DNA from: Candidatus Latescibacterota bacterium
GTDB taxonomy: Bacteria > Latescibacterota > UBA2968 > GCA-2709665
Assembly (NCBI GenBank): GCA_965116875.1
Contig: OZ220733.1
Location: 1,760,001-1,824,000, forward strand
Direction: 5' to 3'
DNA length: 64,000 bases
Shown: positions 1-64,000 of the stretch, piece after piece
Position numbering within the stretch: position 1 is the first letter of the stretch
Layout: each line of letters opens with the position of its first letter
Position numbers and translations under genes: made by a program
The notes under the pieces: model-generated
Told to the model about the DNA's origin: nothing
The model's database searches: none
What the model saw: only the letters and a program-made list of their open reading frames with translations

Positions 1-833
1 TTCTGCAGGGCCGCGAGTTCATTGGCGCGATACATGGAGTCGCGGCGAATGGTCTCCACCATGAACACCTTGAGTTTCTGCGCGTGTTCGTACTTTTCTC
101 TTGCCTCGTTGAATTTGTCTCGCGAGGCGAGGTTGTTCTCGAACAGCGCTTTCTCTTTCCGGAAGTCGCGTTCCGACTTCTGAAGTTCCAGTTCGATATC
201 CATCAGGGAGCGCTTGCGCTCGATATCCTGGATCTCCTGGTTCAGACGGGTGTTTTCCATCCTGTTGATCTGCTCGAACAGCTGTGCCTCCTGGCTCAAC
301 ACGGTCTGTTCCAGCGTGGGGTTCGACATCCGCAGGATTGGCGTGCCCTGGTCGACCATCGCTCCCACTTCCAGGTAAATCTCTTCCACCTGCCCGCCCT
401 CCAGTGCATCCAGGTAGTGCGTCTGAATGGGCATCACCGTTCCGCGCTGCGGGATGAACTCCTGGAAGGGACCGATGGTGACTTCGGATATCGTGATTCG
501 CTCCGCCTGCACGTTCAGCCTGGCGCTGTGGTCGCCGAAAATGGCCATATAGAACACCAGCCCCACAAAACCCGCGACCGCCCCCGCGGTGATGATGCGC
601 TTCGGCGTCCACAGCTTCTTCTCGATCCTGCGGTCCATCCCGCCGGATGGCGTCTCCCGTTCAGACGCGGAGGCGCCCGGATTCACGAAACCGGGAACAG
701 GTTTGTCTCCACCAACGGAGTCCGCCGGACCTTGAGACGCCTCCCGATCGGAACCCTGCCGATCGGACGCCGCACCGGTGCGATTCAGCCGCAGCACGCG
801 TCCCTTGTCCTTTTTCGGTTTTTGCTCTTCCAT
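1..833 (-). CDS. Efflux periplasmic adaptor (membrane fusion protein, HlyD/MacA/YknX-like), 3' end outside window
   Basis: Hand translation (absent from ORF track): ATG 638 gives MDRRIEKKLWTPKRIITAGAVAGFVGLVFYMAIFG...GPFQEFIPQRGTVMPIQTHYLDALEGGQVEEIYLEVGAMVDQGTPILRMSN (TM anchor, lipoyl half-motif, coiled coil). Frame is open up to ATG 833, so the start is uncertain. Confidence 0.85.
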   Translation of the reverse strand, partial: MEEQKPKKDKGRVLRLNRTGAASDRQGSDREASQGPADSVGGDKPVPGFVNPGASASERETPSGGMDRRIEKKLWTPKRIITAGAVAGFVGLVFYMAIFGDHSARLNVQAERITISEVTIGPFQEFIPQRGTVMPIQTHYLDALEGGQVEEIYLEVGAMVDQGTPILRMSNPTLEQTVLSQEAQLFEQINRMENTRLNQEIQDIERKRSLMDIELELQKSERDFRKEKALFENNLASRDKFNEAREKYEHAQKLKVFMVETIRRDSMYRANELAALQ

Positions 834-893
834 CGTTTGACTCAACGTCCTCTGAAACGCCGACCTCCAGCACTGCCGGATTTCAGGCCGCCG

Positions 894-1505
894 CTATGCG
901 CTCCTCTCCATTCCCTGCCGCTCGACCTCCCGCCTCAACCCCTGCCGCCCCCTGTACATCCAGACCTTCAGCGTTCCCATCGGTACCTGCAATTCCTCGG
1001 CGATCTCATCGTAGGACCGATCCATAAGATAATGCAGACAGACCGCCTCGCGGTGACGTTCCGGCAGCGCATGGATGCTCCCCTTCACGATTTCCCCGCG
1101 TTCCTTTCGGACCATCGCCATTTCGGGATCTTCGCCAGCCGCCGGCAGCCAGCGCGCCTGGATCGCGGGCGCGGCATCCTCAAGGTCGTGCAACCAGGTC
1201 TTCCGCTTTTTCAATGAACGCAGATGATTCGTAGACTCATTCAAAGCGATGCGCGTGAGCCACGTGGTGAATGCAGCATGCCCGCGAAATCCGGCCAGCC
1301 CCAGAAAGGCCTTGATAAAGACCATTTGAACCAGATCCTCGGTCTCGTCCGGGTTCTCGGAATCCCGGCGCACAATTGCACACACCCGGTCGCGGTGCGC
1401 CCTGTAAAGGTACGTATAGGCCCACTCGTCACCTGAAAGCGCCCGATCGATCAACTCCGCGTCGGTTTCAGGCGCGACGTCCAGGTTCCTGCAATCACAT
1501 TTCAT
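894..1505 (-). CDS. ECF RNA polymerase sigma-70 factor
   Basis: Region 2 (EDLVQMVFIKAF...FTTWLTRIALN) and region 4 (LPERHREAVCLHYLMDRSYDEIAEELQVPMGTLKVWMYRGR). Start ATG 1505 chosen; uncertain. Confidence 0.9.
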   Translation of the reverse strand: MKCDCRNLDVAPETDAELIDRALSGDEWAYTYLYRAHRDRVCAIVRRDSENPDETEDLVQMVFIKAFLGLAGFRGHAAFTTWLTRIALNESTNHLRSLKKRKTWLHDLEDAAPAIQARWLPAAGEDPEMAMVRKERGEIVKGSIHALPERHREAVCLHYLMDRSYDEIAEELQVPMGTLKVWMYRGRQGLRREVERQGMERSA

Positions 1506-1575
1506 CTCATCGGAAATTGTATACACTCCTTCTTGTATCGAATTTACGGAATTTGACGACCTGGCGGATTTATAA

Positions 1576-1692
1576 AGCGACAACCGTGCCAACAACCATT
1601 TCTATATATTTTTCAACTATTTAGCGCTATTCCTCCCGAGAGCGTGACAAACAAGTGTTCGTTTTTGATACACTAATGTCCGAAAACGAACA
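1576..1692 (-). promoter_or_regulatory. Sigma-54 promoter with IHF-like site and tandem enhancer (UAS)
   Basis: Minus strand TGGCAC-GGTTG-TCGCT (1576-1591); TTCAACTATTTA (1612-1623); TGTTCGTTTTTGATACA and TGTCCGAAAACGAACA boxes (1656-1692). Confidence 0.75.
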
Positions 1693-1718
1693 GTTTGACG
1701 ATACCGGCAGAGCAAGTT

Positions 1719-4067
1719 TCACTCCGTACGCAGCGCATCCACCGGATTCGCCCACGCGGCCCGGATGGCCTGAAAGCTCACGGTCAGCAGCACGGCCAGA
1801 AGCACGAACGCACCGCCCAATGCAAAGGTCGGAATATCCGGGTCACTACGGTACGCGAAATCCTGCAGCCATCGATCCGTCGCATAGTACGCCGCGGGGA
1901 AAGCAATGAGACTCGCAATGACAACAAGCTTAACGAAGTCCCTGGATAACAGGGCGACGATTCCGGAACCACGAGCGCCCAGGACCCGCCGGATCCCGAT
2001 CTCCCGGGTCCGCCTGGCCACTGCAAGGGCTGTGAGTCCGAACGCACCGAGGCATGCGATGAAGACCGCAAGCAGCGCCGCGTACCCCACGATCCGGTTC
2101 CATCGCTCTTCGTTCCTGTATTGGGCGTCTACTTGATCGTCAAGAAACGAATAATGAAACGCGTTGCCCGGCGCCACCTTCCGCCACTTCTCCTCCAGGA
2201 AGGCCAACGCAGCGGAGACGTTCTCAGCACGGATCCTGACAAGCATGTTTCGAGACGCACGTGGAATGAAGGACAATACCATGGGTCCGATCGTCTCGTG
2301 CAAAGAGCAAAAATGGAAGTCGTTGACTACACCGATTACGGTGAAGTCCCGGTTGTTTCTGCGCAGTATCCTGCCCGCGACCGCTCCCTTCCATCCGAAA
2401 CGGCGGACAAGGGTCTCGTTGACGATCAGGGACCGCGATGAACCCCGCCTCACCGGATCGAAATCGGCCCCTTCCACGAGTCTGACGCCCATGGTCTCCA
2501 GGAAATTGTGGCCGACTCTGACATCTTCGACATCGATTTTTTCGCCTTCATATTCTACGATATCATGGTGCTGCGTCCTGTTGCTCAGCATGTGACCTGT
2601 CGTTGTTACCCCTTGTATCAGATGGTGCCGTATCAATTCGTTCCTGTACACCTCGTGCAGTTGTAAATCCGGCCGCCGCGGATCAATTGCCTGGATGCTC
2701 ACAAGATGTTCACTATCAAACCCCAGCGGTTTCGTCCTCAGGTACTCCACTTGCCGAACCATCACCAGCGCACTGACAACCAGGAAAATGGAAAGCGCGA
2801 ATTGCAATATCACGAGCGCCCGGCCGAGACGGTTCGTCCCTCCCTGCATGCTACGGCCTTTCAAAGCCACGGCGGGCTGGGCGGCTGACAGCACGAAGGC
2901 CGGGTAGCCGCCCGCCGCGAGTCCGACGGTCACAGCCAGTCCGATAAGAAAGGCCACGCCCGCGCCGTCCGCCTGATCGCCCAGGGAGAGGTCCTTGACC
3001 ACAGCGCTATTGAAAACCGGAAGGAAGAGTTCCGCGACACACACCCCGGCAACCAGCGCCAAAACGCTTAATGCCATCGATTCTCCAAGGAATTGCGTCA
3101 CCAGCTGTTTCCGTGATGCGCCTGTCACCTTTCGCATCGCCATCTCCCGGTCGCGAGAAAACGACCGGCCCACGGCGAGGGTAATGAAGTTCACGCAAGC
3201 AATCGTCAGGACGAGGAAGGCGATACCGAGAAGAATATATGAAAGCGCCGGATTTCCTGCTCCGGCGGGTCCCCGCTTACTCCGGTTGAGATGCATCTCC
3301 AGCAGCGGCTGCAAGCCCACTGACTCGTCCCACCGTTCTCCCCGTCGTGTCTTCAGTACCTTCGAAAGCGAATCTTCCACTTCTGCCGGACGCACGTGTT
3401 CCGGTAGAAATGCAAACGTCTGGATTGCGCTCATGGACCATGACGGTCCTATCGACTTGCTTCTGGCGGCAAACGGGTACAGAAAATCGAAACGGATGCT
3501 GGAGTTCCCGGGAATGGATTTCGCGATCCCGGTGATAACGAAATCCCGCACCACCGGCGGTCGTCCGAAAAATTCGAGCGTAAGTGCTTTTCCGATAGGA
3601 TCTTCGTCCCCGAAATATTCCCGCGAAGCGACCTCGGTGACGACAAGAGAGTATGGATCATTCAAGACCGTCATCGGGTCTCCTCGCAACAGGGGAAAAG
3701 TGAACACATCCAGAATCGCCGGGTCGGCAGCTCTGAAACTTGCGTGTATTTTCCGATCCTGATACTTCGCGGACAATACGCCCCCAGGCCCAACCCTGGC
3801 GGTCCGAGCGCCCGGAATCGCCGCCTCCAGCGCCGGGCCAAGGGGGGCGGGGGTCATGCTCCTCGCGCCTGTACGATCAACGATATAGGCCCGATAGATT
3901 CGATCCGCGTTCTCGTGGAATGTGTCGTACGTCCACTCGTTCCGTACGTACAGGAACGTCAGAATGCAAAATGCGATCCCGATCGACAGGCCCGCCACGT
4001 TGATCAGGGAATAAACCTTGTGCCGCATGAGATTGCGATACGCAACGATCAGGTAATTTCTGAGCAT
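1719..4067 (-). CDS. ABC transporter permease, duplicated MacB/FtsX-type (paralog 1)
   Basis: 782 aa; N-terminal YSLINVAGLSIGIAFC, two MacB periplasmic plus FtsX modules, RRTREIGIRRVLGA and ANPVDALRTE tail. Confidence 0.93.
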   Translation of the reverse strand: MLRNYLIVAYRNLMRHKVYSLINVAGLSIGIAFCILTFLYVRNEWTYDTFHENADRIYRAYIVDRTGARSMTPAPLGPALEAAIPGARTARVGPGGVLSAKYQDRKIHASFRAADPAILDVFTFPLLRGDPMTVLNDPYSLVVTEVASREYFGDEDPIGKALTLEFFGRPPVVRDFVITGIAKSIPGNSSIRFDFLYPFAARSKSIGPSWSMSAIQTFAFLPEHVRPAEVEDSLSKVLKTRRGERWDESVGLQPLLEMHLNRSKRGPAGAGNPALSYILLGIAFLVLTIACVNFITLAVGRSFSRDREMAMRKVTGASRKQLVTQFLGESMALSVLALVAGVCVAELFLPVFNSAVVKDLSLGDQADGAGVAFLIGLAVTVGLAAGGYPAFVLSAAQPAVALKGRSMQGGTNRLGRALVILQFALSIFLVVSALVMVRQVEYLRTKPLGFDSEHLVSIQAIDPRRPDLQLHEVYRNELIRHHLIQGVTTTGHMLSNRTQHHDIVEYEGEKIDVEDVRVGHNFLETMGVRLVEGADFDPVRRGSSRSLIVNETLVRRFGWKGAVAGRILRRNNRDFTVIGVVNDFHFCSLHETIGPMVLSFIPRASRNMLVRIRAENVSAALAFLEEKWRKVAPGNAFHYSFLDDQVDAQYRNEERWNRIVGYAALLAVFIACLGAFGLTALAVARRTREIGIRRVLGARGSGIVALLSRDFVKLVVIASLIAFPAAYYATDRWLQDFAYRSDPDIPTFALGGAFVLLAVLLTVSFQAIRAAWANPVDALRTE

Positions 4068-4238
4068 GGGTCCCGTACCTTTATGGGAGTGATGCGGACG
4101 TGAAACGAGCCGTTGCGTTCATTTTCACTTATTTTGTAGTGACGTTCAGGAAGCGGGTGTGAAGGTGGGACGGACGTTCCTGTCTGCCCACATCGGCGCG
4201 CGACCCTGGCCGCACTCCGGTCTCGTAACGCTTTCGGC

Positions 4239-4630
4239 TTATCGCGCCTTCAGTCGAATCGATCCGTTCACGGTTTTCAGGTGAATCAGTTCCCCGCCGC
4301 CGTTGATGACGCCGTCGTCGGATTCAGGCGCGACGTCCAGGTTCCTGCATTCACATTTCATCTCATCGGAAATTGTATACACTCCTTCTTGTATCGAATT
4401 TGCGTATTTTGACGACCTCGCGGATTGATAAAGCGACAACCGTGCCAACAATCATTTCTATATATTTTTCAACTATTTAGCGCTATTCCTCACAAGAGCG
4501 CGACAAACAAGTGTTCGTTTTTGATACACTAATGTCCGAAAACGAACAGTGTCGGCGATACTGACAGAGCAAGTTTCACTCCGTACGCAGCGCATCCACC
4601 GGATTCGCCCACGCCGCCCGGATGGCCTGG
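4239..4630 (-). pseudogene. Chimeric duplicated remnant: permease 3' tip, sigma-54 promoter/UAS, and ECF 5' end fused to DUF4097 3' end
   Basis: 4324-4630 is a near-identical direct copy of ~1468-1771; 4239-4318 copies ~5863-5941 (DGVINGGGELIHLKTVNGSIRLK). Confidence 0.85.
4432..4548 (-). promoter_or_regulatory. Second copy of sigma-54 promoter and UAS, upstream of permease paralog 1
   Basis: TGGCAC-GGTTG-TCGCT at 4432-4447 (minus); UAS boxes at 4512-4548 identical to those at 1656-1692. Confidence 0.7.
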
Positions 4631-4660
4631 AGCGCGATGGCGTGTCAGCTCACTTCGTGT

Positions 4661-5572
4661 TTATTGAGCCATCAGCCGCTCAATGGCTTCGTCCAATATC
4701 CTGTGCGTCGTGGGGCTGCCTCCAACCTGATCGTATACCACCTCTCCGCTTGGATTGATGATGACGTTTCTGGGAAGCGCATTCCCGAAAATTTCTATAA
4801 CCGTTTCGTTGTACAGTGCCTGGGTGTATGCAAAATTGCGACTTTCGAGGAACCGCGAAAGGTCTTCTCTTTTATCGGTCGCAATGGCAAGGAATGAAAT
4901 ACGGTCATTGCCGCTGAATTTCTCTACCAGTTCATTCAACCCGGGCATCTCGGCAATACACGGCGAACAGGTGGTGGCCCACCAGTTGATCACCACGAAT
5001 TCGCCTCTCAGATCCGCGATTGCCAGAGAATCGCCGTTGAGAAGCTGTACCCGGAAGTCCGGGATTTGAGTCTGCCACTTCAGCCGATTATCGTCGGCCT
5101 CGCCTGATTCGTCTCCTCGAACCGAAGCGGAATACGTTTGGTCTTCCTGTCTGTATAACAGCAGTCCGTGGGAGAGTATGACCCGGATCTCGACGTTGAC
5201 GGTTCCCTGAGTTGCGCCAAGTGTCTTCAGGTCAACCGATCCGCTGTAGAAGTCCGAATCGCCCCGCTTCATTGATCCGGTGGTCATCCTGACGTTTCCT
5301 ATATTGTCAAGGCCAGCCACCCAGAACCGGTCCTTGCTCTTGCCATCCTTCCCCCAGACGACAACCACGGATCCTGTAGCGCCTTCCACGTTGATCTGCG
5401 CCTGCTTTATATCGGTCCAGGAAAGTCGGTTCAAAGGCGAGATTTCTGGTGCACCGTCCACGAAAAAGGATGCGAAAAACGTCTCCGGCTTCTCGGCAGC
5501 CCGGGTCTCACCGTCGTGGAGGGTCAGCGCGAGCAGGGAGCAGATGCCAACCACCAGTACCGTTCTGACCAT
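4661..5572 (-). CDS. TlpA-like thiol-disulfide reductase with signal peptide and extra N-terminal domain
   Basis: VVINWWATTCSPCIAEMPGL (CxxC) and cis-Pro loop ALPRNVII; hydrophobic N-terminus from ATG 5572. Confidence 0.85.
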   Translation of the reverse strand: MVRTVLVVGICSLLALTLHDGETRAAEKPETFFASFFVDGAPEISPLNRLSWTDIKQAQINVEGATGSVVVVWGKDGKSKDRFWVAGLDNIGNVRMTTGSMKRGDSDFYSGSVDLKTLGATQGTVNVEIRVILSHGLLLYRQEDQTYSASVRGDESGEADDNRLKWQTQIPDFRVQLLNGDSLAIADLRGEFVVINWWATTCSPCIAEMPGLNELVEKFSGNDRISFLAIATDKREDLSRFLESRNFAYTQALYNETVIEIFGNALPRNVIINPSGEVVYDQVGGSPTTHRILDEAIERLMAQ

Positions 5573-5598
5573 GATATATCCCCTTACGTAGCGTTTAG

Positions 5599-5792
5599 CC
5601 TCAATTCCGCAAGAGCCGCAACGCGGCACCGCGACGAAACCTTTCGAAACGGGCCGAAATGGTCGTCATGAAGGACATTTTTTCCGTTCACGTACAGTGT
5701 CCTGGTGTATCCTGGAAATCAGCAGTTTAATCGCCTTTATTAACTCGCACATATTCGAATTAACATCCCCGAAAAATGATGAATCAAGGTTA
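5599..5792. repeat. ~195-bp non-coding segment, inverted copy of 60466-60660
   Basis: Manual alignment with the reverse complement of the ftsE upstream region shows about 14 differences. Confidence 0.9.
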
Positions 5793-5862
5793 GAGACGTC
5801 TATCAAGAAAGCAATCGTTATGACGGCGCCGGAAGCACTACCGAAGGCCGGACGCTTCCGAC

Positions 5863-6687
5863 TTATCGCTCCTTCAGCCGAATCGACCCGTTCACCGTCT
5901 TCAGATGAATCAGTTCCCCGCCGCCGTTGATGACGCCGTCGACGGACTTGCTGATGAGGCCCTTCACGGTAACCGGAAAATCCGTATTGATCTTCCCGTT
6001 CACCGTGGATGCTTTCAGGTTTGCATTCAGCCCTTTTGGCAGCGTCGCCTCGATACCGCCGTTCGTCGTTGCGGCGCGGATCTCGTGCTGTTGTTCGCCG
6101 CTCCCGCCAACCGCCACCTCGATGCTTCCGTTCGTCGTTTTCGCGTTGATTGGACCCAGGACGTCAGAGAGCCCGATTTTTCCGTTTGTCATCCCCGCCC
6201 GAATCGATCCAACGATGCGAGCAAGCCCGATCCGGCCGTTGGTCGTCTTTGCATCGACGGCGCCGGAAATATCCTTGACCTCTATGGTTCCATTGATCGT
6301 TTTCAGTTCCAGATCCATCATCTCAGGTACGTTAACTGTATAGGCGACGCTGACGTTCCGGTTCCTTCCTGGCTTTTTGGGTGCGTCCGTGCGGATATCG
6401 ATCCCCTGCTCGGTCCGGTCGAACTGCACCGTGGACTTCTCCAGAAGCCTCCTCGCCTCGTCTTCGCTTTCGGCACGTGCGCGCTTGACCGCCTTCATCT
6501 TCACTTCGTGCCGGTCCCAGGAATTGACCGATATATCCCCGTTCACGTTGACAATGGCGAGTCGTCCCCCCGGCGCAACCTCGACGGAACGCTCGACGAC
6601 CTCCTCTTCGACGACCTTCCCCGCGCCGCAGCCGGCGGGCAACAGACTAATGCTGAACGTCGCGATCAGAATGCAAACCGGTCTCAT
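5863..6687 (-). CDS. DUF4097-type beta-strand repeat (adhesin-like) lipoprotein
   Basis: Repeated TxNGxI motifs; lipobox-like LPAGC; GGAGG RBS before ATG 6687. Confidence 0.8.
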   Translation of the reverse strand: MRPVCILIATFSISLLPAGCGAGKVVEEEVVERSVEVAPGGRLAIVNVNGDISVNSWDRHEVKMKAVKRARAESEDEARRLLEKSTVQFDRTEQGIDIRTDAPKKPGRNRNVSVAYTVNVPEMMDLELKTINGTIEVKDISGAVDAKTTNGRIGLARIVGSIRAGMTNGKIGLSDVLGPINAKTTNGSIEVAVGGSGEQQHEIRAATTNGGIEATLPKGLNANLKASTVNGKINTDFPVTVKGLISKSVDGVINGGGELIHLKTVNGSIRLKER

Positions 6688-6766
6688 GCGGCAGCTACCT
6701 CCAGGTTGGGTTGTCGAATAAACCTTTTCTCGAGAGTCAGGAATTTTGTCCAAAATGCCGTTTCAA

Positions 6767-6907
6767 TTACCGTGGGTTGTATTTCTCGACAAACCTCTCC
6801 ACAGCTCTCACAAACCGGAAAGCCAATAGCAGGCCGTAGATGACCACTGCCGCGACCAAACCCATATATATGACGCCCATCATGGGAATCCATTCCGTAT
6901 GTAACAT
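6767..6907 (-). CDS. Small (46 aa) single-pass membrane protein
   Basis: GGAGGA RBS before ATG 6907; MLHTEWIPMMGVIYMGLVAAVVIYGLLLAFRFVRAVERFVEKYNPR. Confidence 0.65.
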   Translation of the reverse strand: MLHTEWIPMMGVIYMGLVAAVVIYGLLLAFRFVRAVERFVEKYNPR

Positions 6908-6998
6908 TGTTCCGTCCTCCGCAAAAAAGGGTCGATGACGTCGGTACGTGAAAGGCTTACTTGAAGAGAAAATACGCGAGTCTGAACGGTTCTGCAGC

Positions 6999-9365
6999 TT
7001 ATTCGTACCGCAATGCATCCACAGGGTTCGCACGGGCCGCCCGGATCGTCCGGGCACTCACCGTCAGCAGCACGACCGCCAGCGTCAGCAAACCTCCCAG
7101 AACGAACGTACCCACTCCCGGTCCGATACGATACGCGAAATCCCGCAACCACCGATCCATCGCCCACCAGGCGACCGGCCACGCGATTACATTCGCAACC
7201 CCCACCAGCAGCACGAACTCACGCGATAACAGACTCACGACGTCCGTCACACTTGCGCCCGATATTTTGCGGATGCCGATCTCCTTCGTCCGCCGGGTCA
7301 CGGCAAAAGCCGTCAATCCAAACGCCCCCAGACAGGCAACAAAAACCGCAAACATCGTTCCGTACACGATTATTCGATGCAGTCGCTCTTCGGTTCGGTA
7401 TTGGCGATCGATGCTTTCGTCGAGAAATGAATAGTGAAATCCCGGAGACTGTGTGACGGCTTCCCATCGATCCTTCATATATGCCAGTGTGCCGGGGATA
7501 TCTTCGGGGCGTACCCGCACCAGCAATCGGCGGAATTGATAATCCGGCTCGCATTTCAGGAGTGCGGGGCCGATCTTGTGGTGGAGAGATCGAAAATGAA
7601 AATCCCTCACCACCCCGATCACCGTCATTTCATTGAAAAATTTCAATGTTTTTCCGATCGGCGACCCCGGTCCCATTTGCCTGGCCAGCGTTTCGTTGAT
7701 TATCACGGACGCAGCAACGTCGGTCCCAAGATCCCGTGAATAATTCCGACCTTCGATCACTTCGATGTCCAGAGTCGGCACAAAGTCGTAATCAACGAAG
7801 AAGATCTCCACGCCCTTGAGGCCGATACCATCGTAAGATACACCACCGCGCGACTGTTGTCTGTTGTCCATCAGGTGGAACATTCCGGTCACGCCGAGAA
7901 TCGCGTGATGAGACAGGAGCGCGTCCCGATAGGTTTCAGCGCCATTGTTCTCCAGGTCTCGCAGCTTGCCGAGTTGACCGACGGCGATCAGGTGTTCACT
8001 GTCGAAGCCGAGAGGTTTTGCCCGCAGATGATCAAGCTGAAAGGTCACGATCAGGGCACAGATGACCAGAGCCGCGGACATCGCGATCTGGAAGACCAGG
8101 AGAAATCGGCCGAAAAATCCGGCGCCGCCAATTCTCAATCTGCCTGTCAGCACGTGAATCGGCATGAAACCGGAGATGACAAACGCCGGGTAGCTGCCGG
8201 CAAGCAATCCTACAACCAGGGCCAGACCGATCAACGCCGCAAATGCCGTTCCATCCAGATTCGCAACCAATGAAAGTTCCTGGTCCATCAAGCTGTTGAA
8301 CAACGGCATCAGCACTTCTGCCAGCACAAGGCCGACCAACAATGCGATAAGACTCAGGAGTATCGATTCCAATAGAAATCGCACAATGACCTGAGGTTTG
8401 TGCGCGCCAACCACCTTTCGTATACCAACTTCCCGCGCCCGGGATGGCGACCGTGCCAGCGCGAGGGTCGTAAAATTCACGCACGCGATAAATAGCGTCA
8501 GAACAGCAACACACAGCAGAATGTAGCCATATGCTGGGTCCGTGGCAGGTTCGGACGCACCGATATTCGGACTGAAATGCACATCCGCGAGCGGCTGCAG
8601 TTTCATTTCTTCCTTTTCACCCATGATGGGCCACGACCATTTCACGAAACGCGGGAACAAGCCTTCCAGCCCCGCAACGTCGATCTGATCGCGCAACAAC
8701 ACGTAGATGCTGGTATTGCTTACCATATTCCACGTGTTGAGCGCGTCCTCAACGTTCTCATAGGGCTGCAGACAGTCGAACTGAATGCTGGACGTTGAGG
8801 GAATATCCTTCAGGATGCCCGTAATCAGGGCCTGGTGCGCTTCTGAGTCTCTGGTAAATGATATCGATTTACCTATTGGATCTTCTCCACCGAAGTATCT
8901 CCGAGCCATTTTTTCCGTTATGACGATGGCATCCTTGCGATCAAGCGCTGTTTCCAGGTCGCCCTTCAACATCGGAAATGTAAAGACATCCCGGAAACCC
9001 GGATCGACATATGCAATTCGTGCCCGAAATGAACGGTCTTTGGTTCTGAATGTGTGAGACGTGTAGTAAATTCTCACCACCCGTTGCATTTGTGTGGGAA
9101 ATGCTTCCGCCAACGCAGGACCGAGAGGTCCCGGCATCGTCGCCATGGCGACACTTCCCCCGCCCGCTTCTCCTCTGCTGTACACGCGATATATCCGTTC
9201 TGCTTTTTCGTGAAATGCGTCAAAAGACCATTCGTGCCGCACATACAGAACCGCCAGAATGGAAACAGAAATCCCAATCGCCAGCCCGACGACATTGATC
9301 GCCGAATACGCCTTAAAGCGCATCAGGTTCCGGTATGCTGCGATCAGGTAGTTACGAAACATCAA
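6999..9365 (-). CDS. ABC transporter permease, MacB/FtsX-type (paralog 2)
   Basis: 788 aa; REVGIRKVVGA, KEIGIRKISGA and ANPVDALRYE motifs. Confidence 0.93.
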   Translation of the reverse strand: MMFRNYLIAAYRNLMRFKAYSAINVVGLAIGISVSILAVLYVRHEWSFDAFHEKAERIYRVYSRGEAGGGSVAMATMPGPLGPALAEAFPTQMQRVVRIYYTSHTFRTKDRSFRARIAYVDPGFRDVFTFPMLKGDLETALDRKDAIVITEKMARRYFGGEDPIGKSISFTRDSEAHQALITGILKDIPSTSSIQFDCLQPYENVEDALNTWNMVSNTSIYVLLRDQIDVAGLEGLFPRFVKWSWPIMGEKEEMKLQPLADVHFSPNIGASEPATDPAYGYILLCVAVLTLFIACVNFTTLALARSPSRAREVGIRKVVGAHKPQVIVRFLLESILLSLIALLVGLVLAEVLMPLFNSLMDQELSLVANLDGTAFAALIGLALVVGLLAGSYPAFVISGFMPIHVLTGRLRIGGAGFFGRFLLVFQIAMSAALVICALIVTFQLDHLRAKPLGFDSEHLIAVGQLGKLRDLENNGAETYRDALLSHHAILGVTGMFHLMDNRQQSRGGVSYDGIGLKGVEIFFVDYDFVPTLDIEVIEGRNYSRDLGTDVAASVIINETLARQMGPGSPIGKTLKFFNEMTVIGVVRDFHFRSLHHKIGPALLKCEPDYQFRRLLVRVRPEDIPGTLAYMKDRWEAVTQSPGFHYSFLDESIDRQYRTEERLHRIIVYGTMFAVFVACLGAFGLTAFAVTRRTKEIGIRKISGASVTDVVSLLSREFVLLVGVANVIAWPVAWWAMDRWLRDFAYRIGPGVGTFVLGGLLTLAVVLLTVSARTIRAARANPVDALRYE

Positions 9366-9614
9366 ATCCCTCTTTGAAACCGCCGGGCGGCGACAATCAT
9401 CTACCCTGTAAAATCACACGTAATCTTCATCGAAGCTCGCTTCCGCCACTTCGCCAGTTCCCTGTTGAGATCAGCATCGTCTCTCGATCAGGAAAACACA
9501 AGTTCTCACCAGGTGTCTGGCTGGTACTGTGCGAATTGTCCACGCGCCACATGGCCGGCCGATACGGCGCGAGTTCGGCGCGCCGGAATCCAGTGGCTCT
9601 CCGGTTGTGACCGC

Positions 9615-10019
9615 TTAGAATAGCCATGTGCCTGGATTCGGGTAGGCCTCGCCTCGCAGGTCGTACATCAGCCCCTTTGTGCACCGGACGATAGTCCAGA
9701 TCACGCCGAATATCCACCCGGCTGAGCCTGCCGCAATCATCAGGCCCATCAGGCCGAAATCGTCAGAGAACACAAACCCGATCGAGGAAACAATGGCCGC
9801 GAAGGCGATCAGGATGTAAAGCCATCCAATCCAGAACGTCCGAATCTGAAACCGATAGTGCGAAACCAGCCCATCCGGCGCATCCGATCGGCACACATAG
9901 GCCAGGACGACACCCGCCAATCCTCCGATAGGACCGATAAAGAACTCGGCCAGGAATAGTATGTAGACGACCCTTGCGGCGGAAATGGTATCCAGATGTC
10001 TCAGTACCGTATCAGGCAT
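9615..10019 (-). CDS. Small membrane protein, DUF4870-like
   Basis: 3-4 hydrophobic segments; SHYRFQIRTFWIG motif; AGGAGG RBS. Confidence 0.7.
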   Translation of the reverse strand: MPDTVLRHLDTISAARVVYILFLAEFFIGPIGGLAGVVLAYVCRSDAPDGLVSHYRFQIRTFWIGWLYILIAFAAIVSSIGFVFSDDFGLMGLMIAAGSAGWIFGVIWTIVRCTKGLMYDLRGEAYPNPGTWLF

Positions 10020-10093
10020 GGTGTCCTCCTATCGGGAACGACACCCATGATCGAACGATGGGAATTGTGGGGCCTCCCGGCGGTTTATCCTCT

Positions 10094-10211
10094 TGCGATT
10101 ATCGTGCCATGAATTCAACTTATTAAATAACAATTATATATGTAATCCTTGTCCAATGACGCTGTTCGGCAAGTGTTCGAAAATGATACACTATTGTCCG
10201 AAAACGGACAC
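10094..10211 (-). promoter_or_regulatory. Sigma-54 promoter with IHF-like site and tandem UAS
   Basis: Minus strand TGGCAC-GATAA-TCGCA (10094-10109); TTCAACTTATTA; TGTTCGAAAATGATACA and TGTCCGAAAACGGACA (10174-10210). Confidence 0.75.
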
Positions 10212-10331
10212 TGCGACAATACTCAGGACTATTTTCCGTAAAGCAGCTCATCACCTCGAAAATCTCGCGTCTCACATCTTGCCTTTTTTTCGTCCTTCTT
10301 CCTTCCTCCTTCTCCCGGCTCTTGGCGAACC

Positions 10332-10420
10332 GCCCCTACAAATGCCTCCATCCGCAATATTGATATTGCCTTATTATGCGCCGTCGTTGCATTTGTAGGG
10401 GCAACCCTCGTGGTTGCCCG
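10332..10420. repeat. GTAG-type REP-like inverted pair
   Basis: GCCCCTACAAATGC ... GCATTTGTAGGGGC inverted arms; GTAGGGGCAACCCTCGTGGTTGCCC palindrome. Confidence 0.6.
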
Positions 10421-10613
10421 CCTTTAGCGATCGCCCACATAACGGCACAGACATCGCCGATAGATTTCGCTTGGCCATATTGCTTACGGTGTTAGCTGAA
10501 GGCTGATAGCTGACGCCTGACGGCAGGTTTTGATTTCCTGGAACAAAACCACACGGAAAACGATCAAATCCATGAAACCAACGATGTACTTACTTCAAAA
10601 GGGGGTGGTGACC

Positions 10614-10688
10614 GTGCCACAGATCAAACGGCGAAGACGCCGCCCGAGGCTCATATTCGTCAAGGGTCAACGGCGACCAAAGGGATAA
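10614..10688 (+). CDS. Putative 24-aa Arg-rich peptide
   Basis: GGGGGTGGTGA SD-like sequence, GTG start, MPQIKRRRRRPRLIFVKGQRRPKG*, followed directly by a terminator. Confidence 0.4.
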   Translation: MPQIKRRRRRPRLIFVKGQRRPKG

Positions 10689-10700
10689 TTTAGCGCAAAG

Positions 10701-10736
10701 AACCACCGGTCCTGGAGAGAGGCCGGTGGTTTTTTT
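10701..10736 (+). terminator. Intrinsic terminator
   Basis: AACCACCGGTCC...GGCCGGTGGTT stem followed by a T-tract. Confidence 0.75.
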
Positions 10737-10871
10737 CATACGACCCTCCGCAAGTGGGTAGACGTAAGACGTGAGAGGGTAGAGATTGCCTGCCCGGTGG
10801 GGGTTTCAGTTCGAGCCATCGGCAAACAGGTGTAGCCTGTCGGGAAAGGATCTCATCTCCCGTCTTCCGTC

Positions 10872-12038
10872 TTACGTCTCCCCGCTTTTAGGTATTTTCC
10901 ATACCAGCAGAACGCCGGCGATCATCAGAGCCGCGCTGACTTCGAATGCCCGCCGAAGGCCATAGGCGTCGCCCATCATACCCAGCAGCAGCATTGCCAG
11001 CCCCCGAAGCGCAAATCCCCCGCCCATATAGATCCCGTTGGCGAACGCCCGGTTCTCCGGGCAGCTTTCCTGCACCATCGCCATGACCACGGGACCCGTC
11101 GACAGCGCGACAAAGCCCAGGACGACCAGGACCGGGAACAGAAACCATCCCTGGCTGTCGAGAAAGACGAAGAGCAGAATGGGCGTCGCGATCATCGAAC
11201 AGCCCAGCACCCGCCTGCGTCCCAGCCTGTCGCTCACCCATCCGCCGATCAGCGCCCCCGCGATGCCCGCGCCTTCGAGGACCGAAAGGGACGCGCCGGC
11301 CAGCCACAGGCTCGCGCCCTCTTCGCTCAGGAACGTGGGAAGGAATGCGGTGAGCGAAGCCATCGTAAACGCGCGGACGAACACGATGCCGGACAAGGGT
11401 ACCATAACGGGCGCCATACGTTTCAGGGCGGACCGCCATGGCAGCGCCCTATAGAACGAAAACGCCTGCGCCGAAACACGCCTCATCCGAAACAACAGTA
11501 CGAGTGAGGCCACTACGCCCGCGGGAATCAGATAGGCCGTTCCGGCAACCCCCCACACGCCAACGACGCTCACGATCAGAATCGGCCCCAGCGTGCGGCC
11601 GAGTTCACCGCACAGCATCCAGATGCCCATGCCGCGACCCAGGTTCGGTCCGGACAGGGTTCCCGCCATCGCCGGTCCAACCGCGTGGAAGGCCGCGGAA
11701 CTGAAGCCGACGATCAACAGGAGCGCGACGAGCGTCGAGTACCCGCCCGCCACGCCGAGCAAACTCATCGCGATGCCCGTGACCGCGGGTCCGAGAATGA
11801 CGAGAAAGCGCAGATTCGAGCGGTCCGCCCGAAGTCCCACGATCGGCTGAAAGACCGACGGCGCCTGTCTCACGACCATCAGCATGCCGGCCTCGGTCTT
11901 GGTCAGAGACATGGTCTGAATGAAGACCGGCAGCAGGGGCGCGAGAAATCCGCTGTACGTATCGTGTACGGCGTGCCCGCCCGAAAGCATGAGCACGTCG
12001 GTGGTCTGGAAACGCTCTTCCTGCCGTTTCTGCGACAT
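10872..12038 (-). CDS. MFS transporter (Fsr/fosmidomycin-resistance-like)
   Basis: ~12 TM helices; GHAVHDTYSGFLAPLLP and GGWVSDRLGRR motifs. Confidence 0.85.
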   Translation of the reverse strand: MSQKRQEERFQTTDVLMLSGGHAVHDTYSGFLAPLLPVFIQTMSLTKTEAGMLMVVRQAPSVFQPIVGLRADRSNLRFLVILGPAVTGIAMSLLGVAGGYSTLVALLLIVGFSSAAFHAVGPAMAGTLSGPNLGRGMGIWMLCGELGRTLGPILIVSVVGVWGVAGTAYLIPAGVVASLVLLFRMRRVSAQAFSFYRALPWRSALKRMAPVMVPLSGIVFVRAFTMASLTAFLPTFLSEEGASLWLAGASLSVLEGAGIAGALIGGWVSDRLGRRRVLGCSMIATPILLFVFLDSQGWFLFPVLVVLGFVALSTGPVVMAMVQESCPENRAFANGIYMGGGFALRGLAMLLLGMMGDAYGLRRAFEVSAALMIAGVLLVWKIPKSGET

Positions 12039-12278
12039 TGACTTCTCAAAATAAAAAGCGGTCCTGAATGACCGCTTTTCAAGCCTCTTCAATTCACAAA
12101 GCGGGAATTGACATGGATGGACAGAATAAAGTCACAAACGCAGGAAAATCGCCCGCGATTGCGGATTGCCCCAATGAATCCATGGACCGCAGACCGCGCA
12201 ACAACAATGTAGCCAACCTGATTCCATAACGTCAAGCTTGAAATCGTCCCTGGCGTCGCTCCCTGACGGCGCACCGAC

Positions 12279-13676
12279 TTATACGCGTACCCAGTACAGG
12301 TGGTTGTCTATTGTCTCGCCCTCAACCGTGTATCGGGAATCGCCCAGCGTGTAGATGAAGGACGGACGGGCGCCTGGCGGGATGGGATTGGCGCCATTCG
12401 TGCGTTCCAGGGAAGACATAAGCTGACCCTGTTCAGGGTCGAATGCCAGCACCTCACGCGGCGTGAATGTCTCCCCGTAATCGGACGATTCGAGCCAGAC
12501 GATCCGCGAGAGTTCCGGATGGTCGCGCAGCCAGAAGGAGGGCAGGCCATGGATGCCCGGGGCCCAGTTCTCATCCGGGTGCCCCAGGGCAACGATTTGG
12601 GCGAGAATGCACAGGACGTCGTCGGACGTTATGACCGGCTTGAAGGCGAGTACCCCCCAGCCGGGCCAGTGCGACGCCACGGCCTCGCCTAACGGCAGTC
12701 CGCGCCACCTCCCGGCGTCCGGCGTCTTCAGGAAAACGCGACATGGCGTGGGTGTGTGGCGGACGTAGCCGACGTAGGGACGGTCCTTCGAGTCGACGGC
12801 CAGGCCGCAGTGGTGAATGCCGGGCTTGGGGTTGTCGCTCTCGCCCTCCTCCAGCAGGTCAAGCGTTTCCGGCGTTGCCGGAAGCGGAACCGGCGTCCCG
12901 TCGTCCTTCTGCCAGGTGCAGCCGAAGTCGAGGGAACGCATGTAGCCCACGGCCTGGTACAGACCGGCCACGTCGCGTGAGTGCTCCCCCGCATTCGCCC
13001 TGCGCCCCAGGAAAAAGGCCATGCTCATATGCATTGTCTTCCGGTCCGGGCCCCAGGCCACGTCGTTGTTCATGCCGGTGTACCCGGTGAATCGCCGTTG
13101 CCGGGTCACGATCAGGCCGCGGCTTTGCCACGGCTCGGCAGTCGGTTTCTCCCACAATTCCATGCCTTTGTGGTCGCCGTCGCGGGCGAAGAGGTGAAGC
13201 GCGTCATCGGGGCCGCACAGGAGTACGGGATAGGTGTTTCGGCCGAAGGCCTCGACGGAGGTCCAGGCAGACGCATCGTGCGGACGCAGCGATCGCTGGT
13301 ACTGCAGAGGCGAGTTGTGCCCGCCCATGACCATGTGGAGGTAACCCTTGCTATCAACCGCAAGGGTGGGACGGGAATGCTCGTCGACGCCCTCGGCCAG
13401 GATGGGGCCGCCGGTCCACCGGTCCGTTTCATGATCGAGCGTGCGTACCCGTGCGAAGTACCTCTGATCGTACGAGTCCTGCCAGGCAACGTGGGTTTTT
13501 CCGCGGCAGGCAACGATCTTGTTCCCCGGCCCCTGGCTTGCGCGTTCGCCGGCGATCACGGACAGCAAGGCGTCGCCGCGTTTGCGATCGGCAGCGGCAA
13601 ACGGGTCGTCCACGTCGCAGTTCCTGATACGTTCGAACAATTCAGCTTCCACTTGCTCTCCTCCCTTGCTGTTCAT
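12279..13676 (-). CDS. BNR/Asp-box repeat beta-propeller protein (BNR_4-like)
   Basis: DEHSRPTLAVDSKGYLHMVMGGHNS; Asp boxes RSLDFGCTW and SSDYGETF. Confidence 0.7.
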   Translation of the reverse strand: MNSKGGEQVEAELFERIRNCDVDDPFAAADRKRGDALLSVIAGERASQGPGNKIVACRGKTHVAWQDSYDQRYFARVRTLDHETDRWTGGPILAEGVDEHSRPTLAVDSKGYLHMVMGGHNSPLQYQRSLRPHDASAWTSVEAFGRNTYPVLLCGPDDALHLFARDGDHKGMELWEKPTAEPWQSRGLIVTRQRRFTGYTGMNNDVAWGPDRKTMHMSMAFFLGRRANAGEHSRDVAGLYQAVGYMRSLDFGCTWQKDDGTPVPLPATPETLDLLEEGESDNPKPGIHHCGLAVDSKDRPYVGYVRHTPTPCRVFLKTPDAGRWRGLPLGEAVASHWPGWGVLAFKPVITSDDVLCILAQIVALGHPDENWAPGIHGLPSFWLRDHPELSRIVWLESSDYGETFTPREVLAFDPEQGQLMSSLERTNGANPIPPGARPSFIYTLGDSRYTVEGETIDNHLYWVRV

Positions 13677-13679
13677 CGT

Positions 13680-14061
13680 GCGCGATTTGCAATAACCATC
13701 GGCGAAATCTGTCGGTCAGGTGTCGGTACAAGTTGCCATCGCGAGGAAGCGTCTGCGTAAGAAAGCCTGGTGCGGGCATTTCGACATTTCGACACCCTTC
13801 GACAGGCTCAGGGACCGAGCTCAATGCAGGCATGCTTGCTTCGACAAGCTCAGCACAGGCAATGACCACGCGTGGATATGCGATCTTAGACGTCGCTCAG
13901 AACGACATGCTGGCCTATAGTTAAGCACGACGCTTCCCGCTGTCATCCAGAGGAGGCGGAAGTTAAGGTGGGGCGGACATTCCTTTCTGCCCGCATGTCG
14001 ACGAATCGTCCGCGCACAAGTTTGTCTACAAAAGCCATATGCTACACGTTCGAGCGAGAAG
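13680..14061. repeat. Mosaic REP-like repeat block 1
   Basis: Modules shared with blocks 2-8 (CTTCGACAGGCTCA, GTGGGGCGGACATTCC, AGTTTGTCTACAAAAGCCATATGCTACACG). Confidence 0.85.
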
Positions 14062-14148
14062 TCACTATGTTAAAATGAGTTGAGCCTCAGCTTGTGAGAG
14101 TATACTTTGCCTTTGCCCGTAACAAACACTTTCACAAGGAGGCTCGTG

Positions 14149-15219
14149 ATGGCAAGGTATACCGTTGAAGCGTGGGATGGCAAGGATCTTTTCGTGGGCA
14201 TCGACATGCATCTCAAGCAGTGGCACGTGACGATTCTCAACGAGGATGGGTTGCGACTGTTCTCCAATCGCATCGCAGGCACAGCAGAGGCGATCGATAA
14301 GGTGTTGAGTCGTTATGGCGAAGCGAAAGAGATCTTTGCGGTGTATGAAGCCGGTTATTTCGGTTTCTGGTTATATGATTTTCTTGTCGATATGGGTGTG
14401 TCTGCTTCGGTGACGCCGCCGAGCCTGATCCCGAGCCAGAGTGGGAATCGGGTCAAGACGGATTCCATCGACAGCTTCAAGCTGGCGGATTATCTGAGGA
14501 CGGACCTGCTGGCATCGATCTATGTGCCGACGCATGAAGAGCGGTGCCACCGCCAAGTGAGTCGTCGCCGCCGGCAGTTCATCAAGGATCGGGTGCGTGT
14601 ACAACTACGGATCAAGGCCGAACTGCGGTATATGGGTTTGTATGTGCACGAAGAATCCAGAGGGACGTGGTCTGACAAGTTCGTGACCGCACTGCGTGGT
14701 GTGGACCTGGGGGAGCCGTGTGCGCAGGAAAGCTTCGAGAACATGCTGGAACAATACGATGATCTGTGTGAACTGGTGGGGCGCCAGACGAAAATGCTGT
14801 GGGAGCTTGCGCAAACAGACACGTATCGGGATCGGGTGGCGATCCTGACGTCGATCCCGGGCGTGGGATGCTTGTCTGCCATGGAGATCCTCCTGGAACT
14901 GCAGGATGTGGCGCGCTTCAAGAACGCAGATGCGCTGGCGGCCTACGTGGGGCTGACGCCCGGCCAGCACTCGTCGGGCGAGCACGTGAGGCACGGGCGC
15001 ATCACCCGCCAGGGAAAGCCCATTGTACGTGCGTTACTTACCCAGGCGGCCTGGCGCCTGATCGAGAAAGATCCCGCGATGCAGGAAAAATACGAACACT
15101 TGAAGGTGCGTGCCGGTGGCAAACGCGCCATCGTCGGTGTTGCCAGAATCCTGGTGGGCCGTATGCGCAGGATCCTGCTGAATGGAGAGCCCTATCAGCT
15201 GGGCCTCATCGCCGGGTGA
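14149..15219 (+). CDS. IS110-family recombinase/transposase (DEDD RuvC plus Tnp domain)
   Basis: VGIDMH, VYEAG and KTDSID (DEDD); SIPGVG and GLTPGQHSSG (conserved Ser); AAGGAGG RBS. Confidence 0.95.
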   Translation: MARYTVEAWDGKDLFVGIDMHLKQWHVTILNEDGLRLFSNRIAGTAEAIDKVLSRYGEAKEIFAVYEAGYFGFWLYDFLVDMGVSASVTPPSLIPSQSGNRVKTDSIDSFKLADYLRTDLLASIYVPTHEERCHRQVSRRRRQFIKDRVRVQLRIKAELRYMGLYVHEESRGTWSDKFVTALRGVDLGEPCAQESFENMLEQYDDLCELVGRQTKMLWELAQTDTYRDRVAILTSIPGVGCLSAMEILLELQDVARFKNADALAAYVGLTPGQHSSGEHVRHGRITRQGKPIVRALLTQAAWRLIEKDPAMQEKYEHLKVRAGGKRAIVGVARILVGRMRRILLNGEPYQLGLIAG

Positions 15220-15224
15220 ACACA

Positions 15225-15610
15225 CGGTCGCAACAGATGCCTGCGCACGCACCGCTTTTGATCGCGGAGTACAGGGGACGGCGCCTACCGTCTTGTAGAC
15301 CCACAGGGTACTACGTAAGTGAAGTTTGCACGCCCCGTCCCCTATCGCACGGCTCCGGATAAATGACATGTCAGCGCCTGCACCAGGCGACTACGAATAG
15401 TAGATTGGTAGCGTTGCCCCAGCATCTGAGGCCATCCAACAGAGAACACCGTACGCCTGGTCCCTACTGCTGTCGTGCGGCAGGGAACCATTCAGGCCTC
15501 AATGACGTTTATTTCGTTCATTCCGACACGCTCGACGAGCGTGTCGGAATGAACGCGTCGCATAGGTACGCATAATGGTAGAGTAACCCCAGCATCTGAG
15601 GCCAACATAT
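15225..15610 (+). ncRNA. Predicted bridge/seek RNA region of IS copy 1 (RNA ends undefined)
   Basis: Stem AGGGGACGG/CCGTCCCCT encloses an internal loop with CTACCGTCTT (9/10 match to target bottom strand) and GAAG; a second loop carries ATAGTAG matching the circle junction. Confidence 0.7.
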
Positions 15611-15641
15611 GGTCGTTTTCTCTTGACTTTTAACATAGTAG

Positions 15642-16393
15642 ACGGGAGATTCTTCGCTCCGCTCCGAATGACATGATGGCCGATAGCCGAGCACGATGCT
15701 TCGCGCTATCATCCAGAGGAGGCCGGGGTGCAACGTCTAGGAAACCCATCCGTGACACGTAAGACCAGATCGTCAAGCAGACGAGTCCCCCAGGCCGACG
15801 AAGGATCTACTGCAGCATGGGATGATGTCAAAGCGTCTGGCATTCGGTCCGCCAACAAATGCAGCACAATACCGCTTTTGCTTTGACTCCGCTCAGAATG
15901 ACAGACTTTGCAATAACCACTCGCGAAATGTATCGGTCAAGTGTCGGAACAAACGTTCATGCGGAGGAAGCCGAAAGGCAGTCGAAGCCTCCGCGCACGA
16001 GTTTGTCTACAAAAGCCATATGCTACACGTTCGAGCGAGAAGACGGGAGATTCTTCGCTCCGCTACGAATGACATGACTTGCAACAACCATTGGCGAAAT
16101 GAACCGGCCAGATCTTCGCTCCGCTCTGAATGACATGCCGGCCGATCGTCAAGCCCATTGCTTCCCCCTGCCATCCAGAGGAGGCCTGCACACAACGTCC
16201 AGGAATCACATCCGTTACTACGTGAGACCAGATTTTCGTGCAGAGGCGTCCCCAGGCCGACGAAGGATCTACTGCGGCATGGGATCATCCCCCGCGATTT
16301 GCACATGGCGACGCCTGAAAGGCAGCACGAAGACCAAGCGTCCGCGCACAAGTTTGTCTATAAAAGCCATATGCTACGCGTACGAGCGAGAAG
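15642..16393. repeat. Mosaic REP-like repeat block 2 (contains an empty IS target, core at 16041-16042)
   Basis: Several GATTCTTCGCTCCGCT..GAATGACA units and CAGGCCGACGAAGGATCT units. Confidence 0.88.
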
Positions 16394-16480
16394 TCACTAT
16401 GTTAAAATGAGTTGAGCCTCAGCTTGTGAGAGTATACTTTGCCGTTGTCCATAACAAACACTTTCACAAGGAGGCTCGTG

Positions 16481-17551
16481 ATGGCAAGGTATACCGTTGA
16501 AGCGTGGGATGGCAAGGTTCTTTTCGTGGGCATCGACATGCATCTCAAGCAGTGGCACGTGACCATTCTCAACGAGGATGGGTTGCGACTGTTCTCCAAT
16601 CGCATCGCAGGCACAGCAGAGGCGATCGATAAGGTGTTGAGTCGTTATGGCGAAGCGAAAGAGATCTTTGCGGTGTATGAAGCCGGTTATTTCGGTTTCT
16701 GGTTATACGATTTTCTTGTTGAAATGGGTGTGTCTGCTTCGGTGACGCCGCCGAGCCTGATCCCGAGCCAGAGTGGGAATCGGGTCAAGACGGATCCCAT
16801 CGACAGCTTCAAGCTGGCGGATTATCTGAGGACAGGCCTTCTGACATCGATCTATGTGCCGACGCATGAAGAGCGGTGCCACCGCCAGGTGAGTCGTCGC
16901 CGCCGGCAGTTCATCAAGGATCGGGTGCGTGTACAACTACGGATCAAGGCCGAACTGCGGTATATGGGTGTGTATGTGCCCGAAGAATCCAGAGGGACGT
17001 GGTCTGACAAGTTCGTGACCGCACTTGGCGGTGTGGACCTCGGGGAGCCGTGTGCGCAGGAAAGCTTTGAGAACATGCTGGAACAATACGATGATCTGTG
17101 TGAACTGGTGGGGCGCCAGACGAAAATGCTGTGGGAGCTTGCCCAAACAGACACGTATCGGGACCGGGTGGCGATCCTGACGTCGATCCCGGGCGTGGGA
17201 TGCCTGTCTGCCATGGAGATCCTCCTTGAGCTGCAGGATGTGGCACGCTTTGAGAGCGCAGATGCGCTGGCGGCCTACGCGGGGCTGACGCCAGGCCAGC
17301 ATTCGTCGGGTGAGCACGTGAGGCACGGGCGCATCACCCGCCAGGGGAAACCGATGGTGCGTGCGTTACTCATCCAGGCGGCCTGGCGCCTGATCGAGAA
17401 AGACCCCGCGATGCAGGAAAAATACGAACGCATGAAGGTGCCTGCCGGTGGCAAACGCGCCATCGTCGGTGTTGCCAGAAACCTGCTGGGCCGAATGCGC
17501 AGGATCTTGCTGAATGGAGAGCCCTATCAGCTGGGCCTCATCGCCGGGTGA
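16481..17551 (+). CDS. IS110-family recombinase/transposase
   Basis: Near-identical to copy 1; DEDD and GLTPGQHSSG motifs intact. Confidence 0.95.
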   Translation: MARYTVEAWDGKVLFVGIDMHLKQWHVTILNEDGLRLFSNRIAGTAEAIDKVLSRYGEAKEIFAVYEAGYFGFWLYDFLVEMGVSASVTPPSLIPSQSGNRVKTDPIDSFKLADYLRTGLLTSIYVPTHEERCHRQVSRRRRQFIKDRVRVQLRIKAELRYMGVYVPEESRGTWSDKFVTALGGVDLGEPCAQESFENMLEQYDDLCELVGRQTKMLWELAQTDTYRDRVAILTSIPGVGCLSAMEILLELQDVARFESADALAAYAGLTPGQHSSGEHVRHGRITRQGKPMVRALLIQAAWRLIEKDPAMQEKYERMKVPAGGKRAIVGVARNLLGRMRRILLNGEPYQLGLIAG

Positions 17552-17556
17552 ACACA

Positions 17557-17940
17557 CGGTCACATCAGATGGCTGCGCACGCACTGCTTTTAATCGCGGA
17601 GTACGGGGACGGCGCCTCCCGTCTTGTAGACCCTCAGGGTACTACGTAAGTTGAGTTTGCACGCCCCGGCCCCTATCGCACGGCTCCGGATAAATGACAT
17701 GTCAGCGCCTGCACCAGGCGACTACGAATAGTAGATTGGTAGCGTTGCCCCAGCATCTGAAGCCATCCAGAAGGGAATACCGTACGCCTGGTCCCTACTG
17801 CTGTCGTACGGTAGGGAACCATTCAGGACTCAATGACGTTTATTTCGTTCATTCCGACACGCTCGACGAGCGTGTCGGAATGAACGCGTGGCATAGGTAC
17901 GCACAATGGTAGAGTAACCCAAACATCTGAGGCCAAGATA
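17557..17940 (+). ncRNA. Predicted bridge/seek RNA region of IS copy 2
   Basis: CTCCCGTCTT (17616-17625) is the exact reverse complement of target AAGACGGGAG; ATAGTAG (17728-17734) matches the donor junction. Confidence 0.72.
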
Positions 17941-17972
17941 TTATCCTTTTCTCTTGACTTTTAACATAGTAG

Positions 17973-18405
17973 ACGGGAGATTCTTCGCTGCGCTCCGAGT
18001 GATTTGACTCGCAACAGCCATTGCCGACGTGAACCGGCCAGATCTTCGCTCCGCTCTGAATGACATGCTGGCTAATAGCCGAGTACGATGCTTCCCGCTG
18101 TCATCCAGAGGAGGCCTGGGTGCAACGTCCAAGAAACACATCCGTTACGCCTGAGATCAGTTTTTCACGTAGAGAAAGCCCCAGGCCGACGAAGGATCTA
18201 CTGCGGCATTGGATGATTGCAAAGCGCCTGGCATTCGGTCCACCAACAAATGCAGCACAAAACCGCTCTTGCTTCGACTTCGCTCAGAATAACACGCTGG
18301 TCCATAGTCAAGCGCATTGCTTCCCGCTGTCATCCAGAGGACTTGCCCTGAGCCTGTCGAAGGGGCCTGGGTGAAGGTGGGGCGGACATTCATGTCTGCC
18401 CGCTC
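17973..18405. repeat. Mosaic REP-like repeat block 3
   Basis: Same modules and orientation; ends in GTGGGGCGGACATTCATGTCTGCCCGCTC abutting the permease 3' end. Confidence 0.88.
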
Positions 18406-18409
18406 TCAC

Positions 18410-20755
18410 TCATACCGCAGCGCGTCCACCGGATTCGCGGGCTGCCCGGATAGTCTGGATGACTACGGTCAGTTGCACCGCAAGCAGCAACAATACACCC
18501 CCCAATAAAAAGGTGGGAATGTCCGGTCCAATCCGGTACGCGAAATCCTCTAACCATCGTTCCGTTGCGTAATACGCCGCGGGGAACGCGAAGAGACTCG
18601 CAATGACCACAAGCTTTACGAAGTCCCTGGATACCAGGACGACAATCCCGGATCCACGAGCGCCCAGGACCTTTCGGATCCCGATCTCCTTGGTCCGCCT
18701 GGACACGGCAAGAGCCGTGAGCCCAAACGCTCCGAGGCAGGCGATTATGACCGCAATCAGCGCACCATACCCGATAATTCGGTTCCATCGCTCTTCTTTT
18801 CTGTACTGCCCGTCCACTTCATCGTCGAGAAACGAAAACCGAAACGCACGGCCTGGCGCAACCTCGCGCCACTTCTCCTCGAGGTACGCCAGCGTACCAG
18901 GGATATCATCACCGCGGATCCTGACGAGCATTTGGTAGGATGCGAACGGGCTCAGGGTCAACACCGCTGGTCCGATCGTGTGGTGCAGGGAGCGCACATG
19001 GAAGTCCCTTACGACTCCGATAACCGCAACATCCCGCTTGTTCATGCGCAGCATTCTGCCAACGATTGGCATGTCCCAGCCCAGGTGTTTGACCAGGGCC
19101 TCGTTCACGATAATGGACGCGTGTGAAGCAGGTTTCAGCGAATCGAAGTCCGAACCTTCCAGAAGTGAGATATCCATCGTCTTAAGAAAGTCGTAGCCGA
19201 CGTTTACTTGCTCGACGTCCATTTTCTCGCCCTCGTGCTCAATAATCCCCTTGTACCTCGTCCTGTTGCTTAGCGCGTGGAGGGTGGTTGTAATCGCCAG
19301 CACATTGGGGTTCTGCATCAACTCGTTTTTGTACACCTCGTCTAGACGCGAGTCCGCCTGGAGCGGGTCCGATGTCGTAATGCGCAAGAGGTGTTCACTG
19401 TCGAAGCCCAGAGGTTTCGTCTTCAGGAAATCAAGTTGCCGAACCATCGCGAGCGCACTGATAACCATAAAGACGGAAAGCGCGAATTGCACCACGACCA
19501 GCGCCCGCCCGAAACGGTTCGGCCCTCCCAGCCTGATGCGGCCTTTCAAGGCCGAAGCCGGCTGAACACCTGACAGCACGAAGGCCGGGTAGACGCCTGC
19601 GGCCAGTCCAACGGCCGCAGCCAATCCAAGCAGAACGGCCGTGCCCGAACCGTCCGCCTGATCGAACAGAGCGATGTCTTTCGCCACAATGTCTTTGAAA
19701 GCCGGCAGGAGGAATTCCGCCAGGCCCGTCCCGGCTAACAGTGCCAGAACGCTTAATAGCATCGATTCTCCTAGAAACTGCATCACCAGTTGAATTCGAG
19801 ACGCACCAGTCACCTTTCGCATCACCACTTCCCGGTCGCGTGAGAATGACCTGCCCACGGCAAGGGTAACGTAGTTCACACAGGCGATCGTCAGGACGAG
19901 AAGGACGATACCGAGAAGAATATAAGAGAATGCCGGATTTCCTGCTCCCATTGGACCCCGGCTACCCCGGTTGAGATGCATTTCCAGTAGTGGCAGGAGG
20001 CCAATCGAGCGGTCCAACTGTTCTACCATCCATGGCGGGAGCGATTTTCGGAGCAATTGCGAAAACCGTTCGTTGAGTTCCGATGTACGTTCTTTTTTCG
20101 AGACCATTACGTACGTTTCGACATCACTAATATTCCAACCCCTCGTGTAGCCTCTGCTGGCAAAAGGCGCGAGGAAATCGAACCTGATGCTTGAGTTCTT
20201 GGGGGCGGACTTGGCAATGCCGGTAACAACGAAATCCCGCACGGCCACCGGAGGACCCGATAGATTCACGGAAAGGACTTTGCCCAGGGGATCTTCGTCG
20301 CCAAAATATCTACGCGCCGTGGACTCAGCGATCACTACGTTGTATGGATCGTCCAGCACAGTAGCCGGGTCGCCTTTCAGCAGGGGAAAGGTGAACACCT
20401 CAAGGATCGCCGGATCGGCGAAGTAGAAACTTCCCCTGAGTGACCGGTCCCCATCTTTTACAGATGAAGCGCCCCTGCCAATCCTGACGGACCGGACGTC
20501 CGAGAATGCCTCTTCAAGCGCCGGTCCCAATGGATCGGGAGTCTCACCTCCCGGTCCCATCCGGGATTCGACATAGACCCTGAATATTCGATCGGCGTTT
20601 TCGTGAAACGCGTCGTAGGTCCACTCTTGACGGACATACAGGAACGCCAGCACGCAGAACGCTATCGCGATGCCCAGACCCACCACGTTAATCGCGGCAT
20701 AGAGCGGATGCCGCAACAGATTGCGCCAGGCCACCTTGAGATAATTCCAGAACAT
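18410..20755 (-). CDS. ABC transporter permease, MacB/FtsX-type (paralog 3; last ~8 residues frameshifted)
   Basis: 781 aa, most similar to paralog 1; ends IRAARESGGRAAV instead of ...ANPVDALRYE. Confidence 0.9.
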   Translation of the reverse strand: MFWNYLKVAWRNLLRHPLYAAINVVGLGIAIAFCVLAFLYVRQEWTYDAFHENADRIFRVYVESRMGPGGETPDPLGPALEEAFSDVRSVRIGRGASSVKDGDRSLRGSFYFADPAILEVFTFPLLKGDPATVLDDPYNVVIAESTARRYFGDEDPLGKVLSVNLSGPPVAVRDFVVTGIAKSAPKNSSIRFDFLAPFASRGYTRGWNISDVETYVMVSKKERTSELNERFSQLLRKSLPPWMVEQLDRSIGLLPLLEMHLNRGSRGPMGAGNPAFSYILLGIVLLVLTIACVNYVTLAVGRSFSRDREVVMRKVTGASRIQLVMQFLGESMLLSVLALLAGTGLAEFLLPAFKDIVAKDIALFDQADGSGTAVLLGLAAAVGLAAGVYPAFVLSGVQPASALKGRIRLGGPNRFGRALVVVQFALSVFMVISALAMVRQLDFLKTKPLGFDSEHLLRITTSDPLQADSRLDEVYKNELMQNPNVLAITTTLHALSNRTRYKGIIEHEGEKMDVEQVNVGYDFLKTMDISLLEGSDFDSLKPASHASIIVNEALVKHLGWDMPIVGRMLRMNKRDVAVIGVVRDFHVRSLHHTIGPAVLTLSPFASYQMLVRIRGDDIPGTLAYLEEKWREVAPGRAFRFSFLDDEVDGQYRKEERWNRIIGYGALIAVIIACLGAFGLTALAVSRRTKEIGIRKVLGARGSGIVVLVSRDFVKLVVIASLFAFPAAYYATERWLEDFAYRIGPDIPTFLLGGVLLLLAVQLTVVIQTIRAARESGGRAAV

Positions 20756-20885
20756 CGACCGACTCCTCGCGTATTGGTTCCGTCAAGAATACTTCTTAGT
20801 CACGTGTGCCTCAAACTGTCGACCTGAGAAAGTGTCCGCGCATATAGGTTTGCCGGCCGAAGAACTCCTGGGACAATCAACAAGT

Positions 20886-21113
20886 CACGGGAGATTCTTC
20901 GCTACGCTACGAATGACCTGACTTGCAATAACCATTGTCGAAGTGAACCGGCCAGATCTTCGCTCCGCTCTGAATGACATGCTGGCCCATAGTCAAGCGC
21001 GTTGCTTCCCACTGTCATCCAGAGGACTTGCCCTGCTTGTGCTGAGCCTGTCGAAGCGAGCCTGTCGAAGGGGCCTGGGTGAGGGTGGGGCGAACATTCC
21101 TGTCTGCCAGCCT
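20886..21113. repeat. Mosaic REP-like repeat block 4
   Basis: ACGGGAGATTCTTCGCT...GAGCCTGTCGAAG...GTGGGGCGAACATTCCTGTCTGCC. Confidence 0.88.
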
Positions 21114-23501
21114 CTACTCATACCGCAGCGCGTCCACTGGATTCGCCCCCGCTGCTTTCCACGTCTTGTAGCCCACTGTAAGAAGCGCAATGCTCAACGA
21201 CAGCAATCCCCCCAGAACAAACGTCGGGATCGCCGGATCGACCCGGTACGCGAAGTTCTCCAGCCACCTGTTCATTGCATAATAGGCAATCGGCCAGGCG
21301 ACGAGATTGGCAATCCCGACAAGTGCAACATATTCCCTGGACAAGAGCAAGACAACGTTGGTAACGGATGCTCCCACCGCTTTCCGGATACCGATTTCCT
21401 TAGTCCTTTGTTGCACGCTGATAGACGCCAGGCCGAACAGACCGAGACCTGCCACGACGATCGCCAGAACCGAGAAACCGCCGAACAGCATCCCCAGTCG
21501 AACTTCCGCCCGGTATAGCCGGTCAAAAGACGTGTCCAGGAACGAATATTCGAACGGGGAATTCGGTACGACTTCATGCCATTGGGATCTGAGAAAGTCC
21601 AGCGTGCCTGGAACATCGTCCGGGCGTATCCGGATGGAAATGTAGTCTCTTGTCCACCCCCCGCCCATCATGATCACAAGCGGTTCAATCTCATGATGGA
21701 GAGACTTGTAATGAAAGTCCCTGACAACCCCCACCACGTCTCCCTGGAGTCCCGCTTTCATCATTTCAGCACCTTCTCCATATACGTCCATTCCAATCTG
21801 TCTATTCGCACATGAAGTCCATCCTAAATTCCTCATCGCTGCTTGATTCAGCATAAATGCGCCCTTGCGATCGCTTGCAACCTCATCAGACAATGCCCTT
21901 CCCTCCAATACTTCAATACCGAACGTCTCGATAAACCCGTGATCCACGTACATCACATTCATCAGCACACCATCTTTGAATGCACCATCCGTGAGGGGAA
22001 AAAACACATTGCCGGGCATCACCCCGCCTGGCACAGTCGAAGAGGCTGTTACATTCAGTACGGCGCTGTGTGCCAATACCATATTTCGGTAGCGCCGCTC
22101 CGGCTCGCCGCCGCGGTTCGGCATGACAACGATATGTTCCTTTCGAAATCCAAGACGCCTGTTTCGAACATAATCTGCCTGGTCATAGATCAGACCGGTC
22201 CCAATGACCAGAATGACGGATATTGCGAACTGAACAATAATGAGCGTCTTTCGCAAACCGCATCGCTTCGAACCGGCGTCCATCACCCCTCTAAATACCA
22301 GGACGGGTTTAAGCGACGAGAGAAAAAACGCGGGATAGCTCCCGGAGAACAAGCCAGTAAACAGCGCAATGCCGATCAAAGCCAGCAAAACGTCCCGGCT
22401 TTTCAGGAAATCAACGACCAGGTCGCGTTCGACAAAGGCATCAAATGACGGAAGCAGAATCTCCACCATCACACCGGCGATAACAATGGCAATTGAAGTC
22501 AGCAACGTCGATTCGCCCAAGAACTGAGCGATCAACTCGCCCCGGTTTGCTCCGACCACTTTCCGCAGCCCGATCTCCTTTGCGCGGTACTCCGAGCGGG
22601 CGGTCGAAAGGTTCATAAAATTGATGCACGCGAGCAGCAAGACGAGAAAGGCGATGGCGAGAAAGAGAAAGACATAGCGGATGTCCCCGTTGGGACTGAT
22701 TTCAAAATCCAGGTTTGAGTGAAGATGAATATCGGTCACAGGCTGCAGAAAGAGTTTCAAACGTATACCCGCGGCTTCCATTTGTGCTCCGAGGTGTCTC
22801 TCCGTAAAATCCGGCAACTTGGTTTCAACCTCGTCGGCGGCCTGCGTGGCCTGCAGGAGCAGATAGGTATAGAAGTCTATACTTAGCCAGCCCTTGCTGA
22901 TGTCAAGCGATGCCAGAAAGTCGAACTGTAAATGCGATCTGTGTTTTGAGTTCCTCAACACTCCCGTAATCTTATACGTATTGCCGCCCAACGAAAGCGT
23001 CTGCCCCATCGGATCCTCGTCTCCGAAATATTTAAGAGCCATCGCATCCGTCAAGACAATGGAATTGGGTTCCTGGAGTGCGGTTTGAGGATCACCTTTG
23101 CTCAGGGGAAAATCGAAGACCTGGAAGACGTTTGCATCCACGAACAGGACGCCTCTTTCGTAAAAACGACGCTGCTGATTTGCAACCAGCGTCTTTTCAT
23201 CCTTCCGGTGAAACCTAACCGCGTCTTCTACTGACGGGAATTCCTGAACGAGAGTTGAAGCCATCGGGAATGATGTAAGGGCGAACCGACCGGGCACCCC
23301 TTCCGATTGTATCTCTGCGGCGAGTCGGAAAATCCGATCCGCGTTCTCATGGTGCCGGTCATAGCTCAATTCATCCTGAACGTACAGAAGAATAAGGATG
23401 CAGCAGGCCATGCCGATTGCAAGACCAAGGATGTTGATCACCGAGAATACCTTGTTCCTCAACAGATTGCGAATGGCGACTTTCAGGTAGTTTGAGATCA
23501 T
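21114..23501 (-). CDS. ABC transporter permease, MacB/FtsX-type (paralog 4)
   Basis: 795 aa; LACINFMNLSTARS, KEIGIRKAVGA and ANPVDALRYE. Confidence 0.93.
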   Translation of the reverse strand: MISNYLKVAIRNLLRNKVFSVINILGLAIGMACCILILLYVQDELSYDRHHENADRIFRLAAEIQSEGVPGRFALTSFPMASTLVQEFPSVEDAVRFHRKDEKTLVANQQRRFYERGVLFVDANVFQVFDFPLSKGDPQTALQEPNSIVLTDAMALKYFGDEDPMGQTLSLGGNTYKITGVLRNSKHRSHLQFDFLASLDISKGWLSIDFYTYLLLQATQAADEVETKLPDFTERHLGAQMEAAGIRLKLFLQPVTDIHLHSNLDFEISPNGDIRYVFLFLAIAFLVLLLACINFMNLSTARSEYRAKEIGLRKVVGANRGELIAQFLGESTLLTSIAIVIAGVMVEILLPSFDAFVERDLVVDFLKSRDVLLALIGIALFTGLFSGSYPAFFLSSLKPVLVFRGVMDAGSKRCGLRKTLIIVQFAISVILVIGTGLIYDQADYVRNRRLGFRKEHIVVMPNRGGEPERRYRNMVLAHSAVLNVTASSTVPGGVMPGNVFFPLTDGAFKDGVLMNVMYVDHGFIETFGIEVLEGRALSDEVASDRKGAFMLNQAAMRNLGWTSCANRQIGMDVYGEGAEMMKAGLQGDVVGVVRDFHYKSLHHEIEPLVIMMGGGWTRDYISIRIRPDDVPGTLDFLRSQWHEVVPNSPFEYSFLDTSFDRLYRAEVRLGMLFGGFSVLAIVVAGLGLFGLASISVQQRTKEIGIRKAVGASVTNVVLLLSREYVALVGIANLVAWPIAYYAMNRWLENFAYRVDPAIPTFVLGGLLSLSIALLTVGYKTWKAAGANPVDALRYE

Positions 23502-23519
23502 GGCATCTGTCTGCCTTGC

Positions 23520-24447
23520 GTCAACCTGGCGCGGCTTCGCTATGGTCAGCTGTGACTGAATCCGAAAGGCCGACGAAGCCTCTGCGCAGGTAAGCCAAAT
23601 GCGGGCATTTCGACAAGCTCAATGACCACGCGTCGATATGCAATCTTCGGCGTCGCTCAGAATGACACGCTCGCCGATCGTCAAGCACGATGCTTCCCGC
23701 TGTCCTCCAGAGGAGCCCCCTGGGCCGACGAAGGATCTACTGCGGCATGGGATGATGCCAATGCGTCTGGCATTCTGCCCGCCAACAAATGCAGCACAAA
23801 AACCGCTCTTGTTTCGACTTCGCTCAGAATGACATGCTTTGCAAAAACCATTGGCGAAACCTGTCGGCCAGGTGTCGACACAAACTGTCGACCTGAGGAA
23901 GCCGGTGTGAGGGTGGGGCGGACATTCCTGTCTGCCTGCATGCGGCGGAAGCGTCCGCGCAAAAGTTCGTCTACAGAGGCCATATGCTCCACGTCCTGTC
24001 GAGACGGGAGATTCTTCGCTCCGCTCTGAATGACATGCTGGCCCATAGCCGAGCACGATACTTCCCGCTGTCATCCAGAGGACTTGCCCTGCTTGTGCTG
24101 AGCCTGTCGAAGCAAGCCTGTCGAAGGGGCCTGGGTGCAACGTCCAGGAATCACCTCTGTTTCACATGAGACCAGATTGTCATCCTAAGGAAGCCGGAAG
24201 GCAGTCGAAGCGTCCGCGCACAAGTTTGTCTATAAAATCCATATGCTACACGTTCGAGCGAGAAGACGGGAGATTCTTCGCTGCGCTTTGAATGACTTGA
24301 CTCGCAACAACCATTGGCGAAATGTATCGGTCAGATCTTCGCTCCGCTCTGAATGACATGCCGGCCGATAGTCAACCAAGATGCTTCCCGCTGTCGTCCT
24401 GAGGAAACCGGTGTGAGGGTGGGGCGGACATTCCTGTCTGCCCGCTC
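23520..24447. repeat. Mosaic REP-like repeat block 5 (longest; empty IS target core at 24264-24265)
   Basis: Contains nearly all modules seen in the other blocks. Confidence 0.88.
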
Positions 24448-26826
24448 TCACTCATACCGCAACGCGTCGACTGGATTGGTGCACGCAGCTCTCCAAGCCC
24501 GGTGACTCACGGTGGTCAACGCAATAAACAACGCCAGAAAACCACCCATGACAAAAGGCCAAACATCCAGATCTATGCGATATGCGAAATTCTGTAACCA
24601 CGCGTTCATTGCATAATATGCAATTGGCCACGCAATGAGATTCGCAAGTCCGATAAGCAGGACGAATTCTCTGGACAATAGCAGAACGACTGTGGAAACA
24701 GACGCTCCAAGGACCTTTCTGACGCCGATCTCCTTGATACGCTGTTGCGCGCTGAATGAAGCCAGACCAAACAGCCCAAGACTGGCAATAAGAATGGCGA
24801 GGAGAGAGAACAGTCCAAACAATTCGCCAATCTGTTGTTCTGCGCGATGCAGTTTGTCGTAATCGTCGTCCAAAAAGAAATAGTCGAACGGTGTATTCGG
24901 CGCAATTTCACCCCACTCTGCCTCCAGAATCCTGAGTGTACCTGCGATGTCATCAGAACGAATCCTGATAACGAAATACTCAAACCAAGTTTCCAGCGTT
25001 GTGATTATCAGAGGTTCGATTTCATGATGCAAAGACTGATAGTGAAAGTCCTTAACAACGCCGACAACCTTTCCTCTGTATTCTACCTCAATTTCGTTGC
25101 CCTGTGGCCATATTTTCTCCAATTCCTTACCAATGCACGAAGTCCAACCGAATTTTCGCCTGGCAGCTTGATTGAGGATAAGTTCGCCACGATTGTAACG
25201 CGAAATGTCTTTTGAGAATTCTCTGCCTTCTGTGAGTTCAAGTCCAAGTGTGGAGACGAATTCGTTGTCAGCCACGACCTTGTTAATCCCAAATCCATCC
25301 TCAGATGTGCCATCACCGGGAGACCGAAACAGACCGGTGGGAATTGGCCGACCAGGCAAACTTGAAGTCGTCGCAGTGCTCAATACATTTGTATACTCTG
25401 ACAATTTCGATTTGTATCGCTTTGTCGCTTGTATTCCGGGGTAAGGCAATACAACGACCTGTTCTTTATTGAAACCCAGTTTTTTGTTTCTGATGTAATC
25501 CGACTGATTGTAAACGACAATCGTCCCGACAATGAGAATTACCGAAATGGCAAATTGAAACACGACGAGGGATTTGCGTGAACCGGACTTCTGCAACCCT
25601 GTCTCCAGTGTGCCTTTTACGACCCTTGCTGGCTGAAATGCCGAGAGAATCAAGGCTGGATAAATCCCGGAAAGCGAACCTGCAAACAACGTTACCCCAA
25701 TCAAGACCAACAACACATGCAAAGTTCCCGCATAATCCAAATCCAATTTGCGGGATATAAGGGCGTTAAACGCAGGAAGTGAGACCTCAACAAGAACAAC
25801 CGCCAAAAATGAGGCAAACACCGCCAGCAGGATCGATTCACCCATAAACTGACGAAAAAGCTGTGAGCCGTTGGCGCCCACGACCTTTCGCATACTCACT
25901 TCTTTTGAGCGAGCCGTTGAGCGAGCCGTCGAGAGATTCGTAAAATTGACACAGGCCAATAGCAGCACAAAAAAGGCAATGATCAGGAAGAGATAGACAT
26001 AGCGAATATCGCTGTTGGAGCTCATTTCCCACTCCAGGCTGGAATTCAGATGAATATCAGCCAGTGGTTGCAGGAAGTAGCTGATTTGTAAACCTGCAGC
26101 TTTGGTCTGTCTCCCAATGTGCCTCTCGGTAAAATCAGGTAACTTCGTTTCTAACTCGTCAGCAGCACGGGTGTCTTGCAAGAGCAGATAGGTGTAATAA
26201 TCGTGGGCAATCCATTCCTTGCTCTTGATGGGCGATGCCAGAAAATCGAACGTTAAATGGGTATTGTGGGCGTGGTCCTCCAGAATACCAGTTATCTTGT
26301 ACGCTTCATCCTCCATTGCAAGCGTCTGCCCCATTGGATCCCGGTCGCCGAAATATTTCCACGCCATCTCTTGTGTGAGAACAATGGAATTGGGTTCCAG
26401 CAGTGCCGTTTGAGGATCCCCTTTGCCCAGTGGAAAATCAAAGACGTGGAAGACATTTGCATCGGTAAACAAGACATTACTTTCGTAGAAATGAACCTGC
26501 TGGTTTCCAACAAGCGTCTTTTCATTGGCTTTCAAAAAACGGACTGCATCTAACACTTCGGCATAGTCTTCGACAAGTGCAGGTCCCGTTGAAAATGGCG
26601 ACATGGCAACCTGACGCACGACCCCTGCGACCTTTGCGGTTGTAGCAAGCCGATAAATGCGGTTGGCGTTTTCATGGTGCCGGTCATAGCTCAGTTCATC
26701 CTGAACGTAGAGGAGAATGAGCATGCAGCAGGCCATGCCGATTGCAAGACCGAGGATATTGATGGCCGAAAATGTCTTGTTCCTCATTATGTTGCGAATG
26801 GCGACTTTCAGGTAATTCGCAATCAC
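24448..26826 (-). CDS. ABC transporter permease, MacB/FtsX-type (paralog 5)
   Basis: 792 aa; GTG start after AGGAGG RBS; TNPVDALRYE tail. Confidence 0.93.
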   Translation of the reverse strand: MIANYLKVAIRNIMRNKTFSAINILGLAIGMACCMLILLYVQDELSYDRHHENANRIYRLATTAKVAGVVRQVAMSPFSTGPALVEDYAEVLDAVRFLKANEKTLVGNQQVHFYESNVLFTDANVFHVFDFPLGKGDPQTALLEPNSIVLTQEMAWKYFGDRDPMGQTLAMEDEAYKITGILEDHAHNTHLTFDFLASPIKSKEWIAHDYYTYLLLQDTRAADELETKLPDFTERHIGRQTKAAGLQISYFLQPLADIHLNSSLEWEMSSNSDIRYVYLFLIIAFFVLLLACVNFTNLSTARSTARSKEVSMRKVVGANGSQLFRQFMGESILLAVFASFLAVVLVEVSLPAFNALISRKLDLDYAGTLHVLLVLIGVTLFAGSLSGIYPALILSAFQPARVVKGTLETGLQKSGSRKSLVVFQFAISVILIVGTIVVYNQSDYIRNKKLGFNKEQVVVLPYPGIQATKRYKSKLSEYTNVLSTATTSSLPGRPIPTGLFRSPGDGTSEDGFGINKVVADNEFVSTLGLELTEGREFSKDISRYNRGELILNQAARRKFGWTSCIGKELEKIWPQGNEIEVEYRGKVVGVVKDFHYQSLHHEIEPLIITTLETWFEYFVIRIRSDDIAGTLRILEAEWGEIAPNTPFDYFFLDDDYDKLHRAEQQIGELFGLFSLLAILIASLGLFGLASFSAQQRIKEIGVRKVLGASVSTVVLLLSREFVLLIGLANLIAWPIAYYAMNAWLQNFAYRIDLDVWPFVMGGFLALFIALTTVSHRAWRAACTNPVDALRYE

Positions 26827-26839
26827 GTTGTGCTACCTC

Positions 26840-27403
26840 CTGCGGCTTCGTTATGCCCGGCTGCGACCGTAGCCGTCAAGCCAACGACGCGTCCGCGCAC
26901 GAGTTTGTCTATAAAGGCCATATGCTACACGTACGAGCGAGAAGACGGGAGATTCTTCGCTCCGCTACGAATGACATGACTTGCAATAACCATTGGCGAA
27001 ATGAACCGGCCAGATCTTCGCTCCGCTCTGAATGACACGCCGGCCGATAGCCGAGCACGATGCTTCCCGCTGTCGTCCTGAGGAAACCGGTCTGAGGGTA
27101 GGGCGGACATTCCTGTCTGCCTGCATCGCAGTCCGTCTGCGCTCTGGCTGTCATCCCGAGGAAGCCGAAAGGCAGGCGTTGGGTCCGCGCAGGGAAGCTT
27201 AGTGCGGGCATTTCGACAAGCTCAATGACCACGCGTCGACATGCGATTTTGACTCCGCTCTGAATGACATGCTGGCCGATAGCCGAGCACGATACTTCCC
27301 TCTGTCCTCCAGAGGACTTGCCCTGCTTGTGCTGAGCTTGTCGAAGCAAGCCTGTCGAAGGGGCCTGGGTGAGGGTGGGGCGGACATTCCTGTCTGCCCA
27401 CTC
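26840..27403. repeat. Mosaic REP-like repeat block 6 (empty IS target core at 26943-26944)
   Basis: Same modules and orientation as the other blocks. Confidence 0.88.
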
Positions 27404-29794
27404 TCACTCATAACGCAGCGCGTCGACTGGATTCGCCCCCGCTGCTTTCCACGTCTTGTAGCCCACTGTAAGAAGCGCGATGCTCAGCGACAGCAATCCT
27501 CCAAGAAAAAATGTTGGGAACGCCGGATCGACCCGGTACGCGAAGTTCTCCAGCCACCTGTTCATTGCATAATAGGCAATCGGCCAGGCGACGAGATTGG
27601 CAATCCCGACAAGTACAACATATTCCCTGGACAAGAGCAAGACAACGTTGGTAACGGATGCCCCCACCGCTTTCCGGATACCAATTTCCTTGGTCCTTTG
27701 TTGCACGCTGATAGACGCCAGGCCGAACAGACCGAGACCCGCCACGACAATCGCCAGGATGGAAAACACGCCGAGAAGCGTCCCAAGTCGAGCTTCCGTA
27801 CGGTAAAGCTGATCGAAAGACGTGTCCAGGAACGAGTATTCAAACGGCGAATTCGGCGCTACTTCCCGCCACTGCGTTTTCAGGAAATCCAACGTGCCAG
27901 AAATGTCCTCCGGACGTATCCGGATCGACAGGTAGTTTACCCATCCCCTGTCTACCAGCATGATCACGAGCGGTTCGATTTCGTGATGCAGTGATTTGTA
28001 GTGAAAGTCCTTCACAACGCCCACGACGTCTCCCTGGACGTTCACTTTTAATTGACCGCCTTCCGGATAGACATGCGCCAGTTTTTTGTTTTCACAGGAC
28101 GTCCACCCCAATTTCCGCATGGCGGCGTCATTGAGCATGAATGTCCCGATTCGGTCGCTTCTGAATTCCTTCGAAAAGGCACGACCCTCCAATACTTCGA
28201 TTCCAAATGTCGAGATGAACCCGTGACCCGCGAATACCACGTTGAATACCGACGCATCGCTGCTGCGGCCCTCGATGACGGGGCGAAAGAAGTGACTTGC
28301 GATCATCCGACCAGGCACGGTCGACGAAGCAGAGGCGTCCAATACCGAACTGTATGGCGTCACCGCGTTCTTATATCGCTTCATGGCATCTGGATCACCG
28401 TAGGGCATTACGAGCACGTGCTCCTTTTGGAATCCCAATCGCATGTTGCGTACGAAACTCGCCTGGTCATAGACCACTGCCGTCCCAATCACAAGTACGA
28501 TTGAAATGGCAAACTGAACGACGACAAGCGTCCTTTGCAGACTCAGTTTGTTGGAACCGGCACGCGCCAAACCTTTCAATGCGGCAACCGGCTGAAAGGA
28601 GGAGAGAAACAGGGCGGGATAGCTACCGGACAGAACTCCTGTAAGCAGCACAATGCCAATGAAGCCCACCAGGAGTCCACTGCCTCGCAGATACTCAAGA
28701 TTCAGGCTACGTTCAGTAAAGGCACTAAACGTGGGTAGGGCAGTTTCGACGAACACGACGGCGACAACTGTGGAAATCGCAGCTGTAATGGTCGAATCGC
28801 CCAGAAACTGAAAAATCATCTGTCGTCGTTTTGCCCCGACCACTTTCCGCAGTCCCACCTCCCTAGACCGGTACGTGCAATGGGCGGTCGAAAGGATCGT
28901 ATAATTGATGCACCCCAGCAGCAACACAAAAAACGCGATTGCGACGAACAGGTAGATATATCTGATGTCCCCGTTTGCACTGACTTCATATTCCAGACTG
29001 GAATGCAAATGAATATCGGTCAACGTCTGCAGGAAGGGTTTCATCTGCACCCGCCTGGCTTTGTCTCTTTCGCGAAGATACCGCTCGACAAAATCGGGCA
29101 ATGCCCGCTCCAATTCGGACGCGGCATTTTTGTCTCTCAAGAGCAGATAGGTATAATAGCTGTGAGCAATCCAGCCGTCGTCGTCACTTTCTATGGGCGT
29201 TGCCAGAAAATCGAACTGTAAATGAGTGTTGTACGTGGGTTCTTCCAGGATGCCGGTTACCTTATACAATTTCCGGTCCACCGAGAGAGGCCGCCCGATC
29301 GGGTCGTCGCCGTCGAAGTACTTCCTGGCCATTGCTTCCGACAGCACGATGGAATACGGTTCCCGAAGCGCCGTCTGGGGATCTCCGTTGCTCAGTGGAA
29401 AATCGAAGACCCGAAGGATGTTCGAATCCGTGAACATTACGCCCGGCTCGTAAAAATGGTCGTCTCTGGTTTCAACCAGTGTTTTCTCGCCGATATCCCT
29501 GAAGAACCGCACGGCATCGACAACCATTGGATAGTCCTGCACGAGAGCCGGCCCCATCTGGAACGGCGTAACCGCAATACGATGCGTCTTCCCACTCACG
29601 CTGACCTCATCGGCAAGGCGAAATATCCGATCTGCGTTCTCGTGATGCCGGTCATAGCTCAGTTCATCCTGAACGTAGAGGAGAATGAGCATGCAACAGG
29701 CCATGCCGATTGCAAGACCGAGGATATTGATGGTGGAAAACAGCTTGTTTCTCAACAGGTTGCGAATGGCGACTTTCAGATAGTTCGCGATCAC
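27404..29794 (-). CDS. ABC transporter permease, MacB/FtsX-type (paralog 6)
   Basis: 796 aa; GTG start after AGGAGG RBS; ANPVDALRYE tail. Confidence 0.93.
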   Translation of the reverse strand: MIANYLKVAIRNLLRNKLFSTINILGLAIGMACCMLILLYVQDELSYDRHHENADRIFRLADEVSVSGKTHRIAVTPFQMGPALVQDYPMVVDAVRFFRDIGEKTLVETRDDHFYEPGVMFTDSNILRVFDFPLSNGDPQTALREPYSIVLSEAMARKYFDGDDPIGRPLSVDRKLYKVTGILEEPTYNTHLQFDFLATPIESDDDGWIAHSYYTYLLLRDKNAASELERALPDFVERYLRERDKARRVQMKPFLQTLTDIHLHSSLEYEVSANGDIRYIYLFVAIAFFVLLLGCINYTILSTAHCTYRSREVGLRKVVGAKRRQMIFQFLGDSTITAAISTVVAVVFVETALPTFSAFTERSLNLEYLRGSGLLVGFIGIVLLTGVLSGSYPALFLSSFQPVAALKGLARAGSNKLSLQRTLVVVQFAISIVLVIGTAVVYDQASFVRNMRLGFQKEHVLVMPYGDPDAMKRYKNAVTPYSSVLDASASSTVPGRMIASHFFRPVIEGRSSDASVFNVVFAGHGFISTFGIEVLEGRAFSKEFRSDRIGTFMLNDAAMRKLGWTSCENKKLAHVYPEGGQLKVNVQGDVVGVVKDFHYKSLHHEIEPLVIMLVDRGWVNYLSIRIRPEDISGTLDFLKTQWREVAPNSPFEYSFLDTSFDQLYRTEARLGTLLGVFSILAIVVAGLGLFGLASISVQQRTKEIGIRKAVGASVTNVVLLLSREYVVLVGIANLVAWPIAYYAMNRWLENFAYRVDPAFPTFFLGGLLSLSIALLTVGYKTWKAAGANPVDALRYE

Positions 29795-29819
29795 GTTGGT
29801 ACCTCCTGTGTCGTCACCG

Positions 29820-30290
29820 GTTCGGCTTCGCTATGCCCGGCTGCGACCGAAGCTGTCAACCCATCGAAGCGTGCGCGCAGGGAAGCTTAGTGCGGGCATT
29901 TCGACAAGCTCAATGACCACGCGTCGACATGCGATTTTGACTCCGCTCTGAATGACACGCCGGCCGATAGCCGAGCACGATGCTTCCCGCTGTCGTCCTG
30001 AGGACTTGCCCTGCTTGTGCTGCTTGCACTGAGCCTGTCGAAGTGGCTCGTCGAAGCAAGCCTGTCGAAGGGGCCTGGATGAGGGTGGGGCGGACATTCC
30101 TGTCTGCCTGCATGTCGACGAAGCGTCCGCGCACGAGTTTGTCTACAAGAGCCATATGCTACACGTACGAGCCAGAAGACGGGAGATTCTTCGCTCCGCT
30201 ACGAATGACACGACTTGCAATAACCATTGGCGAAATGTATCGGTCAGATCTTCGCTCCGCTCTGAATGACATGACGTTCGATCGCCATCG
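29820..30290. repeat. Mosaic REP-like repeat block 7 (empty IS target core at 30177-30178)
   Basis: Same modules in a different order. Confidence 0.88.
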
Positions 30291-30367
30291 TTGATATGTA
30301 TCTGTCTCTCGTCGGCTTAGACTAAAATGGTGTGGGAGCCAAAGGGCTGACGAGGGGTCGCCCGCTC

Positions 30368-32833
30368 TTACTCATACCGCAGCGCGTCCACGGGATTCGC
30401 GCGGGCTGCCCGGGTGACCTGAAGGCTCACCGCCAGGAGCACCATGAGAAGCATGAGCCCGCCTCCCAGCAGAAACGTCCCGAGCCCCGGTTCCACGCGA
30501 TACGCAAAGTCTCGCAGCCAGCGCTCGGCCACGAAGTAGGTCGCTGGCCATGCGATCAGAGCGGCGATGCCGACGAGGACCACGTATTCCCTGGTCAGCA
30601 GAGACACGATCCGCGACGTCGGCGCGCCAAGGGTCTTCCGGATCCCGATTTCCTTGGTCCGCCTGGCCACAGTGAGCGACGTCAATCCGAAGGCGCCCAG
30701 GCAGGCGATGAATACCGCGAAAAGAGTCGCGTAACCCGCGATTCTGAACCACCGCTGTTCCTCACGGTATTGACGATCTATTTCCTCATCCAGGAAGTTA
30801 TGGTCAAACGGAACATTCGGTACGACTTCATCCCACTTCTCTCTCAGGAAATCCAGCGTGTCAAAGACGTTCTCCGGACGAATCCGAACCATCAGCAGGA
30901 CCCGGAAGTCCGGCATGGACCTGGCGGATGACGAGGACGCCTGCAATTTCAGCACCGCGGGCCCAATGGTGTGGTGAAGGGACCGGAAATGAAAATCACG
31001 GACGACGCCGATTACCGTTAATTCCTGCCCATCGATTCGAATCGTCTCACCGAGCGGTGATTCCCATCCGAGTCTCTTGGCGAGGGTTTCGTTGACAAGG
31101 ACCGACGTCTTCGCATCGTTTTCCCGTTCGAGATTCCTCCCGTCAGTTAGCCTGATGTTCATTGTTTCGAGAAGTCGCGAATCGCAGAAAATCCTTTCAA
31201 CACCTGCCAAAGTCGTCCCCTTCCAGCTTATGTGAGTATTGTTCCTCATAGAATTGCTAAGACCGTGTGATGTTCTCGTGGATTTCAATACGGAATGGTG
31301 TGGCCGGATTGCTTCCTCGAAGACATTAGCCAATTCCAATCTATCTGATATCCCTAATAGTCGAATGACGACAACATGGCTGGATTCGAAACCAAGCGGC
31401 ATTGATTTCCACGCGCTCATTTGTATTGATGCTATGGTCATGGCTGTCACCAGTGCTGTGGAGATGGCCAGTTGAAATACAAGGAGCGCGCGGCTGAAGG
31501 TCCCCACGCGATCCACCTTGAACCGACCTCTCAACGCATCGACCGGGAAAAAGCCCGACATGAACAACGCAGGGTAACCCCCGGCGAATACTCCCACGAC
31601 CAGCGCCATGACGAACAGAAACACGAGTGACTCAGAATTTCCAAGATCGGACAACGCGAATTTCCTGCTGACCAGGCTGTTGAAACCCGGCATGAACAGT
31701 TCGGCCAGTGCCACCCCGAGCGCGAACGCGATCAACGTCAGCAGGACCGATTCCGCGAGAAACTGCCTCACCAGTTGCGTACGCAGGCCCCCGGCCACCT
31801 TACGCATTCCGACTTCCCGGACACGGGAAAACGACCGGCCGACAGACAGATTCGTATAATTGACTCCCGCCACGACCAGCACGAGTAATGCAATGCCTCC
31901 CAGAAGATGTGAATGGACAGGATTGCCATCGGGGCGCGGTCCCATGCGCCTGCCATCAAAATAAATCTCTCCAAGCGGCTGCAACATCAGCTTACTCAGG
32001 TATCGGCTCCTGGTTTCTGATACCTGAAGATCTTCAATGCGGCGTTCGACTTCCAGTGGGCTCAGATAATCAGGGAGCATAATGTAAGTGCTCACTGCAC
32101 TGACGTTCAAGCCGCGTTCTTGATTGTCCGGTTTTAATGAGGAAAGAAAGTCAAAGCGAATGGTGGAGTTCCTGGGAATGTCCCTGATCACACCGGTTAT
32201 CGTCATTTCCTGAGTCGGTCGAGCGTCTGCGAATTCGTCCTTGGATTCAGGGGGTTTGCTTTGTCGACCTATCGAAATCACGTTCAAGCCGGATGCTCCC
32301 ACGGTGAATACTGCCGCCTCGATGTCTTGAACCGAGATTGTCTTTCCAATCGGGTCCTCACCCGGGAAATACTTATCGGCCATTGTTTCAGTTATGACGA
32401 CATAGTCTGGATCCGACAATGCGGTGGCAGGGTCTCCCTTGATCAGAGGAAAGGAGAAGACGTCCAGAATCTCTGGGTCTGCAAAAAGGAAATCTGCCTT
32501 GGTCGTCTCACCAGCGCGCCCAATCACGCGTCCACCGGGATCCAATCTCACGCATTGGACATCCGGCTGAGCTTCTGACAACTTTGGTGCTAACGTGATC
32601 TCCGTCCTTTCAGACAAGTAAACCGCATCATTAACCTTTAGCTCCCTTACAATCCGGTAAATCCGATCCGCGTTTTCGTGAAACCCGTCGTACGTCCACT
32701 CGTATCGCACAAACAGGAACGCCAGCAGGCAAAATGAAATCGCGATGCCGAGGCCGACGACGTTGATCGCGGCATAGAGCGGATGCCGCAGCAGGTTTCG
32801 CCAGGCCACCTTGAGATAATTCCAGAACATCAA
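30368..32833 (-). CDS. ABC transporter permease, MacB/FtsX-type (paralog 7)
   Basis: 821 aa with a ~30-aa insert in the first periplasmic domain; ANPVDALRYE tail. Confidence 0.93.
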   Translation of the reverse strand: MMFWNYLKVAWRNLLRHPLYAAINVVGLGIAISFCLLAFLFVRYEWTYDGFHENADRIYRIVRELKVNDAVYLSERTEITLAPKLSEAQPDVQCVRLDPGGRVIGRAGETTKADFLFADPEILDVFSFPLIKGDPATALSDPDYVVITETMADKYFPGEDPIGKTISVQDIEAAVFTVGASGLNVISIGRQSKPPESKDEFADARPTQEMTITGVIRDIPRNSTIRFDFLSSLKPDNQERGLNVSAVSTYIMLPDYLSPLEVERRIEDLQVSETRSRYLSKLMLQPLGEIYFDGRRMGPRPDGNPVHSHLLGGIALLVLVVAGVNYTNLSVGRSFSRVREVGMRKVAGGLRTQLVRQFLAESVLLTLIAFALGVALAELFMPGFNSLVSRKFALSDLGNSESLVFLFVMALVVGVFAGGYPALFMSGFFPVDALRGRFKVDRVGTFSRALLVFQLAISTALVTAMTIASIQMSAWKSMPLGFESSHVVVIRLLGISDRLELANVFEEAIRPHHSVLKSTRTSHGLSNSMRNNTHISWKGTTLAGVERIFCDSRLLETMNIRLTDGRNLERENDAKTSVLVNETLAKRLGWESPLGETIRIDGQELTVIGVVRDFHFRSLHHTIGPAVLKLQASSSSARSMPDFRVLLMVRIRPENVFDTLDFLREKWDEVVPNVPFDHNFLDEEIDRQYREEQRWFRIAGYATLFAVFIACLGAFGLTSLTVARRTKEIGIRKTLGAPTSRIVSLLTREYVVLVGIAALIAWPATYFVAERWLRDFAYRVEPGLGTFLLGGGLMLLMVLLAVSLQVTRAARANPVDALRYE

Positions 32834-32864
32834 TAGACTCCTCTTGGATTGGATTCATCGATGA

Positions 32865-33055
32865 AATGTCCGCGCATATGGGTTTACCGCGCGTTGACCT
32901 CATGGACAGTCGAGAAGACGGGAGATTCTTCGCTCCACTACGAATGACATGGCTTGCAATAACCATTGGCGAAATGAACCGGCCAGATCTTCGCTCCGCT
33001 CTGAATGACATGCTGGCCGATTGCCGAACACGATGCTTCCCGCTGTCACCCTGGT
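32865..33055. repeat. Mosaic REP-like repeat block 8 (empty IS target core at 32916-32917), inside the predicted 5' leader
   Basis: CGAGAAGACGGGAGATTCTTCGCTCC...AGATCTTCGCTCCGCTCTGAATGACA. Confidence 0.85.
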
Positions 33056-33063
33056 AGAACATC

Positions 33064-33180
33064 AGCAATGGGCGTGCCATGTGGATTTCGCCCGATTTTA
33101 CAGGGATTTAGCGCTGGGTCGACGAAAACGCCGGCCTCTGAGTGTCCGATAATGATACAGTAGTGTGCGAAAATGAACAC
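33064..33180 (-). promoter_or_regulatory. Consensus sigma-54 promoter and tandem UAS facing the permease array
   Basis: Minus strand TGGCAC-GCCCA-TTGCT (33064-33079); TGTCCGATAATGATACA and TGTGCGAAAATGAACA (33143-33179). Confidence 0.82.
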
Positions 33181-33266
33181 GCGGGCGGCGCCGGTCCTCG
33201 AACCGCTTGACAGGATAAGTCTCTGTGATCATTATGGTTGTGTGTGATTTCGATCCGGGAGGTGTA

Positions 33267-33283
33267 TTGGCACGAAAAATGCG
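33267..33283 (+). promoter_or_regulatory. Possible sigma-54 promoter for the regulator operon
   Basis: TTGGCAC-GAAAA-ATGCG about 25 nt upstream of ATG 33309. Confidence 0.55.
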
Positions 33284-33308
33284 TCATAATGGACTGATAG
33301 AGGCTTCC

Positions 33309-34685
33309 ATGAAGACATTCGACAAAATCCTGATTGTGGACGACGACCGCGACGTGCTGCTGGCCGCACAACTCTTCCTCAAGCAGCACGCGGGCCGTGT
33401 GGATACCGAAGCCGATCCCGAGCGCATTCCCGAACTGCTGCAGAACGACGCATACGACGTGATCCTCCTGGATATGAACTTCGCGCAGGACGCCACGTCC
33501 GGAAGGGAAGGATTTCACTGGCTCGGCAGGATCCTGGAGATGGATCCGTCCGCCGTTGTGGTCCTGATCACGGCGTTCGGCGACGTCAATACCGCTGTGC
33601 GGGCCATACGGGAAGGCGCCACGGACTTTGTCCTCAAGCCCTGGCAGAACGAGAAACTGCTGGCCACGTTGTCGTCCGCGGCCAGGCTCCGCCGGTCGCG
33701 GCTCGACGTCTTCCGGCTGCGCTCCCGCCAGCGGCAGATCCACGCCGACCTGGACAGACAGTTTCCGGGCATCGTGGCCGTCTCTCCGGTGATGCGCGAC
33801 GTTTTCGAGACCATTCGGAAGGTCGCCGCCACCGACGCCAACGTGCTCATCCTGGGCGACAACGGAACGGGCAAAGACGCGGTCGCCCGTGCCCTTCACC
33901 GTCATTCCGGGCGCGCGGACCAGGTCTTCATCCACGTGGACCTCGGCGCCGTACCTGAGACCCTCTTCGAGAGCGAACTCTTCGGGCACAAAAAAGGCGC
34001 CTTTACAGACGCCAGGGAAGACCGTGCGGGTCGATTCGAAACGGCGTCGGGCGGGACGCTGTTTCTGGATGAGATCGGCAACCTGTCACTGCCGCTTCAG
34101 GCAAAGCTGCTCACCGTACTCGAGAAACGCACGGTCTTTCGCCTGGGCACCAACAAACCGGTCCCCATCGATATCCGGCTCGTCTGCGCCACCAATACGC
34201 CCATCCACGACCTGGCCGCGCGAAACGAATTTCGCCAGGACCTGCTCTACCGCGTCAACACCGTTGAAATCCGGCTCCCGCCGCTCCGGGAGCGCCGCGA
34301 AGACCTGCCGCTGCTCATCGGCAGTTTCCTGGACCGGTATTGCAGGAAGTACAAGAAGCCCCGCATCGGTCTGCATCCCGGCACCCTGGAAAAACTCAAG
34401 GGGTACTCCTGGCCCGGAAACGTCCGCGAACTGCAGCACGCCATCGAACGCGCGGTCATCATGAACGAAAACGGAACGATGCAGCCGTCCGACTTTCCGC
34501 TCAGTGCGCCGGAAACCACGGCGGGCGACCACATTCACTGCGAAGACTTCAACCTCGAACGCATCGAGAAGACCGCGATCCGCAAGGCCATCGAGAAGCA
34601 CGAGGGCAACATCAGCCACACGGCCCGGGAACTGGGCATTACACGCAGCGCACTTTACCGCAGGCTGGATAAATATGGTCTATAG
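33309..34685 (+). CDS. Sigma-54-dependent response regulator (REC-AAA+-Fis HTH; NtrC/AtoC family)
   Basis: [53 protein letters not shown] and C-terminal HTH. Confidence 0.95.
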
Positions 34686-36018
34686 ACACTTCCGGACGCT
34701 CTGCATCGTGCGGGTGGCCTTCCTCTGCGCCACCATCTGCGCCCTTGCGTACGTCCTCTTCGAAACGTCCTACTACACCACCGTCCTCATCCTGGCCGGC
34801 ATCACGCTCTACCAGGCCTATGCCCTCATTCACTACGTCGAGCGCACCAACCGGGACCTCACGCGCTTCCTGCAGGCCATCCGATACGAGGACTTCTCCC
34901 AGTCCTTCAGCGGCCGGGGACTCGGTTCCGCCTTCGACGACCTGAAAAAGGCGTTCAACGAGGTGCTGAACGCCTTCCGGAGGACGCGCGCGGAAAAGGA
35001 GGAGAACTTCCAATACCTGCAGACCGTGGTCCAGCACGTGGGCGTTGGCCTGGTCTGCTACGGGTCCGACGGCCGCATCGAGCTGATGAACACCGCCGCC
35101 CAACGCCTGCTTCGCCGGCCCCATATCCACAACGTGCGGGAACTCGAGGAGGTGAGTCAGACCCTTGCCGACACGCTTCTCACGCTGGGCCCGGGCCACC
35201 GGACCCTGGTCAAGGTCCAGGACGAGGACGAACTCCTTCAGATCATCATCCACGCCACGGAGATCCGGATGCGCGGCGAGTCGTTCATTCTGGCTTCGGT
35301 GCAGGACATCCAGAGCGAACTTGAAGAACAGGAAATGGAAGCGTGGCAGAAACTCATCCGGGTGCTCATCCACGAAATCATGAATTCGATCACGCCCATT
35401 TCGTCCCTCGCATCCACGATACGAGGCCACTTTCCCGAATCCAATCGTCCGTCCGCGCTCGATCCGCAGACCGCGGCAGACGTAAGCGCCGCGCTCGAGA
35501 CGATACAATCGCGGAGCGACGGCCTGCGACAGTTCGTGGACACCTACCGCCAGCTCACGCGGATCCCCCGGCCCGACTTCCGGATCTGTCCTGTCGCCGG
35601 GCTTTTCGACCGCGTTGCGTCCCTCATGAATCCGGAATGCGAATCCGCGGGCATCGCCCTGCGCACGCGGGTCGAACCCGGGTCCCTGGAAGTCACGGCC
35701 GATCCCAACCTCGTGGAGCAGGCGCTCATCAATCTCGTACGAAACGCGGCGGAAGCCCTGGCCGGGCGCGATCAGGCCCGCGTCGACCTCAATGCGGGCC
35801 TGGACCGAAGGGGGCGCGTGCTCATCCGCGTACGCGACAACGGCCCTGGCATCCTCGACGACGTGCAGGACCGCATCTTCATCCCCTTCTTCACGACCAG
35901 ACAGGAGGGGTCGGGCATCGGGTTATCGCTTTGCCGGCAGATCATGCGCCAGCATCGCGGCGCTATCAGCGTTCAATCCACGCCCGGTGAAGAAACCGTA
36001 TTCACCCTCCGGTTCTGA
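34675..36018 (+). CDS. Sensor histidine kinase (NtrY-like)
   Basis: Two N-terminal TMs; HEIMNSITPI H-box, NLVRNA, DNGPGI, IPFFTT and GSGIGL. Confidence 0.93.
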   Translation: MVYRHFRTLCIVRVAFLCATICALAYVLFETSYYTTVLILAGITLYQAYALIHYVERTNRDLTRFLQAIRYEDFSQSFSGRGLGSAFDDLKKAFNEVLNAFRRTRAEKEENFQYLQTVVQHVGVGLVCYGSDGRIELMNTAAQRLLRRPHIHNVRELEEVSQTLADTLLTLGPGHRTLVKVQDEDELLQIIIHATEIRMRGESFILASVQDIQSELEEQEMEAWQKLIRVLIHEIMNSITPISSLASTIRGHFPESNRPSALDPQTAADVSAALETIQSRSDGLRQFVDTYRQLTRIPRPDFRICPVAGLFDRVASLMNPECESAGIALRTRVEPGSLEVTADPNLVEQALINLVRNAAEALAGRDQARVDLNAGLDRRGRVLIRVRDNGPGILDDVQDRIFIPFFTTRQEGSGIGLSLCRQIMRQHRGAISVQSTPGEETVFTLRF

Positions 36019-36033
36019 CCCCCAGCCCGCCCG

Positions 36034-37575
36034 CTATCCCCAATCCTCCAGGATGGCCTTCGCGGCGTTGTGCCCCGGGGCGCCGGTCACCTCGCCGCCC
36101 GGGTGGGTACCCGCGCCGCAGAGATAGAGGTTGGGGACCGGCGTGGCGTAGCGCGACCATCCGCCGAGGGGGCGCTGGGCGAGGAACTGGTCCGGCACGG
36201 TGTCCAGATGTCTGATATTGCCGTCGGTAAGGCCAACCCTCTCCTCCAGATCATACGGCGTGAATAGCGACCAATCCACCAGAATCTCCCGGAGATTCGG
36301 CGCATAAATCGACAGCGTATCGATCATGCGCTCGCCCACCTCTTCGCGTCTCTCCTCCCACGTGCCGTCGCGCGGCTGCACGGGCGCGTAAAGGGCCCAG
36401 ACGGACATGACGTGGTGGCCGGGCGGCGCCATCGTGTCGTCGTAGACAGAGGGTATCTGCACTTCCAATACGGGTTCGCTCGCGGGATCCCCCCGCCTGG
36501 CCTCGTCCCAGGCGCGGACGAAGTAGTCGATGGACGGACAGATCTTGATTTCGGCCATCCAGCGCGGATCGAAACCGGATTCGCCCCTCGCGAAGTCCGG
36601 TAGGCCGGAAAGCGCCGCGTGGAACTTCAGGTAGGCCGTCCGGGTCTTCAGACGATTCGCCCTTGCAAGAAATCGTCCATCCAGCGAATCCGGCGGCAGC
36701 AGCTTCAGAAACGTCCGCTTGGGATCGGCATTGGAGACCACGATCCGGCTGCGGATCTCCGTCCCGTCGGCAAGCGTCACGCCGCAGGCCCGTCCCTCTT
36801 CCAGCAGGATTTGTTGAACTTCCGCTCCCGTCTGCAAGACCGCATCGCGAGACCGCGCGGCCCTCGCGAGCGCGTTGGCGATTCCGCCCATCCCGCCCTT
36901 GACGATGCCCACGTTCTCCGGCCGGCCGAACACGTTGCATTTGATGTACGCGTAACACCACGCGCTGCCCGGCGCCGCCGGGTCACCCACGTCCTGCGCC
37001 TGAATGAACGCGCCCTGGGCCTCATCGGACTCGAAGAACTCCGTCACGAGGTCGGTCATGCTGGTCGTGAGCAGGCGGTCCAGAAACTCTTCGTCGGGCG
37101 TGCCCTTGAGCCGCGAGGCAATCTCCCCGATCGTAGGCGGCGCCGCCAGGAAATACGGGTAGATGATTCCCGCGGCGCGTTCCCAGAAAGCCAGCCACTC
37201 GGGATAGGCCTCCGCGTCCTTTCGCGAGAACCGCGCGAGTTCGTCCTGGCTGCGTTCCAGGTCGTCCCAGAGGCGAAGCGCGGACCCGTCGGGGAAGGGC
37301 TGGTGACGGGAGGGGTCGAGATGATAGACCTCGAATCCGTGCTTCCGCAGATCCAGGTCATCGATCACCCTGTCCTGCAGCAGGTGGCAGATGTAGGAAC
37401 AGGACGAAAACCGGTACCCGGGAAAGAGTTCCTCGGTTGCGCAGGCGCCGCCCAGAAGGTCGCGGCGTTCCAGCAACAGCACGTCCATTCCAGCTTCCGC
37501 CAGGTAGGACGCCGCAACCAGCCCGTTGTGTCCGCCTCCCAGAATCACTGCATCGCAATCTACAGTGGCCATCAT
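36034..37575 (-). CDS. FAD-dependent oxidoreductase, phytoene dehydrogenase-like
   Basis: GGGHNGLVAA Rossmann motif; LYLCGAGTHPGGEVTGAPGHNAA. Confidence 0.88.
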   Translation of the reverse strand: MMATVDCDAVILGGGHNGLVAASYLAEAGMDVLLLERRDLLGGACATEELFPGYRFSSCSYICHLLQDRVIDDLDLRKHGFEVYHLDPSRHQPFPDGSALRLWDDLERSQDELARFSRKDAEAYPEWLAFWERAAGIIYPYFLAAPPTIGEIASRLKGTPDEEFLDRLLTTSMTDLVTEFFESDEAQGAFIQAQDVGDPAAPGSAWCYAYIKCNVFGRPENVGIVKGGMGGIANALARAARSRDAVLQTGAEVQQILLEEGRACGVTLADGTEIRSRIVVSNADPKRTFLKLLPPDSLDGRFLARANRLKTRTAYLKFHAALSGLPDFARGESGFDPRWMAEIKICPSIDYFVRAWDEARRGDPASEPVLEVQIPSVYDDTMAPPGHHVMSVWALYAPVQPRDGTWEERREEVGERMIDTLSIYAPNLREILVDWSLFTPYDLEERVGLTDGNIRHLDTVPDQFLAQRPLGGWSRYATPVPNLYLCGAGTHPGGEVTGAPGHNAAKAILEDWG

Positions 37576-37692
37576 TCGTTCTCCACAATATATGTTTCGC
37601 TGGTACCAGTCAGCGACAGGCTCATGGATCGGTTAATCCATGCCGGGAGAGGTGAGACGGAAGACGGAAGAGGGCCGCCCACGTCATAGCCA

Positions 37693-38010
37693 TCATCGAA
37701 CCCCCCAGCCGTTTTCCACCAACCAGTCACGGACCCTTTGACGGCAATCTCCCTGCAACTCGATCGTTTCCCCCCGAATCGTCCCTCCCGTTCCACAGGC
37801 TTCTCTCAAGGCACGCGCCAGGTCCTTCATATCTCCCTTCACCAGCACCAGACCTTCCGCCAGTGTTACGACCTTGCCCCGCTTCCTCTTCTCAAGTCGA
37901 ATCCGGATCCGCTGCTCCTCCGGCGCGCGTGAGACCAGCGGTTCCATGTCGGAGTCAGGCACGTCATCGGACACAAACGCCCATCCCTCTCCGGATACTC
38001 GCTTAATCAC
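37693..38010 (-). CDS. yciH: SUI1/YciH-family translation initiation factor
   Basis: RLEKRKRGKVVT, LREACGTGGT and IELQGD; GTG 38010 start inferred from GGGAG RBS. Confidence 0.8.
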   Translation of the reverse strand: MIKRVSGEGWAFVSDDVPDSDMEPLVSRAPEEQRIRIRLEKRKRGKVVTLAEGLVLVKGDMKDLARALREACGTGGTIRGETIELQGDCRQRVRDWLVENGWGVR

Positions 38011-38181
38011 CTGGTGTCTCCCGAAAATGGGGTACGCTGGTACAATTGTGCGGCACGTCAACCTCAATTCGAAAAAAGGCAACCGCGAAAATGGCCACAA
38101 AAGGTATCGGTGAGATTCGGCGCGTGTCGCAACGCCGTCGGCCTGAAGTATCCTGGAAATCCGAAGTTAAATCGCCTTACT

Positions 38182-39384
38182 TTACTTGCGCATTATCGAA
38201 TGAACGTCCCCGAAATCCGGCACCTCCGTCAGCGCGCCTCCGTTCATCGCGGACTGGTGCGCCACCAGCCCCGGAACCAGGTACCTCGCCGCCTGCCACA
38301 CGTTGTTGGGCGGCGTTCGGCCCGTCACGCACGCCGTCACGAAATCGTGTACGAGGAACTGGTGCGCGCCCTTGTGCCCGTTTCCCAGGCCGATGAACTC
38401 CCTCGGCAGCAGGTGTACCGGGTGCACCGGAGACGCCCCCTGGTGCGTGCCGTCGTCCCCCGTAACCGCGCCCATCGGGTCATCGGCCGGAGCGGCCGGC
38501 ACGCCTCCGCAGGACAGGTCCGAGGTCAGGTCCACGCATGTGTTCCGGTCTTTGGTGATCCACACCTGCCCTCCCACCTGCTCCTCGTATCCGGCATCCG
38601 TTCCGTACAGGCTCATCCCCACGGTGCCGGGATGTCCGATCCGCCGGAACTCGTTGAACCGCGCCATGCTTCCGTCCGACATTCTGCACAACATGGTCTG
38701 GTTGCTGAACGGGTTCTTCCAGACATTGTCCTCACGCGCATAGAGATTGTCTTCATGCCGGTCCGTGAACCCCATTCCGCTCACGTGCGTGGCGTGCGCC
38801 CCGGTGACAGACACGATCATGCTGGTCGAATGCGTGGGATAATGAAGCGGCGGGGACCCGAAAAGCTGCTTCCATTTCTCGCCATGCCGCCATTGCGCGA
38901 CCGCGTACAGTCCGTGCGAGTAATCGTGGTAATACTCCGCCTCCCCGTACACGATATGTCCGAAGTCTCCCTTCTGAAACCGGTTCCGGCAATAGATCGT
39001 ACAGGGGTAATAGTAACTCGTCTCCCCGATCATATACGTCAGGCCCGTCTCCTCGACCGCCCTGACAAGCTCCGTGATTTCATCCAGCGTCACGGCCGAC
39101 GGTACCGCCGAATACACGTGCTTGCCGCTGCGCAACGCCTGGACCGCCTGTGGTCCGTGCAGATGGTGCTGGGTAATGATCGCGATCGCGTCCACGTCGG
39201 AAATGCACAGCGCATCGAGCGACGGGGATGTGTCCGGAACGTCGAAACGCGCCGATTTCTCCGCCAGTTTCTCCGCGTCCAGGTCGCATAACACCAGGTG
39301 GTCGACGCCCGGATGCGCCTTGAACAGAGGGATGAACGAATTCGCAAATGCTCCGGTGCCGCAGATTCCGAGACGGATACCCAT
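38182..39384 (-). CDS. Gfo/Idh/MocA-family oxidoreductase
   Basis: GICGTGAF; ALRSGKHVYSAVP. Confidence 0.88.
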   Translation of the reverse strand: MGIRLGICGTGAFANSFIPLFKAHPGVDHLVLCDLDAEKLAEKSARFDVPDTSPSLDALCISDVDAIAIITQHHLHGPQAVQALRSGKHVYSAVPSAVTLDEITELVRAVEETGLTYMIGETSYYYPCTIYCRNRFQKGDFGHIVYGEAEYYHDYSHGLYAVAQWRHGEKWKQLFGSPPLHYPTHSTSMIVSVTGAHATHVSGMGFTDRHEDNLYAREDNVWKNPFSNQTMLCRMSDGSMARFNEFRRIGHPGTVGMSLYGTDAGYEEQVGGQVWITKDRNTCVDLTSDLSCGGVPAAPADDPMGAVTGDDGTHQGASPVHPVHLLPREFIGLGNGHKGAHQFLVHDFVTACVTGRTPPNNVWQAARYLVPGLVAHQSAMNGGALTEVPDFGDVHSIMRK

Positions 39385-39835
39385 CGTAGCTCCAAGAGCA
39401 GCGGTCAGCTATCAGTTGTCAGCCGTCAGCTTTCAGCCAAAACCAAAAACCGAATCAGGTGACGTGTCAGCGCTATTGCACGGCCGATCGCGAATGGCGC
39501 AGACCTCTCTCCCCGGCCCTCTCTCCTAAAGGAAAGAGGGAGAAAGGCCGGATGTCGCCTTGACGGTCACCGAAAACATCCTGATCGACGGGACAATGCA
39601 GTCCCGTCACAATCTCAAACCCAATCCATCAGCCCATCACCGTTCCCCTTTCCTTCAGGAAGGGGTCAGGGGTAGGTCCGAAACGTACAGTCGATAAGAA
39701 ATACACGTGACCGGCGAATCGCAAGCCCTAAAGCGGCCGGCGAAGGGGCACGAAGGCGGCTCTGTGCGGCATGCGCGATGATTCTTGAACCGCCATTCCC
39801 CATTTCGTAAATTGCCCCAAACGAAAGGAGACGCC

Positions 39836-42160
39836 ATGGATCAATCCATGTTCGAAGACGACGCCATTGTTTCGGAATGGACCCTCTCGAGGGGCGAACA
39901 GACCGGGCAGATCGACCTCCCCCTGAATGCCGGCGACTGGGCCCTGGCAAACGAAATCCGCGCCGAGATCTTCCTGCCGGAAGGGGTGGACGACCAGATC
40001 TACTGCACGCTCACCTCGGGTCATCGAACCGAAGGTATGAGCCAGGACGACGGCTATTGGTTCAACGCCATCGTCTCCCCTCGCGGCGGCAACATCTGGG
40101 GGGGCTGGCGCGAGTTCCGCTTTCCCGCGGAGTGTTTTTATGCAGCCGGAATCCCAACGGCGGGGTGGGGCGATATGTCCTCGGGCGATATCCGCGTGCC
40201 GCCCGGAAGCCGTGTCCGGAATGTCCGCCTGGTCCAGCGCCGGATTGTCACCGGCCCGCGCATGACGGACGATGCCCTCATCTCCGCGATTGATCTGAAC
40301 CATCCGGGGCTCGAAGCCGCTTCACGGGCAACCGACCGCGAGGCCCGGCTTGCGGCGATCGCGGCGCACTTCCGTTCCAGCGGGTACGACCGGCGGCACA
40401 CAACGCCCGATCCGGGACCAGATGCCAACATCGAAGAAGCGGACCGGATCCTGGCCGGTTACATCATGGACCACCACTGGCCCGACGGCGTGGACTGGGA
40501 CGCCAACCCGTACGGATATATCGAGTGGTCCATCATCATCCACGCGTTCTACTATTTCAAGGCCCTCGAACGCGCGTGGGCAAAGACCCGGGACCCCAGA
40601 TATCCCAAAGGAATCGAGTCCATCCTGCGCGACTGGATGCGCAAAACCCCCGTGCCCTACGACGTCCGGGCAGGCGGCCTGGCCTGGGGGCATTCTCTGA
40701 TCGTGAGCATGCGGGCGTTCAATACGCTGGTCGACGCGTTTACCGTGCTCTGCGACTGTCCGGAGACCGAAGACCGGACCATCCTGGACCTGCTCAAGTC
40801 CATCTACGAACACGCGGTCTACCTCCTGAAGTTCGAATCCTTCCCGCCTTCCAACAAAACCATTTCGGAAGGCAGGTCTCTGCTCGCAACTGCCTGCTCC
40901 TTCCCCGAATTCAAAGACGCCGAGGCCTGGTACGAGGCCGCCGGCCGGCGTCTCATCAACGACATGGACATCCAGGTTTTTCCGGATGGCTCCTCTTACG
41001 AACTCACCCCGGGCTATCAGATCTCGATCGCTTCCTGGTTCCTGGATGCGTATAAGGTCGCGGGGAAGTTCGGCCGATCGCTGGATCCGGAACTGGAATC
41101 CGGCATCCGGCGCATGTACGACTGGTGCGTCTCCGTCAACCGTCCCGACTTCACGTTTCCGTCGATTTCGGACGCCGGCAGCCTGGACGGTAAATTCGGC
41201 GACGCGCTCGCCGGACCGGGCGCCATTCTGAAGAGCGAATCCGCTGCCTGGATCGGCAGTGAAGGCGAAGAAGGCAGCCCGCCGGACTACACTTCCATCG
41301 CCCACCGGGACTCCGGTTACTTCGTGATGCGCAGCGGCTGGGACCGCGACGCCCGATACCTCCTGTTCGAAGGAAGTCCGTACGGGCGTTTTCACCAGCA
41401 CGAAGACATGCTCTCGTTCGATCTCTACACCCACGGTCTGCCCTTCATCGTGGACCCCGGGATCACCTCATACTATCCGAACGACTGGACTTCATTTTAT
41501 CGGACAACCGAAGCGCACAACACGGTCCTGGTGGACGGCTGCGGGCAGAACCGCCGGGCCCGGACCGTTGCGGAATGGATTGAATCCGCACGCGACAAGA
41601 CGGTCTGGCGATCCGACGACCGCTCCGACGTGGCCATCGCCACGTACGACGCCGGGTATGCCGGGCTGGATGCAGACGTCGCCCACCGCCGGGTCGTGAT
41701 GTTCGTCAAACCCGATTACTTCCTGATCTTCGACGAACTCACGGGCGAAGGCCGCCGGACCTACGAGGCGCTCTTCCACTTCATGCCCTACCGCGTGCTG
41801 ATCGACCCGGAAAGCCGCGCCGTCCGGACCGGGCGTATGCATCCCCCCAACCTGGAAGTCCTCCCCCTCGTCAGAATGACGCCCCGCCTCGTCTGCGGCG
41901 GGAACGACCCGGTTCAGGGGTGGCTCGCAATGGACGGGCAGGACGTTCCCGCGCCCGTCGTCATCTACAGGAAACGGACGTCACTGCCGTTCCGGACCGG
42001 CTACGCCCTCGTACCCTTCACGGACGGCGTCAGCGCGGGCGTCACGTCGAGGATCACCCGCCGGGGCGATCTCTGGAACGTCCGCATCGCCCATCCCAAC
42101 GGGAAGGTGGACCGGATCCGCATGGACTGGTCCGACGCGAATGGGCCGGTGCTGGTTTAG
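39836..42160 (+). CDS. Heparinase II/III-like (alginate-lyase fold) protein
   Basis: QVFPDGSSYELTPGYQ, SGYFVMRSGW, HQHEDMLSF, VDPG and AHNTVLVDG; AAGGAG RBS. Confidence 0.85.
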   Translation: MDQSMFEDDAIVSEWTLSRGEQTGQIDLPLNAGDWALANEIRAEIFLPEGVDDQIYCTLTSGHRTEGMSQDDGYWFNAIVSPRGGNIWGGWREFRFPAECFYAAGIPTAGWGDMSSGDIRVPPGSRVRNVRLVQRRIVTGPRMTDDALISAIDLNHPGLEAASRATDREARLAAIAAHFRSSGYDRRHTTPDPGPDANIEEADRILAGYIMDHHWPDGVDWDANPYGYIEWSIIIHAFYYFKALERAWAKTRDPRYPKGIESILRDWMRKTPVPYDVRAGGLAWGHSLIVSMRAFNTLVDAFTVLCDCPETEDRTILDLLKSIYEHAVYLLKFESFPPSNKTISEGRSLLATACSFPEFKDAEAWYEAAGRRLINDMDIQVFPDGSSYELTPGYQISIASWFLDAYKVAGKFGRSLDPELESGIRRMYDWCVSVNRPDFTFPSISDAGSLDGKFGDALAGPGAILKSESAAWIGSEGEEGSPPDYTSIAHRDSGYFVMRSGWDRDARYLLFEGSPYGRFHQHEDMLSFDLYTHGLPFIVDPGITSYYPNDWTSFYRTTEAHNTVLVDGCGQNRRARTVAEWIESARDKTVWRSDDRSDVAIATYDAGYAGLDADVAHRRVVMFVKPDYFLIFDELTGEGRRTYEALFHFMPYRVLIDPESRAVRTGRMHPPNLEVLPLVRMTPRLVCGGNDPVQGWLAMDGQDVPAPVVIYRKRTSLPFRTGYALVPFTDGVSAGVTSRITRRGDLWNVRIAHPNGKVDRIRMDWSDANGPVLV

Positions 42161-42213
42161 TCGTTCCACTGCGCAACAGGAACATACCCGATACACGGCA
42201 GAGGAGGAAGGAT

Positions 42214-42405
42214 ATGAAAATGCAAAAGTACATCTACTGGCAGGACGGCTCCGTGTTTCTGGGGTATCTCGAAGAGTTTCCCGACTACTGGACACAAGCC
42301 GAAACCATTGAAGCGCTGAAGGAGAACCTCATCGACATTTACAACGAACTCACGGGGGGAGCCATTCCCTGTGTGCGCCGGGTCGCCGAGCTACAGGTAT
42401 CATGA
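42214..42405 (+). CDS. hicB: HicB-family antitoxin (short form)
   Basis: YIYWQDGSVFLGYLEEFPDYWTQAETIEALKENL; GAGGAGG RBS. Confidence 0.75.
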   Translation: MKMQKYIYWQDGSVFLGYLEEFPDYWTQAETIEALKENLIDIYNELTGGAIPCVRRVAELQVS

Positions 42406-42422
42406 AGCGACGAGACTTGATA
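42402..42422 (+). pseudogene. hicA 5' remnant (MKRRDLI)
   Basis: ATGA overlap with the hicB stop; typical HicA N-terminus, then abrupt transition to the next gene's RBS. Confidence 0.55.
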
Positions 42423-42436
42423 TCGGAAGGAATCCA

Positions 42437-44116
42437 ATGTTGCCAAACTACAATGTAGACATGCAACTGGACGTGAAGGTCCCCATGCGCGACGGGATCA
42501 ACCTCTCGGCGGACATCTACCTGCCTCGCGCCCGCGGGAGATTCCCCACGGTCCTGATGCGCACGCCATACAGCAACAACGACGACGGGATGGTCGCAAA
42601 AGCCAGGCGCCTGGCCAATAACGGATACGCCTGCGTCCTTCAGGACTGCCGCGGGCGCTGGGACTCCGAAGGCGCCTATTATGCGTTTCGGGAAGGGGAA
42701 GACGGGTTTGACACGCATGAGTGGATCGGGAACCGGGAATGGTGCAGCGGCAGGATAGGCATGGCCGGCAGCTCCTACGGCGGCGCCGTACAGTGGCGCA
42801 GCGCGCCGTACGGCAGCCAATATCTCAAATGCATGACGCCCCGGGTCATCTGCACCGATTACTACACCGGGCTCGTCCACCCCGGCGGCGCATTCCAGCT
42901 CAACGTCATGCTCACCTGGGGGATGCGCACCAACGCCCGCACGGGCCAGACCATCGAGTTTCACAACTGGACCGAAGCCTTCCGCGCGCTGCCCCTCAAC
43001 AGAATGGACGAAGCCGCGGGCCGCGACGTCGCATTCTGGAAAGACTGGGTCGAGCACGACGCGTACGACGACTACTGGGAGGAATTCAACGACGAGACCC
43101 GCTGGGGGGATATTATGGCGCCGGCGTTCAACATGGGCGGCTGGTACGATCTCTACGCCGCCCAGACCTTCAGCAACTACAACGGCCTGCGTCAGAACGG
43201 CGGCTCCGAAGACGCGAAGAAAAGCAAGCTCATCGTCGGCCCGTGGCCGCACGCGCTCAGCACGTCGCCAAAGACCGGCGACGTCGACTTCGGGGCGCCT
43301 TCCATGGTGGACCTGGAAAGCCTCGAGCAACACTGGTTCGACTACTGGCTCAAAGGCATTGACAACGGTGTCGTAGACGAACCTCCGCTGAGGCTGTTCA
43401 TCATGGGGGTCAACCGGTGGCGGGATGAACACGAGTGGCCGCTTTCCCGGACGCTGTGGCAGAAGTGGCACCTGCATTCCGCCGGCCAGGCCAACACGCT
43501 CCTCGGCGACGGTTGTCTCTCTACCGATTCCCCGGGCGAGGAACGCCCCGATCGTTACACGTACGATCCGCGCTACCCGGCGCCGACCATGGGCGGCAAC
43601 AACTGCTGCTCACCCCATATCGTCCCCTGGGGGCCGCAGGACCAGCGCCCGGTGGAAATGCGCAGCGACGTGCTCTGTTACACCAGCGGACCCATGGAAG
43701 ACGACCTGGAAGTCACCGGTCCCATCCAGGTCGTACTCTACGCCGCCACCGACTGCACCGACACGGACTGGACCGCCAAGCTGGTGGACGTATCACCGTC
43801 CGGGTACGCCATGAACCTTTGCGACGGCATCCAGAGAGCCCGGTTTCGGGAAAGCCTTACCAGCCCATCTCTGATCGAGCCCGGAAACGTGTACGCCTAT
43901 GAGATCGACCTGGGTGTCACGGGAAACGTCTTCAAAAAGGACCACCGCATCCGCCTCGAGGTCTCGTCGTCGAACTTTCCCCGGTTCGACCGCAACCTCA
44001 ACACGGGCGGCTCTCTGGCAGGCGAAACCGAAATGCGCCAGGCCCATCAGACCGTCCATCACTCAAGACAATATCCGTCCCATATCGTCCTGCCGGTCAT
44101 CCCGGCAACGCGATAG
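42437..44116 (+). CDS. CocE/NonD-family serine hydrolase
   Basis: VPMRDGINLSADIY, RTPY, QDCRGRWDSEG, GSSYGG, GPWPH and SSSNFPRFDRN. Confidence 0.92.
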   Translation: MLPNYNVDMQLDVKVPMRDGINLSADIYLPRARGRFPTVLMRTPYSNNDDGMVAKARRLANNGYACVLQDCRGRWDSEGAYYAFREGEDGFDTHEWIGNREWCSGRIGMAGSSYGGAVQWRSAPYGSQYLKCMTPRVICTDYYTGLVHPGGAFQLNVMLTWGMRTNARTGQTIEFHNWTEAFRALPLNRMDEAAGRDVAFWKDWVEHDAYDDYWEEFNDETRWGDIMAPAFNMGGWYDLYAAQTFSNYNGLRQNGGSEDAKKSKLIVGPWPHALSTSPKTGDVDFGAPSMVDLESLEQHWFDYWLKGIDNGVVDEPPLRLFIMGVNRWRDEHEWPLSRTLWQKWHLHSAGQANTLLGDGCLSTDSPGEERPDRYTYDPRYPAPTMGGNNCCSPHIVPWGPQDQRPVEMRSDVLCYTSGPMEDDLEVTGPIQVVLYAATDCTDTDWTAKLVDVSPSGYAMNLCDGIQRARFRESLTSPSLIEPGNVYAYEIDLGVTGNVFKKDHRIRLEVSSSNFPRFDRNLNTGGSLAGETEMRQAHQTVHHSRQYPSHIVLPVIPATR

Positions 44117-44223
44117 CCGGCCTCAGTTCGAAACAAGACTGCCGTTGACTTGCCACAAATTGCACAGAAGGAATCGGTGCGAAACGGCGCGCGCGTTCCC
44201 TGACGCGAAGAGGATCTTCCGAT

Positions 44224-45612
44224 ATGCCAGATCCCTGTCTCCTCATTTCCATTCCCGACAAGAGCTTCGGCTTCGTGCCCTGCCGGCGGGTCTCCATCGA
44301 CGTCCATGTGATCGGGCTGGACAAACAGACGGTGCGCGTCCGGCTCGCGATCAACGATCCCCTGGGCACAACGCGGTACGCATCCGGAGAGGTCAACCGG
44401 GACCTGGACGACGGGCACGCCGTTCTCCCGTTCGAGTGCGGCCTCGAATCCGATTTTCAGGCGGGTACCCATCTCGTCACGGCGCAGGTCCACTCTAGGG
44501 CGCAGAACTTCAGAGCCATCGCCACCGAATCGTTTGACGTGGTCGTTCCCGGCCGCCGCCTGGCCGACGGCTTTCCGGTTGCGCCCCGAGACCGCATCAT
44601 CGATGCGAACTACGCCTTCGACGCGACAGACCCCGAAACGCTGGATGCGGCGTTCCGGACGGCGCATGCCGAATGCGAAGCGTGCCGCAACCCGGACGGC
44701 GGCTGGGGTACGGTCCCGGATGCGGAGAAGCCCGCGTACCGCTGGCCCTCGGACGTCATCCTGGGTTATCTGTACGGCTACGAAGCGCTGGGCGACGAGC
44801 AGTACCGGAAGCTGGCTGTCGACGGCCTGGACTATCTCCTTGCGGAGCAGGACGAGAACGGCGCCTTCCGCTGGTGGTACAAGGGCGTTCCCGGCGGCGT
44901 GATGAACCAGCGCGACAACTTCTACGATACGGGCTGGGCGGGGCTGGCCCTTGCGGAGGGCTTTCGGGTTACCGGAAAGGAGGAATACCTCAACGCCGTT
45001 CGAAGGGCCGCGGACTGGACGACGTCCTGCCCCTTTACCGGGAACAACAACTACGATGCCTTCGCGCTCTGGTTTCTATCCCTGCTGTACGCGTTCACCG
45101 GAGAAGAAAGTTACCTCGAGACGGCCATCTGGCGGACCCGCGGCGGCGTCTTCTTCGCGCAGCTGCCCCGGGGGGGCTGGCCGGGTCACAACTTCCATAT
45201 CGGCTATCAGTCCATTACCGCGAACGGCTTCGCCTCGCTGTACGACGTTCTCCCCATCGATCATCCATTTTCCGATTCACTCAGGGACCGCCTCTGCGCG
45301 GCCCTCAATTTCACCACGTTCCTTCAGACGCGCACGGGAGACTATTGCATGGGCTGGGAATACGACCGGGAATTTCGTATCGACAGCGCAGGCACGCCCA
45401 CGGGGACCATGATTCCCGCCCGGTCGGAACTCGTTCGCGCCTTCTACAAGACCCGCAACCGCATCGAAGTGCCCGGTAATATCTTCAATGGGCTCTGTCG
45501 TTCCACCACAGGTAGAATCGAATCCCTCAAGGACCGCTCCGATCACAGCAAGTCAGACTCCATTTACCTGATGGACATCGGCACCCTCCTCAAATGGCGC
45601 CACAACAAATAA
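44224..45612 (+). CDS. Hypothetical protein, probable alpha/alpha-toroid fold
   Basis: QW-like repeats (RNPDGGW, LDYLLAEQDENGAF, QLPRGGW); codon usage typical of the genome. Confidence 0.55.
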   Translation: MPDPCLLISIPDKSFGFVPCRRVSIDVHVIGLDKQTVRVRLAINDPLGTTRYASGEVNRDLDDGHAVLPFECGLESDFQAGTHLVTAQVHSRAQNFRAIATESFDVVVPGRRLADGFPVAPRDRIIDANYAFDATDPETLDAAFRTAHAECEACRNPDGGWGTVPDAEKPAYRWPSDVILGYLYGYEALGDEQYRKLAVDGLDYLLAEQDENGAFRWWYKGVPGGVMNQRDNFYDTGWAGLALAEGFRVTGKEEYLNAVRRAADWTTSCPFTGNNNYDAFALWFLSLLYAFTGEESYLETAIWRTRGGVFFAQLPRGGWPGHNFHIGYQSITANGFASLYDVLPIDHPFSDSLRDRLCAALNFTTFLQTRTGDYCMGWEYDREFRIDSAGTPTGTMIPARSELVRAFYKTRNRIEVPGNIFNGLCRSTTGRIESLKDRSDHSKSDSIYLMDIGTLLKWRHNK

Positions 45613-45676
45613 GAAGCTGTATTAAAATTACCGGGGAGACGATCGGTATCCCGCGCATCCAGTTGTCGAGTCGCAT

Positions 45677-46573
45677 CTATCTGGGTACAACTTCAATTTC
45701 GAACAGCTTCGGCCATCGTTTTCCGGTCACGAACAGGCGCTTCCCGTCCCCGTCATACGCGATTCCGTTCAACGCGGCATCCGCGCCGAGTCGTTCCCGC
45801 CCGGGCAGCAGCCCGGCCAGGTCGATCCAGCCCACCACCCTGCCGGATTCCGGGTCGATCCTCGCGATCAGGTCCGATTCCCAGACATTGGCGTAGATTT
45901 CACCCTCGACGTATTCCAGTTCATTCAGCCGGGTCACCGGACCCATCTCGTCCCGGACCTCCACCCGCCCCATCTCCTTGAACGTCTCCGGATCCCTGAA
46001 ATACAGGGTCGGCGTCCCATCGCTCACAATCAACCGCCGGCCATCGTTTGTGATCCCCCACCCCTCGGAGGTATAGGTGAACGACCGAACGCGTTCGAAT
46101 GTCTCCCTGCTGTAGACGAATCCGGTCCGCGCCACCCAGGTCAACTGGAGGATGCGATTACCGAAGATCGTAATCCCTTCCCCAAAATACCGGGACTCCA
46201 GCATCTTGATCCGCGTGACCTGGCCGGTTTCCAGCACGACCTCGCGTAATGAAGACCTCCCGTAAAGCCCCGTTCCCTCGTACAGAAGGCCTCGTTCATA
46301 AACCAACCCCTGGGTAAACGCGCCGTGATCGTGGGGATACGTGTTTATTACGCGGTACGTGTACGACCGCGGTTTCCAGGCCGCGCTTGAATCCGCATGC
46401 GATGCCGCTCGAGAATCCGGCAAAGCCTGCCGGGCGGCAACCTGATCGATTGCAAGTGGAACCGTCAGAATCGACGCGGCGGAAAGGGCCAGAACGATTC
46501 CCGGCAGATCGCGCAGGCGCGGGACAGTCTTCAAAGGCGAATGACGGGTTCCGTTCAGGGACCGTGAGGTCAT
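45677..46573 (-). CDS. Glutaminyl-peptide cyclotransferase (bacterial/plant type)
   Basis: HDHGAFTQGL, YEGTGLYG, FGEGIT, QLTW, EGWG, LNELE, LNGIA and VTGKRW. Confidence 0.92.
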   Translation of the reverse strand: MTSRSLNGTRHSPLKTVPRLRDLPGIVLALSAASILTVPLAIDQVAARQALPDSRAASHADSSAAWKPRSYTYRVINTYPHDHGAFTQGLVYERGLLYEGTGLYGRSSLREVVLETGQVTRIKMLESRYFGEGITIFGNRILQLTWVARTGFVYSRETFERVRSFTYTSEGWGITNDGRRLIVSDGTPTLYFRDPETFKEMGRVEVRDEMGPVTRLNELEYVEGEIYANVWESDLIARIDPESGRVVGWIDLAGLLPGRERLGADAALNGIAYDGDGKRLFVTGKRWPKLFEIEVVPR

Positions 46574-46616
46574 TACACTCGGTTTCTTTGTCTGATCTCA
46601 TTCGTCGCTGAATTCG

Positions 46617-46644
46617 TAGGGGCGACCGGCCGGTCGCCCCTACA
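46617..46644. repeat. GTAG-type REP palindrome
   Basis: Perfect palindrome GTAGGGGCGACCGG/CCGGTCGCCCCTAC. Confidence 0.65.
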
Positions 46645-46678
46645 AAAACCTTGCATCCGTGAATTGACATCGCCGCTT

Positions 46679-47131
46679 TTAGGCTTTTCCGGCTGCCTTC
46701 TGAGGCGCAGATGGATCGCCTTCAATCCACTCTTCGCCGTCCGTCCATACTTCCTTCTTCCAGATCGGCACGGTTTCCTTCAGCCGGTCGATCGCGTAAT
46801 GACAGGCTTCCAGTGCCGCCTTGCGGTGCGGCGCGGAAATCGCGATCAGCACGCTGGTCTCGCCGATCTCCAATCGCCCCACGCGATGGAGCATGCCCAC
46901 CCGGTCCACCTCCCACCTCGCCTTCACTTCCCGGCCGATTGCTTCCATCTTCTTTTCGGCCATCTCCCTGTAGGCATCGTACACCAGATAGCTCGTCCTG
47001 CGGCCCATCGAATGGTCTCGCACCACGCCCGCGAAGGTCGCCACCGCGCCATTCGAATCTCTCAGCACGGCGTCGTGCAGCGCGTCGGCCGATATGGTTC
47101 CTTCCTGGATGCGGTAAAGATCACCTGACAT
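46679..47131 (-). CDS. moaE: Molybdopterin synthase catalytic subunit
   Basis: GAVATFAGVVRD, HRVGRL, HRKAAL and LKETVPIWKKE. Confidence 0.92.
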   Translation of the reverse strand: MSGDLYRIQEGTISADALHDAVLRDSNGAVATFAGVVRDHSMGRRTSYLVYDAYREMAEKKMEAIGREVKARWEVDRVGMLHRVGRLEIGETSVLIAISAPHRKAALEACHYAIDRLKETVPIWKKEVWTDGEEWIEGDPSAPQKAAGKA

Positions 47132-47423
47132 GCGGTCTCTTCTCCTGCGATCTGGCTTTTGACGCGCAGCCCGCCGGGGCTCCCCCGCTGACCGGCGGAA
47201 TAAACGCCACCTCGTCCCCATCATTCAGCCGCCGGGTCCGATCCACGTACGCCTGGTTGACAGACACCATCAGGCTGGCTTCCATTTCCTTCAGCCGGGG
47301 ATGTTCTTCCGCCAGCCGCGCGAACAGGTCAGTAACGCGTGCGCGATCGGGCAGCGATATCGATGCCTCAGGCGTCCCGACCAGGTCCCTGCACGACGCG
47401 AAAAACAAGACCTTGACCTCCAT
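47121..47423 (-). CDS. moaD: MoaD/ThiS sulfur carrier with a C-terminal extension after Gly-Gly
   Basis: VKVLFFA...SVNQAY...LNDGDEVAFIPPVSGG plus 19 extra residues. Confidence 0.85.
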   Translation of the reverse strand: MEVKVLFFASCRDLVGTPEASISLPDRARVTDLFARLAEEHPRLKEMEASLMVSVNQAYVDRTRRLNDGDEVAFIPPVSGGAPAGCASKARSQEKRPHVR

Positions 47424-47476
47424 ATTCCTTCTCCAACCCTTTGTTGGTTGAACCCGCCGGGGGAGGGGTTGTTTCG

Positions 47477-48469
47477 TCAACGCACCCGCCTGAGCCTGGT
47501 ATTTTCCGTCACCCCCGGCCTCCGTCCCCGCTTCGAAACGGGCCGCCGTCCCACGGCCTTGATATCGGACGTAAAGTCGATGGGAGACGCTCCGCTGATT
47601 GCGCTGCCCACGCCGAACCCGTCCACCGCGGACCCTGCCGCTGCGAACTCCCGGATGCGCTCCGGCGTCATTCCGCCGCTCACGTATATCTTCACCTGCC
47701 GATGCCCCGCGCGATCCAGCCCGTTTCGAACCCGGCTCACGAGATCGGGCGTCACACCACCCAGTTCAGAGGGCGTGTCCAGACGCACGCCCTGCAGCCG
47801 TCCGCCCATCTCCCGGGCCAGCCGCACACTCTCCTCCGCTTCGTCCATAAATGTATCCACCAGCACGAGCCGCCCGATCGATTCGGGCATGTGCCGGTCG
47901 AAGGCCTGGGCCGCCGTAAGCGTGTCACCCATGATCAACATCAGCGCGTGCGGCATGGTGCCCGTTGGATCGCGGCCGGCCAGCCGCGCCCCCGCCGGTG
48001 TGGCGCAACCTGAACACCCGCCAACGAGGGCCGAGTATTCCATTGCGTCCGAAATCGCCGGATGGACGTGCCGCGCGCCGAAGCTGATCACCGGAATTCC
48101 CTCTGCAGCCTCCACGCATTCCCGCGCCGCCGTCGCCCAGCCGCTCTTCTGGGCGAGCGTACCGAGATAGGCGGTCTCGTAGATGCCGAAGCCGCTGTAA
48201 CGCGCCTGTATCCGGAGAACGACTTCCTTTCGGGACATCGGCTCACCCTCGCCCAGCGCCCAGACTGACGCATCCTCAGGCAAGACTTCAGCCAGATTCC
48301 CGAGGACCTCCGTCATGCCGCAGAGCGTACCGTCCCCGTTCGGAAACACCTCCATCGTAACAACCGGATCGATCCCCTCCCGCGACAACACCTCTCGGGT
48401 ATTCAAAAAGTAGAGATCGGCCCGGTTTTCGTCAAAAAAGGCCCTGTCCGGCAGCATTGGCTGGTCCAA
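47477..48469 (-). CDS. Nicotinate phosphoribosyltransferase (short type)
   Basis: DLYF, SFGARH, GTMPHAL, LVDTF, GVRLDTP, VSGG and FGVG. Confidence 0.85.
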   Translation of the reverse strand: MDQPMLPDRAFFDENRADLYFLNTREVLSREGIDPVVTMEVFPNGDGTLCGMTEVLGNLAEVLPEDASVWALGEGEPMSRKEVVLRIQARYSGFGIYETAYLGTLAQKSGWATAARECVEAAEGIPVISFGARHVHPAISDAMEYSALVGGCSGCATPAGARLAGRDPTGTMPHALMLIMGDTLTAAQAFDRHMPESIGRLVLVDTFMDEAEESVRLAREMGGRLQGVRLDTPSELGGVTPDLVSRVRNGLDRAGHRQVKIYVSGGMTPERIREFAAAGSAVDGFGVGSAISGASPIDFTSDIKAVGRRPVSKRGRRPGVTENTRLRRVR

Positions 48470-48533
48470 TCGACGTGTCTCCCGCCGCGGTATGACCAGG
48501 CGACCACGCTTCCCGCATCCCTGCGCTGCATCG

Positions 48534-49364
48534 TTACCGTCTTCCGGCCTCGAGGCGTTCCCTCATCGCCTCCACGTAGGACGCGGGCACATCCACGGTC
48601 CCGATGATCGGATCCCCCCTGCCGTCGCCGTGGCAATCGGACCCGCCCGTGCACAGGAGGTTGTTGTCCGATGCAATCTTCGAATATCTGGCGACCTGTG
48701 AGGCATTGTGCTTCGTGTGCCGCACCTCGATACCGTCCAGCCCGGCGGATACCATGCCCGGTATCAGGTCGTCCCGTCGATACAGCCCGGGGTGAGCAAG
48801 ACTCGCCAGCCCGCCCGCGGCCCGGATCACCTGAATCGCACGGGACGGCGACTGCGAATATTTGCCGACATAGGCCGGCTTCGAATACCCCAGGTATCTG
48901 TGGAACGCTTCGTCGACCGAAGAAACAAGGCCTTCTTCCACCATCACATCGGCGATATGGGGACGTCCTATCGCGCCCGGTCCCGCCCTGGCCAGGACCT
49001 GCTCGAGAGGCACGCGCAAGCCCAAACGATTCAGCTTTCTCACGATTCCTTCCGCCCGCTGCAACCTGGCCTGTCGAAACGTGTCGAGCCACGAGATCAG
49101 ATCCGGGTGATCCGGGTCGATGAAGTACCCCAGAATGTGAACGTCGGCGCCTTCGTTGCTGGCGCTCAACTCCGTTCCCGCAATCACTTCGACACCCAGC
49201 CGTGCGCCTTCCTCCTGCGCCTCCAATACACCCCCGGTCGAGTCGTGATCCGTCAAACTGATCACGCTGAGTCCGGCTTCCGCGGCCCGCCGAACCACTT
49301 CCCGGGGCGTGAATGTCCCGTCGGAGTTCGTCGAGTGCAGATGCAGATCAATACGCTGGTTCAA
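48534..49364 (-). CDS. PHP-domain phosphoesterase
   Basis: DLHLHSTNSDG, TDHD, HILGY, LAHP and GGSDCHG. Confidence 0.9.
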   Translation of the reverse strand: MNQRIDLHLHSTNSDGTFTPREVVRRAAEAGLSVISLTDHDSTGGVLEAQEEGARLGVEVIAGTELSASNEGADVHILGYFIDPDHPDLISWLDTFRQARLQRAEGIVRKLNRLGLRVPLEQVLARAGPGAIGRPHIADVMVEEGLVSSVDEAFHRYLGYSKPAYVGKYSQSPSRAIQVIRAAGGLASLAHPGLYRRDDLIPGMVSAGLDGIEVRHTKHNASQVARYSKIASDNNLLCTGGSDCHGDGRGDPIIGTVDVPASYVEAMRERLEAGRR

Positions 49365-49933
49365 GGCCCGGCTTTCGAATTGTCCACGGGGACCGGATCC
49401 ACATAGATCAGCCCGCGCTTCTGGCGGCTGCCTTCCCGTTTCAACGCGACGAGTTGGCTGCGCAGAAGGTTCCGTTTGATTGCGCTGAAATGGTCCGTCA
49501 CCAGAACGCCGTTCAGGTGATCCACCTCATGCTGAACCGCACGTGCGGCAATATCCGACATCGTCCCGCTGAAGGCGTTGCCATCCCGGTCAAGGGCGTC
49601 AACCCGGACCTGCGCCCGGCGGTTGACGTCTCCCACAATCCCCGGCAGGCTCAGGCACCCCTCTTCACCGACGACCTCGCCCTCATCCTGGCTCAGCTCC
49701 GGGTTGATCAACACCGTTGCCTCGGCCTCAGGATCTCCCGGGCTGACGTCCAGAACCACGACACGCAGGCTTACGCCCACCTGGGGCGCCGCAAGCCCGA
49801 TCCCCTCCGCCGCGTACATGGTCTCGAACATATCGTCCACGAGGGCACGCACCTCTTCCGTAACCGCTTCAACCGGCCGCGCCTTCCTTCTGAGTGTCGG
49901 GCAGCCGAATTTCTTGATTTCGAGCAGTGCCAC
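49361..49933 (-). CDS. def: Peptide deformylase
   Basis: GIGLAAPQVG, EGCLS and QHEVDHLNG. Confidence 0.96.
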   Translation of the reverse strand: MALLEIKKFGCPTLRRKARPVEAVTEEVRALVDDMFETMYAAEGIGLAAPQVGVSLRVVVLDVSPGDPEAEATVLINPELSQDEGEVVGEEGCLSLPGIVGDVNRRAQVRVDALDRDGNAFSGTMSDIAARAVQHEVDHLNGVLVTDHFSAIKRNLLRSQLVALKREGSRQKRGLIYVDPVPVDNSKAGP

Positions 49934-49963
49934 TGATCAGGTCCCGTATGTCTTAGATGCCGT

Positions 49964-50839
49964 TCACCTGTCCTGGATGTTCAGAAACGTCTCGTTCAAA
50001 CTTCCGCTGCGGTATCCCTGCATATCCAGCGTAACGTATCGATATCCGATTTCCTTCAGATGCGCCACCACCCGTTCGACGAGTCCGTCCATGAAAAACC
50101 GGCCGATCTCCGCGGGTGAAACTTCGATGCGCGCAATGTCGTCATGGTGCCTCACCCGCACCGGGCTGAATCCCAGCGTCTTGAGGAACGCCTCGGCCCG
50201 GTCGACCATTGACAGCGCTTCCACGGTCACGGGAGTACCATAGGAAATGCGGGACGACAGGCAGGCCGACGCCGGACGATCCCAGGCGGGCAAACCCCAG
50301 GCTCTGGACAACAGGCGGATATCCTCTTTTGTCAGGCCCGTCTCCACCATGGGGGCCCGCACCCCCCGGTCACGTGCGGCCGTCATTCCCGGCCTGAAGT
50401 CTCCCACGTCGTCCGCGATGGCCCCGTAAATCAGAAACCGATACCGGCCCTCATATTTTTCGAGAACTTCATCCAGCTTGTCGGCCAGCGCCGTTTTGCA
50501 ATGATAGCATCGGTCGGGCTCGTTTTTTACATAGTCCGGGTTCTCCATTTCCCGGGTGTGCACCACTTCCATCGAAATGCCGATCCGGCCCGCGAGAGCC
50601 CGCGCGTTCTCGAGTTCCCCGGTGGCGTAGCTGGCCGAAACCGCGGTCACCGCGAGCGCTTTCGTTCCCAGCACCCGGTGCGCCGCCGCCGCAAGAAACG
50701 TGCTGTCCACGCCCCCGGAGAACGCCACGACCACGCTCCCCATATCCTGGAGAAGCTTCTCGAGCCGGCGCAGTTTTTCTTCGGCCTCCAAGAGCCCCGA
50801 CCGGGCGCCTTCGTCCGTATGTCGTTCCACCGCTGACAT
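49964..50839 (-). CDS. larE: ATP-dependent sulfur transferase, LarE family
   Basis: PP-loop AFSGGVDS, RCYHCK, DFRPG, ACLSSRI and GYRSGSLN. Confidence 0.88.
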   Translation of the reverse strand: MSAVERHTDEGARSGLLEAEEKLRRLEKLLQDMGSVVVAFSGGVDSTFLAAAAHRVLGTKALAVTAVSASYATGELENARALAGRIGISMEVVHTREMENPDYVKNEPDRCYHCKTALADKLDEVLEKYEGRYRFLIYGAIADDVGDFRPGMTAARDRGVRAPMVETGLTKEDIRLLSRAWGLPAWDRPASACLSSRISYGTPVTVEALSMVDRAEAFLKTLGFSPVRVRHHDDIARIEVSPAEIGRFFMDGLVERVVAHLKEIGYRYVTLDMQGYRSGSLNETFLNIQDR

Positions 50840-52287
50840 CACTCGCGATCCTCCACCCCGCCCGGCATGACAACCGCATCGACCATCCCGTGCAGTACTT
50901 TCTTGTCCGGCGGGCAAACCGTGGCCTGCACGCCCGACAATACGGGCCGCCCGTCGTGAATGAAATAATAAGGCTGGATGCGCACCCGTCCTTTGAGGCG
51001 CATCATGCGATCCGACTGGAAATCGTAGTACGACACCGAAAAGCGGGAACCCGTGTGGAACTCCTGCAATATGTGGGGAGAACCGGGAAATTCGGCAAGC
51101 GCGGACTCGATCGTGGTCTGCCAGTCCAGCTCCGACATATCGTGGCCGACGGCCACGCCGCGGCTCCCCCAGGCCTGATCGGAGAAACCGGACGGCTTAA
51201 TCACAAAACGGCGTTGCTTCTGTCCCAAGGCGCCGAGGTCCCGCCAGTTTCCGAAATTCCTGCCGTCCACGCTCAAACCCGGGATAACGGCGTGCGGCGG
51301 CAGGGCACGCGGGTCCAGAATCCACGTCTTCGGAAAGGTCTGCATGAGGAACTCCACCGCTTCTTCTCCAAGCTCGCGAAGCCAGAACGAACGCAGGAGG
51401 GGATGGTGGAACAGGGCCATCAGCATTTTCTCTTCCAGGTGGGCTTTCAACGGCGGCGTCGCCTTAACCGTTCCCTTTCGGATGGCATATAGAATCAGAT
51501 CCATCTTCGGTATGTTTTTCAGGTCGAACAGTTCGAAAAAACGATAGAGAACGTCGATCTGCCGTCGACCGCCCGTGCCGTTCACGAACAGTCCGGCTTC
51601 GCTGAAGATGATCTCTTCCGGGCGCACCACGCAGGTTTCAAGTCCCGCCCGGTTCAGGGCTTCCCCCAACCACGTCATTTCGGGACGATACCCCGAAGAT
51701 TCCTCTGAAACCACAATGCCCAGCACCGGCTCTGCAATCCCGGCAACCGAACGCACCATCCCCATGAATCCGTTCACCATACCATCGGCGCCGCCCACGA
51801 TTCCGAATCCGAACCGGCCGTACCGCTCCGCCAGACTGGCGGTAAACCCGATTCCCCCCGGCACCGAGTCCAGTTCCGAGGCGATCGTCCCCGAGGGGGT
51901 CGGAATCAGGTCCGGCCGGATCACCAGGGGCAGATGCTGTTTGAAACGGTTCATCCGGCCGTATCCGATTACGGTTTCGGGCTTCCCCTGATCCAGGTAT
52001 GCCGCCACCCACTCCGGCTGGATCTTTCGGACACTTTGAGAATACAGAAGGTTGCATGCCTTGTAGAAATCGTACAGATGCGTGCCCAGGCGTTCCAGAT
52101 GGTCAATCACCCGCTGCGGCATCCAGAACGGTTCGGGCGACACCCGCCACGGGCTGTTGGATTTGGGATGCACCGTGCGCTGCACATCCGTATACAGCCC
52201 TCCACCGGGCGTCATTCTGTCAATACAGAGGCTGCGCTCCTTCGCGTCGGTCACTTGTATCGTCTCTTCTTCTGCGCAGATTCCCAT
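50839..52287 (-). CDS. Hypothetical ATP-grasp-like ligase (glutathionylspermidine-synthase/CP-ATP-grasp-like)
   Basis: IRPDLI...ELDSVPGG, VLYRFFE, EEK, FPKT, VIKPSG..WGSRGV and ILQEF. Confidence 0.55.
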   Translation of the reverse strand: MGICAEEETIQVTDAKERSLCIDRMTPGGGLYTDVQRTVHPKSNSPWRVSPEPFWMPQRVIDHLERLGTHLYDFYKACNLLYSQSVRKIQPEWVAAYLDQGKPETVIGYGRMNRFKQHLPLVIRPDLIPTPSGTIASELDSVPGGIGFTASLAERYGRFGFGIVGGADGMVNGFMGMVRSVAGIAEPVLGIVVSEESSGYRPEMTWLGEALNRAGLETCVVRPEEIIFSEAGLFVNGTGGRRQIDVLYRFFELFDLKNIPKMDLILYAIRKGTVKATPPLKAHLEEKMLMALFHHPLLRSFWLRELGEEAVEFLMQTFPKTWILDPRALPPHAVIPGLSVDGRNFGNWRDLGALGQKQRRFVIKPSGFSDQAWGSRGVAVGHDMSELDWQTTIESALAEFPGSPHILQEFHTGSRFSVSYYDFQSDRMMRLKGRVRIQPYYFIHDGRPVLSGVQATVCPPDKKVLHGMVDAVVMPGGVEDRE

Positions 52288-52391
52288 GTCGATATCACCC
52301 GGCCTGCTTTGTTCACCACGATTCGTTTGTTTTTGTGGACGTTAAATGGATCGTCCGATCTCCGGCGAATGCGGACTATCGCCGCGAATCC

Positions 52392-52895
52392 TCAGGAACC
52401 GCTTCCGCCGCTCCGGCGCTGACGCCGTTTGGGCTTCTTCACTCTCTTCCAGACCAGGGTGGACCCGCCAATCTGCAGCCGGCGCCAGGATTCGGGCGCG
52501 CCGCCGTCCTCCCCGCCCCGTTGACGGGTCGGCGACCCGTCAACGGGGCGGGGCCGGCTCCGCAACGCCGCGGACTCGTCATCGGTCAGAAGCGTCTGAA
52601 CGGATGACAGGGTTTCCGAAACACCCTCGCCGTCCGATTCATCCTGCAGATTCAGTCGGGCGGCAGCGGCTTCGTAGACGGCCTTCGCCGTCTCGACACG
52701 CGCTTCGAGCATGCCAAGCGCACGTCTCAGCTCCTCAACCTGTAAGGCCGATGATTCTATTTCGCGGCGTGCGTGTTCGAGTACTTCTTCGTAGAGATCG
52801 TTCCGTTCGCCGTTTGCGTCTTCCATGATCTCCGCCCACTTGTCGTGGTTATCCCGCGCAAGGAACTTCGGTTGAGCAACCGGTTTCGCGTTCAA
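52392..52895 (-). CDS. Hypothetical coiled-coil protein
   Basis: Heptad-rich N-terminal half; overlaps the S41 peptidase stop. Confidence 0.55.
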   Translation of the reverse strand: MNAKPVAQPKFLARDNHDKWAEIMEDANGERNDLYEEVLEHARREIESSALQVEELRRALGMLEARVETAKAVYEAAAARLNLQDESDGEGVSETLSSVQTLLTDDESAALRSRPRPVDGSPTRQRGGEDGGAPESWRRLQIGGSTLVWKRVKKPKRRQRRSGGSGS

Positions 52896-54829
52896 CGCCC
52901 GGTTTCGCCGGCGAGCGCCAGCTTCAACCTTTTCCTGTACCGTTCCGGGTCTCTGAGAATTCGGACCGCCTCGTGAAACTGTTCATCGCCCTTCAGCCGC
53001 GCCAGAATGCGCCCCTTCCTCCCCCAGACCCGGTTTCCCAGTTCCCTTCCGATTTCCAGACGGATAAACGGTTCGGCTTTTTCGAATTCCGCTTCCCGTT
53101 CTGACTCAACAACGTTCCGCAGGACTTCCAATGCCCGGTCCGCTTTTGCGTCCAGGCCCGCGGCCGCCAGCGCCCGGTTCAGATTCTCCAGTTCGTTCTG
53201 GGCAGGCGTTCGGTAGCGCTTGAAATTGCCAAGTTTCGACGTGTCCGCGAGAAATTCCCGGAACGCGCTGATTTCCTCTTCCCCCACCTCATAGCCCTCC
53301 GGGTTCCGGGGAAACGTGGTCCGCGCGGCGTATTCTACGGCAAAGTCGAAAAACAAACCGGCCCGGTACATTTCGAGTATCAGTCGCGGTCTGCGCTTCG
53401 GCTTCACCACCACGTCAGGCGTGATGCCGCCTCCGCCGAAGACCGAGCGCCCGCCGGCAGTCTTGAAAACCCTGGCCGAATCCGAGACGTCGTTCGCCAC
53501 CCGGTCCTCTCTCAACGCCATTCCCAACATCTGCCCCAGCTCCGTCTCGAACAGCTGCTCTGCCTGTTTTGTGGATTCCAGATCGAACTGTTCGAAAAGC
53601 CGTGTGATCGCATCCTCCCGACTCTCTTCCCCCGCAATCGTCGCAACCGTCTGATACAGAGGCACCTGCGAGTCCCCGACGTTCAACGCCAGATTGCCGA
53701 GCCTTCCGAATCTCCTGTTCTTGTGGATGCTGCGCCCGCTGGGCGTGTAGTAAAGGGCCGTTGTCCACTTCAGCGCTTTCTTGTCACTGACACGCTGAAA
53801 GGATTGAACGGAGCCCTTGCCGAATGTTGGTGTGCCCAGGATCAGCCCCCGGTCCGAGTCCTGAATTGCCCCCGCGACAATCTCCGAGGCGCTGGCGCTG
53901 TGGCTGTTGACCAGAACCACGAGCGGGATATCCTTAACCCTGGACGCTTCGGCGGTGCGATACTCCTTATTCTGGGAATCCACGCGGCCACGCGTGGTGA
54001 CAACCAGCAGATCGGGTCCCAGAAACACGTCGGCGACGGCGACGGCCTGCGCCAGCAGCCCACCCGGATTCCCCCGCAAGTCCAGGATAATACCCCTCGT
54101 ATTCTTCGCTTTCAGCTCGTCCACGGCGGCTTTCAGCTCAATGGGCGTGGATTCCGAGAACCGGCTGCCGATCAGGCCGGACATGGCAATGTAACCGATG
54201 CCTTCTTCGATCCCGTCGATGCTCGCCACGCTTTTCACACGAATATGCGCCCGGATAATCTCCTGGTCGAACGGTTGCGACCGGCCCGGTCGTTCGATTG
54301 TGATCACGACCCGGTTACCCGGGTGCCCGCGCAGCACGTCCACAACCTCCTCCAGTTTCCGGTTGAGCGTGGGGTCTCCGTCCACCTTCACGATCCGGTC
54401 GCCGACCACGAGACCGGAAGTGTCGGCAGGCGTACCGTCGATCACACTCAGAACGACGGGCACCTCGACGCCATTCCTCTTCATCGTGCTGATCGTGATG
54501 CCCAACCCGCCGAATTTGCCCTGGGTATCGATCAGAAGATCGTCCAGTCCGCGCCGATTGAGCATCTGCGTATACGGATCGAGTTCGTCCAGCATGCCTT
54601 CGATGGCTGAAGTCGTGAGCGAGTCGGACGCCAGTGGCTTATAGTAACTCGTTGTGAGCAGTTTCAGCGTTTCTATGTATTCGTCTATGCTGTTTTCCAC
54701 GGCGGCGTACCCGTCTTCCCCTTTGACAAGCCGCGAGTCCAGGACCAGGCATGTTCCCAGGAGGCCGATAAGTGCCGTTCCAACCCATATTCGTCTGCGT
54801 TTCCGTGCGCTCATATCCCGCCTCCGCAT
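52892..54829 (-). CDS. ctpA: S41A carboxyl-terminal processing protease
   Basis: PDZ (FGGLGI), DLRGNPGGLL, SASASEIVAGA and TFGKGSVQ. Confidence 0.9.
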   Translation of the reverse strand: MRRRDMSARKRRRIWVGTALIGLLGTCLVLDSRLVKGEDGYAAVENSIDEYIETLKLLTTSYYKPLASDSLTTSAIEGMLDELDPYTQMLNRRGLDDLLIDTQGKFGGLGITISTMKRNGVEVPVVLSVIDGTPADTSGLVVGDRIVKVDGDPTLNRKLEEVVDVLRGHPGNRVVITIERPGRSQPFDQEIIRAHIRVKSVASIDGIEEGIGYIAMSGLIGSRFSESTPIELKAAVDELKAKNTRGIILDLRGNPGGLLAQAVAVADVFLGPDLLVVTTRGRVDSQNKEYRTAEASRVKDIPLVVLVNSHSASASEIVAGAIQDSDRGLILGTPTFGKGSVQSFQRVSDKKALKWTTALYYTPSGRSIHKNRRFGRLGNLALNVGDSQVPLYQTVATIAGEESREDAITRLFEQFDLESTKQAEQLFETELGQMLGMALREDRVANDVSDSARVFKTAGGRSVFGGGGITPDVVVKPKRRPRLILEMYRAGLFFDFAVEYAARTTFPRNPEGYEVGEEEISAFREFLADTSKLGNFKRYRTPAQNELENLNRALAAAGLDAKADRALEVLRNVVESEREAEFEKAEPFIRLEIGRELGNRVWGRKGRILARLKGDEQFHEAVRILRDPERYRKRLKLALAGETGR

Positions 54830-54937
54830 TGTCTGGTCCCAACCTTCCTCGTTGTCGCGGGTCCTGCCCCTGCATTCTCCTGCTGTTTTCGTCGTGGAGC
54901 CATCGCTGACTGCCGTCCGCGCCGGTTTTCCTGTCGA

Positions 54938-55573
54938 TCAACCCGTCGGCCGAACCGCGCCCGCCAGCCGTTCCCGTACTTCTCTGTGGATCCGGCGCCC
55001 GAGGTCCTCGACAGGGAGCCGGCCGTCAACCCGAAGAATCCGTTCCGGCTCCTCCTGCCAGATCCTTTGGTACCCGTCCCTTACGCGGTCGAAAAACGCG
55101 TGGCCGGCGGCTTCGAGTCTGTCGGCATCTTCAGGTATCCATCGCTGCTTCAAGGTTTCGAGGTCCACGTCGATCCAAACGGTCAGTTCCGGTCTCAGCC
55201 CCCCTGTGGCCACTTCCTGAACCGTCTGAATACGTTCCAGGTTCAGCCCGCGCCCGTACCCCTGGTAGACGACCGTGGAATCGAAAAACCGATCTGATAT
55301 CACCACTTCTCCCCGCGAGAGCGCCGGACGGATCACCGTGTTGACGTGTTGAGCCCGATCAGCCGCGAATAGCAGCATCTCCGCGGCGGGGTCCACTTCC
55401 GATCGACGTTCCAGCAACAGACTGCGGACCTTACGGCCCAGCCCGGTTCCGCCCGGTTCCAGGGTGAACACCACGGATCGCCCCTCCGCACGAAGACGTT
55501 CGGCCAGCCGTTTGGCCTGGGTGGTTTTCCCGCTTCTGTCGATGCCTTCAAAGGTAATGAAGAGTCCCGCCAC
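54938..55573 (-). CDS. tmk: Thymidylate kinase
   Basis: FITFEGIDRSGKTTQ, EPGGT and DRFFDSTVVYQG. Confidence 0.95.
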   Translation of the reverse strand: MAGLFITFEGIDRSGKTTQAKRLAERLRAEGRSVVFTLEPGGTGLGRKVRSLLLERRSEVDPAAEMLLFAADRAQHVNTVIRPALSRGEVVISDRFFDSTVVYQGYGRGLNLERIQTVQEVATGGLRPELTVWIDVDLETLKQRWIPEDADRLEAAGHAFFDRVRDGYQRIWQEEPERILRVDGRLPVEDLGRRIHREVRERLAGAVRPTG

Positions 55574-55611
55574 GCCGATCCACACTCCCGCGCCGCGCGG
55601 GGGCGGCTCCG

Positions 55612-56520
55612 TTATCCGAGCAACTGCGTCAGGATCGCCTTCTGGACGTGCATCCTGTTTTCCGCCTGGTCCACCGCCACGCATCGCCGGCTCGCCATCA
55701 CTTCCGCTGTCAACTCGTACCCCTTGTGTGCGGGAAGACAATGCATGACCAGCGCATCGGTTTTGTCCAGCAGGTCCATATCTATCTGATACCTGGCAAA
55801 TGCCTCGACGCGTCGCTTCTTTTCCGCTTCATATGCAGGATCTTCGAAGAATTCCATGTCGATCCAGGTATCCGTATACAGGAAATCCGCTCCGGCCACC
55901 GCCGCCTCCAGGTCCAGGGTTTCCCGGAAAAGACCGGTCTTCCTGGCCCGATCGGTAAGTTCTTCGTCTTCAGAGGGTTTGTTTACTTCCGGCGTCACCG
56001 TCGTGATTCGCACGCCGGCCTTGGTACATCCGGCGATCAATGAATTGCACACGTTGTTCCGGATGCCCACGTAGACCAGGTGGGCGCCCTCCAGATTTCC
56101 ACGGATTTCACGTACCGTCATCAGATCGCCAAGCGCCTGGCACGGATGGTACCGGTTGCAACAACCGTTAATCACGGGAACCTCCGCCCCGTCCGCAAGT
56201 TCCCGGAGGTCGCAATGACTCAACATCCGGGCCATGATGACGTCTGAATAGCGGGAAAGCACCTGGGCTTCGTCCCTGAGGTCCGCCAACTGGAAATTCG
56301 TGGCGCGCCAATCCAGATTCATGGCGTACCCACCCAGCTGATTCATCCCCGTTTCGAACGAACATCGGGTCCGCGTCGATGGTTTCTGAAACAGCATCGC
56401 CAGCGTTCGGCCCCGCAATGCTCCCGAAAACCGTTTCGGGTCTGCCTTCATCAACAGACCCGCCTCGATCGTTTCCAGGATTTCGTCAGACGACCATGTC
56501 TTGAGTGTAATCAAATCCAT
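55612..56520 (-). CDS. argF: Ornithine carbamoyltransferase
   Basis: STRTRCSF, HPCQALGD and MHCLPA. Confidence 0.88.
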   Translation of the reverse strand: MDLITLKTWSSDEILETIEAGLLMKADPKRFSGALRGRTLAMLFQKPSTRTRCSFETGMNQLGGYAMNLDWRATNFQLADLRDEAQVLSRYSDVIMARMLSHCDLRELADGAEVPVINGCCNRYHPCQALGDLMTVREIRGNLEGAHLVYVGIRNNVCNSLIAGCTKAGVRITTVTPEVNKPSEDEELTDRARKTGLFRETLDLEAAVAGADFLYTDTWIDMEFFEDPAYEAEKKRRVEAFARYQIDMDLLDKTDALVMHCLPAHKGYELTAEVMASRRCVAVDQAENRMHVQKAILTQLLG

Positions 56521-56578
56521 TGGCGAACGACGTTCCTCCTCACCCGGCCGGGCGTCAGACGGCCGGCCGCGGGTCGTA

Positions 56579-57562
56579 TCAACCCGGTTGGATCGTTCGG
56601 CACGATCCCAATTGCTTCTTTACTGCGGCCAACAGAAGCCGTTTCGCCTCTTCAACGGGCTTTTCGATCCTGCATCCCGAGGCGCGCCTGTGCCCGCCGC
56701 CGCCGAACGCTGCGGCGATTCGATTCACATCCACCCCGCCCCGGGAACGCAGGCTGATACGGAACCGACCCTGTGCCTCTTCCTTCAGAACCACCGCCAC
56801 CTGAACCCCCTCTATTGCCATGGCGTGGTCCACCACGGGATCCGGATCGCCGCCTTTGCGGTACGTCTCGTGGTCCACCACCACGGTACTCACCCGGCCA
56901 TCGCAATGCAGATCCAGCGTACCCAGAGCGGCCGCCAGCGTCACCATGGTTTCAAGGCTTTCCCGGGCGAACAGCGCGTCGGCGATCGCTTCCGGGTCCG
57001 CACCGTAATCCACCAGTTCGCTGCATACCTTCAGTGCTCGTTCCGGATGCGAAACCCTGAACAGCTTGGTATCGAAAGCGATACCCGCGTAAATCTGATT
57101 TGCGACCTCCGGCCCGATCTCCGCCTCCGCCGCAAGAAGCAGCCCATAGACCAGCTCACTGGCGGAACTGGCCGCGCTGTCGACGATGCGGACGTCGCCC
57201 TGCGGCTTCCGCGCCGCGTGATGATCGATAATCATTGTGCTGGCGCGCTCTCCGAGCAGCCGACACACGTCGCCCACGCGCTGCGGGTCGAGCGTGGGCG
57301 TGTCCACAAATACCGCCCTGTCAAAGGACGGTTGATCCGCAAGAGATCCGTACAACTCAATATGCTCAAATCCCGGTAGAAAAGCAAACTTCGGATTCAA
57401 AGTCTCGTCGCTGAGGACGAGCCTGCAAACCCGCTTTTTCCGGACAAGCATCTCCCTCAGCGCCAGGAGGCCCCCAATCCCGTCACAGTCTGCATTGACA
57501 TGGGTTGCAAGCAGAACCGGTTCATCAGGTTCGAAAAAAGATATGGCTGCGGTATAGTCCAT
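56579..57562 (-). CDS. nrnA: DHH/DHHA1 oligoribonuclease/pAp phosphatase
   Basis: HVNADCDGIG, IIDHH, SLRS and FGGGGH. Confidence 0.87.
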   Translation of the reverse strand: MDYTAAISFFEPDEPVLLATHVNADCDGIGGLLALREMLVRKKRVCRLVLSDETLNPKFAFLPGFEHIELYGSLADQPSFDRAVFVDTPTLDPQRVGDVCRLLGERASTMIIDHHAARKPQGDVRIVDSAASSASELVYGLLLAAEAEIGPEVANQIYAGIAFDTKLFRVSHPERALKVCSELVDYGADPEAIADALFARESLETMVTLAAALGTLDLHCDGRVSTVVVDHETYRKGGDPDPVVDHAMAIEGVQVAVVLKEEAQGRFRISLRSRGGVDVNRIAAAFGGGGHRRASGCRIEKPVEEAKRLLLAAVKKQLGSCRTIQPG

Positions 57563-57586
57563 CGTTATGTTTCGTATCCGTCCCGT

Positions 57587-58768
57587 TTAATGGTTTCCTG
57601 CAAGCCACAGCGCCGGATTTACGGGCTCCTCACCCCGCATGATCTGAAAGTGGAGTTGTGGAATGCCGTCAATCCGGCCCGTACTTCCCACCGTTCCGAG
57701 TACGGCCGCCTGAATCACCGGCTGTTTCGGCAACACATGTACTTCGGCAAGATGCCCGTAAAGCGTATAGTACCCGCCCGGATGGTGCAACAAAACAAAT
57801 TGGCCGTACCCCGGATACCAGTCCACGAGCGCGACCGTGCCCGGCGCGACCGCCCGGACCTCGATTCCGGCAGGCGCAGCGATGTTGATGCCTCGATTGA
57901 ACGTCCACGTCTTCAGTTCAGGATCCTGGCGCCGGCCGAAGCGTACCACCACGCCGCCGGGAACCGGCCGGGGCAGTCTCCCGCGGTGGGATGAGAAATC
58001 GAATGGCGGCAATGCGGTATGCCGACGCCAGTCCTGTGTCTCCTGGATGATCCGCCCGATCCGCTCACTGGACGCGGCCAGGGCCGCCTGCGTCTTTCGA
58101 ACCGCCTCCGAGCGGGCGTCCGCGTCCCGCCGGAGTCGTTTGAGTTCAGCCTCCCGCCGTCTGACTCGATTTGCCAGGCGGTCCTCGGTTCTGCGTTTGA
58201 CGCCCAACAGGGCCTTCTGCCGTTCGTGCCGCACGGCCTGCAGTCTGAGTACGCCGGAAATCCGCTTTCGATCATGCTGAATGGCTTCAAAGTCCCTGCG
58301 ATCCTGAGCCGCAACCCTGGAGAGATAGCGAAGACGTCTGAACGCTTCAGTAAACGAATCCGCCGAAAAAAGGATCCGCAACGTACCCCGCCTGCCGAGT
58401 TTGTACATCTCACGCATACGGCTGGAGATTTCCAACTCACGCACCTTCCTCCGCGCGTCGACGCGGGTCAGTTCACGCTTCGCCGTTCCGAGTCGTCTCG
58501 ACAGCTTTCCCTGCCGGCGTGCCAGACTGCGCAGCTCGCCCCTGATTCGGACGATGTCCCGTTCCCTTCGCTCCAGATCCAGGGAAACCGCTTTCTGCCG
58601 GGACTTCGCCTGTTCCAGCTGCTCACGGTCGGATTGAAGCCTCGCCTTCAAGCTGTCGAGCGCGGCGCGCTCCTCGGCCAACGCTGCCTGCAGGTCAGCC
58701 TGCGCCGGCGACGCCATTGCCAGGATCATCAGTACCGGAACGAGAATCCGCATACGCTTCTCTTCCAT
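57587..58768 (-). CDS. envC: Murein hydrolase activator EnvC-like (coiled coil plus degenerate M23)
   Basis: Signal peptide, long coiled coil, LytM domain with degenerate HxxxD motif (NRGIN); follows ftsEX. Confidence 0.82.
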   Translation of the reverse strand: MEEKRMRILVPVLMILAMASPAQADLQAALAEERAALDSLKARLQSDREQLEQAKSRQKAVSLDLERRERDIVRIRGELRSLARRQGKLSRRLGTAKRELTRVDARRKVRELEISSRMREMYKLGRRGTLRILFSADSFTEAFRRLRYLSRVAAQDRRDFEAIQHDRKRISGVLRLQAVRHERQKALLGVKRRTEDRLANRVRRREAELKRLRRDADARSEAVRKTQAALAASSERIGRIIQETQDWRRHTALPPFDFSSHRGRLPRPVPGGVVVRFGRRQDPELKTWTFNRGINIAAPAGIEVRAVAPGTVALVDWYPGYGQFVLLHHPGGYYTLYGHLAEVHVLPKQPVIQAAVLGTVGSTGRIDGIPQLHFQIMRGEEPVNPALWLAGNH

Positions 58769-58811
58769 CCTCAGCTTCGTTCCCACCCTGATCTGTACAG
58801 CCCCAGGCAAC

Positions 58812-59702
58812 CTACGCCAGCGCCCGCAACACGCGGTTTAACGATACCCAGCTTCCCAGGATGCCCAACAGGACCCCCAGTCCGATCAATCCGGGATAAA
58901 CCGGCGCAACCCGTGTCGCGACGGGAATCCAGGCCGCCCACCATTGCGAACTGCTCCACAGAGCCAGTACCGCCAGTACGCCTCCGACGCATCCCAGAAC
59001 AGCGCCGCCCATCAACACGGTCAGGCGGATGAAACCGCCGGTGGCCCCGACCATGCGCATAACCTCGATCGCATCCCGCTGGGCAAGTACCAGCAGCTTG
59101 GTGGTGTTGGCGACGGCAAATGTGCATGCCAGACATAGCACCACGCCCAGCGAAACCCCTATCCAGGTAACCGCCTCCCGCGCGCGGTCCAGAGAGGTCA
59201 GCCAGGCTTCGCCTGCATCCACGCTTTCGACTCCCTTGCGGCCGGCTGCGTTTTCAGCGATCGCGCGCGCATTTTTCACCATACCGTCCCCCGCCCGAAT
59301 TACGACGCGGACAGATGCCGGCAGCGGGTTCCGCGATACGGCATCCAGAAGTCCGTCGCCGAACATGGACCTGAATTCCTCAGCTGCCGCCGCTTTGTCT
59401 ACGTAACGGACCGAGGCCACTCCCTTCATCGCTTCGAATTCCCGCGCCAATTCAAGCGCCCGCGTCCGGTCGATTCCGTCGTCCAGATACACGTCCACCT
59501 CTATTTTTTCCTGTAAGGACTCGAAGATCGACAGCCCGCCCCCGACAAGGAGCACAAATATCCCGAGGACCATCAGTGAAACTGCTGTTGTCAGGCCCGA
59601 CACCACTCCCGCCATCCCCGTGCGCCTCAACCCCCTCATTGCCTCTCTGAACGCCATCAGAAGCACCATATTGCCCCCTGGCAGCCCGTTGAAAAAACCC
59701 AT
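58812..59702 (-). CDS. ftsX: Cell-division permease FtsX
   Basis: NPLPAS and IEVMRMVGAT; 4 TMs; follows ftsE. Confidence 0.9.
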   Translation of the reverse strand: MGFFNGLPGGNMVLLMAFREAMRGLRRTGMAGVVSGLTTAVSLMVLGIFVLLVGGGLSIFESLQEKIEVDVYLDDGIDRTRALELAREFEAMKGVASVRYVDKAAAAEEFRSMFGDGLLDAVSRNPLPASVRVVIRAGDGMVKNARAIAENAAGRKGVESVDAGEAWLTSLDRAREAVTWIGVSLGVVLCLACTFAVANTTKLLVLAQRDAIEVMRMVGATGGFIRLTVLMGGAVLGCVGGVLAVLALWSSSQWWAAWIPVATRVAPVYPGLIGLGVLLGILGSWVSLNRVLRALA

Positions 59703-59752
59703 CCGGGCTGCGGCCGGACCAACCCTGCAAGCTCATATTGCCGGAACCGGCT

Positions 59753-60433
59753 TCAGGACCGGTATTGCCCTCCCGGCCAGCCCCCTCCTGCGATCCTCCC
59801 ATCCTCCAGCCGAAGCACCCTCCGGCGCTGCCGGGACACCAGGGCTTCGTTATGCGTTGCCACCAGTACCGTTGTTCCCCGCGCCTGTGCCCCGGCCAGA
59901 ATTCGCATGACGAGGTCTGTCGTCTCCGGATCCAGATTCGCGGCGGGTTCGTCCGCCAGGAGGACAAACGGCTCATTTGCCAGTGCGCGGGCGATCGCCA
60001 GCTGTTGCTGCTCGCCGCCGGACAATGCACCGGGACGGACGGATCGTTTATGGTTCAGCTCAACGTCCGCCAGCAGCGCATGGGTGCGCCGCCTGACAAC
60101 CCCGCGCGGCGTGCCCGTAACTTCCATGGCAAATGCTACGTTCTCGTAGACGGTCCGGTCCTGCAACAGACGGTGATGCTGAAAGACCATGCTTATGCTT
60201 CGGCGCACCGCCGGGATATCCCGGTCCCGAATCGTCTCCGAGTTGAAATCCCCCACCCGAACCACACCGGACGTTGGCCGCCGTTCGAACAGAACCAGTT
60301 GCAGTACCGTACTCTTCCCGGCCCCCGTCGGCCCCAGCAGGAAGGCGAATTCACCCCGTTCGATTTCGAAATCCACGTCTGTCAGGATACTGCGCCCCCG
60401 CTGCTCCACGCCAACCTGCCGAAGCGTAATCAC
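59753..60433 (-). CDS. ftsE: Cell-division ATP-binding protein FtsE
   Basis: GPTGAGKST, MVFQ, LSGGEQQ and LLADEP; GGAGG RBS. Confidence 0.92.
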   Translation of the reverse strand: MITLRQVGVEQRGRSILTDVDFEIERGEFAFLLGPTGAGKSTVLQLVLFERRPTSGVVRVGDFNSETIRDRDIPAVRRSISMVFQHHRLLQDRTVYENVAFAMEVTGTPRGVVRRRTHALLADVELNHKRSVRPGALSGGEQQQLAIARALANEPFVLLADEPAANLDPETTDLVMRILAGAQARGTTVLVATHNEALVSRQRRRVLRLEDGRIAGGGWPGGQYRS

Positions 60434-60465
60434 AAAACCTCCAGCCAGGGGGAATTCCCGAGAGT

Positions 60466-60660
60466 TAACCTTGATTCGTCATTTTTCGGGGAAGTTAATT
60501 CGAATATGTGCGAGTTAATAAAGGCGATTCAACTGCTGATTAACAGGATAAACCAGGACACTGTACGTGAAAGGAAAAAATGTCCTTCAGGACGACCATT
60601 GCGGCCCGTTTCGAAAGGTCTCGCCCCCGGTGCCGCGTTGCGGCTTTTGCGGAATTGAGG
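60466..60660. repeat. ftsE upstream intergenic region, partner of the inverted copy at 5599-5792
   Basis: Manual alignment; see 5599-5792. Confidence 0.9.
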
Positions 60661-61452
60661 TCAAAGGATCGCGCGCCCGGATGTGCCATCGCCAACTTTG
60701 CGCAGTACGAAATGCACCCGGTCCGAACCTTCGTCAGGCCCGCGGAAACCAAATCCGTCGTAGGTCCCTTCCAGCGAAAACGGTGACTGTTCCAGTGCGG
60801 TCAACACGTCCGACAGCGCATAGATTCGCTGACGATGTTCCTCTTCCACGGACTCGTCCGTCTGTTTGAACCTGATCTTGAATCGATTGAACTGGATCCC
60901 GTTCCTGTAGAAGCTCTCCCTGACGTACGTGAACCCGTCGCCACCGTCCTTATCCGTCAGCCTGCGAAAATATCGCAGGGAGTTCGTTTCAGTACAGACG
61001 TCGAAGACGAACAGGCCGTTCGGCAGCAGAATCCGGTGGACCTCTCTCAGCGCCAGGGCGACGTCCTCGATTGTCATGAGGTAATTCATGCTGTCATACA
61101 GACAGAGCGCCGCTTCCACCGGCGGCAGGCGGGACAGGTCCGTCAGGTTTCTCTGGAAGAATTGGACATTCTGCCGTGCTTTTTCGGTTTTATCTATCGC
61201 CACGTCCAGCATTTCGCGGCAATTGTCCGCTCCGTAAGCCCGGTAGTTCCGCTTCCGAAGTTCCAGCGCCATGCTGCCCGTGCCGCATGCCAGGTCGAAC
61301 ACCCGCGCCGGCGCGACGTTATGTCTGGCGAAGACGGCCTCGATGTAGTCCGCCCATTGCACATAGTCCACGTGCCGCATTACATGATCATAAATCTCGG
61401 CAAGCCGGGTGTAGGGCTGCGCCGTGAGTCTTTCTTTCTTTCGTCCGAACAT
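60661..61452 (-). CDS. Class I SAM-dependent methyltransferase
   Basis: FDLACGTG, CLYDSMNYL and LLPNGLFVFD. Confidence 0.88.
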   Translation of the reverse strand: MFGRKKERLTAQPYTRLAEIYDHVMRHVDYVQWADYIEAVFARHNVAPARVFDLACGTGSMALELRKRNYRAYGADNCREMLDVAIDKTEKARQNVQFFQRNLTDLSRLPPVEAALCLYDSMNYLMTIEDVALALREVHRILLPNGLFVFDVCTETNSLRYFRRLTDKDGGDGFTYVRESFYRNGIQFNRFKIRFKQTDESVEEEHRQRIYALSDVLTALEQSPFSLEGTYDGFGFRGPDEGSDRVHFVLRKVGDGTSGRAIL

Positions 61453-61524
61453 AAATCCAATATAAACAGGTCAAAGCGAAAGGGCAAACAACACGCCCAC
61501 GCTCTTTCGATTCGGGGTGCGCGC

Positions 61525-61550
61525 AAAAAAAAGCCCCGCCCCGCAGGGCC
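61525..61550 (-). terminator. Possible intrinsic terminator
   Basis: Minus strand GCCCTGC-GGG-GCGGGGC followed by T8. Confidence 0.55.
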
Positions 61551-61586
61551 GGACACGACGCCTTGACGTCCTCGCAATGGGTGTCT

Positions 61587-61859
61587 TCAGAAATCCGTGA
61601 CTTCGCGTACTTCGTCCCGAAGCACTTCGTAATAGGTCCTCGCCTCCGTCCTGGAGACGTTCCCGGCGGGAAGCTTGAGAACTTCCAGCTCCAGGTATCG
61701 ATCCAGAAAGGATATGCTCACCCGCCTGCCCGGCACGACGGCCTGACCCGGCTTCGCGCGCCGCCCGTCCAGCATGACGATCCCGTTCTCGCAGGCGCGT
61801 TTTGCTTCGGAACGCCGCCGTGTCAAACAACATCGCTTGAGGTACAAATCGAGCCGCAT
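61587..61859 (-). CDS. S4-domain RNA-binding protein (Hsp15/RqcP-like)
   Basis: MRLDLYLK..LTRRRSEAKRACENG...AKPG. Confidence 0.85.
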   Translation of the reverse strand: MRLDLYLKRCCLTRRRSEAKRACENGIVMLDGRRAKPGQAVVPGRRVSISFLDRYLELEVLKLPAGNVSRTEARTYYEVLRDEVREVTDF

Positions 61860-61913
61860 ATCGAACAAAACGCGTTGTCGTTGGGGAGCACTGCGCCGCC
61901 GCACACGGCGGCC

Positions 61914-63215
61914 TCACTCCCGCGGTCCGCTTCCATAGCCCAGATCGTACGGTCGAACTTCCACGTACAGGCGCTCCCGCGTCTCCGAAAGCACCTCTTC
62001 AAACCGTTCCTGCAGGCGGACCTGTTGTATGATTTCCTTCACGGCGTCCTGGTCGTCGTTCACTTTTACGACATGCCATCCGTACTCCGTCTGTATCGGC
62101 GCGCTTATTTCGCCCATGCGCATGGTTTTCAGGACGTCCGCGAATTCGGATGGGAGGTTTTTCTGCGTGAACGGGCCGGGAAGCCTTCCGCCCTTCCTGG
62201 CGGTCTCCTCGTGCGCGGAATGTTCTCGAGCCAGTTCCGCGAAATCCTCTCCCGCCTGGGCCTTTTTTGCAAGATCCAACGCTTTGTCGTAGGCCGTCTT
62301 CACGTCCCTCGTCGAAGGCTGCAGCGGAATGAGAATGTGCCGCGCCCGTACCTGGTCCCCGGACACTGCTTCCACCTTGATGACGTGGTAGCCGAACTTC
62401 GTTCTGACCGGCGCGCTGATCTCCCCGGGCCGCAGCGCGAAGGCCGCCTCCTCAAACGCCGGGACCATGCGCCCGCGCGGAAAATAACCCAGGTCGCCGC
62501 CGTCCTCCCGGCTTCCCGCGTCGCTGGAAACCTGCTGCGCCAGGGTCGCAAAGTCTTCACCGTTCTTCAGGCGGGCAATGACCGCGTCCGCCTGTGCCCT
62601 GACTTCCGCCGCACGGTCGTCGGACGCTTCGATTGCCACCAGGAGATGACTGATACTCAACAATGGCGGAAGTTCGTTCTTGTAGCGCGCCTTATAGTCC
62701 TGAACGTCCTTGAACGAGACTTCGACCTGCTGGTTCAGGCGTGTGTACATCCGCTGTCTCAGGAAATCCTTCCGAAACTCCTGCCTGTACTGGTCGCGCA
62801 GGTCCCGTTCCGTCACGCCACCTTCGGAAAGCTGGCTGGCAAATTCCTCTTCGCCATGTTCCGCCTTGAGTTCCCGGACGCGCGAACGGACCGCGCGTTC
62901 GATGACCTCCTCGTCCACCTCGATGCTGTCCTGTTCCGCCCTGGCCAGCAGGAGCTTTTCCTGGATCATGTTCCCGAGTATAACCTCGAACAACTCACTG
63001 ACCCTGTCCGGCGTGAGGTCCTCCCGGCTCAGCCCCCGCTGCATGGCAACCAGCGCCATGCTGGACATCACGTCTGAACGCAATACGATCTGATCGTCCA
63101 CCACCGCGACGATCTGATCCAGAAGCTGCGGTTCTGCCGCGGCGTTGGCCGTGCATATCAACGCAGCAGCAGCGGCCAAAGCAATCCAGGCGCCTCCTGG
63201 AACGCTATTTGTCAT
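61914..63215 (-). CDS. SurA-like parvulin peptidyl-prolyl isomerase
   Basis: [14 protein letters not shown]-domain; two parvulin domains (GGDLGYF..FEEAAF..GYHVIK; GWHVVK). Confidence 0.88.
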
Positions 63216-63360
63216 CGTGTTCCGTCTCCGAATGCGAAGCACGTCCCCACCGCCTCAGCGGGGCGATAGTGCATAGGACACACAGCTTGTATTTGTGACT
63301 ACCGGGGCGTCGTCCGGTTCCGAATGTTCTGTCCACGTATCCAGCCGGGAATATATCCGA

Positions 63361-64000
63361 TCAGACGAGGCTCTGCAACACCTTTTTGGCATTTGCAAGA
63401 CGTTCCCTGGGGCCGTCGCCCTCGAGTTCCGCCTCGATCAGCACCTGTTCCCCCAGGGAAAACTGGAGCGGGACCGGCGCAGCCGCTATCCAGGCTTCCA
63501 CCTGCTTCCTCGTCAGCATTCTGCCGCCGGGAAATACAACCGCCAGCGTGCGTCCGGTACGTACCGTGTGGGCGCGCAGCTGCCTCGCCAGTATCCGCAC
63601 GGATACGGTATCCAGAAGCGCCGCGGCGGGGTCGGGCAACGGACCGAATCGATCCTCTATTTCCTCCTCGAGCGCCAGAACCTCAACCGTCTGCCGGCAG
63701 TCGCCGAGGCGCTGGTAGAACTGCATCTTCAGATCTTCATCCGAAATATAGGTTTCGGGAATATAGGCCGATACGGCCACCTGTACATCCGGCTCCGCGG
63801 CGGGCACGGTTTCGTCGCCATGAATCTGGGCGATCGCCTCATCCAGCAGACGGCAATAGAGTTCGAAACCGACGGCCGTAATATGCCCGTGTTGTTGTGC
63901 GCCCAGTAGATTGCCCGTTCCCCGGATCTCCATGTCCCGCATTGAAATATTGAACCCGGAGCCAAGATCCGCGAATTCCTCGATGGCGCGCAGGCGCCGA
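63361..64000 (-). CDS. mfd: Transcription-repair coupling factor, C-terminal part
   Basis: LGSGFNISMRDMEIRGTGNLLGAQQHGHI..VGFELY and TRCF domain; 5' part lies outside the window. Confidence 0.95.
   Translation of the reverse strand, partial: RRLRAIEEFADLGSGFNISMRDMEIRGTGNLLGAQQHGHITAVGFELYCRLLDEAIAQIHGDETVPAAEPDVQVAVSAYIPETYISDEDLKMQFYQRLGDCRQTVEVLALEEEIEDRFGPLPDPAAALLDTVSVRILARQLRAHTVRTGRTLAVVFPGGRMLTRKQVEAWIAAAPVPLQFSLGEQVLIEAELEGDGPRERLANAKKVLQSLV

Follow-up and report, generated by a model that had tools for sequence, protein, structure and literature searches.

An IS110-family insertion sequence with a predicted guide RNA and its filled and empty AG-centred target sites in a Latescibacterota genome

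In a 64,000-nucleotide stretch of a Candidatus Latescibacterota genome (the window), two 1578-bp insertion sequences (14062-15639 and 16394-17970) lie in one orientation and split a shared motif at the identical AG, and uninterrupted copies of that motif lie beside them. From our analysis, what defines the target to the base is a stretch of about 11-14 nt that RNA reads, rather than the 27-nt repeat around the window copies, and the determinant of the site is predicted from sequence to be a guide RNA encoded in the 3' non-coding region of the element. As only about GA-AG-ACGG[G/T]AG is read, any repeat carrying that string is a target, and two repeat types in this genome do so. The element belongs to the IS110 family (IS1111 group) and is very probably a DEDD recombinase element that RNA directs to approximately this string. 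It leaves the known mechanism unchanged, being an ordinary IS110/IS1111 type with its own predicted guide RNA; its value is as a natural example of RNA-guided site choice by an insertion sequence, in which guide, donor match and sites are legible in one genome, filled sites adjoin empty ones and the guide occurs in two variants. The target to be recorded in annotation is the stretch of about 11-14 nt read by the RNA rather than the surrounding repeat, and the candidate programmable recombinases gain an uncharacterised scaffold, its core being AG and its right guide 7+2 nt long.

The element and its sites

The first window copy (c1, 14062..15639, plus strand) encodes a 356-aa transposase of the DEDD/IS110 type with a GLTPGQHSSG motif (14149..15219, plus strand), and the second (c2, 16394..17970, plus strand) encodes its counterpart at 16481-17551 on the same strand. 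The c1 transposase contains the Pfam domains PF01548 (N-terminal DEDD/RuvC-like, 3.5e-19) and PF02371 (C-terminal, 5.2e-27), the latter region carrying the IS1111-type GL-P----S(t)G motif (...YVGLTPGQHSSGEH...), and it scores 216.4 bits against NCBIfam NF033542, 'IS110 family RNA-guided transposase', for which the cut-off is 140. The gene is preceded by 87 nt and followed by 420 nt of non-coding DNA, and the non-coding region includes an extra, internally duplicated segment of ~170-190 nt that is missing from relatives and holds a 41-nt near-perfect palindrome (15515..15555, plus strand). The core dinucleotide AG, present once in empty sites, stands on both sides of all six copies in the genome (in c1 at 14060..14061 and 15640..15641, plus strand), with no further duplication of the target. 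In the transposase sense the core is AG; that of IS621 is CT. The ends of c1 carry 12-nt subterminal inverted repeats, ACTATGTTAAAA on the left (14064..14075) and its reverse-complement match TTTTAACATAGT on the right (15628..15639), both given on the plus strand, a length within the range of 7-17 bp stated for the IS1111 group in PMC11208160.

In both window elements the left flank ...GAGCGAGA-AG runs into the left end TCACTATGTTAAAA, and the right end TTTTAACATAGT-AG runs into the right flank ACGGGAGATTCTTCGCT. A search of the window for the 27-mer GAGCGAGAAGACGGGAGATTCTTCGCT with up to 3 mismatches gave five matches, all on the plus strand, and none of 100 shuffled controls gave any. Three of these empty sites are exact (16033..16059, 24256..24282 and 26935..26961), one has a single mismatch (30169..30195) and one has 3 mismatches, which are confined to the distal left part (32908..32934); their AG cores lie at 16041, 24264, 26943, 30177 and 32916, as the earlier note had read them from the sequence. 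That note had also pointed to a half-site at 24002, where AG (24002-24003) and the right half are indeed intact and the left half differs (gtcg-AG-ACGGGAGATTCTTCGCT, 23998..24026, plus strand), and to a 13-nt inverted match, which we located on the minus strand as GAAGACGGGAGA(T) at 10855/6-10867; this match, GAAGACGGGAGAT (10855..10867), falls within a heptamer-array repeat. A further right-half site without the AG core, at 20887, was absent from its list.

The genome is a single 5.45-Mb contig with six copies of the element (c1 to c6), all with open frames. Three copies lie in the ~200-nt intergenic repeat that had been singled out earlier (type A) and three in abundant heptamer arrays (type B, ...AGAGGGA-AG-ACGGTAGAAGAA...), which have ~12-14 nt in common with the type-A site; common to both types is only GA-AG-ACGG[G/T]AG. 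The earlier claim that the repeat defines the target to the base therefore holds for the exact insertion point and the fixed orientation and fails for the 27-nt repeat as determinant, as half of the copies lie elsewhere. Copies in unrelated flanks, named at that time as the observation that would speak against the claim, were found in part, the three type-B flanks sharing the ~12-14 nt. Genome-wide, 31 empty members of the type-A repeat family were counted, 11 of which bear GA-AG, and the window holds five of those 11, their clustering being due to spacer duplication within an array of tandem permease genes. The reading of the site repeat as a safe landing pad is plausible because the sites are all intergenic.

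A predicted guide RNA in the 3' non-coding region

Downstream of the c1 transposase gene we predict the target-binding module of a bridge/seekRNA, 95 nt long (15264..15358, plus strand), closed by helix P1 (15264-15270 with 15352-15358) and containing P2 (15272-15283 with 15327-15337) and P3 (15294-15297 with 15312-15315). RNAalifold, applied to seven sequences from six lineages, forms all three helices and leaves both guide segments unpaired. Paired cells make up 86.2%, compared with 33-46% after sliding of the partners, and 11 of 21 pairs show compensatory changes, against 0-5 when slid, a value that none of 500 shuffles reached. The modelled fold of the 3' non-coding region into such a module is thus supported by covariation. 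A single-sequence fold of the region was no better than shuffles (z -0.80), and a scan of window positions 13000-34000 against Rfam 15 found nothing at E<=1. One RNA-library run (X20) yielded one contig, at 14058-14585, which lies outside the non-coding region, may be DNA and gives no sign of transcription.

The two strands of the internal loop mirror the two sides of the site. The 5' strand, CUACCGU-CU, complements the top strand of AG and the right flank over 7 nt plus CU (right-target guide CCTACCGTCT, 15284..15293, plus strand, of which 15285-15293 is the reverse complement of AG+ACGGTAG), and the 3' strand ends in GA-AG, equal to left flank and core (left-target guide AAGTGA-AG, 15317..15324, plus strand, in the same sense as both). 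The corresponding segments of c2 are CCTCCCGTCT (17615-17624) and AAGTTGAG (17648-17655), both on the plus strand. Outside the module lies a predicted donor guide, ATAGT-AG (15397..15403, plus strand), which repeats the final 5 bases of the right end followed by the core; as ATAG[T/C/G]AG it agrees with the final right-end base in six of six lineages, the fifth guide base covarying with it. A tentative second donor guide is AAATGACAT (15361..15369, plus strand); its TGAC complements G+TCA, formed by core and left end, and by eye the segment fits the left end in about four of the six lineages.

The correspondence extends beyond this genome, the module layout being kept in five related lineages that each have a different target. 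In 10 of 12 copies examined, the element contains a single exact 9-nt reverse complement of the core and 7 nt of right flank, on the coding strand and at the homologous place (body positions 1186-1225), and these copies span five different target sequences. Seven of seven right-flank positions are complementary to the guide in five other lineages; in one relative, L025, the place of the guide holds no complement to the right flank. Homologues of the left-target segment match the left flank over 5 nt plus the core in L023, L025 and G022, and in the present genome the left guide fits poorly, the contiguous match being only GA plus the AG core.

By analogy with IS621 and the IS1111 seekRNAs, the element would excise as a circle in which right end, AG and left end are joined, and the junction would bring TTGACT, a 17-nt spacer and TATGTT together as a promoter (read by eye, with no tool score). 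A promoter scan of the integrated copy found no sigma-70-like site. The transposase would be loaded with the non-coding RNA, the two loop strands of which would pair with the two strands of the chromosomal site, and the second loop (ATAGT-AG) would pair with the element's own ends. Strand exchange would take place at the AG core, which would leave AG on both sides and nothing else duplicated.

Guide variants and the placement of copies

Guide position 15287 reads A in four copies (c1, c3, c4 and c5) and C in the other two (c2 and c6), and the right flank of the site is ACGGTAG at c3, c4 and c5 and ACGGGAG at c2 and c6. The guide base (A or C) therefore tracks the target base (T or G) in five of the six copies, a number too small for statistics, with c1 and c2 being neighbours besides. 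The sixth, c1, has an A-type guide at an ACGGGAG site (3 of 14 positions mismatched); of the 14 positions, 4 are mismatched between c2 (left guide AAGTTGAG) and its own site, and 3 between c6 and its own. The A-guide copies, 99.5-99.9% identical, form a young sub-lineage that is marked by the C-to-A change and sits mainly at ACGGTAG sites. For the 14-mer that the guides of this lineage predict, the 5.45 Mb contain no exact match and five one-mismatch matches, and four of these five are AGGGAAGACGGTAG, the motif of the three occupied type-B sites. It is conceivable, though we would not count on it, that the change at 15287 split the element into two co-resident sub-lineages, one preferring ACGGGAG and the other ACGGTAG, and that the badly fitting copies (c1 and c2) were placed by the guide RNA of a sister copy in trans. 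If so, the copies in one genome would share a pool of guides and the location of an element need not reflect its own RNA.

Alternatively, the substitution may have retargeted nothing, with position 5 of the right flank tolerating different bases and history (local hopping, gene conversion between copies) accounting for the division into type-A and type-B sites, a reading that we regard as possible but doubtful. The A-guide of c1 at a G site fits it, as does a c2-like patch in c5 (alignment columns 483-537), which indicates recombination between copies, and there are only six events to judge from. Right flanks are likewise mixed in a draft genome of the same genus (G009), where element ends were found at eight contig ends, all in heptamer arrays and with the element interior unassembled: they read AG-ACGG[T/A]AGA on the right (ACGGAAG in three of four, ACGGTAG in one of four) and ..GTG-AG on the left. 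Taken as a whole, these flanks count in favour of the RNA-guided reading. Tolerance is, however, at odds with the complementarity of guide base and site base in five of six copies, with the full right-flank complementarity in the five other lineages and with the scores of sites genome-wide, where the three type-B sites fall in the top class for their guide pair.

Far less probable is the reading that the 27-nt repeat, or a hairpin formed by it, is recognised directly by the transposase protein, in the manner of a classical site-specific recombinase or an IS that targets repetitive extragenic palindromes (REP), with the RNA complementarity being incidental. All three type-A insertions do have at least 27 nt of flank in common and the sequence around the site allows a weak, imperfect hairpin, but half of the copies lie in flanks with only ~12-14 nt of the repeat, and the REP-like hairpins at two type-A sites (DNA folds of -7.4 and -5.3 kcal/mol) are no better than those of shuffles (z -0.85 and +0.10). 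Moreover, transposases that are 47-58% identical have quite different targets, each of which is mirrored in the homologous RNA loop. That c1 and c2 arose by one insertion and a local segmental duplication, or are an assembly artefact, is barely credible in spite of their distance of 2.3 kb amid many local repeats, since they differ at ~5% of positions (95.2% identity) while c1 shares 99.87% identity with a copy at a distance of 1.6 Mb (genome position 3382704), their right flanks part after ~25 nt, their guide variants differ, both variants appear in contigs of independent runs and the genome is a single contig. The two window copies therefore inserted independently, as had been proposed at the outset, and did not arise by tandem duplication.

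Known systems, relatives and sequencing runs

The predicted guide-directed site choice of this element has its closest parallel in the IS1111-family seekRNA elements ISEc11, ISPa11, ISKpn4 and ISPst6, as presented by Siddiquee et al. 2024 (PMC11187229). The DEDD transposase with GL-P----S(t)G, the subterminal inverted repeats and the long downstream non-coding region are shared with them. According to the same paper, seekRNAs measure 82-96 nt and carry the top-strand-complementary segment 5' of the bottom-strand-complementary one, with the matches overlapping in the target; the P1-closed module of 95 nt, as predicted from sequence and covariation, has this size and order. Unlike the described elements, ours has a transposase of 356 aa rather than 330-350 aa, a 420-nt non-coding region with the extra duplicated segment and palindrome, another target and another host, and an RNA predicted from sequence.

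With the IS621 bridge RNA, as described by Durrant et al. 2024 (PMC11208160; structures 8wt6-8wt9), the predicted RNA shares target and donor guides that each include the core dinucleotide and an internal loop between two helices with one guide per strand, and insertion likewise takes place at a 2-nt core without duplication. The C-terminal domain of the transposase also matches that of the IS621 transposase 8wt6 (phmmer, E 1.5e-11), but it is the only domain to align. In contrast to IS621 as described there, the RNA would lie at the 3' and not the 5' end with the guide order reversed, and the inverted repeats here are long (12 bp). A third likeness is to ISPpu9 and ISPpu10 of Pseudomonas putida KT2440 (PMC12288879), IS110-family elements with several copies inside a dispersed intergenic repeat family and extra RNA-coding material downstream of the transposase gene; ISPpu10 further has a hybrid promoter at the circle junction, comparable to the one predicted here by eye. 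Those elements sit in REP palindromes, whereas our type-A site is no convincing palindrome and type B is a heptamer array.

Element DNA was found in three of 22 genomes of the family, the present one included, and close protein relatives (E<=1e-40) in three of 132 genomes of the class; a related-locus search of genome contigs gave eight loci with only relatives of 35-53% identity. A scan of metagenome contigs with the right-guide scaffold GGGACGGCG-N8-CTTGTAGACC gave 13 loci, which were set aside since all 13 are unrelated GC-rich DNA without element ends. In contigs of four runs, a form of data that drops rare forms, no right-end-to-left-end (circle) joint was listed. Joints skipping 1580 bp (14059 to 15640) were seen in three contigs of one run (X2) and one contig of another (X3), with sides of 21-30 nt; we rejected them as occupied/empty polymorphism at the c1 locus, as other empty members of the repeat family explain them. 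Contigs of two other public runs, which come from different studies, contain the guide in both its variants, with A or C at 15287 and linkage to the c2-type left guide.

An IS1111-group element and its insertion sites

Both elements of the window, c1 (14062-15639) and c2 (16394-17970), encode a 356-aa protein with PF01548 (DEDD_Tnp_IS110) and PF02371, which scored 216.4 bits (cut-off 140) against NCBIfam NF033542 'IS110 family RNA-guided transposase' and matched the IS621 transposase 8wt6 through its C-terminal domain (E 1.5e-11). Its GLTPGQHSSG conforms to GL-P----S(t)G, a motif that PMC11187229 gives for transposases of the IS1111 type. The ends bear a 12-bp subterminal inverted repeat, and 420 nt of non-coding DNA lie downstream of the gene versus 87 nt upstream, ends and a layout given as defining features of the IS1111 group (PMC11187229, PMC11208160). 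The element is a new member of this known group.

From our reading of 13700-18420, the two elements are identically flanked (...GAGCGAGA-AG/TCACTATGTTAAAA...TTTTAACATAGT-AG/ACGGGAGATTCTTCGCT), with AG at either side of each and single in the empty sites, as expected from the earlier note's claim that both interrupt one motif at the same AG. The uninterrupted copies that it claimed were recovered as five plus-strand matches of the 27-mer GAGCGAGAAGACGGGAGATTCTTCGCT with at most three mismatches (starts 16033, 24256, 26935, 30169, and 32908; 0 of 100 shuffles matched), and its half-site at 24002 and its match at 10855-10867 (minus strand) are real. An extra right-half site, without AG, lies at 20887. 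Tested as a palindrome, the repeat site was not convincing.

The window corresponds to G000:C1:1760001-1824000 of a genome assembled as a single 5.45-Mb contig, in which BLAST with c1 as query (100%) found six full-length copies, all with open frames: c1, c2 (95.2% identical to c1), c3 at genome position 3382704 (99.87%), c4 at 3391300 (99.75%), c5 at 3415449-3417027 (99.49%), and c6 at 5315224 (88.9%). As c1 resembles copies 1.6 Mb away far more than it does the adjacent c2, the proposal of independent insertions rather than a tandem duplication is upheld. The intergenic repeat site (type A) is occupied by c1, c2, and c6 (left flank of c6, GAGCCAGA). Comparing the flanks of all copies, a check that the note had suggested, placed the other three (c3, c4, and c5) in another setting (type B; ...[GT]AGAGGGA-AG/.../ACGGTAGAAGAA.. 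or ACGGTAGAGG...), part of (GA[CG]GG[GT]A)n heptamer arrays, and the two types have only about ..G.GA-AG-ACGG[G/T]AGA in common. The insertion site was correctly observed, but the 27-nt repeat is not the target, which, judging from the sequence, is a stretch of some 11-14 nt that the predicted RNA of the element itself reads.

Genome-wide, the 27-mer has four exact copies and 20 within four mismatches, five of these 20 in the window. ACGGGAGATTCTTCGC (at most one mismatch) identifies 34 members of an intergenic repeat, ∼200 nt or longer, that is scattered through the genome, three of them filled and 31 empty; 16 of the empty members have AG before ACGGG and the remaining 15 lack the AG core, most reading GAAT, while GAAG is found in 11 of the 31, five of which are the window's sites. 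GAAGACGG[GT]AGA occurs 60 times (46 G, 14 T), mostly in heptamer arrays, and AGACGG[GT]AGA 343 times. The heptamer-array repeat is the element's other target, and probably the commoner one, in G000 and in two genomes of the same genus (G009 and G014). These abundant arrays stand beside a GAAGAA.CCCTTGCC...CTTGCCTCCGGCAGG core (e.g., window 10840-10870, minus strand, and L004:1440-1500).

The window's cluster of empty sites falls in the spacers of tandem MacB_PCD/FtsX permease paralogues, and the spacers are themselves repeated. Both domains occur in seven paralogous permeases (781-821 aa), all on the minus strand (1719-4067, 6999-9365, 18410-20755, 21114-23501, 24448-26826, 27404-29794, and 30368-32833); five of the seven form the tandem array, whose repeated 600-950-nt spacers bear the type-A sites. 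Two permeases tested against the ADOP model TIGR03434 gave ∼290 bits, well under its 622-bit cut-off.

The predicted guide RNA

Two copies in G022, a further genome belonging to the class (protein 58% identical), and relatives in four genomes at a greater distance (L023-L026; 47-53%) have the end motifs and AG core of this element but lie in quite different flanks. In an alignment of the region 3' of the gene (seven sequences, six lineages), RNAalifold found three helices, P1 (columns 20-26 with 112-118), P2 (28-39 with 87-97), and P3 (50-53 with 72-75), and an internal loop with strands at columns 40-49 and 76-86. Standard pairs fill 86.2% of the cells, compared with 33-46% after a shift of the partners by 1-3 columns, and compensatory changes occur in 11 of 21 pairs, compared with 0-5 after such shifts; for neither pairing nor covariation did any of 500 shuffles attain the score observed. 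The P1-closed module (15264-15358) is 95 nt long, within the 82-96 nt reported for IS1111 seekRNAs, and has their guide order, with the complement of the top strand first (PMC11187229).

The 5' loop strand consists of 7 nt and CT. AG and the 7 nt that open the right flank have their exact reverse complement once per element (coding strand, body 1186-1225) in 10 of 12 copies (c2-c6, both G022 copies, L024, L026, and L023); c1 has one mismatch, and L025 lacks a match. The left flank is repeated by the 3' loop strand, which has AG at its end, over 5 nt and the core in L023, L025, and G022 (copy L032), over 2 nt and the core in L024, and over at least 2 nt and the core in L026, whose contig stops there; in the young G000 lineage, inserted at type-B sites, GA and AG are followed by a mismatch and then two more matching bases. 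Further downstream, ATAG[T/C/G]AG repeats the right end and core, its variable base agreeing with the terminal base of the right end in all six lineages, and this is the predicted donor-binding counterpart.

At L025:1385-1420, the right-target guide position (TCAATATGTGT) is not complementary to the right flank AG-ATATGTA, and the left guide fits across 5 nt and the core despite this misfit; L025 is either a misplaced copy or one whose guide has drifted. The G022 relative (L035:1390-2811, L032; 58% identical) inserts at GAAGGGG(A)CTC-AG-GATGACATATTT, inside a GCTCAGGATGACA-type motif, and GCTC[AT]GAATGACA, which resembles that motif, sits ∼20 nt right of the G000 type-A site.

On the anatomy, covarying structure, and guide-target and guide-donor complementarity established here, steps can be proposed from work on IS621 and IS1111. 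The element would form a circle, at whose junction a putative promoter can be read (TTGACT at 15623-15628, a 17-nt spacer across AG, and TATGTT at 14066-14071); the RNA would be loaded onto the transposase and would pair with both strands of target and of donor, and strands would be exchanged at AG. The non-coding region also holds a ∼30-nt direct repeat (..GGTAG[CA]G...CCCCAGCATCTGAGGCCA; 15406-15606) bracketing ∼170 nt that are missing in relatives and contain a 41-nt palindrome (15515-15555), a segment reminiscent of the additional module reported downstream in ISPpu9 (PMC12288879).

Guide variants within the genome

In the six-copy alignment, the right guide is CCTACCGTCT in c1, c3, c4, and c5 and CCTCCCGTCT in c2 and c6; the sites read AG-ACGGTAG for c3-c5 and AG-ACGGGAG for c2 and c6, so that guide and site bases are complementary in five of six copies, c1 being the exception. 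The divergence of c6 and c2 makes C the probable ancestral variant, and the A variant identifies a young lineage with 99.5-99.9% identity. The two guides of this lineage predict the 14-mer AGTGA-AG-ACGGTAG, for which the genome has no exact match and five with one mismatch; four of these are AGGGAAGACGGTAG, the motif of the three occupied type-B sites.

This one-base variant provides an elegant example of retargeting in nature, although one resting on only six events, and counter-evidence exists to the simple reading that guide determines site. Own sites mismatch own guides at three positions in c1, four in c2 (left guide AAGTTGAG), and three in c6. Moreover, c5 is c1-like except for c2-type bases at six positions in alignment columns 445-537 (patch 483-537); copies therefore recombine, and the mosaic suggests gene conversion between them, which may itself account for the guide/site pattern. 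Alternatively, the variant position may simply be tolerated, or a copy may be guided in trans by the RNA of a sister copy.

Other genomes and public runs

Element DNA was matched in three of 22 genomes of the family, including G000. In G009, a draft, element ends lie at eight contig ends, all in heptamer arrays, with left flanks ..GACGTG-AG (three) and ..GCGGTG-AG (one) and right flanks AG-ACGGAAG (three) and AG-ACGGTAG (one). G014 holds two shortened remnants in heptamer arrays, the first 153 nt (L002:1501-1654) and a piece across the gene end and non-coding start (L005:1501-1590), which shows that the element predates the species and decays.

At least part of the stretch is present in 20 public runs from 14 studies. 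The contigs of the four runs compared with the locus showed neither a circle junction nor an unambiguous empty allele. Contigs of runs X2 and X4 carry both guide variants, the C variant linked to the c2-type left guide, and flanks absent from G000 occur in one X4 contig and at two X2 loose ends. In a metatranscriptomic library (X20), a 531-nt contig, possibly from DNA carry-over, covers window 14058-14585 with the 5' part of the transposase gene and starts at most three letters from the element's left boundary.

Follow-up and report, generated by a model that had tools for sequence, protein, structure and literature searches.

The DNA at positions 14062–15641 of the window (the whole stretch of 64,000 nucleotides that was analysed) is very probably a mobile element of the IS1111 type with a DEDD recombinase for which a bispecific RNA, encoded 3′ of the recombinase gene and covering at least positions 15274–15417, serves as guide. 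The element has a readable anatomy, exact boundaries and a defined number of copies in the genome, and its four guide segments covary with target and donor. Bridge or seek RNAs of IS110/IS1111 elements were described in 2024 and are predicted in most catalogued members. The element is a further example of this known kind of RNA-guided mobile element and brings no new principle; the supplementary tables linked to ISfinder may already list it or a near relative.

The element, its boundaries and its recombinase

The genome, a single contig of 5.45 Mb, holds six full-length copies of the element (c1 to c6). Two of them, c1 and c2, lie in the window inside a repeat-filled gap of 4.7 kb, which has a gene for a BNR-repeat protein on one side and a gene for a MacB/FtsX-type permease on the other. 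The features of c1 outside its guide RNA gene, of the nearby empty site and of c2 are as follows.

14060–14061: the target's own AG
14062–15641, + strand: IS copy c1, 1580 bp including one AG core; IS1111 type, IS110 family
14064–14075, + strand: left subterminal inverted repeat ACTATGTTAAAA, 12 bp, reverse complement of 15628–15639
14066–14071, + strand: TATGTT, candidate −10 box; TATGTT or TATGAT stands here in 68 of 70 relatives with a left end
14149–15219, + strand: recombinase gene, 356 aa, with a DEDD RuvC-like domain, a Tnp domain and the motif GLTPGQHSSG
15435–15604, + strand: extra segment, 170 bp, between 29-nt direct repeats at 15406–15434 and 15576–15604
15623–15628, + strand: TTGACT, candidate −35 box, found at this distance from the end in 40 of 64 relatives
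15628–15639, + strand: right subterminal inverted repeat TTTTAACATAGT, read from the sequence
15640–15641: core AG counted with c1
15642–15648, + strand: right half of the occupied target, ACGGGAG, with one mismatch to the guide of c1 itself
16039–16051, + strand: empty target site GAAGACGGGAGAT in the same REP-like repeat, core AG at 16041–16042
16394–17972, + strand: IS copy c2, 76 differences from c1
17600–17757: match of the RNA model in c2
17616–17624: guide CTCCCGT-CT of c2

The insertion point is placed at the shared AG because the empty REP-like repeat at 16039–16051 can be compared with two filled sites. The difference between a filled and an empty site is 1580 bp exactly; one AG (CT) is common to both and no target duplication is present, so that insertion is site-specific and uses a short core common to the target and the element ends. 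The same comparison bears out two readings of the initial annotation, namely the bottom-strand target CTCCCGT-CT-TCTC and the inferred circle junction, CATAGTGA-CT-ACTAT. Contigs of the public runs X2 and X3 join 14059 directly to 15640 and skip 1580 bases. These joints probably come from other, empty members of the repeat family and hence confirm the boundary, not an excision. Two bases, TC, separate the core from the left subterminal inverted repeat. The 12-bp repeats fall within the range of 7–17 bp given for the IS1111 subgroup (PMC11208160), and the non-coding ends measure 87 nt (left) and 422 nt (right), the longer one lying 3′ of the recombinase gene as described for that subgroup (PMC11187229).

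Both recombinases of the window match PF02371 (E 5.2e-27) and PF01548 (E 3.5e-19) of Pfam as well as the NCBIfam model NF033542, "IS110 family RNA-guided transposase" (216 bits, cut-off 140), and structure 8wt6, that of the IS621 transposase, is matched distantly (E 1.5e-11). Residues D19, E67 and D108 are invariant among 35 relatives and D105 is nearly so. The reading frame is open in all six genome copies. The sequence GLTPGQHSSG fits the motif GL-P----SG given for IS1111-type transposases by Siddiquee et al. (PMC11187229); the probable placement in IS1111 is based on this motif and on the layout of the ends.

No relative was found in 52 other genomes of the host's order (E ≤1e-60), and covariation was therefore taken from metagenome contigs at 49–64% identity. 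The relatives with DNA comprise 80 such metagenome loci (49–64% protein identity) and seven loci from species genomes (46–53%). Closer metagenome relatives, at 97, 91, 91, 88, 88 and 81% identity, were compared as proteins. The best plasmid-borne relatives are at most 35.5% identical. Note that the relatives share common ancestry and are not independent, so that the counts given below overstate the number of events.

The guide RNA gene and its two loops

The region downstream of the recombinase gene contains two loops, each closed by an outer stem and carrying an inner hairpin between two guide segments. Its features in c1 are the following.

15274–15417, + strand: bridge/seek RNA gene, minimal extent, with target loop and donor loop (covariance model, pair counts)
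15274–15283, + strand: outer stem of the target loop, 5′ strand, pairing with 15331–15342
15285–15293, + strand: left target guide CTACCGT plus core CT (covariation; c2 and c6 read CTCCCGT-CT)
15295–15314, + strand: inner hairpin of the target loop, GTAGACCC / GGGTACTAC (helix 2, 81.7% paired)
15316–15324, + strand: right target guide zone TAAGTGA plus core AG (after ACG and before TTTG in relatives)
15331–15342, + strand: outer stem of the target loop, 3′ strand (fold, RNAalifold, pair counts)
15347–15358, + strand: outer stem of the donor loop, 5′ strand, GCACGGCT then CCGG, pairing with 15405–15417
15364–15367, + strand: left donor guide TGA plus first core base C (covariation with the left end)
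15375–15389, + strand: inner hairpin of the donor loop (fold; its base, helix 5, 88.1% paired in relatives)
15397–15404, + strand: right donor guide ATAGT plus core AG, then a handshake-like A (covariation with the right end)
15405–15417, + strand: outer stem of the donor loop, 3′ strand (pair counts)

The strings from which the initial annotation built its two loops all stand where it had placed them: the outer stem AGGGGACGG (15273–15281) with CCGTCCCCT (15335–15343), the left strand CTACCGTCTT (15285–15294), the inner hairpin (15295–15314), the right strand GTAAGTGAAG (15315–15324), AAATGAC (15361–15367), CGCCTG/CAGGCG (15375–15380 and 15384–15389), ATAGTAG (15397–15403) and, in copy 2, CTCCCGTCTT (17616–17625). 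The RNA end that it set at 15410 falls short, the 3′ strand of the loop 2 outer stem reaching at least 15417.

Folding 15255–15420 to minimum free energy yields the two inner hairpins and, for loop 1, the outer stem. The energy of this fold is unremarkable (z = −1.07 in c1 and −0.25 in c2), and no Rfam family matches 13900–18400 at E ≤1 save for a chance lncRNA match, so that thermodynamics alone would be insufficient for the claim. Comparative evidence comes from an alignment (A3) of 65 sequences, three of them own copies and 62 taken from the 68 distinct relatives. The other six relatives (L032, L044, L061, L071, L079 and L088) were kept out by eye for their differing spacing and were still included in the counts of guides against flanks and ends. 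RNAalifold applied to a MAFFT alignment returned a single helix, the outer stem of loop 1, with compensatory changes in six of seven pairs. Hairpins of variable length were poorly aligned by MAFFT. When the structure is named explicitly, as 27 pairs made up of both outer stems and the bases of both inner hairpins, 84.4% of the positions are paired against at most 43.3% with the partners slid, and changes on both sides occur in 18 pairs, a count reached by none of 500 shuffles. The outer stem of the target loop is 92.8% paired in relatives, with two-sided changes in seven of eight pairs; in the outer stem of the donor loop helix 3 is 70.1% and helix 4 92.7% paired, and in the present element six of eight plus four of its pairs form by inspection. 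The region has a conserved two-loop, stem-closed secondary structure whose outer stems covary.

The initial annotation had proposed folding, a covariance model and guide–target covariation as a check, and all three were carried out. Covariance model R1 scores 72.6 bits (E 1.1e-19) on 15269–15426. Across the genome it gives six matches, each within one of the six copies, and no orphan RNA copy outside them was found in this search, in which 150 of 612 candidates were scored. A further closing helix, 15234–15247/15415–15428, seemed compensatory by eye in L025 and L026; in a duplex test the mean was −12.68 kcal/mol for own pairs and −11.53 for cross pairs, and the helix is not claimed.

The guide segments were compared with the flanks of each element. 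To test the left target guide, each element was scanned for the first seven flank bases in reverse complement, plus CT, and eight or nine of nine letters match the element's own flank in 39 of 65 rows of relatives. The cross-locus control gives 49 of 4144 pairs, that is 1.2% against 60% own. With the position fixed beforehand the counts are 30/63 own and 25/3890 cross-locus, a rule that mis-anchored about one third of the rows (e.g. L025 and L013, which reach 9/9 by scanning). The matches lie mostly just 5′ of the (T)GT(G/A) that opens the inner hairpin. The right target guide, tested as the last six left-flank bases plus AG and located between ACG and TTTG, matches at seven or eight of eight positions in 38 of 68 rows against 320 of 4386 cross-locus. 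In c1 only GA-AG (15321–15324) fits both kinds of site, and AG.GAAG fits sites of the ACGGTAG type at six of seven letters. The arms of the target loop measure 7+2 on the left and, on the right, 2+2 here and up to 6+2 in relatives. Segments of this loop pair with both target strands and covary with the target; inspection of the relatives' rows by eye showed no consistent match for a handshake-like base following the right target guide.

The second loop pairs with the joined ends and covaries with them. The initial annotation had called the TGAC match to the left donor short and weak. The match is short, yet genuine, and tracks five classes of left end: the left donor words TTAC, TGAC, TAAC, TCA(T/A) and TTGC correspond to left ends TAAC, TCAC, TTAC, TGAC and CAAC, and all four Watson-Crick pairs occur at the second position of the left end. 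Some G-T wobbles are seen between guide and end. On the other side of the loop, the relatives carry the motif ACCACGAATAG-N-AG at 130–230 nt past the stop codon (351 in L084), and in 68 of 68 rows, from 64 relatives and four own copies, N is identical to the corresponding base of the right terminus (ACATAG-N-AG). It is G in 22, C in 31 and T in 15. The base that follows the core in this guide agrees with the one at which the right flank begins in 51 of 67 rows, where 24.7 would be expected, and none of 10000 shuffles reached this number. In c1 it is the handshake-like A, which is likewise the first base of the right flank. This base resembles the handshake guides of IS621 as presented in PMC13626964. 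The arm lengths of the donor loop are 3+1 on the left and 5+2+1 on the right. The core dinucleotide is present as CT in the left target guide and as AG in the right target and right donor guides. The left donor guide matches the first core base only (TGA-C, then A), as it does in most relatives, and in this detail the element departs from IS621. The four guide segments named at the outset thus all sit at positions that covary with target or donor in relatives.

The right end of c1 is unusual in length: from the right donor guide to the element end there are 238 nt, against 42–70 nt in 59 of 64 relatives. It contains the 170-bp extra segment between direct repeats, with a perfect palindrome of 20+20 nt at 15515–15555 that dominates the fold of 15400–15641 (z = −5.41). 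Copy c5 has changes on both palindrome arms (15524 and 15546) that keep the pairing. The possibility that the segment is a second bridge RNA was rejected, the best + strand match of R1 having E 0.74, and pairwise alignment is weak outside the shared ends. The palindrome is similar to REP-like words of the host, and L025 has another palindromic insert at the corresponding position. An open reading frame at 15363–15575 in this end is not treated as coding, because a one-base insertion in c6 falls inside it.

Target sites and guide alleles in the genome

The target words are 11-mers found in at least three repeat contexts. The first is a REP-like unit of about 95 bp, occupied by c1, c2 and c6; the second consists of arrays of the heptad (G/T/A)AGA(C/G)GG followed by a hairpin, occupied by c3–c5; the third is a unit with CCACCACCTGGTGAGAAG upstream. 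Empty sites are in large excess: the genome has 53 occurrences of GAAGACGGGAG where 3.8 are expected and 15 of GAAGACGGTAG where 2.6 are, and in the window there are six empty sites for an expectation of 0.07. The word targeted is common to several host repeat families. The initial annotation was right in naming a repeat of the host itself and too narrow in making it one REP. Its further claim, that the window shows the enzyme together with its guide, donor ends and target, agrees with the Pfam and NCBIfam matches and with the sequence.

Copies c1, c3, c4 and c5 are mutually 2–10 bases apart, with c1 differing from c3, c4 and c5 at 2, 4 and 8 bases, respectively; c6 differs from c1 at 176. The guide reads CTACCGT-CT in c1, c3, c4 and c5 and CTCCCGT-CT in c2 and c6, while the right flank is ACGGTAG in c3, c4 and c5 and ACGGGAG in c1, c2 and c6. 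Two guide alleles that are one base apart (A or C) therefore coexist with matching site variants (T or G). Guide and site agree at 9/9 in five copies, through a change on both sides, and c1 is the exception with one mismatch: its A guide stands in a G site, at a distance of 2.3 kb from c2 with its C guide. The idea of a guide programmed against the genome's own REP-like repeat consequently holds exactly for c2 and c6. It does not for c1, whose CTACCGT is cognate to ACGGTAG, the site of the near-identical c3–c5.

That the matches exceed chance is concluded from the covariation of guides with flanks, in five of six copies and in the relatives, and not from any single match. This bears on the view that the matches are incidental, the protein and the subterminal repeats choosing the site and the right end being a conserved spacer or regulatory sequence. 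Such a view would accommodate the shortness of two of the four guides (GA-AG and TGA-C) and the ordinary fold energy. It is nevertheless extremely improbable, given that a one-base guide polymorphism follows a one-base site polymorphism in five of six copies, that the left target guide fits its own flank in 60% of cases and foreign ones in 1.2%, and that the donor side shows four Watson-Crick pairs at one position of the left guide and agreement in 68 of 68 rows for the right one.

The mismatch of c1 can be read in several ways. The element may have inserted despite one mismatch located five bases away from the core, it may have been guided in trans by RNA from c2 or c6, or the sequence may have changed in situ, through mutation or exchange between copies. 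That c1 is the mother copy in which the guide mutated was considered and is not favoured, c1 being derived at 14464 and 14556: the 14464 state common to c2 and c6 is kept in c4 and c5, and the 14556 state is kept in c5. Sites 14464 and 15443 show all four combinations, a pattern in the sequences from which exchange between copies appears likely, and no single tree accommodates the few positions at which c1, c3, c4 and c5 differ. For ISEc11 it is described that the donor must have the correct flanking target for circle formation (PMC11187229), and by this standard the RNA of c1 itself would be a poorer partner for its excision than that of its neighbour.

The same need of ISEc11 for matching flanks in excision (PMC11187229), set beside the flank mismatch of c1, raises the alternative that the design is real and that the copies of the window are relics which no longer move. 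The condition of c2, with an altered right target guide (TTGAG) and one mismatch in the outer stem, points the same way. This alternative is somewhat unlikely. All six recombinase frames are open, the 2, 4 and 8 bases that separate c1 from c3, c4 and c5 suggest recent movement of the lineage, and the RNA of c2 or c6, which matches the flank of c1, could act in trans. Apart from the question of present mobility, the six copies might form a guide-sharing population in which the A/C change produced two lineages for the T and G site variants, with c1 placed, or kept mobile, by the RNA of its neighbour and not by an off-target event. As the ends of all copies are identical, the RNA of one lineage could excise or insert the DNA of the other. 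This last reading is unlikely.

Proposed mechanism and relation to known elements

In the proposed mechanism loop 1 would recognise both sides of the insertion point by pairing: the top strand on the right through the 5′ strand of the loop (7 nt plus CT), and the bottom strand on the left through its 3′ strand (GA plus AG in this element, as many as 6+2 in relatives). The ends joined in the excised circle would be recognised by loop 2, where TGA plus C in the 5′ strand would pair with the left end, and ATAGT plus AG and the handshake-like base in the 3′ strand with the right end. Recombination at the shared AG/CT dinucleotide would then insert the circle without duplication. Joining of the ends would also create the promoter TTGACT-17-TATGTT, from which the recombinase gene and then the RNA would be transcribed. 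By analogy with studied members of the family, the region is expected to be transcribed and processed, its RNA to bind the enzyme and a circle to form.

The two candidate promoter boxes, as read from the sequence, are spaced by 17 bp only across the circle junction, and a search of the integrated copy for a sigma-70-like promoter found none. Members of the family are described as having a promoter at the junction from which the non-coding region is transcribed too (PMC11187229). Among the RNA-library runs X1 alone has part of the element; its contigs cover 14058–14585, which does not reach the right end, and no circle junction was seen in the assembled contigs of runs X1–X4. An integrated copy with no detected promoter and X1 contigs confined to 14058–14585 would suit a different scheme, in which the guide segments act as DNA, in a single-stranded or hairpin right end, after the fashion of the subterminal guides of IS200/IS605 elements and with no RNA involved; the covariation would be the same for RNA and DNA of equal sequence. 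Against this scheme, in the IS1111/IS110 elements for which PMC11187229 and PMC11208160 report tests, RNA of the non-coding region co-purifies with the transposase and works in trans. Furthermore, the recombinase matches the NCBIfam model for RNA-guided transposases, and the stems covary like a folded single strand in the sense orientation. Guidance by DNA is accordingly very improbable.

The layout agrees with the account of IS1111-type elements in PMC11187229, where the RNA lies in the downstream non-coding region, the top-strand match stands 5′ of the bottom-strand match, and gene and RNA have an orientation opposite to that of IS110 types. ISEc11, ISPa11, ISKpn4 and ISPst6, as described in the same source, are alike in having a DEDD transposase with GL-P----SG, subterminal repeats, a long downstream non-coding region, no duplication and promoter halves at the ends. 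The recombinase of the present element differs from these seekRNA-bearing IS1111 elements by its 356 aa, just above the 330–350 aa that PMC11187229 gives for the transposases of the IS1111 family. The right end differs by its 422 nt, owing to the 170-bp extra segment, and the RNA is here a predicted one.

IS621 (Durrant et al. 2024, PMC11208160; Hiraizumi et al., PMC11208158 and PMC13626964) is alike, in the descriptions given there, in its two internal loops, CT core, handshake-like bases and sites in host repeats, in a 7+2 left target guide with a short right target guide, and in the sense of the loops, the 5′ "left" guide being sense to the CT strand and the 3′ "right" guide antisense. The design with four guides and the core in each of them is that of PMC11208160. 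Several features set the two apart. The RNA lies here 3′ of the gene, in the right end, whereas that of IS621 is in the left end, and the element is inverted relative to the CT strand. The asymmetry of the donor loop is reversed, with 3+1 on the left and 5+2 on the right here against a left donor of 7 bp and a right donor of 2 bp in IS621 (PMC11208160). The left donor guide matches the first core base only, and the protein match is weak (E 1.5e-11).

A third comparison is offered by ISPpu9 and ISPpu10 of Pseudomonas putida, which PMC12288879 describes as IS110-family elements that occur in several copies within their host's REP sequences, whose transposase gene is followed downstream by a gene for a small RNA, and whose ends have extra modules. 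The downstream RNA of ISPpu9, Ssr9, is reported in that source to be dispensable for transposition and to occur also alone. The RNA of the present element, in contrast, carries guides, and no orphan copy of it was found among the 150 of 612 candidates scored in the genome.

The roughly 65 relatives provide a covariance model and a guide map for this IS1111 subgroup, with arms of 7+2 and up to 6+2 in the target loop and of 3+1 and 5+2+1 in the donor loop. The guide map could aid the annotation of such elements and the choice of orthologues for recombination tools. In the host genome itself, the two guide alleles at their matching sites, together with the mismatched c1, constitute a natural test of mismatch tolerance and of guidance in trans.

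Right-end architecture

The non-coding right end that follows the recombinase gene in the IS1111-type copy c1 harbours the following features (window coordinates):
15435-15604: extra segment of 170 bp, flanked by 29-nt direct repeats
15515-15555: perfect palindrome (20+20 nt) inside the 170-bp segment
15600-15624, plus strand: weak site resembling a terminator (5-bp stem, then GTTTTCTCTT)

The ends of the palindrome arms (TCATTC.GA ... TC.GAATGA) are similar to the REP-like word of the host. The centre base is A or T, varying from copy to copy, and in copy c5 a C>T change is paired with a G>A change that preserves the stem. A palindromic insert of other sequence is found at the matching position of L025, a relative. 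The terminator-like site lies directly upstream of the candidate -35 box of the right end and could stop the transcript of gene and RNA.

Repeats of the host genome

The intergenic gaps at window positions 13700-18400 and 24000-33000 are filled by a cluster of REP-like units of ~95 bp, with the pattern GTCCGCGCAC...GAAGACGGGAGATTCTTCGCTCCGCT.CGAATGACATG, and by a second word, GCTTCCCGCTGTCATCCAGAGGAGG. Arrays of tandem heptads, (G/T/A)AGA(C/G)GG, are scattered genome-wide, and frequently AAGAAA.CCTTGCC comes after them, together with a GC-rich hairpin. The genome holds 245 occurrences of AGACGGGAG (63 expected) and 159 of AGACGGTAG (43 expected). Positions in the window are:
10857-10867, minus strand: one example of the heptad arrays
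16039, 24262, 26941, 30175 and 32914: five further empty target sites

Distribution of the two element lineages and possible exchange between copies

Right ends of both c1-type and c2-type, distinguished by differences at 15273, 15303, 15321 and 15322, are present in contigs over window positions 15200-15368 from X2 and X3, two further public runs whose labels name other organisms. Therefore, either the lineages coexist outside the present assembly or these runs contain its source.

One copy of the element lies at:
C1:3415448-3417027 (genome): copy c5

Five c2-like bases are grouped there in one patch, equivalent to window positions 14502-14556, while the rest of c5 is c1-like, a pattern suggesting that copies from the two lineages have exchanged sequence.
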